Made by a program: the position numbers and the translations under genes
The notes under the pieces: generated by a model
What the model was told of the DNA's origin: nothing
The model's input: the letters and a program-made list of their open reading frames with translations, nothing else
Databases searched by the model: none
IMG/VR virus record: IMGVR_UViG_3300011339_000732
Coordinates: 1 to 30,292 of that record
Direction: 5' to 3' (one strand)
From: a virus
Taxonomy: Duplodnaviria > Caudoviricetes
DNA: 30,292 nucleotides
Shown here: piece by piece, positions 1-30,292 of the stretch
Layout: every line of letters starts with the position of its first letter
How positions within the stretch are numbered: the first letter of the stretch is position 1

Positions 1-2
1 TC

Positions 3-473
3 GTCGACCCGGCCGACAAGGCCACGGTCAAGAAGCTCGACGAGGCCATGCTGGCCGTGGCCAAGGAGAAGTGGGGGGCCAAGGCCCAACAGGTCTTCGA
101 CAACCTGGTCAAGACCGGCAAGAAGCCAGAGGTCGGCTTCGTCAAGGAGCCCTACAAGAACAAGGACGGCGACGCCTACGACGGCTTCGAGGACATGTTC
201 TACGTCACGGCCAAGACGTCGACCCGCCCTCTGCTGATCGACCGGGACAAGACCCCTCTGGTCCAGTCGGACGGCCGCCCCTACTCGGGCTGCAAGGCGG
301 TCATCCAGGTCGAGTTCTGGGCGCAGGACAACAAGTGGGGCCGTGGCATCCGCGCCCAGCTCAAGGGCCTGCAGTTCCACAGCGACGGCGACGCCTTCTC
401 GGGCGGCGCACCGGCTTCGGCTGACGACTTCGACGACATCACAGACGGTGTTGACGCGGACGATCTGGCGTAG
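3..473 (+). CDS. DUF2815-family phage ssDNA-binding protein (5' truncated by window edge)
   Basis: Frame is open from position 3 (VDPADKATVKKLDEAML...). Motifs 'RPLLIDRDKTPL...YSGC...FWAQDNKWGRGIRAQLKGLQF..DGDAFSGG' plus an acidic C-tail (DDFDDITDGVDADDLA) are typical of the T7 gp2.5-like/DUF2815 SSBs found upstream of PolA in APSE/BPP-1-like phages. Confidence 0.85.
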   Translation, partial: VDPADKATVKKLDEAMLAVAKEKWGAKAQQVFDNLVKTGKKPEVGFVKEPYKNKDGDAYDGFEDMFYVTAKTSTRPLLIDRDKTPLVQSDGRPYSGCKAVIQVEFWAQDNKWGRGIRAQLKGLQFHSDGDAFSGGAPASADDFDDITDGVDADDLA

Positions 474-482
474 CAAAGAGAA

Positions 483-506
483 GGGGCGGTCCTCCCGGGC
501 CGCCCC
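483..506 (+). other. Intergenic GC-rich hairpin (no U-tract)
   Basis: GGGGCGGTCC-TCCC-GGGCCGCCCC is a 10-bp stem with one G-U pair, between the SSB stop and the RBS of ORF 530. Possibly a pause, processing or attenuation element. Confidence 0.5.
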
Positions 507-529
507 GATCTGCTAGAAGGACAAGAGAC

Positions 530-1165
530 ATGAGAAAATCACAGGCGACATACACCGCCCGCCGTAACTGGCAACAGAAGGGCCTTGCGCTGCCCGACAC
601 GACCCCCCTCGCCAGCGGCGGCGGCGACACTCCCGTCTTCGACCGTGCGCGGGCCGACCCTGCGCCGGGGGGCCCCGCCCCCTTCCACTATTTCGCCCGC
701 GCCGCCAGCGACCGCCGCCCGGGCACGCCCCTTCCCCCCGAGATGACCGGCGACCCGCACCCCGACAGGCTGGCCCGCGCCGAGGCGCTGCGCCAGGCAC
801 TGATCGAGAAGGACAACCGCTACCGGATCGAAGGCTCGACCGATGAGCAGCGCGCCGTAGGCCTGCGGCCAGAAGTGCGCGGTCGGGGCAAGGGCAGCTC
901 GACCTTCTCCAGCACGCCCGACATCCCCGAACCCCGCAGCTACTACATCGACGTCCTTCCCGAGGACGCAGCGGTCGAAGCGCGGCGCGGCGACCAGGTG
1001 CTGATCTTCGCCACGCTCACGGACGCCGCCCGCTGCATGACGGGTGAGCGCAGCCCGAAGTGGGTCAAGGCCATCCAGAACGCGGCCGGTGGTGTTACCA
1101 AAGCGGCCTTCGGCTGGGAGTGGACCCGCCTGCGGAGCCGCCAGAAAGCGAAGTGGAAGTCGTGA
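530..1165 (+). CDS. Hypothetical protein with C-terminal NUMOD1/IENR1-like HTH DNA-binding motif
   Basis: RBS GAAGGA at 516-521. Its stop overlaps the PolA start (GTGA). C-terminal 'IFATLTDAAR..IQNAAGGVTKAAFGWEWTR' resembles NUMOD1 (F.S..EAA....I...c.g...a.gy.w). Confidence 0.55.
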   Translation: MRKSQATYTARRNWQQKGLALPDTTPLASGGGDTPVFDRARADPAPGGPAPFHYFARAASDRRPGTPLPPEMTGDPHPDRLARAEALRQALIEKDNRYRIEGSTDEQRAVGLRPEVRGRGKGSSTFSSTPDIPEPRSYYIDVLPEDAAVEARRGDQVLIFATLTDAARCMTGERSPKWVKAIQNAAGGVTKAAFGWEWTRLRSRQKAKWKS

Positions 1166-3204
1166 CCACCTTCTACGGAGACACGGAGACCTACTGCGAA
1201 ACGCCCCTCGCCCACGGCCTCCACCGCTACGCAGAGGACGTCGAGATCACGGTCTTCGCCTGGGCTCTCGACGAGGGGCCGGTCGAGGTGATCGACTGCA
1301 CCCGGCCCGGGTGGGAGGAGAAGGTCAAGGCCGCCATGGCTGCGGCCGACACCGCCGACGAGCAGGTCTGGCAGAACTCGGCCTTCGACCGCACGGTCCT
1401 GCGCCACGCTTGGGGCTACGAGATGCCGCTCGAGCGCATCTGGGACACGATGGTGCAGGCCCTCGCTCACAGCCTGCCCGGTTCGCTCGACACCCTCTGC
1501 TCGATCCTCGGCGTGCCGATGGACCTGTCGAAGCACAAGGCTGGCAAGGCCCTGGTGCAGCTCTTCTGCAAGCCCAGACCGAAGACCTCCAAGGTCCGGC
1601 GCGCGACGCGCCACACCCACCCCATCGAGTGGCAGCGGTTCCTCGACTACGCTGGCTCCGACATCATCTCGATGCGCGAGGTGCGCAAGCGGATGCCCAA
1701 GTGGAACTACCCCGGGAACCAGCGCGAGCGCGACCTGTGGGTGCTCGACCAGAAGATCAACGACCGGGGTGTGGCCGTCGACCTGGACCTGGCCGAGGCC
1801 GCCGTGCGCGCGACGGACCTGGCCAAGAGGGGGCTGAAGGCGAAGACGCAGGAGCTGACCGGCTTCGACCCGGAGACGGGGCAGGGGCTCGAGAGCACCA
1901 CCCAGCGCGACGCCTTCCTGAAGTACCTGCTCGGCGAGTTCGGCGTCGACCTGCCCGACATGCAGAAGGGCACGCTCGAGCGGCGACTGGCCGATGAGAA
2001 CCTGCCAGAGCCCGTCAAAGACCTGCTCCGCATCAGGCTCATGGCCACGGTGTCGTCGACCGCCAAGTACAAGACGCTCCTGCGGGGGACGTCGAGCGAC
2101 GGGCGGCTGCGCGGCACGCTCCAGTTCTGCGGAGCTGCGCGCACCGGCCGGTGGGCTGGCCGCCTCTTCCAGCCCCAGAACCTGATGCGCCCGACGCTGA
2201 AGCAGCAGGCCATCCTCGACGCCATCGAGGCCTTCCTCGCGGACTGCGCGGACCTGGTCTACGACAACGTCATGAACACGGCGGCGAACTGCACGCGCGG
2301 TGCTCTGACCGTCGGGCCCGGCAAGAAGATGGTGTCCTCCGACCTGGCCAACATCGAGGGCCGGTTCCTGGCCTGGCTGGCCGGTGAAGAGTGGAAGCTC
2401 CAAGCCTTCCGCGCCTTCGACACCTTCCTCTTCAACGGCGACGGATCGCCCACGCTGTTCGTCAACAAGAAGGGGGAGCTGGAGCACAAGCGCGCCGGGC
2501 CCGACCTCTATCACGTCGGCGCTGCCGAAGTCCTCGGCATCAAGGTCGAGGACGTGACCGACGACCAGCGCCAGGCGCAGGGCAAGGTGCCCGAGCTGGC
2601 CTGCGGTTACCAGGGTGCGGTCGGCGCGTTCCAGGCGATGGCCCGCATCTACGGGCTGGAGATGTCCGACGCCCGGGCCCTCGAGATCGTGAAGGCTTGG
2701 CGCAAGAAGAACAAGCACATCGTCGAGCTATGGTACGAGACCGAGCGCGCCGCGATCCGCGCCGCCGAGCAGCCGGGCCTGCGGGTCGAGGCGGCCGGTG
2801 GCAAGCTGGTCTTCCAGCGCAACGGCAGCTGGCTGCGCATGCGCCTCCCCTCTGGCCGTTGCCTCTGCTACCCCGGCGTGGCCGTCGAGGAGGGCAAGCT
2901 GACGTACATGGGGGTCAACCAGTACACCCGGAAATGGGAGCGGCTGCACACCTACGGCGGCAAGCTGATCGAGAACGCCACACAGGGCGGGTCTCGCGAC
3001 GTGCTGGCGCACAACATGGCCGAGGCCGAGGCGGCCGGGTTCGAGATCACGCTGACCGTTCACGATGAGCTGGTCACGGAGACAATCGACAGCGGGCAGT
3101 TTACAAGCGAACGCTTGAGTGCCATCATGTCGACCGTACCCCCCTGGGCGACGGGCCTCCCGCTCGCCGCCTCCGGCTGGGAAGGACAGAGGTACAGGAA
3201 ATGA
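1162..3204 (+). CDS. polA: DNA polymerase family A with 3'-5' exonuclease (APSE/SPO2-type)
   Basis: Likely GTG start at 1162, overlapping the upstream TGA. ExoI 'GDTETY', ExoII 'QNSAFDR', ExoIII 'YAGSD'; 'TGRWAG', motif A 'SDLANIEGR', motif B 'RQAQGKVPELACGYQG', motif C 'TVHDE'. Confidence 0.95.
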   Translation: MTTFYGDTETYCETPLAHGLHRYAEDVEITVFAWALDEGPVEVIDCTRPGWEEKVKAAMAAADTADEQVWQNSAFDRTVLRHAWGYEMPLERIWDTMVQALAHSLPGSLDTLCSILGVPMDLSKHKAGKALVQLFCKPRPKTSKVRRATRHTHPIEWQRFLDYAGSDIISMREVRKRMPKWNYPGNQRERDLWVLDQKINDRGVAVDLDLAEAAVRATDLAKRGLKAKTQELTGFDPETGQGLESTTQRDAFLKYLLGEFGVDLPDMQKGTLERRLADENLPEPVKDLLRIRLMATVSSTAKYKTLLRGTSSDGRLRGTLQFCGAARTGRWAGRLFQPQNLMRPTLKQQAILDAIEAFLADCADLVYDNVMNTAANCTRGALTVGPGKKMVSSDLANIEGRFLAWLAGEEWKLQAFRAFDTFLFNGDGSPTLFVNKKGELEHKRAGPDLYHVGAAEVLGIKVEDVTDDQRQAQGKVPELACGYQGAVGAFQAMARIYGLEMSDARALEIVKAWRKKNKHIVELWYETERAAIRAAEQPGLRVEAAGGKLVFQRNGSWLRMRLPSGRCLCYPGVAVEEGKLTYMGVNQYTRKWERLHTYGGKLIENATQGGSRDVLAHNMAEAEAAGFEITLTVHDELVTETIDSGQFTSERLSAIMSTVPPWATGLPLAASGWEGQRYRK

Positions 3205-3500
3205 GAGAGAGCACAGTCGAAGCGCACCTGCGCAAGAAGGCGACAGCCGCCGGGGCGCTGGTCAGGAAGATGATCTGGCCGGGGCACCGCGGCGCGCCGG
3301 ATCGGTTGGTGATCTGGTCCGCGGAAGCGTGGAACGCCGCGTGGCCGCAGGTCGACTTCGTCGAACTCAAGGCCCCCGGCAAGAAGCCCGACCCGCACCA
3401 GGAGCGGGAACACGAGAAGCTGCGCAGCATGGGCTGCGCGGTCTACACCCTCGACAGCATCGAAGCTGTCGACGCCTACATAACGAGAATGACAGCATGA
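3201..3500 (+). CDS. VRR-NUC domain nuclease (PD-(D/E)xK)
   Basis: 'MRESTVEAHL...GAPDRLVI...FVELKAPGKKPDPHQEREHEKLRSMGCAVYTLDS' is the classic phage VRR-NUC pattern. ATGA overlaps on both sides. Confidence 0.9.
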   Translation: MRESTVEAHLRKKATAAGALVRKMIWPGHRGAPDRLVIWSAEAWNAAWPQVDFVELKAPGKKPDPHQEREHEKLRSMGCAVYTLDSIEAVDAYITRMTA

Positions 3501-3841
3501 CCGACAGAATGTACATGCGCGGCGGCCTCTGGTGCTGGCGGCGGGACTGGACGGCCGCCGAGGTCGACCGTCTGGAGCGGGCCTTCGAGGTCGGCGCGAG
3601 CGACGCCGACATAGGCAAGCGCCTGCGCCGCAGCGCCAGCTCGGTGCAGCGCAAGAGGTTGACGCTCGGCCTTCGCCGAAACGGACAGGCAGTAGCCCGG
3701 CAGGCATGGACGCCCGAGCGCGTGGCCAGGGCCGTCGCCCTCCGAGCCGAGGGCCGCTCCTCGTCGGAGATCGCGCGCGAGTTCGGGCCCGCCTTCACCC
3801 GCAACATGGTGATCGGTGCGATCTGGCGGGCTGGCCAGTGA
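3497..3841 (+). CDS. Tandem HTH protein; second repeat is a GcrA N-terminal DNA-binding-domain homologue
   Basis: ATG at 3497 overlaps the VRR-NUC stop; 114 aa. Repeat 1 'WTAAEVDRLERAFEVGASDADIGKRLRRSASSVQRKRLTLGL'; repeat 2 'WTPERVARAVALRAEGRSSSEIAREFGPAFTRNMVIGAIWRAG', matching the GcrA pattern WT.ERV..L..L..G.S.S.IA..lG..TRN.VIG...R.G. Confidence 0.8.
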   Translation: MTDRMYMRGGLWCWRRDWTAAEVDRLERAFEVGASDADIGKRLRRSASSVQRKRLTLGLRRNGQAVARQAWTPERVARAVALRAEGRSSSEIAREFGPAFTRNMVIGAIWRAGQ

Positions 3842-5253
3842 GCCGTGCCTACACTCCCAGGCCCTGGCAACCGGCCATGATCGACCACGCCTGCGAGGTC
3901 GTTCGTGCTGGCCAGTGGGCGGGGATGGGCACCGGCAAGACCTCGGCCACCCTGGCCGCCCTCGACCTGCTCCACCTCTGCGGCGAGGTCACCCGGCCCG
4001 CGTTGGTCATCGCGCCGAAGCGGGTGGCCGAGCACACCTGGCCCGACGAGGTCAGGAAGTGGGACTTCTGCGCGGGGTGGCAGGTCGACACGATCCTCGG
4101 CACGCCCGCCCAAAGGCTGGCAGCTCTCGGCCGTGTGCGAAGGGGCGGCTCGCCTCTCGCCACGATCAACTATGAGAACCTGCCCTGGCTGCTCGAGAAG
4201 CTGGACGGCGACTGGCCCTTCGGCCTGGTGATCGCCGACGAGAGCACCAAGCTGAAGAGCTTTCGCGGCGGCTTCCGCACGCATGCGACCACCGGCAAGA
4301 CCTACTACCAGGGCGGCGGATCGACCAGGGCCAGGGCCCTGGGCCGCGTCGCACACCGCACGCCGCGCTGGATCAACCTGACGGGAACGCCGTCGCCGAA
4401 CGGGCTGCAAGACCTGTGGGGACAGGGCTGGTTCCTCGACGCTGGCCAGCGTCTGGGCCGTACCTTCGAGAGTTTCAAGGAGCGGTGGTTCCAGAAGTCG
4501 TTCGACGGTTTCAGCATCGACCCCCTGCCCTTCGCGCAGGAGCAGATCGAGACGGCGATCCGCGACATCTGCCTGACCACCGAGGTGCCGGTCGAGAAGC
4601 CCCTGTTCAACGAGATCAGGGTCGAGCTGCCAGACAAGGCCCGGGCCCAGTACCGCGAGATGGAGCGCAAGATGTGGACCGAGATCAAGGCGGTCGGCAT
4701 CGAGGCCGTCAACGCCGCCGCCCGATCCGGCAAGTGCCTGCAGATAGCCAACGGAGCAGTCTATGACAACGAAGAGAACAAGGCCTGGCACGAAGTCCAC
4801 GGAGCCAAACTGGACGCCCTGGAAAGTGTGGTCGAAGAGAGCGGAGGAGCACCAGTTCTCGTCGCCTATAACTTCCGGCACGACCTCGAGCGACTGCAGC
4901 GAGCCTTCCCCGCAGGCATCGACCTGTCGACGTCGGCTGGCCTGCGCCGCGCTAAGGCAGGCGAGGGTCGAGTTTGGTTTGCCCATCCGGCCAGCCTCGG
5001 CCACGGAGTAGACGGGCTGCAGGAACACTGCAACATCGTCGCCTTCTTCAGCCTGAACTGGAACCTGGAGGAGCACGACCAGATCATCGAGCGCGTCGGC
5101 CCGATGCGCCAACAGCAGGCGGGCAAGAAGCGCGCCGTCTACGTCCACTACATCCTGGCCACCGGCACCGTGGATGAACTCGTATTAGACCGGCTCACCA
5201 CCAAGAGGAGCGTCCAGCAGATCATGCTCGACGCCATGAAGAGGCAAACATGA
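3838..5253 (+). CDS. SNF2-like (SF2) helicase
   Basis: GTG start at 3838 overlaps the upstream TGA. Q motif 'PRPWQ', Walker A 'GMGTGKT', 'VIAPKRVA', Walker B 'IADES', motif III 'LTGTPSPNG', 'HPASLGHGVDGLQ', 'QIIERVG'. Confidence 0.92.
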   Translation: MSRAYTPRPWQPAMIDHACEVVRAGQWAGMGTGKTSATLAALDLLHLCGEVTRPALVIAPKRVAEHTWPDEVRKWDFCAGWQVDTILGTPAQRLAALGRVRRGGSPLATINYENLPWLLEKLDGDWPFGLVIADESTKLKSFRGGFRTHATTGKTYYQGGGSTRARALGRVAHRTPRWINLTGTPSPNGLQDLWGQGWFLDAGQRLGRTFESFKERWFQKSFDGFSIDPLPFAQEQIETAIRDICLTTEVPVEKPLFNEIRVELPDKARAQYREMERKMWTEIKAVGIEAVNAAARSGKCLQIANGAVYDNEENKAWHEVHGAKLDALESVVEESGGAPVLVAYNFRHDLERLQRAFPAGIDLSTSAGLRRAKAGEGRVWFAHPASLGHGVDGLQEHCNIVAFFSLNWNLEEHDQIIERVGPMRQQQAGKKRAVYVHYILATGTVDELVLDRLTTKRSVQQIMLDAMKRQT

Positions 5254-5525
5254 CCGAAGACGCATACTTCGACGCCAGCCCCGACAGGCTGAACGACAAC
5301 GCGCAGGGCCGCCTGCGCGGCATCATCGAGCGCCTCGAGCGCCTCGACGAGGACAAGGCCGCCGTGATGGCCGACATGAAGGAGGTCTTCGCCGAGGCCA
5401 AGGGCGAGGGCTATGACGTGAAGACCCTGCGCAAGGTGCTTCGCATCAGCAAGATGGACAAGGCCAAGCGCCAAGAGGAAGAGGCGATCCTCGACCTGTA
5501 TCTGTCGGCTTTGGGTTTGATCTAG
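5250..5525 (+). CDS. gapR: GapR/DUF2312 (UPF0335) nucleoid-associated protein
   Basis: 'AQGRLRGIIERLERLDEDKAAVMADMKEVFAEAKGEGYDVKTLRKVLRISKMDKAKRQEEEAILDLYLSALG' follows the Caulobacteraceae GapR sequence pattern over its full length. Confidence 0.92.
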   Translation: MTEDAYFDASPDRLNDNAQGRLRGIIERLERLDEDKAAVMADMKEVFAEAKGEGYDVKTLRKVLRISKMDKAKRQEEEAILDLYLSALGLI

Positions 5526-5544
5526 CACCGACTTGTGTTAGGAT
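5517..5544 (+). promoter_or_regulatory. Putative sigma70-type promoter for a small RNA
   Basis: -35 TTGATC (5517-5522), 16-nt spacer, extended -10 TG-n-TAGGAT (5536-5544). Predicted start near 5551, with no ORF before the terminator. Confidence 0.45.
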
Positions 5545-5550
5545 AGCCGC

Positions 5551-5673
5551 TGACCTCACGGCCTCCCGGGAGACGGGGCCGTGGGATGAGTGACAAGGCC
5601 CTTCGCGGAGCCAGTCACGACCAAAGCCCCGGCCGCTGGTTACTTGTCCTTCCCAGCGGCCGGGGTTTTTTTC
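5551..5673 (+). ncRNA. Candidate three-hairpin small RNA (~120 nt)
   Basis: Hairpin 1: CTCACGGCCTC/GGGGCCGTGGG (5555-5585). Hairpin 2: GTGAC..GGC..GCC.GTCAC (5590-5618). Hairpin 3: the terminator, with a 13-nt pyrimidine-rich loop. A promoter-like sequence precedes it. Confidence 0.45.
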
Positions 5674-5676
5674 TTT
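5623..5676 (+). terminator. Rho-independent terminator between the convergent early and late arms (possibly bidirectional)
   Basis: Perfect 13-bp stem CCCCGGCCGCTGG / CCAGCGGCCGGGG (5627-5665) followed by TTTTTTTCTTT; a short AAA on the 5' side. Confidence 0.88.
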
Positions 5677-6295
5677 AGAGCACCCGGATCAGTTTGTTCA
5701 CGATGATCGTCGGCTGCACGTTCTGGCTCGAGCCGCCGCCCGTCGACGTGGCCGCGGCGGTGATGCCGGTCGTCGAGCTGCCCGTCGTTTCGGAACCCGT
5801 AACCGTGCTTGCCCCGCCCGCGATCCCGGTGTTCGGCGTGTCGTCTTGGCGGGATTGGACGGTGTGGGTGTGCCCCGGGTCCGTGATGGTCACCGCGTGG
5901 ACGTGGCCGTGCAGCAGTTCGCTGCCGCCGGTCGCGCCGAGGACGTCGCCGTCGAGGCCCGACGCCGCGGCCGTCAGGCGGTCGGCCGACGTGCCGCCCA
6001 TGTCGTCCTGGCCAGCACCCACCCGGCCCCGGTAGTCGGGCAGGTTGAAGGTGGTCGTGCCGTCGCCGACACCGTAGGCCGTGCTGAGGCGCGCGAAGAG
6101 GGTGGCGTAGGTCGTGCGGCTGACGGCCTGGCCGTAGGGGAACACCCAGGTCACGCCCTGCACCACGCTCGGCACCGCTGCGCCCGCGTAGTCGATCACC
6201 GTGCCGATGGGCGCGATGATGTTGGCCAGCGCCACGACTTCAGCGGCGGTCGGATAGTCCTCGGCGAGCATGGACTGAGGGACGAAGGTGGTCAT
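5675..6295 (-). CDS. Phage tail-collar domain protein (short fibre-like)
   Basis: 'PIGTVIDYAG...GQAVSRTTYATLFARLSTAYGVGDGTTTFNLPDYRGRVGAG' is the tail collar motif; HxH motifs (HGHVH, GHTH) and C-terminal 'NVQPTIIVNKLIRV'. Confidence 0.85.
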   Translation of the reverse strand: MTTFVPQSMLAEDYPTAAEVVALANIIAPIGTVIDYAGAAVPSVVQGVTWVFPYGQAVSRTTYATLFARLSTAYGVGDGTTTFNLPDYRGRVGAGQDDMGGTSADRLTAAASGLDGDVLGATGGSELLHGHVHAVTITDPGHTHTVQSRQDDTPNTGIAGGASTVTGSETTGSSTTGITAAATSTGGGSSQNVQPTIIVNKLIRVL

Positions 6296-6307
6296 GATCT
6301 CGTTCTT

Positions 6308-6631
6308 TCAGCGGGCCCAGAAGGCATACCACGGGGCGTTGATGGCACGGTAGGCACGCTGGTCTCGCGCCTCGCACAGCTTGATGACGGCCAGGCCGTC
6401 CTTCTTGTCGCGCTCCGACTGCGTGAGGCGGCCGGTCTCGTCGAGGGCGTAGTTGCGCCAGTCGTCCAGCGGCACGCCGCTGTCGGCGAGGGTAGCGTGG
6501 CCGACGACGTTGCCCAAGATGGCCTCGCCGAAGACCGAGCAGCCTTCAGCAGGCGCTGCCACCCTGGAGCTTGCACAGCTGCTGACGAGCAACGCGCTCG
6601 CGGTCAGCAGGATCAGCTTGGCGTACCGCAT
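6308..6631 (-). CDS. o-spanin (Rz1-like outer-membrane lipoprotein)
   Basis: True start is probably ATG 6631: MRYAKLILLTASALLVSS-C is a signal peptide with lipobox. It begins inside the 3' end of the i-spanin in another frame. Confidence 0.75.
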   Translation of the reverse strand: MRYAKLILLTASALLVSSCASSRVAAPAEGCSVFGEAILGNVVGHATLADSGVPLDDWRNYALDETGRLTQSERDKKDGLAVIKLCEARDQRAYRAINAPWYAFWAR

Positions 6632-6857
6632 CTTGGGCCTCCTGTACCTGGGTCTGTGTGGCGGCGTCGGCCGCCGCGTTGTTGACGGTGATCTCAAAGG
6701 TCTCGGTCGCCGTCGCGGTGCGCGCGTCGGCGATGGTGGCTTGGTCCTTGGCCTGGTCGGCCGAGGTGCATGCCCCCCGCCACGATAGCAGGGACAGCAC
6801 GGCGACGACAACGGCCGCCAGGATCAGCCAGGTGCGAAGGGGGAGGGGGTTCTTCAT
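6546..6857 (-). CDS. i-spanin (Rz-like)
   Basis: N-terminal TM 'WLILAAVVVAVLSLLSW', Ala/Gln-rich helical periplasmic part, C-terminal cysteines. Directly follows the endolysin (ATGA overlap). Confidence 0.75.
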   Translation of the reverse strand: MKNPLPLRTWLILAAVVVAVLSLLSWRGACTSADQAKDQATIADARTATATETFEITVNNAAADAATQTQVQEAQDAVRQADPADRERVARQQLCKLQGGSAC

Positions 6858-7282
6858 AGCACCAGCTCGAAGTGGGGGCTGTCGCTCTCGCCCTTCTCGC
6901 GCGGCTTGCCGTCGCGGTCCCAGTCAGCGCCCCAGCGGATGGTGGTGCCCAGCTTCTTGGCCGCGCCGAAGACGGCGGCGGCCATGTCGTCGAACTTGTT
7001 GAGGTCGTTCCAGTCCACCGGGTAGGGCACGATGTCGACCGCGTGGCCGAAGCCCGTTTCCGGGTTGACGAAGTGGTTCGACTTCAGGGTCCACGTCACC
7101 TTGTTGCCGGGCTTCGTGCGGCCCTGGGCGAAAAGCTCGGCCTGACGTGCCGGTGTGCGGACGCCCTCGAGGACCATGAAGTCCTGCTCGGTGTGCTGGA
7201 TGGCCAGCTCGAGGACGGCCACCAGCTTGGGGTGGACGCCGCGGAGGCGGAACTTGGATTGAGCGCCGAGAGCGTAGGTCAT
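6854..7282 (-). CDS. Endolysin, peptidase M15 family (L-Ala-D-Glu peptidase-like)
   Basis: 'LRGVHPKLV..DFMVLEGVRTPARQAELFAQGRT..VTWTLKSNH..GHAVD..IRWGADW..DSPHFEL' supplies the Zn ligands H/D/H. Confidence 0.92.
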   Translation of the reverse strand: MTYALGAQSKFRLRGVHPKLVAVLELAIQHTEQDFMVLEGVRTPARQAELFAQGRTKPGNKVTWTLKSNHFVNPETGFGHAVDIVPYPVDWNDLNKFDDMAAAVFGAAKKLGTTIRWGADWDRDGKPREKGESDSPHFELVL

Positions 7283-7524
7283 GGCTTCTTCCAGCTTGCG
7301 ACGATGCGGGCGAGGTCGGCGGCCGACGCACCACCCATGTAGAGGAGGGCAAAGAAGGCCTGCGAACCGATCAAGGCCAGGGCCACGTCGCGCAGAGGCC
7401 CGCCTTCACTGAGCTTCCAGATGATGCCGACCAGCAGGGCCGTGGTCGAGACGACGTAGCCGACAGTGACCCAGCGACGCCAAAGGAACGACGGTTCGGG
7501 GAGGGGGTCTTGGTTGTCAGTCAC
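7279..7524 (-). CDS. Putative holin (2 TM segments)
   Basis: 81 aa with two hydrophobic helices and a basic C-end (WKKP), directly upstream of the endolysin. Confidence 0.6.
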   Translation of the reverse strand: MTDNQDPLPEPSFLWRRWVTVGYVVSTTALLVGIIWKLSEGGPLRDVALALIGSQAFFALLYMGGASAADLARIVASWKKP

Positions 7525-7754
7525 GCGCCCTCCCGCTTCTCGATGCGGTCGAGCTGCTTCTGCATGGCCGCGGTGCGTTCGTCCAGGCGCGCCAGCGTGC
7601 CGTCGGCGAGAGGGCCGACGATGCGCTCGAGGTTGGCGACGCGCTGATTGATCCCGCCGCCCCAGAAAACAAGGATCACGGAGTTAATGCCGAGCGTCAC
7701 TATGACGCCGATCATGGCCCAGTTCAGCTTGCGGGCGTCAGAGTGAAGGGTCAT
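7521..7754 (-). CDS. Small membrane protein (1 TM + coiled coil), putative holin/antiholin
   Basis: 'WAMIGVIVTLGINSVILVFWGG' TM followed by 'LARLDERTAAMQKQLDRIE' coiled coil; first gene of the lysis cassette. Confidence 0.55.
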   Translation of the reverse strand: MTLHSDARKLNWAMIGVIVTLGINSVILVFWGGGINQRVANLERIVGPLADGTLARLDERTAAMQKQLDRIEKREGA

Positions 7755-10700
7755 GTGATTGGGGTTCCCCGCACCAACTTGTAACGAGCGCCACCCGTAA
7801 GCACCTTGCCAGCGAGACTAACAGGGGTTGAGACGGGGTAGATAGGCCAGTACAGTTTGGTGCCGTAGTCGTTATTGATACCGATGACATTGGCCGCATA
7901 TGCCACGCCAACACCATCTTCAAAGTGCGTATAGCCCGCGCCCGCGGTGTTCTCGATAACCAGCTGGACTTCAGGGTCGTCGACGTTCCACACGACAATC
8001 TTCTCGGCATAGCCAAAGGAGGTGTTCGATCCGTCGCGTTTGTCGATCACCTGAACAGTACCTTTAACGCCGTTCACATAGCCGACGGCCCGGTTAGCGC
8101 CGGTAAGGGGGCACATGGTGGAGTAGCCGCCCGCGCGCGTCCCCGGGGTGATACCCACAGCGTCGTTGAAGTCCAACGCCCACTCGTGCAGGATTTGGTA
8201 GTCTTCGTGCTGTTCAAACGTCGTGCTGTCGGAGAACGAACAGGCCACAGTCCCGTCGGGAACGGTCAACTCTCCGCTGGCTTGTTGGACGATACGCGTG
8301 CCAGCCCATTCATTGTTGATGGCCGCGTCCCCAAGGCCCGTCTTCTCCCACTCGATGTTGTTCGGGCATGAGGTGAACGTGCCGTAGCCGGTGGCGTTGA
8401 CGCCAGAGAAGGTCAGCACGGTCGTGTTGCCGACTTCCGACCGGCCCGTAATCGTCAACCAAACATCGTTGATCTGCGTCATGCCGACCGCGCCGCTGCA
8501 CTTGATGCGGTCCCCGATCTGGGCAGAGGTGATGGTGCCAACCGTGATGGTCAGAGGGTTGGTCTTCGTGGCCGCCGTCGGCGTTCCGGTCGAACTGTCT
8601 TTGCGGTAGCCCTTGCGCGTCGTGGTCGGCGGGTTGACGACGTGACCGTGCGCTCGACCGGCGAGCTGGAAGTTGGTCCCGAGGTTGGCCGTGTCGGCGG
8701 CATCGGCCATGTCACCGATGATGAGGACAGCTTCGAAGGCAGACCAAACGAGGCCCGTTTCCACGGTAGTGCCGCTGTCAAGCGCCCTGTAGACAAAGTT
8801 GCCGAACTCAATGTCCTTGTTCTTCATGTGACCCCACATCGAGTTGAGGGCCAAGAAGTCATCGGTAAGAGCCATGAACGGTGCCACATTCATGTAGCCA
8901 ATCTTCAGGTGGTCACCCTGGTTAGCGTAGGTGATGTCGCTGTAGTGGTCTTCGTGCAGCTTCACCCGAATGAGGGAGAAGTTGGAAGCCACCTGCAGAG
9001 AGTGGACCGGGCGGCTCGGCTTCGGTGTTTTGTAATCCCTGGCGACGTTGGCCTCAGCCACCGCGGGGGTAATCGTGTCCGTGCCCCCGATCAGGTGGTA
9101 GGTGTAGGCCGCGCCCGCGTAACCCACAACCGGGTCAGGGTTCCGCTGCATGAGGAGGGCGCTGTATTGTGCCACCTCGCCTACCGCGATTTGGCTGACG
9201 CCATCAGTAGCCCGCACATTGACGAGCCCGCCGTCGCCAGTCGTTACACCCCCGCCACCAGTCACGGACTGGCCAGCCGTTATGGTGCCGTCCGCAGCAG
9301 GCGTTACGCCATAGTTGACGATGTGGACATTGTATGACCCTGTGACGCAGTCGAACGGAGCGATCCACCGGAAACGGTACTGCGTCAGGGTGCCGGTCAG
9401 CGAGACGTTCTGGGTGGGACGCAAGAAATATTTGTTGGCCGTCTCCCACGACAGCGCCGGAACATACTCGAGCCAAACGTCGGTCAGGTTGGTGGTCGGA
9501 GCCTTGACCAGCGTAGAGCCGGTCTGGATCGTCGCCACGCCTGCTGCGTTTTGGTAGAGTTGGTAGAGCAGGCTGTCGGTCGCGTGGTTCGCCCACCAGG
9601 TCCGCCCCGCAGCCACAAGGAAGTCCGTCGTCAGGGTTGCGCTTGCGCCCGTCAGGCCAGCGGACGCCGTGAAGACAGCAGTCGGCGATGTCGGCGAGGC
9701 TCCGATGTATTGGCCCGGCCCCGTGATCGTGATGGACGTGAGCGCGCCGCCCGACACCGTGAACGTGAATGTCGGATTGACCGAGAAGTTGCCGCCCGTG
9801 ACCGAGCCGGTGAAGGTGCCGTTCGTCCCGCCGGACCCGCCCGTGATGGTGCCGTGGCCGGTGATGCCGCGAGGGACATACAGGGTCGCCGTGGGCCAAA
9901 TACCCTGCACCAAAGCCGCCAGGGTGGCCGTGTCAGCCGACGCCGATGCCGACGTGGCGTAGGCGCTGGCCGCCGCCTGCGCCGCCTCGGCCGCAGTCTC
10001 CGCAGTCTCCGCGTTCGTCTCGGCCGTCTGGGCGGCGGAAGCGGAAGAGGAGGCGGCGGAAGCGGAAGAGGAGGCAGCGACCCTGTCAAGTCCCGTTTGC
10101 ACGCGGTCGGCAGCCGTAGCGACGCGGTCGGCAGCCGTAGCGACGCGGTCAGCCTCGGCGGCGGCGACGGCGGCGGTCAGGTCCGCGGGAAGCAAAGCGC
10201 GAGTGTATCGCACTTGGATGCGGCTGCCCGCGGGGGGCGCAGTGGTGAACACCAAAGTGGTGCCCACGAAAGTGTAGTCCTCACCCCCGACTTGGACGAC
10301 ACCGCTGACCGACACATCAATGTTGGCCAACACGCCAGGGTCGGCGGAAAGGGTAAAGTTGGTCTGGCTCCCCGTGCCGTCGAACAGAGATACAAAGGCG
10401 TCCGCATACGCGGCAACCGTCACCAAGGTGCCAGGATCGATGTTGACGAAACCGCTGGCGGCCGAGTTCCAGGCGAGGATGCCGTTCGGTATAGGGTCGG
10501 GGAGAGTGGAGCTGGCCGTCGAACTGATCGGCAGCTTCAGCGAGCGGCCAACCTGTTCGATCAGCTGCTGGGCTATGATGGTGATCTTGTCGAAGGCGTC
10601 GTTGATGACGCGCGGGTAGAAGCCGCCGTTGTTGGTCAGCACGAGAGGTTGGAGCGCCTCCACGTCGGACGTGATCGTCAGCCTCTCGCCGGTTGGCAGG

Positions 10701-10924
10701 GCCGTAGCGCGCGTCACCGAACCGCCGGGATCATTGTCCTGGTCCGAGTTCAGCGTGACCGTGTAGTCAGTGTCGAGCACCAGGTCGCTCTCGATCCCGA
10801 GGGCGTTGGTGCGCACGACCCGCAGGTCGGCAGACGTGAAGACCTTGAACGCGAACGGGAAAACCGTGGTCGCGCCATTGCCGAGAAACGGCCCGGCCTT
10901 GCGGGTGCTCGAGGATATGGCCAA
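7751..10924 (-). CDS. Tail fibre / receptor-binding protein
   Basis: TTG start with GGAG RBS. N-terminal podovirus fibre anchor 'GNGATTVFPFAFKVF...DYTV...G..LTI..FYP..INDAFDKITIIAQQL', a second beta-domain, an Ala-rich coiled-coil shaft, and a G/T-rich C-terminal region. Confidence 0.88.
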   Translation of the reverse strand: MAISSSTRKAGPFLGNGATTVFPFAFKVFTSADLRVVRTNALGIESDLVLDTDYTVTLNSDQDNDPGGSVTRATALPTGERLTITSDVEALQPLVLTNNGGFYPRVINDAFDKITIIAQQLIEQVGRSLKLPISSTASSTLPDPIPNGILAWNSAASGFVNIDPGTLVTVAAYADAFVSLFDGTGSQTNFTLSADPGVLANIDVSVSGVVQVGGEDYTFVGTTLVFTTAPPAGSRIQVRYTRALLPADLTAAVAAAEADRVATAADRVATAADRVQTGLDRVAASSSASAASSSASAAQTAETNAETAETAAEAAQAAASAYATSASASADTATLAALVQGIWPTATLYVPRGITGHGTITGGSGGTNGTFTGSVTGGNFSVNPTFTFTVSGGALTSITITGPGQYIGASPTSPTAVFTASAGLTGASATLTTDFLVAAGRTWWANHATDSLLYQLYQNAAGVATIQTGSTLVKAPTTNLTDVWLEYVPALSWETANKYFLRPTQNVSLTGTLTQYRFRWIAPFDCVTGSYNVHIVNYGVTPAADGTITAGQSVTGGGGVTTGDGGLVNVRATDGVSQIAVGEVAQYSALLMQRNPDPVVGYAGAAYTYHLIGGTDTITPAVAEANVARDYKTPKPSRPVHSLQVASNFSLIRVKLHEDHYSDITYANQGDHLKIGYMNVAPFMALTDDFLALNSMWGHMKNKDIEFGNFVYRALDSGTTVETGLVWSAFEAVLIIGDMADAADTANLGTNFQLAGRAHGHVVNPPTTTRKGYRKDSSTGTPTAATKTNPLTITVGTITSAQIGDRIKCSGAVGMTQINDVWLTITGRSEVGNTTVLTFSGVNATGYGTFTSCPNNIEWEKTGLGDAAINNEWAGTRIVQQASGELTVPDGTVACSFSDSTTFEQHEDYQILHEWALDFNDAVGITPGTRAGGYSTMCPLTGANRAVGYVNGVKGTVQVIDKRDGSNTSFGYAEKIVVWNVDDPEVQLVIENTAGAGYTHFEDGVGVAYAANVIGINNDYGTKLYWPIYPVSTPVSLAGKVLTGGARYKLVRGTPIT
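10031..10075. repeat. 21-bp tandem repeat x2 in tail fibre shaft
   Basis: GGCGGCGGAAGCGGAAGAGGA occurs twice exactly (10031-10051, 10052-10072) and encodes SSSASAA heptads. Confidence 0.85.
10101..10150. repeat. 21-bp tandem repeat x2.4 in tail fibre shaft
   Basis: ACGCGGTCGGCAGCCGTAGCG repeated; encodes ADRVATA heptads. Confidence 0.85.
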
Positions 10925-10991
10925 GATTAAAAGCTCCGAAGGACGGGCGCGATCCTAGAAGCAGGAACGGCCCTTAGACATACCGAAAAGG

Positions 10992-13900
10992 TCACTGCGT
11001 TTTGCTGCCCGGCGACGGTGCGCCGGTGATTGCTCCCCGCGCCGCGTCCAGCGGGCCCGTCGGCTCGACGTCCCCATTGGCCACGTCGGCGGCGTAACCG
11101 AGGGGCTTGGCGAGGGGCAGCAGCGGCAGCCCCGACACCAGGCCCAACAGGGTCAGCACGTTGCGGACGTCGGCGCGGTTGAACTTCTCGCCGTTGACGA
11201 CGCTGTCGTAGACCGATGCCGGGGCGAGCAGGCCCCCTTCGACCACGGACAGCACCGGCGACACGGAGAGACGGTCGTCGAAGCGGGCCTCCGTGAAGCC
11301 GCCGAGGGCGACGTTGGCCAGGGGCCCCGCGATGGGGATCGACGAGAGGCCGAGCTTGAGCTGGCTCGAGAAGAACCAGTTGAGAGCCTCGTCCAGGTAG
11401 CCGTCCTCCTCGTCGTCGTCCCAGCCGCCGCGCATCAAGTCCGCGATGGCCTGGCCCACGAGGGCCTGGGCGGCGAAGCCCATCAGGTAGACGTAGAAGA
11501 GACGGCCCTTGCCCTTGCCCACACCCACGCCCCGCGCCACGATCTGCGTTTCCGTGGCGTTGAGGTTGGCCAGCATGTTGGCCCAGCCACCGAACTGCGT
11601 GAACATCCGCACGAAGGGCGAGCCGGTCTCGAGGCGAGAGACGTCTTCCGGGTTCCAAGACCCCTGCGTTTCGCGCAGGACGCTGTCGGCAAAGCGGACG
11701 GCGTCGGCGGTCGACTGCCCCTCTGACGTCGCCTGGTCGAAGGCGGCTGTCCAGATGATCGGGTCCATGATGTTCTGCACGGCCGACTGCATGAAGTAGC
11801 CGTGGCGGATGGCCCACCTGCGCGCGGAGCCCAGGGCGTTGGGGTCCAGGTCGATGATCTCGTTGATGTTCTGGCGCGTCTCCATGATCTGGTTGTCCAT
11901 ACGAACAGCCAGAGCCGTCGACAGGTTTGTCGCGGCGGTGGTGACCTCGGAGGGGTTGCGCATGAAGCGCCAGAGGGCCTGCCCCAGACGGGAGGGCTTG
12001 ACCCGCACAGCCGCGGCGAAGGGTCCGCCAACGAGCTGCTGCGCCGTGTTGATCACGTTGGCGAACATCAGCTGCATGCCCACCGTCCCGCGCAGGTAGC
12101 GGGCGGTTTTGTCGACCCACTTGCCGCCGTTGCCAATACCCTGGGCTTCCACCGTCTGCTTGGCAGCGCGCTGCAGCCAAGGCAGGAGAAGGTCGGTCTG
12201 TGCCGTCGGGTCGAAGGCCTTGAGCCTGGCGGCCAGCTTCCTGTTCTTCAACAGGCGCATGGCTTGGCGGACTGCGGGGCCGAGGTGCGTGAACTTGACG
12301 ACCTTGTCGAGGTGGGCGGGCAACAAGCCCAGCTCCAGAGAGAGGGGCTGGGTGTAGTTTTCTTCGCGGCCCTTGGTGAAGCCGTTGCCGGTCGAGGGGA
12401 ACATCTGCGAGGCAGAGTTGCTCTCGAGGCCGTCTTCGCCCTGCCGCAGCATGGCGTCCTGCACGAAGTAGCTCTCGGTGAGGGCGGGGACGTAGCCGCC
12501 GCGCAGCGTGCCGAAGGGCGTGACGACAGGGTCGGCGGTGATCTCGTTGAAGTACCGGCCGTACATGGCGTGGTGAGCGCGCTGCGCTCCCGGCTTGGTT
12601 TCCTCGAGCAAGTCCCAGACGCTCTGGACAAAGGCCCAGTCGCGCTCGGTGATGACGCCTTCCCGGTGCATGCGATCCATGAAGGCCTGCCACTGGGTGT
12701 CGTCGAGGGTGCCGTCCTCGTTCTTCTTGCCCCACTTCCAGCCGAGCAGGAGCTTGGTCTTGTTGGAGAGGTTCCCCGTGTGAAGCATGGCGTGGTAGAG
12801 GACGGCCTTGCTCTTGAAGACGAAGCCCAGTTCGGGGGCGGCGATGTCGCGGGGCTTCATCTCGTCGCGCACCGTCTCCATCAGCTCGTTCAGGCGGCGC
12901 ATGTAGGCGGCGCTGTCCCGGCGGTAGCGGTCGGAGGCCTCCGAGATCGGGTTCCAGATGTAGCGGATGAAGGGCCCCTGCACCCGAACGTCGACGCCGC
13001 GGGCCCAGCTCTCGACGCGCCGCAGCATGGCCCTTACGCCCAGGATTTCGTGCCCGCGCCGGTCCTCCTTCGAGGGGGTGGTTTCGGGCGCAGCGACGTC
13101 GGCGTTGGGTTGGACTTCGTCCATCTGGGCGTTCAGCTCACCGACCACGCTCTCGATGGTGCGCTGCTGCCCGTCGATCTCGATGACCTTGGACTGGCGG
13201 GATTGCTGCCAGAGCTGGCGAACGGCGTCGCGAACGGCGACGTACTCGCCGTAGGTCAGCTCGTTGAGGGGGCGCTCGGGGTTGACCAGGTCTCCGAAGA
13301 CGGAGGCCAGGTCGGCGTAGAGTTCGGGGTCGTAGGTCTGCACGGCCTTGATGTAGCCAGCCACGTCGTTCTTGACGCGGCCGACGCCGTACTTCGCCAG
13401 GATCGCGCGGGCGGCGTTGACCAGGTCCATGTTGCGGCTGCGGGCGAGGGTCGCGTCCTTGGACGTCACGATCCGCGCGAAGAGGCGCAGGTCTTTCTCG
13501 ACCTCCTTGCGGGCGGCAGACACCGCCCTGCCGGTGTGCAGGTTGATCAGCTGGGTGCGCTTGGCCGTTGCCACGCCGACGCCGTCGCCCTTGGCGGCGG
13601 CCTTGCGAGCAGCCCTCGAGGCCCTGATCTGGGCAGAGATGTACTGCGCCGGTTTCAGGTTCTTGAGGGTCAGGCGCGCGACGACACGGTCGGCGATGGC
13701 CTTGGCGGCTTCTGCCAGCAGCGACTTCTTGCCGACGGCCTTGGCGGCGTAGGCCTCCTCGGCGGCGACGAACTTGACGCGCGCTTCGTTGGCGACGGCC
13801 TCGTTGGCCGCCTTGTCGACGGACTGGGGATCGGAAAGATCGCCGTGCCGCTCGAGCATGCGCTGGTCGGTCAGACCCTTGATCTTCTCGGAAGCGATCT

Positions 13901-16900
13901 CGCCGTTGACCAGGTCTTCGATGAGGGCTTGGCCGCTCGGGTAGCCGAACATACCGGCGACGATGTCGGGGTGCAGGCCATCCGTGCCGACCTCCCCGTA
14001 CTTTCCGCCGCGGCGCAGCTTGGTCCAGGTGCCCTCTTCGCCGTAGAGCGCCTTGAGCGTCTCCAGGTCCAGCTTCGCCGCCCCTTCGACGGGTTCGCCG
14101 TCTTCGCCCAGGCCGCGGCGCAGGAAGTTGCGGGCGCGGTTGACGGGCTCGGCCATGACTTCGGCGGTGACCTCGGCGCGGACGGCCTTGCGCAGTTCCT
14201 CGGCCTCATCCTGCAGCTGCCGCAAGGCGCGGGACTTGGCTCCAGACGCCCACTTCAGGTCGCGCACCGAACGACGCTCGAGCTGTTCGACGGCCTCCTC
14301 GGTGGCGTCTCGACCGAGGGCTTGCAGGCGGGCCCACTCGTCCTCGGTCATGCCTTCGGGCTTCTGGTCGTAGAGAGCGGAGAGGGCCCAGACCTGGTGC
14401 GCGTCTTCGATCTCCGCTTCCGAGGCGAGCATCCGGTCCATGACGCCGCGGACGTCGTCCGTCAGTTCGACGTTCAGGTCGGTCAGCGACTTGTAGACGC
14501 TCTTCAGCCAGGAGGAGAAGGTGCGGAAGAGGCTCCTCATCTCGGTGCTCGGTGCCTTACCCTCTAAGAGGTAGGCCTCGAAACCACGGGCGAAGCGTTC
14601 GTGGTAGGGGGTCTTCTCCTCGAGCGTCATGCCCGCCCACTTCTCGAGCGTCATGTCGGGGGCGAACCAGCGCATCAGGATGTTGGCGTCGGCGACCGAC
14701 ACGGCGTCGGCGTCGGGCATGTTTGCCAGGTGAAGGGTCGCCTCGAGGAAGAAGTGGCCCGTCTCGTGCAGGAAGGTGGAGAGGTCGGCCGTCTTCAGCA
14801 GGCTGATGACGGAGGGGGTCTGGCTGATGTCCCTGCCGAAGGCGATCTGGCCGCGGTTCTGCTGGAACATGGCGAAGCCAGACATGGCGGCGTCGCGCAG
14901 CTCGGGCGTGATGGTGAAGCCGTTCTGGATGCCGAGGGCGTTCGACGGGCGGTTGAGTTGTGCCTCATTCTCGGCGAGGTAGCTGTCGAGCCTCTCCTGC
15001 GCCCGAGCGATACGGTCCTCGTCGCCGAGAAGCTGTTCGCCCTCCAACACCTCTCGCCGAACCTGCTCTCCCGTGGCGCGGTCCCGTGCGTTTTGCGACG
15101 CCTGGTCCCGCATATCCACCGGCCCGACCTTGGTGCCGAACTTCTTGACGATGTCGTTGGTCGTGTTGACCAGGTTGCGTTCGTAGAAGAAGGAGCCGTC
15201 GCCCCCGGTCTGGCCGCCGTTCTGCTGGTTGCCGTTGATCCAGGCGATCTGCTCGAAGCCGTTGTCGACGGCGTAGCGGATCATCCGCTTCATGAGCAGG
15301 GCGTCCCAGCTCTTCTTCCAAGGGGCGTCGGCGATGCCTGCGGGCGAGCGAGCGTTCTGCAGCCGCTGTGAGTTTTCGTTGTGGGCGAGCCCCGCCGCCA
15401 GCATCGCGTCGTAGGCGGCTTTGAGCGCGTCGTCGCGCCGCATCATTAGGTCGCCGCGCTGTGAACGCCGGTAAAGGTTTTCGGCGATCAGGGTGCTGTC
15501 GGAGCCCCTGTCGATGCCTCGACCGGCCTCGATGCTGACGCTGCTGTCGAGGTTGGTGGCCGCGTCCTTGAGGATGTTAACGCCCTCGCGCAGGTTGTCG
15601 CGCAAGCTCTCCGACATCCCGGCTTCTTCGGCCTGTCGGATGGCGTCCTCGGTCTCGGCAATGCTCTGCGCCAGCGCCGCCTGCGTCGCCGCGACAAAAG
15701 GCCTGCGCGCTTCCGTCAAGGCGGCGCTCGACGCCGATACCGCTTCCCGCGCAGCCGCTTCCTCGACCGGATCGTACGGGGCCTGGTAACCCTGATCCCG
15801 CCCCTTCTGGTGCCAGTCGCTCTGCAGCTCTTCGATGAACAGCACGCGCTTGCCCGCCGCGTCCTCGCGGCCGGTGATGCGCGCGTGGGCGACGACGTTC
15901 TGTTTGTCCCAGTGCGTCGAGGGGCCTTCGATGTTGGGGAGGCTCAGGAGGATTTCGTGGTAGGTGTCGTCCGCGCCGGGGAGCTTGTAGGTGATGAACT
16001 GCGTGTCGTTGTCTTGTTCGGCCTCCTGTTCGGCTTCTTCGCGCGTGTCGAAAACAGGACCGGGGAGGATAGTGCCGTCGAACATGGCCAAAGCGTAGCC
16101 CCCTTGGGCTTCGTCAAAGACGATCTGTTCGGCGACCTGGGCTCGGCCACCCAGCACAGTCTCTTCAAGCTGCACGCCGCCAGCGCGCAGGAAGCCGAGG
16201 ACGGCCTCGCGGGTGATGTTGCCCTTGTCGTCGGTGTAGCTATCCGGCACGCGCATCCGCACTTCCGGCCCCGGAGCCTGCGCCCACGGGCCGTTGGTGG
16301 TGATCTCGTCGAGGTAGTCGTTGATCCCCGACCACTCGATCTCTTCCTTCTTGACCCCAGCCGTCTTGGCGAGCGTCGCCTTCCACTGCGCGGCCGGTGC
16401 TTTGGTCAGGGGCGACTGCTCCACAGCGCGTTGGAGCGCCGAGTAGAAGGGGTCGGCCTGGTAGAGGATGTTTGGCCCCTGGGGGTCGAAGAAGCCGCGG
16501 TTGAGGGTGGACTTGATCTGGGTCGGCTGGACCGGGATGAAGAGGTCTTCGGTGTATTCGAGGTCGGCGAAGTCGCGAACGATCACCCCGTCGTTGCCCG
16601 CCGCCACGGCCTCGGCCACGATCTCCTCCAGCAGGTCGCGGGGCAGCATGCCGTCGTCGGCCTGCTCTTCCGTGAGCCGGTCCTCGAGCTGCTGCTGCGT
16701 GATCTCCAGCGGGTTCTGGATCGACAGGTAGACGGGCATGGTCGAGCCAGCGCCGCGCGCGAAGAAGCTCGCGTGCTCCGCGTTGGGCGTGAACAGGTTG
16801 AGGACGCCGTCGCCCCGGAACGAGTTAAAGTCGTAGGGCGTGCCGTGGTAAACGACCAGCGGATCACCGGCCTCGTTCTTGACGGCGCTGTTACCGAACC

Positions 16901-19900
16901 AGGTCTTGAAGGCGGGCGTGCCGACGGCGGGCATCTGGGGCCCGCCCTGTCGCCAGTTCGGTATGTCCAGCTGGAAAAGAGCGCCCGTGCCCGGGATTTC
17001 GGTGAAGTAGTCCTCGGGCCTAGTGTCGTATTGCGTTATGCCCACGGCCACGTCGATGTGGCCGTCCTGGTAGATCACCCCTTTGTGAGTGAGGACGCTG
17101 TGCTGGTTGTACCTGTCGCCCAGTTCACGGGCCTGCTTCTCGTTGATACCGACGACGGTGAAGCCCGGCTCGATCTGGCCGTAGCGGCCGACCGAAGGTT
17201 GGAAGTCATAGCCAGCAGCTTCGAGGTCTGCGGCCAGCCGGGCCATCGCCGCTTCGTTTTCCTCTGCGGAGACCTCGTTGCCCTGCGGGTTGGCCGCCGT
17301 GAGGATGGCCCAGTCGTCCTTCTCCAGCAGCGAGCCGAGGTTCGCCGGGGAGAAGTAGGCGTCTACGGTGCGGGGGAGGGGGCCTTGGTTGAAGACTTGA
17401 AGCCCTGGATCAGACTGTTCAGCGGTATCTTCCCAGTCGCTGTCCAGATCGGGTCCGAGGAGTTCAGCATCGATGGGACGTCCGTCAACGACACGCTGCG
17501 CTGCTTCTTCATAACTCACATCCGCTGTTTGCCGCGCCCCGAGTTCTCCGTACAGGCGCTTCTCATAGTACCACAACACGGCCTGAATGTCAGCCACGCT
17601 GATATCGACGCCCCGGCGCTTCAGGCTCTTGCGGGCCAGGGCCACGGCCTCGAGCATGAAGCTGCGGTCGCCCGCGTTGAAGGGCTGGTCTTCCAGGTTT
17701 ACGAAGGCGGCCTTGAACAGGGTGTTGGCGGCGCGCTCGATCTTGTGCTCGAGGAGCAAAGCGTCGAAGCGGTCCCCGGCGCGCTCGCGCGCAGTGGCCA
17801 TCCACGCGGCTTTCTCGGCGGCCTTGCTGGGCTCGGATTTACCGACCAGGACGGCCAGTTGCGTCTTGAACTTGCGGGCCTCGAGCGCCCTTTGCGGGGC
17901 GAGGATGGCGACGAGCACTTCGTCGTTGGACAGGTCGGGCTGGTCGATCAGTTTCTTGAAGCCGTCGAGACCGGGCTGGCCAGCGCGGGTCAAGATGGTG
18001 CCGCGGTAGCGGTTGAAGGTCCGCGACCACCAGCGGTCCATCGTCAAGTAGCCGTCGGCACCCATCAGGTTGGCGTAGAAGGCCCCCAGTTTGGGGCCGA
18101 AAAGCACCGCGGCCATCGGCAGTTTGACGTCGGACTTGTAGCTGGACGAGAACGCCAGGCCGCTTTCTTTGGCCTTTTTCTTCAGCTCCGACACCGTCAT
18201 CTCGCCGAGCAAAAACTCGCGCATGGCGGCCGGGCCGAGCGTGTCGTGCATCTCCTGTATCTTGGCCAGGTTGTTGTCTACGCTGGCTTGGCGCTGCGTG
18301 CCTTGGTCGGCGACGAACTGGCCGTTGGCCTTCATCGCGCGGTAGATGCCCACAGCCTGTTGGAAGTTGGGGATGACCTTCTGGCCGTCCGACGTGATGG
18401 CGATCAGGGCGGTGAAGGTGTCGCGAGCGTCCTGGTCCGTGGCCAGCTCGGGGAACTCTTTGGCGAAAATGTCGAGCGCAGCCTGGAACTTGTACGAGTA
18501 CCAGCCGACCCCGGATTGCTCCGGGTTCTGCATCTCGAACATGACCTCCTCAGCCATCCAGCCCGCGATCTTCTTCGCGGCTTCGGGGCTCTGGTCGTCC
18601 CTGTCGATCTTACCCCACTTGGCCCGCTGCCGGGCTTCGAGCGCGGCGGCGACCTGTCGGGTGCTGTAGCGTTTGTTCGGGTCCAGCCCGAACTTCTTCA
18701 GGGTCTCGCGTCCGCCGCGCACCGTGGCGGTCTGGGCGTAGCTCGAGCCGAACAGCTCGGAGAGGGCCTGCTCGCGGAAGTCTTCTGCGGGGCGGGTCGG
18801 GATGTTCTCTTCAGGGTCGGTGCTCGCGGCGAGCCGCGCCAGGCGGTCCTGCTGCGCCAGCTCTCGCATGCGCGCATCTAGTCGCTGCGCGTCCTGCACG
18901 GTGCGGACAGGCCCCTCCTGCTCCATGCCGATAGCATCGAACACGGCCACAGCGCCGGGGATCATGGCGTCGCTGCGGTAGCCGCTGAAGCCCGCCGCCT
19001 GGATCGCCTTCTCGTAGGCGGTCGCGATTTCCATCGGCGTGCCCTCGGTGGGCTTCAGGCCCTGCGGGTCAGCGTCGAAGTCATAGAGCTTGGAGGCGGG
19101 GATGCGGGCTTTGTAGCGGAACGGCCGACTTCGGATGCCCGTCTGCGGCTCCCCTTGATAAACACCTTGCACCCCGAAATAGGTCCGGCCCGGCGCGCCC
19201 GCGTTGCGGCGCTCGCGCTCGCTGTTCTGCGTCGCGCGTGAGGCCCCCCACTGCGTGGGGTCTGAGGTCATAACCCCGGCCGTGCTGCTGTAGTGGATCA
19301 GGGCGACGCTCTCTTCCTGGGCGAGCGTGTTGTCCTGGTTCGTGCCGGGCAACTCTGCGTCAAAGTCCAGGCGGATAAGCTCTGCCATCTGCTCTGCCGA
19401 CATACCGCGGCGAGCGCCCAGGGTGGAGTAGAAGTTGGCGACGATCATCCCGTAGCGTTGGTTGACGTCGGAGGTGAAGCGGCCGGTGGCGTTGAGCTTC
19501 GCCGCGATCTGACCGGCGACGACATCGCGCGAGGCCATAGCCGCCTCGGTCTCTGCAGACCGCTCGAAGGCCTTGTCGAAGTCCTGTTGGATGGTGGCGT
19601 CGAGGTTGGCCAGCTGCTCCTTGGCGTCGGCCCGGCTCATCCCCAGGGGGTCCGTGCGCAGGTGGTCGAGGAGGGCGGCGTTGGCCTGCGTGCCTGCGAC
19701 GTGGGCGGTGTATTCGCCGACCGTCATGCGGATGTCGGAAGCACCAGAGCGGATTTGCTCGGCGACGTGGGGGACGGCGGCGGCGAGAGCGTCGAGGTCG
19801 AGGTCAGTCTCGTTGGCCGACTGGAAGAGGGTCTCGGTGGCGATGTAGATGTCGGTCACGTCGCCATCTTCGGCGGCCATGTCGACGAACTGCTGGAAGG

Positions 19901-21068
19901 TCTGCGCTTCACGGGCGTTGAGCTTGGAGGCAGCGGCCAGGACGCCGAGCTGCTCGACCATGCGGGCTCCGCTCTCGGCCCTTTGGCTTTGTGCCTCGGC
20001 GCTCGCGCCGCGGTTGGCCAGGGCTCCGATGGCGGCGTTCGCGCCACCCATCAGCAAGCTCTGCGTGACCGTAGCGATGGCGGTCTGCGCAAGGGCGTCG
20101 GGCCGTTCTGCCCAGTATTCCGACCAGGTCTTGTCGGGGTTGGCGATAGCCGTGTCGATGGCGTCCTGGGCCATCGTGGCCGCCAGTTCGCCGGGGACTT
20201 CTCGGGCGAGCACGCCACCCACGAAGGCGAGGGCCCCCTTCTTCCCGAAGTTTTTGACAAGGAAGCCCATCGGGATCATTTCAGTGAGGACTTCGACGGC
20301 GGCTTCGCCACCGGCACCTACCGTGGCTTCGGCGGCATCCCCTCCGCGCTCGCGGTATTTGGCGTAGGCTTCGCCCTCGGTCTGTATCCCCGTGGCGACG
20401 AGGGACGGTGTGGGGTTGCGCAGAAGGATGGAGAGGGCCAGGCCCGGGGCGGCGCGTGCCGTGCTCTCGAGGCCCCCGTACACGCCGCGGGCGAGGTCGT
20501 TTTCGATCTCGGGGCGAGCGAGGGCCATCTGCCCCTGCGCCTGCCGGGTGCGCCAGTCGTACTGGTCGCGTCCATACTGGTCCGTCGCGGGGGCGTCGAT
20601 AATGCCCGCACCCACGAGGTAGTCGTTAAGCTGCCGTTGCAGGCCCGTCCGGCTCAGGGCGAAGCCCTCGGTGAAAGACGTGCCGATACCACGCATCCAG
20701 CCGAGGATGTTGTTGTCGCCCTGTGCCGGTTGCATCGGGCCCGAAAATGCGTTGGGCCCGTACTCCCGCATGTTCCGCTCGATGCGGGCCAGGGTCTCGA
20801 CGTCGTCGTGGGCGACGGCGGCGTTGGTAGGATCGGACAGGAAGTTGGTCGTGCGGGGGGCCGTGACCGGCAGCGCGTGCCAGTTCTGGTTCGGGATCGG
20901 GAGACCCTGATCGCGAGCCGCCCGCAGCGTCTGCACCGACACGCCACGCTCGGCGGCGGCGGCCCGGTCTTGGGCCAGTTGGTCGGGGTTCTGCGGCACG
21001 CCCGTGCGCAGCGCCTCCATCAGCCTGCGGCGGGTGGCTTCAACCTCGTCGACGTCTTGCATAGTCAT
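10992..21068 (-). CDS. Giant internal virion/DNA-ejection protein; large polyvalent protein (LPD22-like N-terminus, 2 ART-like, HhH-GPD-like, SAM-lyase-like, HExxH peptidase domains)
   Basis: 3358 aa in the T7 gp16-equivalent position (after gp13/14/15-like genes, before the fibre). Motifs: 'NPDQLA..FLSDPTNAAVAHDDVETLARIE' (LPD22-like), 'LIHYS..RTYFG', 'FGPKLGAFYANLMG..LTMDRWWSR', 'AILTAANP..GRYGQIE..YNQHSVL', 'FKTWFGNS..PLVVYHGT..PVYLSIQNP..PTQIKS', 'LFIEELQSDWHQ', 'STFLHETGHFF..HERFARGFEAYL'. Confidence 0.85.
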   Translation of the reverse strand: MTMQDVDEVEATRRRLMEALRTGVPQNPDQLAQDRAAAAERGVSVQTLRAARDQGLPIPNQNWHALPVTAPRTTNFLSDPTNAAVAHDDVETLARIERNMREYGPNAFSGPMQPAQGDNNILGWMRGIGTSFTEGFALSRTGLQRQLNDYLVGAGIIDAPATDQYGRDQYDWRTRQAQGQMALARPEIENDLARGVYGGLESTARAAPGLALSILLRNPTPSLVATGIQTEGEAYAKYRERGGDAAEATVGAGGEAAVEVLTEMIPMGFLVKNFGKKGALAFVGGVLAREVPGELAATMAQDAIDTAIANPDKTWSEYWAERPDALAQTAIATVTQSLLMGGANAAIGALANRGASAEAQSQRAESGARMVEQLGVLAAASKLNAREAQTFQQFVDMAAEDGDVTDIYIATETLFQSANETDLDLDALAAAVPHVAEQIRSGASDIRMTVGEYTAHVAGTQANAALLDHLRTDPLGMSRADAKEQLANLDATIQQDFDKAFERSAETEAAMASRDVVAGQIAAKLNATGRFTSDVNQRYGMIVANFYSTLGARRGMSAEQMAELIRLDFDAELPGTNQDNTLAQEESVALIHYSSTAGVMTSDPTQWGASRATQNSERERRNAGAPGRTYFGVQGVYQGEPQTGIRSRPFRYKARIPASKLYDFDADPQGLKPTEGTPMEIATAYEKAIQAAGFSGYRSDAMIPGAVAVFDAIGMEQEGPVRTVQDAQRLDARMRELAQQDRLARLAASTDPEENIPTRPAEDFREQALSELFGSSYAQTATVRGGRETLKKFGLDPNKRYSTRQVAAALEARQRAKWGKIDRDDQSPEAAKKIAGWMAEEVMFEMQNPEQSGVGWYSYKFQAALDIFAKEFPELATDQDARDTFTALIAITSDGQKVIPNFQQAVGIYRAMKANGQFVADQGTQRQASVDNNLAKIQEMHDTLGPAAMREFLLGEMTVSELKKKAKESGLAFSSSYKSDVKLPMAAVLFGPKLGAFYANLMGADGYLTMDRWWSRTFNRYRGTILTRAGQPGLDGFKKLIDQPDLSNDEVLVAILAPQRALEARKFKTQLAVLVGKSEPSKAAEKAAWMATARERAGDRFDALLLEHKIERAANTLFKAAFVNLEDQPFNAGDRSFMLEAVALARKSLKRRGVDISVADIQAVLWYYEKRLYGELGARQTADVSYEEAAQRVVDGRPIDAELLGPDLDSDWEDTAEQSDPGLQVFNQGPLPRTVDAYFSPANLGSLLEKDDWAILTAANPQGNEVSAEENEAAMARLAADLEAAGYDFQPSVGRYGQIEPGFTVVGINEKQARELGDRYNQHSVLTHKGVIYQDGHIDVAVGITQYDTRPEDYFTEIPGTGALFQLDIPNWRQGGPQMPAVGTPAFKTWFGNSAVKNEAGDPLVVYHGTPYDFNSFRGDGVLNLFTPNAEHASFFARGAGSTMPVYLSIQNPLEITQQQLEDRLTEEQADDGMLPRDLLEEIVAEAVAAGNDGVIVRDFADLEYTEDLFIPVQPTQIKSTLNRGFFDPQGPNILYQADPFYSALQRAVEQSPLTKAPAAQWKATLAKTAGVKKEEIEWSGINDYLDEITTNGPWAQAPGPEVRMRVPDSYTDDKGNITREAVLGFLRAGGVQLEETVLGGRAQVAEQIVFDEAQGGYALAMFDGTILPGPVFDTREEAEQEAEQDNDTQFITYKLPGADDTYHEILLSLPNIEGPSTHWDKQNVVAHARITGREDAAGKRVLFIEELQSDWHQKGRDQGYQAPYDPVEEAAAREAVSASSAALTEARRPFVAATQAALAQSIAETEDAIRQAEEAGMSESLRDNLREGVNILKDAATNLDSSVSIEAGRGIDRGSDSTLIAENLYRRSQRGDLMMRRDDALKAAYDAMLAAGLAHNENSQRLQNARSPAGIADAPWKKSWDALLMKRMIRYAVDNGFEQIAWINGNQQNGGQTGGDGSFFYERNLVNTTNDIVKKFGTKVGPVDMRDQASQNARDRATGEQVRREVLEGEQLLGDEDRIARAQERLDSYLAENEAQLNRPSNALGIQNGFTITPELRDAAMSGFAMFQQNRGQIAFGRDISQTPSVISLLKTADLSTFLHETGHFFLEATLHLANMPDADAVSVADANILMRWFAPDMTLEKWAGMTLEEKTPYHERFARGFEAYLLEGKAPSTEMRSLFRTFSSWLKSVYKSLTDLNVELTDDVRGVMDRMLASEAEIEDAHQVWALSALYDQKPEGMTEDEWARLQALGRDATEEAVEQLERRSVRDLKWASGAKSRALRQLQDEAEELRKAVRAEVTAEVMAEPVNRARNFLRRGLGEDGEPVEGAAKLDLETLKALYGEEGTWTKLRRGGKYGEVGTDGLHPDIVAGMFGYPSGQALIEDLVNGEIASEKIKGLTDQRMLERHGDLSDPQSVDKAANEAVANEARVKFVAAEEAYAAKAVGKKSLLAEAAKAIADRVVARLTLKNLKPAQYISAQIRASRAARKAAAKGDGVGVATAKRTQLINLHTGRAVSAARKEVEKDLRLFARIVTSKDATLARSRNMDLVNAARAILAKYGVGRVKNDVAGYIKAVQTYDPELYADLASVFGDLVNPERPLNELTYGEYVAVRDAVRQLWQQSRQSKVIEIDGQQRTIESVVGELNAQMDEVQPNADVAAPETTPSKEDRRGHEILGVRAMLRRVESWARGVDVRVQGPFIRYIWNPISEASDRYRRDSAAYMRRLNELMETVRDEMKPRDIAAPELGFVFKSKAVLYHAMLHTGNLSNKTKLLLGWKWGKKNEDGTLDDTQWQAFMDRMHREGVITERDWAFVQSVWDLLEETKPGAQRAHHAMYGRYFNEITADPVVTPFGTLRGGYVPALTESYFVQDAMLRQGEDGLESNSASQMFPSTGNGFTKGREENYTQPLSLELGLLPAHLDKVVKFTHLGPAVRQAMRLLKNRKLAARLKAFDPTAQTDLLLPWLQRAAKQTVEAQGIGNGGKWVDKTARYLRGTVGMQLMFANVINTAQQLVGGPFAAAVRVKPSRLGQALWRFMRNPSEVTTAATNLSTALAVRMDNQIMETRQNINEIIDLDPNALGSARRWAIRHGYFMQSAVQNIMDPIIWTAAFDQATSEGQSTADAVRFADSVLRETQGSWNPEDVSRLETGSPFVRMFTQFGGWANMLANLNATETQIVARGVGVGKGKGRLFYVYLMGFAAQALVGQAIADLMRGGWDDDEEDGYLDEALNWFFSSQLKLGLSSIPIAGPLANVALGGFTEARFDDRLSVSPVLSVVEGGLLAPASVYDSVVNGEKFNRADVRNVLTLLGLVSGLPLLPLAKPLGYAADVANGDVEPTGPLDAARGAITGAPSPGSKTQ

Positions 21069-21071
21069 GTG

Positions 21072-23264
21072 CTACCGCACCCCGTTGACGGTGTATAGGA
21101 GATGGTTTTCATAGATTTGGTTTTCGGTCGGGTTGTTGTTCCCGTATCCGCGCAGGCGTGTCCGCGCCGCCTGCACGCTGTCCGAGTTCATTTCGTCGTA
21201 GCCGACGCCCACGACATTGGTAGGTCTGCCGCCGAAGAGGCCCCCGGGCCGCTCCCACGTCAAGGCTTGCACGCGCGCCGTTACCAAAGCGCGGACCTCT
21301 GGCTCGGTAAGCTGGGAGCCCTTCGTGATCTGCGCTTGCAGGACGGCCGAGCGCAGCGACGAGATGAACATGGCCCGCTCTTGCCTGTCTCCGTCGGGCA
21401 GGTCAGTTCGGTCGACGCCTCGCAGGTCGAGGGTGTCGTTGACTGCTTGCCCGAATATTTGGGCGGGCACGACCCGGGCGCTCTGCGCTTGCTCGCGAAC
21501 CTGGTTGCCTGCTGCCGTGGCGGCGCGGGTCAGTTGGGAGGCGTATTGAATGCGGTCGCTGGCCGACAGGCGGGCCCCGTACTGAGCCATGAACTCTTCG
21601 TGCGTCATGTCGAGCCACGAGAGGTTTGACGCCAGGGCCAGCTCCAGGTCTGGGTCAGTCCGCACCACCGGAGGGGCCGTGACCGCCTCGAAATAGTTGC
21701 GCACCGTCTGCAGGACGCCCGGCTTCAGGCGCGAGATAACCGACGCCCCCGGCATAGCCTTGTTGGTCTCGATGAACTGGTAGGCCTCAGTCAGCGCGGT
21801 CTCGAAACCCTCGGCTTCGGCCTGGTTGAACTCGGTGTAGCGGCGACGGACTTCGGCTTCCGTCTGCCGAACCAACGACGGTGGTGCGCCCGGCCCAAGC
21901 TCGGCCCGGGCGGCGGCGACGGCCTGGGTGACCGTCATGGTCGGCGCGCGGCTGGAGCCCGCTGGCGTCTGGCCGAGGGCTTCCATCTCGACCTTGTCGG
22001 CCCGGGCGAGCCAGGCGTCCAAGAACTGGGCGCTCGAACCGTCGGGGTCATTAGCGGCAGTGGCGCGGTAGCGGGCCCGCCGCAGATCGGCGAACTTGGC
22101 CACGTCCCCGTCGGCCTGTGCCAGCATCTCCCGAGCGGCACCCCTGCCTTGGTTAACGGCGGCGTCCATCGCGATGTGCGCAAGGCCCGCGGGCAGATCG
22201 TCCCCTCCGATGTAGTCCCAATAGTCCCGGCGATAGATGGCGTCGGCTTCTTCGCGGGTGACGTCGCCGTCGGCCCAGGCTTCAGGGTGCGAGCGTTCCG
22301 TGATGCCGTAGCGAGCCCGTCCCGCACCGTTGTCTTCCGCCACCAAGGCCGAGCCTTCAGACGCCCACACGGAAGCCATCGACTGTTCGTAGTTGGACGC
22401 GCCGCCGGGGGCGGCGACCACGTTCCCCAGTTGAGGGGCAAACATGTCGGCGACCGTGTTGGCGGTGCGCGCCTCGCGCGCAGGCACCAACACCGTGCGC
22501 GCCTCGTCCCTTTGCTGGGCCGTCATGCTGTCTTCGTTGGCCGTAAAGAAGGTTTCGGCCGCGACGACGTCTTCATCGGCTAGGTCTTTGACGACGACGA
22601 GAAGGGCTCCACCGACGTTGTTGCGCTCGGCGATGGCGGCGGCGGCCTCGGGCAGGCCCAAGTCCCGGGAGCGAGCGGCGGTCAGCAAACGCAGCTGCGC
22701 GATGCTGTCGGCGACCACGTCGGGGTTGTCCCAGTTAATGCGGATCGCTTCGGACCAGGTGGCGACACCGCTTTCGTAGACCTGCCCTTTGTAGACGCCG
22801 CCCTGCGCGGCGAAGTGTGTGTCCAGCGCGCCGCGGTAGCGTGTCGTCAGGGGCTGAACCCGGGCGGCGTAGCGTTCGCGCTGCACCTGCGTCAGGTTCA
22901 TTTCGTTGGCGATCTCGCCCACCCGCTGCTCGAAGCGCGGTGCGTAGACGTCCGTGACCGGCTGTCTGTTCTCGCCCACTTCCAGAGCGTTGAGACCTTG
23001 GAGCTGGCCCCACTCGGCCTGGCCTGCTTGCGCCGCGACCTGCGCTTGGTTCAGGGCGTCGTTGACGCGGGCCTCGTTGACCTCCTCTGCCTCTTTCGTC
23101 CAGATGTCGGCGGCCAGCTTACCGGCCTGCGACACGGCCTGGCCCGTCTGCTGCAGTTGGCGCGAAGCGAAGTCCGCCCCCCGCGAAGCGTCGGGGGCGG
23201 CGAGGCTGCCTTGGGCCTGGCCCGGGGCGACGCGACGCGTGTCGTCAATGCGCAGGTTGGCCAT
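21072..23264 (-). CDS. Internal virion protein (gp15-position) with GH108-like lysozyme and PG-binding module
   Basis: Helical Ala/Gln-rich protein with an inserted 'SEGSALVAEDNGAGRARYGIT..EADAIYRRDYW..DDLPAGLAHIAMDAAVNQGRGAAREML..RRARY..FLDAWLAR' (about 21990-22390). Confidence 0.8.
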   Translation of the reverse strand: MANLRIDDTRRVAPGQAQGSLAAPDASRGADFASRQLQQTGQAVSQAGKLAADIWTKEAEEVNEARVNDALNQAQVAAQAGQAEWGQLQGLNALEVGENRQPVTDVYAPRFEQRVGEIANEMNLTQVQRERYAARVQPLTTRYRGALDTHFAAQGGVYKGQVYESGVATWSEAIRINWDNPDVVADSIAQLRLLTAARSRDLGLPEAAAAIAERNNVGGALLVVVKDLADEDVVAAETFFTANEDSMTAQQRDEARTVLVPAREARTANTVADMFAPQLGNVVAAPGGASNYEQSMASVWASEGSALVAEDNGAGRARYGITERSHPEAWADGDVTREEADAIYRRDYWDYIGGDDLPAGLAHIAMDAAVNQGRGAAREMLAQADGDVAKFADLRRARYRATAANDPDGSSAQFLDAWLARADKVEMEALGQTPAGSSRAPTMTVTQAVAAARAELGPGAPPSLVRQTEAEVRRRYTEFNQAEAEGFETALTEAYQFIETNKAMPGASVISRLKPGVLQTVRNYFEAVTAPPVVRTDPDLELALASNLSWLDMTHEEFMAQYGARLSASDRIQYASQLTRAATAAGNQVREQAQSARVVPAQIFGQAVNDTLDLRGVDRTDLPDGDRQERAMFISSLRSAVLQAQITKGSQLTEPEVRALVTARVQALTWERPGGLFGGRPTNVVGVGYDEMNSDSVQAARTRLRGYGNNNPTENQIYENHLLYTVNGVR

Positions 23265-23779
23265 CAGCCGCCCGCCTTCTTCATACCGTAGTAGCTGGAG
23301 GCCATGCTCGTGGCGCTGCCCAGAAGGCTGGTCGCCGCCACGCCCATTGGGTTGATGCCGCGGGCGTTGGCCCTGGCGGCGACGCCCTCGTTGCGCTTGT
23401 TGGTGGCGTCTGTGCGGTGGCCGAAGGCCTCTCGCACGGCGTTGACCCGCGCCTGCCGCGCGTCTTCGGCGGTGACCAGGTCGGTGCCGTTCATGATGGC
23501 TTGGGCGGTGGTGCTGCCGAGGGCGATGCCGCTCGCCCCCATCTCTGCGCGCTGCGTGCCCTTCTGCCGGGCACCGCCGCGCTCGATCTCTTGTGCCTGA
23601 TAGGCTCCCTGCTCGAGGGAAATCTGCGCGCGGCGCTCTGCCAGCTGCGCGTTCATGTCGGCCATCTGGGCCTGGAAACCGAGCGCGCTCTTCTGAGACT
23701 TGGCCGAGCCATAGGCACCAACGGCCGAGGTCGCCGCGCCCGTCGCCTGCATGGCCATAATCGCCATCGGGTTACACAA
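23264..23779 (-). CDS. Small internal virion protein (T7 gp14-like position)
   Basis: Probable TTG start at 23779 gives MCNPMAIMAMQATGAATSAVGAYG, the typical 'MC.P' start with hydrophobic Gly/Ala segments; also 'QRAEMGASGI'. Confidence 0.75.
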   Translation of the reverse strand: MCNPMAIMAMQATGAATSAVGAYGSAKSQKSALGFQAQMADMNAQLAERRAQISLEQGAYQAQEIERGGARQKGTQRAEMGASGIALGSTTAQAIMNGTDLVTAEDARQARVNAVREAFGHRTDATNKRNEGVAARANARGINPMGVAATSLLGSATSMASSYYGMKKAGG

Positions 23780-24254
23780 GGGGGCCTCGCATCTCAAAGC
23801 GGTGGAAGGGGAGGCCTTCGTCACCGAAGGGTTGGGCTTCGCCGATCCTGAACCCCAGTCTCTTCAGCCAGGAAATGCTCGTCGTGTTACGAGCATCGAC
23901 GTGGTTGAACAGAAGGGGGTATTCGGCCAGCACGGCAGCACAGTACGAGCGGGAAAGCCGGTTTAACATACGGGGCGCGCGGCCGAGGCCTGGGGTTCCG
24001 ACCAGCCACGGGTAGGCGGTGTCCGACAGGGCGGCCGCAGGCACGAAACCGAACAGCGCGACGATCTCGCCTTGGTGCTCCGCGACAAAGGACATCGGGC
24101 CCAGCCTGCCCCGCGACATCTCGACCGCCTCGCGCAGCTGGCCGAGCACGTCGGGCCCCGAGGCGGCGACCAGCTCGTCGCGGTCGGAGCCTCGCAGGTT
24201 CGGCTCGATGGTGTCAGCGTCCTCGATCTGGGCGAAGCGCACCTCAACCGGCAA
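23772..24254 (-). CDS. T7 gp13-like GNAT-fold protein (internal virion protein A/DUF2833-like)
   Basis: 'LRGSDRDEL...PWLVGT...LFNHVDARNTTSISWLKRLGF' fits the GNAT motif N..S..WL..LGF; syntenic after the nozzle gene. Confidence 0.8.
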   Translation of the reverse strand: MPVEVRFAQIEDADTIEPNLRGSDRDELVAASGPDVLGQLREAVEMSRGRLGPMSFVAEHQGEIVALFGFVPAAALSDTAYPWLVGTPGLGRAPRMLNRLSRSYCAAVLAEYPLLFNHVDARNTTSISWLKRLGFRIGEAQPFGDEGLPFHRFEMRGPLV

Positions 24255-26298
24255 TGACGGTCTCCGCGGAAATCGACAGCACGGTCAGGGGCAGTGGGTC
24301 GGACTGGCGGATGCAGATTTGCCCGTTGGTCTGCCACTGGGGCCCGATCTTGATGGCGATTTCGTCGGTGGTCAGGTTGGGCGGCGCGCCGTAGGCCTCG
24401 GTGGTGCGCTGTTTGTATTCGGTCAGGCTCGTGAAGCTCGGGCCTGCGAACACGCCGGAACTGCGGTAGACGCGCAGCCACACCTCGTTGACGTTCTTCG
24501 GTCGGCCCTGCCCCGCGCCCGGCATCTCGACGGCGAAGGGGAGGGTCTGGAGGTCGGCCTCGATGGGCAGGCCGATGATGATCGTCGAGGCTTCGGCGGG
24601 CAGCGGCTCGGGCAGGCCGCCCGCTGAAACTGTCTGCTGCGGGCAGACAGCGCCGTCGGCCAGGATCGACACGGTCTCGCCGTTGAGGTGGGCCAACCCC
24701 GACGTCACTTCGTCGATGGCAGCGCCGCTGTAGTAGACACCTGCGTCCACGAAGAAGGCGTCGGCCGCGTCGGTGAAAGCCCTGCTGCGCATGCGCTCGA
24801 CGTATCGCACAGAGCTGCCGTTGATCTCGCGGCGGATGATGGCGTAGAGCGCCGTCTCACTGCCCTCGCGCACCGAGGCGATGCTCTCGAAGACACCGGC
24901 CGTGTCGTGTTGGTGCCAGCCAGCGACCTGCTGCTCGGGGATGTAGGTCAGGCCCAGCAGCTTGCCGCTCGAGCTGACGAACCAGAGGATCGGGTAGGGC
25001 GACTTGGTCTGGGCGCTGTCGACGATCTCGTAGGTGTCGAACAGGTGCGGGGCGCGCAGCGACAGGTCGCCGGTCAGATAACCGGCGGCGGTGTCCTGGT
25101 ACGACATCTCGCGGACGTGGCCCGCCGTGTCGGCGAAGATCAGGTTCGAGCCGGTGGTGATCGGCGTGGCGTGGCCCGCGCCGACGAACGACTGCGGCCG
25201 CACACCGAAGCTGCCCGGGGTCAGGGCGGTGTTGCCGGAGAACACGCGCCATTCGCCCGCCTGGGTCATGACGATCAGGTCTTGGAGGGGGACGATGTGG
25301 ATGATCTGGTTATAGTCGCGCGCTGCGATCTCGAACTGGATGCTGTCGTCGTCGCGCGGCGGCACCGAGAAGTTGAAGTCGACCTCCGACCCCGTGCGCG
25401 TGGTCCAGATGTTCTGGGGCTGCGTCGTCGAGCCGCCGAACACCTTGCGCTGCTCGAAGTAGGTCACCGCTCCGGGGTCGTTGCCCGCGGCGAAGGGGTC
25501 CGAGGCCTGGGGCGGCGTGATGCCGCCGTTGGCAGGCAGGTTGTCGTCGATCACGCTGACCGAGCCGTTGCCGTCGAGCACGGCGATCAGGTAGAAGAGG
25601 CCCCCCGCTTGGCGGTAGACACGGTAGCCCGTGGCCCCGGTGCGTGCCGTCCAGCTGACTGTGTTGTAGGTGTTGGCTGCGGTCAGGTTGTTGGTCGCCG
25701 TGACAGCCGCCGACGCCGAGCTTTCGACGTCATCCTTGATCGAGGTCACGACGTAGGCGTCGTTGCGCAGGAAGCTCGCCCCCGCCGTGGTCGGCGTGAC
25801 GGCCAGGCCCGCGGGGGCGGTGATGCCGGGGCCGGTGGTGGCGTTGGTCAGGGCCCAGCTCGTGGGGCCAGAGCGGCGCAGCTCCTGCACGACGTAGTCG
25901 GGATGCACCAGCGTCAGCACGTCGGCCGACTGCACGAACTTGACCTTGAACAGGTCGGCCTCTGCGTAGCTGTTGGCGATCTCGTAGGGCACGCCAGCCG
26001 AGAGGACAGTGCCTCCCAGGCTGTGGAAACGGAAATAGCCCGCGCCGAACTCGATCACCACCGTGTCGGTGGCACTGAAGGTGAAGGGCAGCAGGCGGGT
26101 CTTCTTGGTGCTGTCCTTCACCGCGCGCACAAACTCGAAGCCCGCGCGGTTCTGCGCGGGCCCGTGCGGCAGGGTGACGAAGTTCCGGCAAAGGGCGAGC
26201 CCGGTCTGGTAGCGGACGTCGTCGATGCGGCCGTACATTTCGGGCGTGATCTCGCCCCCGGCCATCGAGCGGAAGTTGGTGCGCGTGGTGGCACCCAT
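24244..26298 (-). CDS. Tail tubular protein B / nozzle (T7 gp12-like)
   Basis: 'SMAGGEITPEMYGRIDD..Y..GLALCRNF...HGPAQNRAGF', 'PGAVTYFEQRKVFGG', 'YIPEQQVAGWHQH'; beta-propeller-like; follows the adaptor. Confidence 0.88.
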   Translation of the reverse strand: MGATTRTNFRSMAGGEITPEMYGRIDDVRYQTGLALCRNFVTLPHGPAQNRAGFEFVRAVKDSTKKTRLLPFTFSATDTVVIEFGAGYFRFHSLGGTVLSAGVPYEIANSYAEADLFKVKFVQSADVLTLVHPDYVVQELRRSGPTSWALTNATTGPGITAPAGLAVTPTTAGASFLRNDAYVVTSIKDDVESSASAAVTATNNLTAANTYNTVSWTARTGATGYRVYRQAGGLFYLIAVLDGNGSVSVIDDNLPANGGITPPQASDPFAAGNDPGAVTYFEQRKVFGGSTTQPQNIWTTRTGSEVDFNFSVPPRDDDSIQFEIAARDYNQIIHIVPLQDLIVMTQAGEWRVFSGNTALTPGSFGVRPQSFVGAGHATPITTGSNLIFADTAGHVREMSYQDTAAGYLTGDLSLRAPHLFDTYEIVDSAQTKSPYPILWFVSSSGKLLGLTYIPEQQVAGWHQHDTAGVFESIASVREGSETALYAIIRREINGSSVRYVERMRSRAFTDAADAFFVDAGVYYSGAAIDEVTSGLAHLNGETVSILADGAVCPQQTVSAGGLPEPLPAEASTIIIGLPIEADLQTLPFAVEMPGAGQGRPKNVNEVWLRVYRSSGVFAGPSFTSLTEYKQRTTEAYGAPPNLTTDEIAIKIGPQWQTNGQICIRQSDPLPLTVLSISAETVIAG

Positions 26299-26951
26299 CA
26301 GCGTGCGCCCACCCAGGGGGCGATATGCGCGTCACGCACGCGACTGGCGCGCCGCTGCTTGGCGTCCTTGAGCTGGGCCTGGTTGAGGTAGACGCCCATC
26401 GTCTGGAGCATCTGGGCCGCAACCGTGCGGCCCGTCTCGCCCTTGAGCACCGGGCCAGCGAGGAAGCTGGCCAGGAAGTAGGAGAGAGCCACGGTGAAGA
26501 GCGGCGGGAAGAAGCTGGGGATCGTCACCGCAGCGGTGTAGCGGATGCGCGCGTCGGCCACGTTGGTGTAGAGCACGCGGGTATTGTCGGAGAGGCCCTC
26601 GATCTCGAAGTCGTTCACCCCGTTGACAGCGGCCAGCGGGCCGTAGGCGGTGCCCACGAAATCGTCGGTGTCTTCGGGGCCCTGGACGGCGAACACACCG
26701 AGCACATTCGACGGCAGCGCGTAGGCGTAGGCCCACGGCGTGTTGGGCTCTTCGTCGAGCAGCGCCAGCGCCACGCGGCGCAGCGCAAAGTTCCAGGGAT
26801 ACATCTCGGTCAGCGCGTCGCGCGCGATGGGATAGAACAGGGCGGCCTGCTCGGCCTGCGCGCTGCCCTCCGGCGGCTCGAGGTTCACGACGGTGGCGTC
26901 GTCGCCGAGGTGCGACAGGGCCAGGTTGGCAATCGCTACGGAAGTTGTCAA
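26298..26951 (-). CDS. Tail tubular protein A / head-tail adaptor (T7 gp11-like)
   Basis: True start is probably TTG 26951, with AAGGAGG RBS inside the end of the HNH gene: 'MTTSVAIANLALSHLGD...YPIARDAL..YPWNFA..WAYAYALPSN...FPPLFTVALSYFLA'. Confidence 0.85.
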   Translation of the reverse strand: MTTSVAIANLALSHLGDDATVVNLEPPEGSAQAEQAALFYPIARDALTEMYPWNFALRRVALALLDEEPNTPWAYAYALPSNVLGVFAVQGPEDTDDFVGTAYGPLAAVNGVNDFEIEGLSDNTRVLYTNVADARIRYTAAVTIPSFFPPLFTVALSYFLASFLAGPVLKGETGRTVAAQMLQTMGVYLNQAQLKDAKQRRASRVRDAHIAPWVGAR

Positions 26952-27400
26952 AGGAAGCCTCCTTGGCGCACGTACCGCGCCGCTTTTTCGAGCACGGCGC
27001 TTTGGTCTTTGAAGTGACCAAGCCCCGTGTTGCACGAGTGACAGAGCAGCCCACGGAACGCGCCCGTGGCGTGGTCGTGGTCTACGTGGAAACGGCCTTT
27101 TCCGCCAGCTTCGGTGGCCCCGCAAAGAGCGCAGCCCGCCTGAGCCAGACGGTCAAAATCCTCCAGCGTCAGCCCAAACTTCTTGAGCTTGCAGCGGCGG
27201 CGGTTGCGGTCCAGCGTGGCGGGCGTTTGGTTTTGCCTATCGCGTGCCTTGGCGTTTACGCACGGGCGGCAGTAGGCCTTAACGGCACGCGGTGCTCTCG
27301 CGCTGTTCAACGAACCAAACGCAGACCGGGGCAGCACCTCCGCGCATCTCGCGCAGGGTTTCGGGTCGGCCAACATCTTGACGCCAGGCCTGCAGGCCAT
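26948..27400 (-). CDS. Endonuclease VII-family HNH endonuclease (free-standing, homing-endonuclease-like)
   Basis: N-terminal CxxC...CxxC, 'KKFGLTLEDFD..CALC...HVDHDHATGAFRGLLCHSCNTGLGHFKD'; RBS GAGGTG. Confidence 0.9.
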   Translation of the reverse strand: MACRPGVKMLADPKPCARCAEVLPRSAFGSLNSARAPRAVKAYCRPCVNAKARDRQNQTPATLDRNRRRCKLKKFGLTLEDFDRLAQAGCALCGATEAGGKGRFHVDHDHATGAFRGLLCHSCNTGLGHFKDQSAVLEKAARYVRQGGFL

Positions 27401-27413
27401 CGGGGATCACCTC

Positions 27414-27449
27414 AAAGAAAAGAGCCGGGGGCTTGTGGGCCCCCGGCTC
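27414..27449 (-). terminator. Rho-independent terminator after the capsid gene block
   Basis: On the - strand, GAGCCGGGGGC-CCACAA-GCCCCCGGCTC (11-bp stem) followed by TTTTCTTT; position analogous to the post-capsid terminator of T7-like phages. Confidence 0.85.
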
Positions 27450-27481
27450 GGAACCCCTACGGGGAGGGGGTTGGTTCTGGC

Positions 27482-27805
27482 CTAGACCAGGTCGTTCTGC
27501 TCTTCGCCAACTTCGGCGGCTTCGGCCAGGGCCTGTTCCACTTCTGCGGGGAAGACGGCAGCCGGGGCGGGCTTGGGTGCCCGGGCAGCCTTGCGGGGAG
27601 CTTCGTCTTCGACAAGAACCATCCAGTCGACGATGCCGTGGCCTTCGGCGAGCTGGAACTTCGAGCCCACCGGGCGGAAGTGGTTGGCGGGGTAGACACC
27701 CGGGTGGATAGCTTCCACCCAGGTGTTTTTCCCAGCCTTGTCGTAGACGCGGCGGCCTTCAGCGTCGAAGCGTCGGCCTTGGGCGTCAATGCGGGCTTTG
27801 CTCAC
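27482..27805 (-). CDS. Hypothetical protein in head module
   Basis: GTG start after the cement gene; N-terminal D-A-x-G-R-R repeats, Pro/Ala/Lys linker, acidic tail. Confidence 0.6.
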   Translation of the reverse strand: MSKARIDAQGRRFDAEGRRVYDKAGKNTWVEAIHPGVYPANHFRPVGSKFQLAEGHGIVDWMVLVEDEAPRKAARAPKPAPAAVFPAEVEQALAEAAEVGEEQNDLV

Positions 27806-27816
27806 GGTTCAGCCCC

Positions 27817-28290
27817 TTAGACCGGCATCGCGTCGGGGTAGTAGCGGTGCGCCGGGTACGGATCAGGCGACAGGAAGGCGTTGATCGCGCCGGCCGTGAC
27901 GGTCGTCGTACCGATCACGGCGAGGATGCCGAGATAACGCTCGTAGACCGCGCCCTGCGGCAGGGCGATGGAGCAGATCAGACCACCCGCGTTCAGGCGG
28001 GCGTCGTTGGCTGCAGCATCGTCCGTCACCAGGGTGCCGCTCGAGTAATGCACGGTCGGGGACGTGGCCAGGTTGGCCGTGCTGTCCGAGACCAGGCGGA
28101 ACTCGATGGTACCAGCAGCGCCGCCCGTGATGATCTCGGTGGCGGTGTTGATGATGAGATAGAGGGGCTGGCCCGCGCCAATGTCGCGCGAGGCAGCACC
28201 CAGGTCGATGACATCGCCGATGAGGGCGGTGCCTGCCGCAGCTGCCACCGAGGTGGCATCTGCGAACTCGTTACGTTCGTCGAGGATCAT
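27817..28290 (-). CDS. Capsid cement/decoration protein (Bbp16-like)
   Basis: 'MILDERNEFADATSV...DVIDLG..RDIGAGQPLYL...ERYLGI..V....TAGAINAFL'; directly follows the MCP as in BPP-1/epsilon15. Confidence 0.82.
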   Translation of the reverse strand: MILDERNEFADATSVAAAAGTALIGDVIDLGAASRDIGAGQPLYLIINTATEIITGGAAGTIEFRLVSDSTANLATSPTVHYSSGTLVTDDAAANDARLNAGGLICSIALPQGAVYERYLGILAVIGTTTVTAGAINAFLSPDPYPAHRYYPDAMPV

Positions 28291-28314
28291 GTTCTTGTTC
28301 TCCAGGGGCCCCGC

Positions 28315-29319
28315 TTACGCGGCGACCTTTGCTTCAGTGTGCAGCAGGCTGTCGACCCGGCGAACCGGGAAGCCGTCGAAGGTCATCACGGACTGGCCAG
28401 CGACGTCCGACATCATCAGGGTCGAGTTCTTGACCTTGTTGACCATCTGGCGGCGCAGGAAGCTGTGAACGCGGCGGCTGCAGTAGAAGGCACCACGGAT
28501 GCCGGTCAGGTTCGGGATGAACGAGGCGACGTCCGTCATCAGGTCGATGAGGTCAGCGCCGGTCGCGGCATCCTTCGTCAACTCGGCGAAGTCAACCTGA
28601 ATGCGGTAGACGTAGCGCCAGTCCTTGAGGACCAGGCCAGCGTCCATGCGGTAGTGCGTGCGGTAGGCTTCCATCCGACCACCGGCACCATCGACGTTCT
28701 CGATGGTGATCTGACCCTTGTCGTCGGTCTTGAGACCGGCAACGGACCCCTTGGGGTAGGTCATGAAGCAGGAGTTCGGGCCCCAGCCAATGAACCAGAT
28801 CGAGGTGTTGGTGGAGTTGGAGCCGTCGGCGGCCGAGGCGTTGATGTTCTGGCCGTTTTCAGCGGACAGCGAGGAGTAGCGAGCGGCGAAGCCCGTGAAC
28901 TTCTCGGGGGTCACATCTTCGTCGGCGTAGAAGATCGAGGAGGCGAGGTCTTGCGACATGCCTTCGATGTGGGCGGTGTCTTCCGACAGGCGGAAGGCGG
29001 CGGTGTTGCCGTTCAGGTCAGCCAGGGCCTTGTCGACCTCGGCGTAGGCTTCCATCATACCGGCGTTGTCGGTCACCTGGGCGGTGCGCGACTTGGTCGG
29101 CTGAACGCCGCCGTACAGCTTGCGCCAGGTCGGGGCAGGCAGGCCGGTGCGGATCGTCGAGCGGTGACCCGTCGGCAGGTTGCCTTCGATGTACACGGCG
29201 TCGGACAGGATTTCGTTGGTCTGGGCGAGGATTTCGACGATCTTGTCGACCTTGCCAGCCGGGTCCAGACGCTTGGAAACGTCCAGCAGAGTGGGGTGGG
29301 TATCCGAAAGGGTGGCCAC
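28315..29319 (-). CDS. Major capsid protein (BPP-1 Bbp17/epsilon15 gp7-like)
   Basis: 'MATLSDTHPTLLDVSKRLDPAGKVDKIVEILAQTNEIL.D...EGNLPTGHRSTIRTGLP.PTWRKLYGGV..', 'GLVLKDWRYV.RI', 'FDGFPVRRVDSLL.TE'. Confidence 0.93.
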   Translation of the reverse strand: MATLSDTHPTLLDVSKRLDPAGKVDKIVEILAQTNEILSDAVYIEGNLPTGHRSTIRTGLPAPTWRKLYGGVQPTKSRTAQVTDNAGMMEAYAEVDKALADLNGNTAAFRLSEDTAHIEGMSQDLASSIFYADEDVTPEKFTGFAARYSSLSAENGQNINASAADGSNSTNTSIWFIGWGPNSCFMTYPKGSVAGLKTDDKGQITIENVDGAGGRMEAYRTHYRMDAGLVLKDWRYVYRIQVDFAELTKDAATGADLIDLMTDVASFIPNLTGIRGAFYCSRRVHSFLRRQMVNKVKNSTLMMSDVAGQSVMTFDGFPVRRVDSLLHTEAKVAA

Positions 29320-29332
29320 GGTAGTTCTCCAG

Positions 29333-29983
29333 TCAGTTCATGTTGGGGAAAAGGATTTTGGCTGCGTCCTGGGCAGGGGAGGACTTGCCCCCCGCCACGA
29401 ACGTGTCTTCGCTGATGGCCTTGCCGACACGGAACATGAACCGGATGACTTCCGGGTTGTCGCCGAGGCGGTGTACGTCCAGCAGTTCGCGGAGTTCCGG
29501 CGTGCCGAACTGGTCGACTGCCTTCTTCGCGACCGCCAAGTTGACCGGGAGAGCATCGCCCCCGAACTCCTTGTCGGTTTCGGCACGGCCCTTCCAGTCG
29601 GCGAACATTTCGCTCGTCGCCTGTTGGTGTTCAGCCGCCCACTTCTGGGCCAGCTTCACGCCAAGGTCCGTGACCTTTTGCGCGGCGTCCTGCGGCAGGT
29701 TGAGTTCCTTGGCGACGTTCTTGAACTCGCCGAGCAGTTCAGCGTCGAGTTCGACGCCTTCGGGCACGGAGAAATCCTCGTAGGCTTCGGGCGCTCCTTG
29801 CGGTGCGTCTTCGGCCTTGTCGCCTTCGGCCTGCTGCGCCTGTTCGCCTTCGACCGGATCGGTCGGGGCGGCTTCGGCTACCGGCTGCTGTGCGGTGGCG
29901 TCGGTGTTGGCGACGTCGCCCGCGGTCTGCGATGCGGCTTCATCGGTGGGTGTGTCGGCCGTCATCAGCGTAGTGTCAGTCAT
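29333..29983 (-). CDS. Capsid scaffolding/assembly protein
   Basis: Acidic, low-complexity N-terminus, 'APEAYEDF..PEG', 'GDNPEVIRFMFRVGKAISED'; immediately upstream of the MCP. Confidence 0.8.
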   Translation of the reverse strand: MTDTTLMTADTPTDEAASQTAGDVANTDATAQQPVAEAAPTDPVEGEQAQQAEGDKAEDAPQGAPEAYEDFSVPEGVELDAELLGEFKNVAKELNLPQDAAQKVTDLGVKLAQKWAAEHQQATSEMFADWKGRAETDKEFGGDALPVNLAVAKKAVDQFGTPELRELLDVHRLGDNPEVIRFMFRVGKAISEDTFVAGGKSSPAQDAAKILFPNMN

Positions 29984-30287
29984 GTCCGAAATGCTCCTGC
30001 ATCATGGTCTGGAAACCGAGCGGCGCGGCCTTGGCGACCTTGCCTTGGAACTCGAGACCGATGGCGCGCTTGCCTTCCCTGAAGAACGTCTCACTGTTGC
30101 CAGTGAAACTTGAGACGTAGAGACCCGTGGCCTCGAGCAGACGCCAGGCAATCCGGCGTCCTCGAGGCGTGGCCATGAGCCATTCCAGATCGGCCTTGTC
30201 GGTGTCCCTGCGGTTCCGTGCGTCCTGGGCTCTCGCCTCGGCGCTCTTCTGCTGGGTCACCAAATCGGTCGGGTCTTCCTGGCTCAT
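29976..30287 (-). CDS. Bbp19-like small head-module protein
   Basis: 'DLEWLMATPRGRRIAWRLLE..G...SSFTGNSETFFREGKRAIGL' pattern, usually found between portal and scaffold in BPP-1-like phages. Confidence 0.75.
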   Translation of the reverse strand: MSQEDPTDLVTQQKSAEARAQDARNRRDTDKADLEWLMATPRGRRIAWRLLEATGLYVSSFTGNSETFFREGKRAIGLEFQGKVAKAAPLGFQTMMQEHFGHD

Positions 30288-30292
30288 AGCCC

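Follow-up and report, generated by a model that had tools for sequence, protein, structure and literature searches.

Site avoidance is, as a pattern, ordinary, and T7 belongs with the coliphages that avoid GATC. Alphaproteobacteria are not known to have MutH. GATC avoidance is described for coliphages such as phiX174, where the relevant section of PMC5014478 calls the driving forces unclear; the MutH explanation cited there should, for want of MutH, not apply to the case analysed here, in which the avoided motif is that of CcrM, not that of Dam. Closer to it are the pelagiphages, podophages of a CcrM-bearing alphaproteobacterial host that are depleted of GANTC with no matching nuclease known, as set out in the part of Seong et al. 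2022 (PMC9516812) that leaves the mechanism open. That precedent of an alphaproteobacterial podophage was already in print and had been missed by the sequence-only reading of the present DNA. In architecture, the nearest described phages are the Caulobacter phages Jess A and SR18 (proposed Jessavirus) and the Bordetella phage BPP-1 (Rauchvirus).

The window, meaning the whole analysed stretch of 30,292 nt, is a genome fragment of a BPP-1/Jess A-like podophage, covering roughly two thirds of the whole (Table 1), with gene order and gene set as in these three phages: a Bbp16/17/19 head module, a T7-like tail tube with ejection proteins, and a Pol A-helicase module. Jess A and SR18 also have GapR and the loss of GANTC in common with it (observed/expected 1/96 and 0/89), whereas BPP-1 keeps GANTC and is temperate, unlike the window phage, which is likely lytic. 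Neither integrase nor C5-methylase was seen among the scanned ORFs; the spurious ORFs 6292-6576 and 27433-27711 were excluded from the family scans. Judged by capsid identities of only 47-59%, membership in Rauchvirus or Jessavirus is unlikely, the genus criterion being ~70% intergenomic nucleotide identity (quoted in PMC11053796). Among relatives gathered with the major capsid protein as query, two are near-complete: G001 (44.3 kb) with one GANTC and G002 (40.5 kb) with none. The GapR-like protein, whose closest cultured matches come from Brevundimonas phages (71-85% identity), marks an alphaproteobacterial host, probably of the Caulobacteraceae, and a bacterium of that family is the likely host. 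The window is set apart from the pelagiphages by this probable host, by the totality of the absence, by the purging of about ten further motifs, and by the occurrence of GANTC loss in cultured, genetically tractable phage-host pairs.

Table 1. Positions of the features discussed, in window coordinates
Coordinates	Strand	Feature	Remarks
1162..3204	+	Family A DNA polymerase	50% identity to BPP-1, 46% to Jess A
3497..3841	+	114-aa protein, two helix-turn-helix units	Second unit (aa 70-113) corresponds to GcrA N-terminal DNA-binding domain
3838..5253	+	SNF2-type helicase	
5250..5525	+	GapR-like DNA-binding protein	PF10073, E 8e-31
10992..21068	-	3358-aa predicted internal virion (ejection) protein	LPD22, DUF3293 and ART-PolyVal domains
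17034..17336	-	DUF3293 domain inside the 3358-aa protein; putative SAM-lyase-like lead	Orthologous stretch in G001/G002 against PF23780: below cut-off, E 4e-7
28315..29319	-	BPP-1-type major capsid protein	59% identity to BPP-1, 47% to Jess A

The exact count of GANTC in the window is 0, which bears out the total absence claimed from a manual scan; likewise, none of the 126 occurrences of ANTC is preceded by G (A 49, C 48, T 29), while the near-words GANTG and GANTT occur 53 and 64 times. The several tens of sites anticipated earlier agree with Markov expectations of 30 (order-3) and 71 (order-2) and with 46.4 +/- 5.1 sites, minimum 31, in 300 synonymous-codon shuffles of the 28,788 coding nucleotides, and together these expectations exclude composition or codon bias as the cause. 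Even at a host-like density of 1.1 sites/kb, 33 would be expected (P(0)=3e-15). GANTC ranks lowest of the 256 abNcd patterns, the next being CTNAG at 0.55. The motif is removed through synonymous codon choice, as seen in serine codons following Asp or Glu, which are AGY in 43 of 43 cases.

Selection against the motif is strong, as had been proposed; it is also continuing, and it tracks an alphaproteobacterial host. In 31 aligned relatives, which are not independent of one another, words one change away from GANTC turned into it 5 times, while the base concerned changed otherwise 456 times; for five control 5-mers the figures were 88-139 gains and 324-566 other changes. Together with the change spectrum of GCCGGC, for which methyl-cytosine deamination is excluded by losses at all positions, transversions included, this points to selection rather than methyl-driven mutation. 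Of the 13 named Caulobacteraceae phages, five (Jess A, SR18, Cd1, Percy and Lullwater) are as free of GANTC as the window, and in the other eight there are 13-171 sites per 40-50 kb of sampled sequence. The motif is kept in four relatives whose hosts are not alphaproteobacteria (BPP-1 81/117, KL4 133/179, Ab31 165/177, DC33 104/138).

What the sequence-only reading had missed is that GANTC is one among about ten purged motifs, so that a uniquely purged GANTC is ruled out. Its statement that other palindromes are abundant holds for GATC (161 copies) and GTCGAC (30 copies) and fails overall, with 32 of the 64 six-base palindromes absent and 17 of the 34 with an expectation of at least 5 falling below 0.2 of it. 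GGCGCC (0/43), GCCGGC (1/50), CGATCG (0/34), RGATCY (0/23), ACCGGT, AGCGCT, GAGCTC, CACGTG and CCATGG occur in 0-1 copies; CCGCGG and CTCGAG, both avoided by Jess A, are kept. Avoidance of GCCGGC and CGATCG is gained and lost between sub-clades, an on-off pattern to be expected of restriction at strain level; the loss of GANTC and GGCGCC, in contrast, persists in all sub-clades. Several palindromes purged, in a set that differs by lineage, make the picture expected of restriction avoidance, and these genomes have lost GANTC as completely as they have lost typical type II sites. It also resembles lytic-phage site avoidance in that a genome-wide loss of short palindromes takes in the motif of a core orphan methylase of the host. 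GGCGCC is depleted in 8 of 10 GANTC-free genomes, and in B. subvibrioides GANTC and GGCGCC are conserved orphan methylase motifs, the latter predicted (PMC7987155, Table 1). Against such an escape stands phage Delta, in which 25 GANTC are retained although 33 of 42 six-base palindromes have been purged; RW is another phage that keeps the motif.

The HinfI-like enzyme suggested earlier found no backing in the host group, searched with one genome per species: PF09520, NF045831 (HinfI) and NF045832 (HpyAIV) matched none of 301 order-level (Caulobacterales) genomes, and the latter two none of 206 family-level genomes, with positive controls for HpyAIV (2 of 4 genomes) and PF09520 (M. jannaschii) and none for HinfI. 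We therefore give little credence to classical paired HinfI/HpyAIV-type restriction-modification in unsampled or past hosts with ordinary avoidance. Among 400 gammaproteobacterial-class genomes, two do have a CcrM-like methylase adjoining an HpyAIV-family nuclease, and strain-level systems are under-sampled because of the single genome per species; however, so rare a system is hard to square with a loss that extends to every sub-clade and to unrelated phage lineages. Other places for a cutting enzyme were rejected. The two plasmid matches checked, considered as a plasmid-borne CcrM and nuclease pair in alphaproteobacteria, are ordinary rnhB-ccrM loci, and a third is a Lactococcus system with two methylases; a lone phage nuclease common to GANTC-free genomes was not found among the 31 clade proteins tested. 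The CcrM-type RAMA domain is near-universal in the host order (150 of 151 genomes).

For phages, carrying a GANTC methylase of their own is an alternative way out, and some alphaproteobacterial phages encode one (PMC5537653). PF01555 matched 11 of 50 phage records, the GANTC-poor G312 and G315 included, and was found neither in G001 or G002 nor in seven of the eight GANTC-keeping named Caulobacteraceae phages. With PF05869, one of the 50 records matched, and the 7-7-1 enzyme that PMC5537653 lists went undetected. A motif scan for NPPW/F-type methylases gave candidates only in the GANTC-keeping G336 and Sansa, within the stretches scanned. A close CcrM orthologue in cultured phages was rejected, 0 of 21 matches reaching 80% query coverage.

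The reading we tentatively favour, at somewhat short of even chances, is that by losing GANTC the phage evades an unrecognised nuclease of the host, one that recognises self by CcrM methylation. Such a nuclease would cut unmethylated GANTC, the host's own sites being shielded by the core methylase. Phage DNA may stay unmethylated, because CcrM is active only late in the cell cycle and because the phage has SAM-lyase-like leads. We infer that the cutting enzyme exists and would, in the sampled genomes, lie outside the HinfI and HpyAIV families; Caulobacter strains are reported to have unannotated restriction activities (PMC11945714). The putative lead in the window, the DUF3293 domain, was an atlas lead (0.87); it has no sequence match in the PDB, and its model (pLDDT 53) gave only non-significant fold matches, 7ock_J among them. 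A SAM lyase as common cause of the loss was rejected, since PF23780 matched 2 of 32 records, both from the window's clade. Against a CcrM-keyed nuclease stand the eight named Caulobacteraceae phages that keep the motif, as well as a B. subvibrioides strain in which 16 GANTC sites carry methylation on neither strand and growth is normal in the absence of ccrM (PMC7987155), so that this strain must be without such an enzyme. Pelagiphages, too, are depleted although their host genomes have no restriction-modification genes, according to the pertinent part of PMC9516812. Further, GcrA-preferred flanks are modestly under-used at the surviving sites of depleted phages, which a flank-blind nuclease would not cause.

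The flanks bear on the main rival, an explanation that dispenses with a nuclease and that we regard as possible but less likely: binding and methylation by CcrM, together with GcrA-armed sigma-70 RNA polymerase at GANTC, would give stray transcription or interference, and phages without use for GcrA promoters would push the host's mild depletion to zero. With CcrM near-universal, this explanation can do without a missing enzyme. Hosts are depleted, in their own genomes, of the motif that they methylate, whichever it is (PMC8919816); two host stretches have GANTC at 77/155 and 77/172 (observed/expected), and depletion is graded over 80 GapR-bearing phage loci (23 at <=0.1, 56 at 0.12-0.86, one at 2.32). 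Host GcrA, an earlier candidate, gains modest support from the under-use of YGAKTCG among survivors (4 vs 12.6 in the strongly depleted pool, 0 vs 4.9 in Seuss, 2 vs 13.1 in G336), but part of the effect appears in non-alphaproteobacterial controls, which are at 0.73 of expectation; once the controls are allowed for, the pool gives p 0.03 and three further sets give 0.002-0.02, with six falling short of significance, all uncorrected for multiple testing. Moreover, every flank context is gone from the window, not just that of GcrA, and GGCGCC and the other motifs require a separate cause. Retention of residual sites as promoters was rejected, most of them sitting within long ORFs.

The suggestion of a GANTC-directed protein of the phage's own stands in so far as a predicted GcrA-type DNA-binding domain is encoded. 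The 114-aa protein matches PF07750 (positions 2-42, E 2.8e-9) and 5yiu (E 6e-5), and its structure model (pLDDT 85) superposes on 5yiv at 1.7 A rmsd over 44 residues. Like GcrA of Caulobacter crescentus (PF07750, PDB 5yiu/5yiv), it has the three-helix domain with the m6A-reading residues: R33, N34, I37, G38 and R42 are kept, with both methyl pockets conserved, the residue roles, methyl-GANTC reading included, being those assigned in the corresponding part of PMC5887438. The motif is invariant in 10 homologues. Unlike GcrA, the protein has an extra upstream helix-turn-helix and Ala in place of K39, and it stops one residue past the DNA-binding domain, with no sigma-70-interacting C-terminal domain (NF050816 score 35 vs cut-off 280). 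By tblastn it matched no cultured phage.

Such a protein might occupy methylated GANTC promoters and block host GcrA, the genome avoiding the motif so as not to soak it up or be hit by it. The intact methyl pockets and R42 speak for this, as does a second, unrelated GANTC-poor clade (G312, G315) that encodes a DNA-binding-domain-only protein; for the 81 viral loci bearing the residue motif, a GANTC O/E <=0.1 is seen in 11 of the 30 short forms as against 2 of the 51 long ones. Those 11 derive from two lineages, however, the remaining short forms keep GANTC (O/E up to 0.84), and the medians are alike (0.35 vs 0.36, p 0.88). K39, which is Ala here, is required for GcrA function in vivo. Most GANTC-free phages lack the protein, so it is not the general cause: no such gene was detected in Cd1, Percy, Lullwater, Jess A, SR18, G004 or G311. 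The phages phiCbK and DMCA have full-length GcrA homologues and keep GANTC (44/139 and 34/142). We hold this explanation to be improbable as the driver of the loss. A bolder version, in our view also a long shot, would have the phage make the host's epigenetic mark a target address: the GcrA-domain-only protein would silence the host cell-cycle programme at methylated GANTC promoters, while the GANTC-free phage genome, kept unmethylated by an injected SAM-lyase-like domain, would escape notice by the phage's own protein, host GcrA and a CcrM-keyed defence alike.

The accepted view of CcrM is that of an orphan methylase with regulatory functions only, and at least five unrelated phage lineages in the sample have purged its site almost completely. 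There are two ways to read this: a core cell-cycle methylase has been co-opted by a widespread defence to mark self, or the cost of CcrM/GcrA binding alone is enough to purge a 5-mer. The question was first raised for pelagiphages with uncultivable hosts; with Jess A, Cd1, Percy and Lullwater growing on C. vibrioides, a host that offers ccrM and gcrA mutants, it becomes directly testable.

As the sequence-only reading had claimed, GANTC, the CcrM methylation site, is completely absent from the window (exact count 0 in 30,292 nt; all 126 ANTC occurrences preceded by A, C or T), and its expectation of tens of sites from composition is borne out by Markov models of order 3 (30) and order 2 (71). 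Shuffling synonymous codons 300 times, so that the proteins and the codon usage stayed the same, gave 46.4 ± 5.1 sites (minimum 31). A host-like density would still give 33, and GANTC ranks lowest of the 256 abNcd patterns, a depletion beyond that of the host or of the other patterns of this form. Codon choice shows how the site is avoided: serine after Asp or Glu uses an AGY codon in 43 of 43 cases (elsewhere, 70% TCN) and xGA codons are followed by NTC in 0 of 84; Asp-Ser (23 vs 32 expected) and Glu-Ser (20 vs 30) are only mildly reduced. Selection against GANTC is ongoing and, as had been proposed, strong: among 31 aligned relatives, words one change away became GANTC 5 times against 456 other changes, compared to 88–139 gains against 324–566 for five control spaced palindromes. 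The 22 loci with 81–100% capsid identity, which overlap and are not independent, hold 8 GANTC against 547 expected.

The window has the gene set of a BPP-1-like podovirus, its capsid 59% identical to that of Bordetella phage BPP-1 and 47% to that of Caulobacter phage Jess A (polymerase, 50% and 46%). Because its GapR gene finds its best cultured matches in Brevundimonas phages, the evidence points to a host in the Caulobacteraceae. The genome record is the window alone, the missing third being known through the near-complete relatives G001 (44.3 kb, 96% complete, 1 GANTC) and G002 (40.5 kb, 0 GANTC). Since neither integrase nor methylase was found among 40 proteins scanned from their extra ORFs, and the PF01555 methylase profile matched neither genome, the phage is likely lytic and not methylated by its own means. 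Relatives carry mobile HNH genes of sorts other than the endonuclease listed below, and the DUF3293 domain, if a virion-delivered SAM lyase, would work from the moment of injection.

Coordinates of features in the window and in loci of G001 (L057, L058) and G002 (L061)
Feature	Location	Strand	Remarks
ORF, 211 aa	window 530-1165	+	Between ssDNA-binding and polymerase genes; 54-58% conserved in G001, G002 and a further genome, G310; no Pfam or PHROG match
GcrA-type protein, two helix-turn-helix units	window 3497-3841		ORF in window
Giant predicted ejection protein	window 10992-21068		Contains the DUF3293 domain
DUF3293 domain	window 17034-17336	-	SAM-lyase-like, from a profile match below threshold and weak fold hits
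Endonuclease VII-like ORF	window 26948-27400	-	Also in G002, not found in G001
SAM-lyase-like stand-alone early gene	L058:1230-1565	-	G001; PF23780 below cut-off
SAM-lyase-like stand-alone early gene	L061:17981-18322	-	G002; PF23780 below cut-off
Acb2/Tad1-type sponge gene	L057:18280-18519	-	G001; Jess A has a homologue, none detected in G002

GANTC loss in the window is real and strong, but a member of an already known pattern: Seong et al. (PMC9516812) describe GANTC depletion in roughly half of the 33 pelagiphages they compared, most of these Autographivirinae, although the host genomes lacked R-M genes. The loss is convergent among phages. Five of 13 named Caulobacteraceae phages (40–50 kb sampled from each), labelled Autographiviridae or Rauchvirus, are GANTC-free (observed/expected: Jess A 1/96, SR18 0/89, Cd1 0/109, Percy 0/118, Lullwater 2/125); eight keep the site (Seuss 13/136, Delta 25/130, DMCA 34/142, RW 34/103, phiCbK 44/139, Sansa 46/121, Cr30 171/251, Gurke 133/192). 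RW, also described as a distant BPP-1 relative (PMC11053796), is an exception. Four rhizobial phages keep 42–339 sites; in four relatives whose hosts lie outside the Alphaproteobacteria, counts are 0.69–0.93 of expectation. A relative labelled 'Nostoc phage Nsp-JY18' (PP438410.1, L252-L253; 67% G+C, GANTC 0/88), which shows the avoidance set of the Caulobacter podophages, misfits the host link unless its host label, which may deserve a check, is wrong. Among GapR-bearing viral loci, 23 of 80 have GANTC at an observed/expected ratio (O/E) ≤0.1, 15 from the window clade and 8 others, the proviruses G313 (L186-L187, 4/106) and G316 (L191-L192, 7/100) among them. These two are nearly GANTC-free, unlike most sampled proviruses; the GapR-bearing genome G348 (L193-L194), which has an N6/N4 methylase gene, is enriched in GANTC (132/61) and purged of GGCGCC, GCCGGC and CGATCG. 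GANTC methylases are reported from temperate and some virulent alphaproteobacterial phages (PMC5537653).

The earlier remark that other palindromes are abundant holds for GATC and GTCGAC (CTCGAG and CCGCGG are likewise kept) and fails for many more, 17 of 34 six-base palindromes with expectation ≥5 lying below 0.2 of it. Codon shuffles show GGCGCC (0 vs 40) and GCCGGC (1 vs 47) purged, together with RGATCY, GAGCTC, CGATCG, AGCGCT, ACCGGT and CCATGG; non-palindromic CTCAG/CTGAG is rare (12 vs 41), as in G001, G002, the related genome G004 and BPP-1. GCCGGC is avoided in the window (1/50) and G002 (1/68) but normal in G001 (65/80), despite 99% identity between the capsids of the window and G001, and CGATCG reappears in loci L018, L019, L079 and L083, an on-off behaviour that fits strain-specific restriction. 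From the window to G001 (L057-L059), an entire GCCGGC motif was thus lost or regained inside one small clade. GANTC and GGCGCC remain lost across all relatives compared, a pattern that would need an agent shared among the hosts. Orphan methylases of B. subvibrioides target GANTC and AATT and are predicted to include one for GGCGCC (PMC7987155); AATT is 0 in the window, G001 and G002, at expectations of just 4–7. Host genomes under-represent whichever motif they methylate (PMC8919816).

A rare classical R-M system against GANTC is improbable as that agent. Pairs of CcrM-like methylase and nuclease, the latter named HpyAIV family by NCBIfam, do exist (2 of 400 gammaproteobacterial-class genomes), but HinfI and HpyAIV profiles, the former run without a control and the latter matching its control, found nothing in 301 order-level genomes or in 206 of the family of G093, probably Caulobacteraceae judging by the CcrM sequence; the HinfI-like defence suggested previously thus found no match in these host-group genomes. 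In the order to which a Henriciella genome belongs, PF09520 likewise matched none of 301 genomes. A CcrM-type RAMA domain occurs in 150 of 151 genomes of the host order (host-group tallies include G048, flagged unpublished).

Were GcrA, which reads methylated GANTC, the agent, as had also been suggested, surviving sites should avoid its preferred flanks, YGAKTCG. The strongly depleted pool has 4 against 12.6 expected, and survivors in Seuss, DMCA and the genome G336 also under-use it; non-alphaproteobacterial controls already stand at 0.73 of expectation, and after correction for them p < 0.05 is retained in 4 of 10 sets. The test lends modest support to a cost of CcrM/GcrA binding at GANTC, which we regard as possible though rather unlikely. 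The phage's own GANTC-directed protein, another earlier candidate, has a counterpart insofar as a GcrA-type DNA-binding domain is encoded: the second helix-turn-helix unit aligns with that of GcrA and keeps R33, N34, I37, G38 and R42; in GcrA these make up the two methyl pockets and the contacts to bases (PMC5887438). That this protein, as a decoy, explains the loss is improbable. Ten homologues share the motif without variation and another GANTC-poor clade encodes a similar short protein, but K39 is Ala and most GANTC-free phages lack the gene. Across 81 viral loci with the motif, sorted into long and short forms by a crude motif rule and with two short calls extending past their locus, long forms nearly always keep GANTC (O/E ≤0.1 in 2 of 51), short forms are divided (11 of 30, from two lineages), and median O/E does not differ between them. 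The gene is best read as an accessory affordable to a GANTC-free genome, not a general cause of loss. Marine low-G+C phages (within L285-L341, loci such as L294, L295, L297 and L299) encode GcrA-domain-only proteins yet keep GANTC (O/E 0.4–0.8).

We tentatively favor, at somewhat less than even probability, a host nuclease, so far unrecognised, that takes its cue from CcrM methylation and would drive the loss, because phages with no methylase have shed GANTC to the same extent as typical restriction sites. Serious objections stand against it: the searches detected no such enzyme, some lytic phages keep GANTC, and a ccrM mutant is viable. Full-text literature searches, covering few subscription papers, brought up neither work on GANTC loss in Caulobacter phages nor any on a defence keyed to CcrM. 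The cultured Caulobacter phages render the pelagiphage GANTC puzzle testable.
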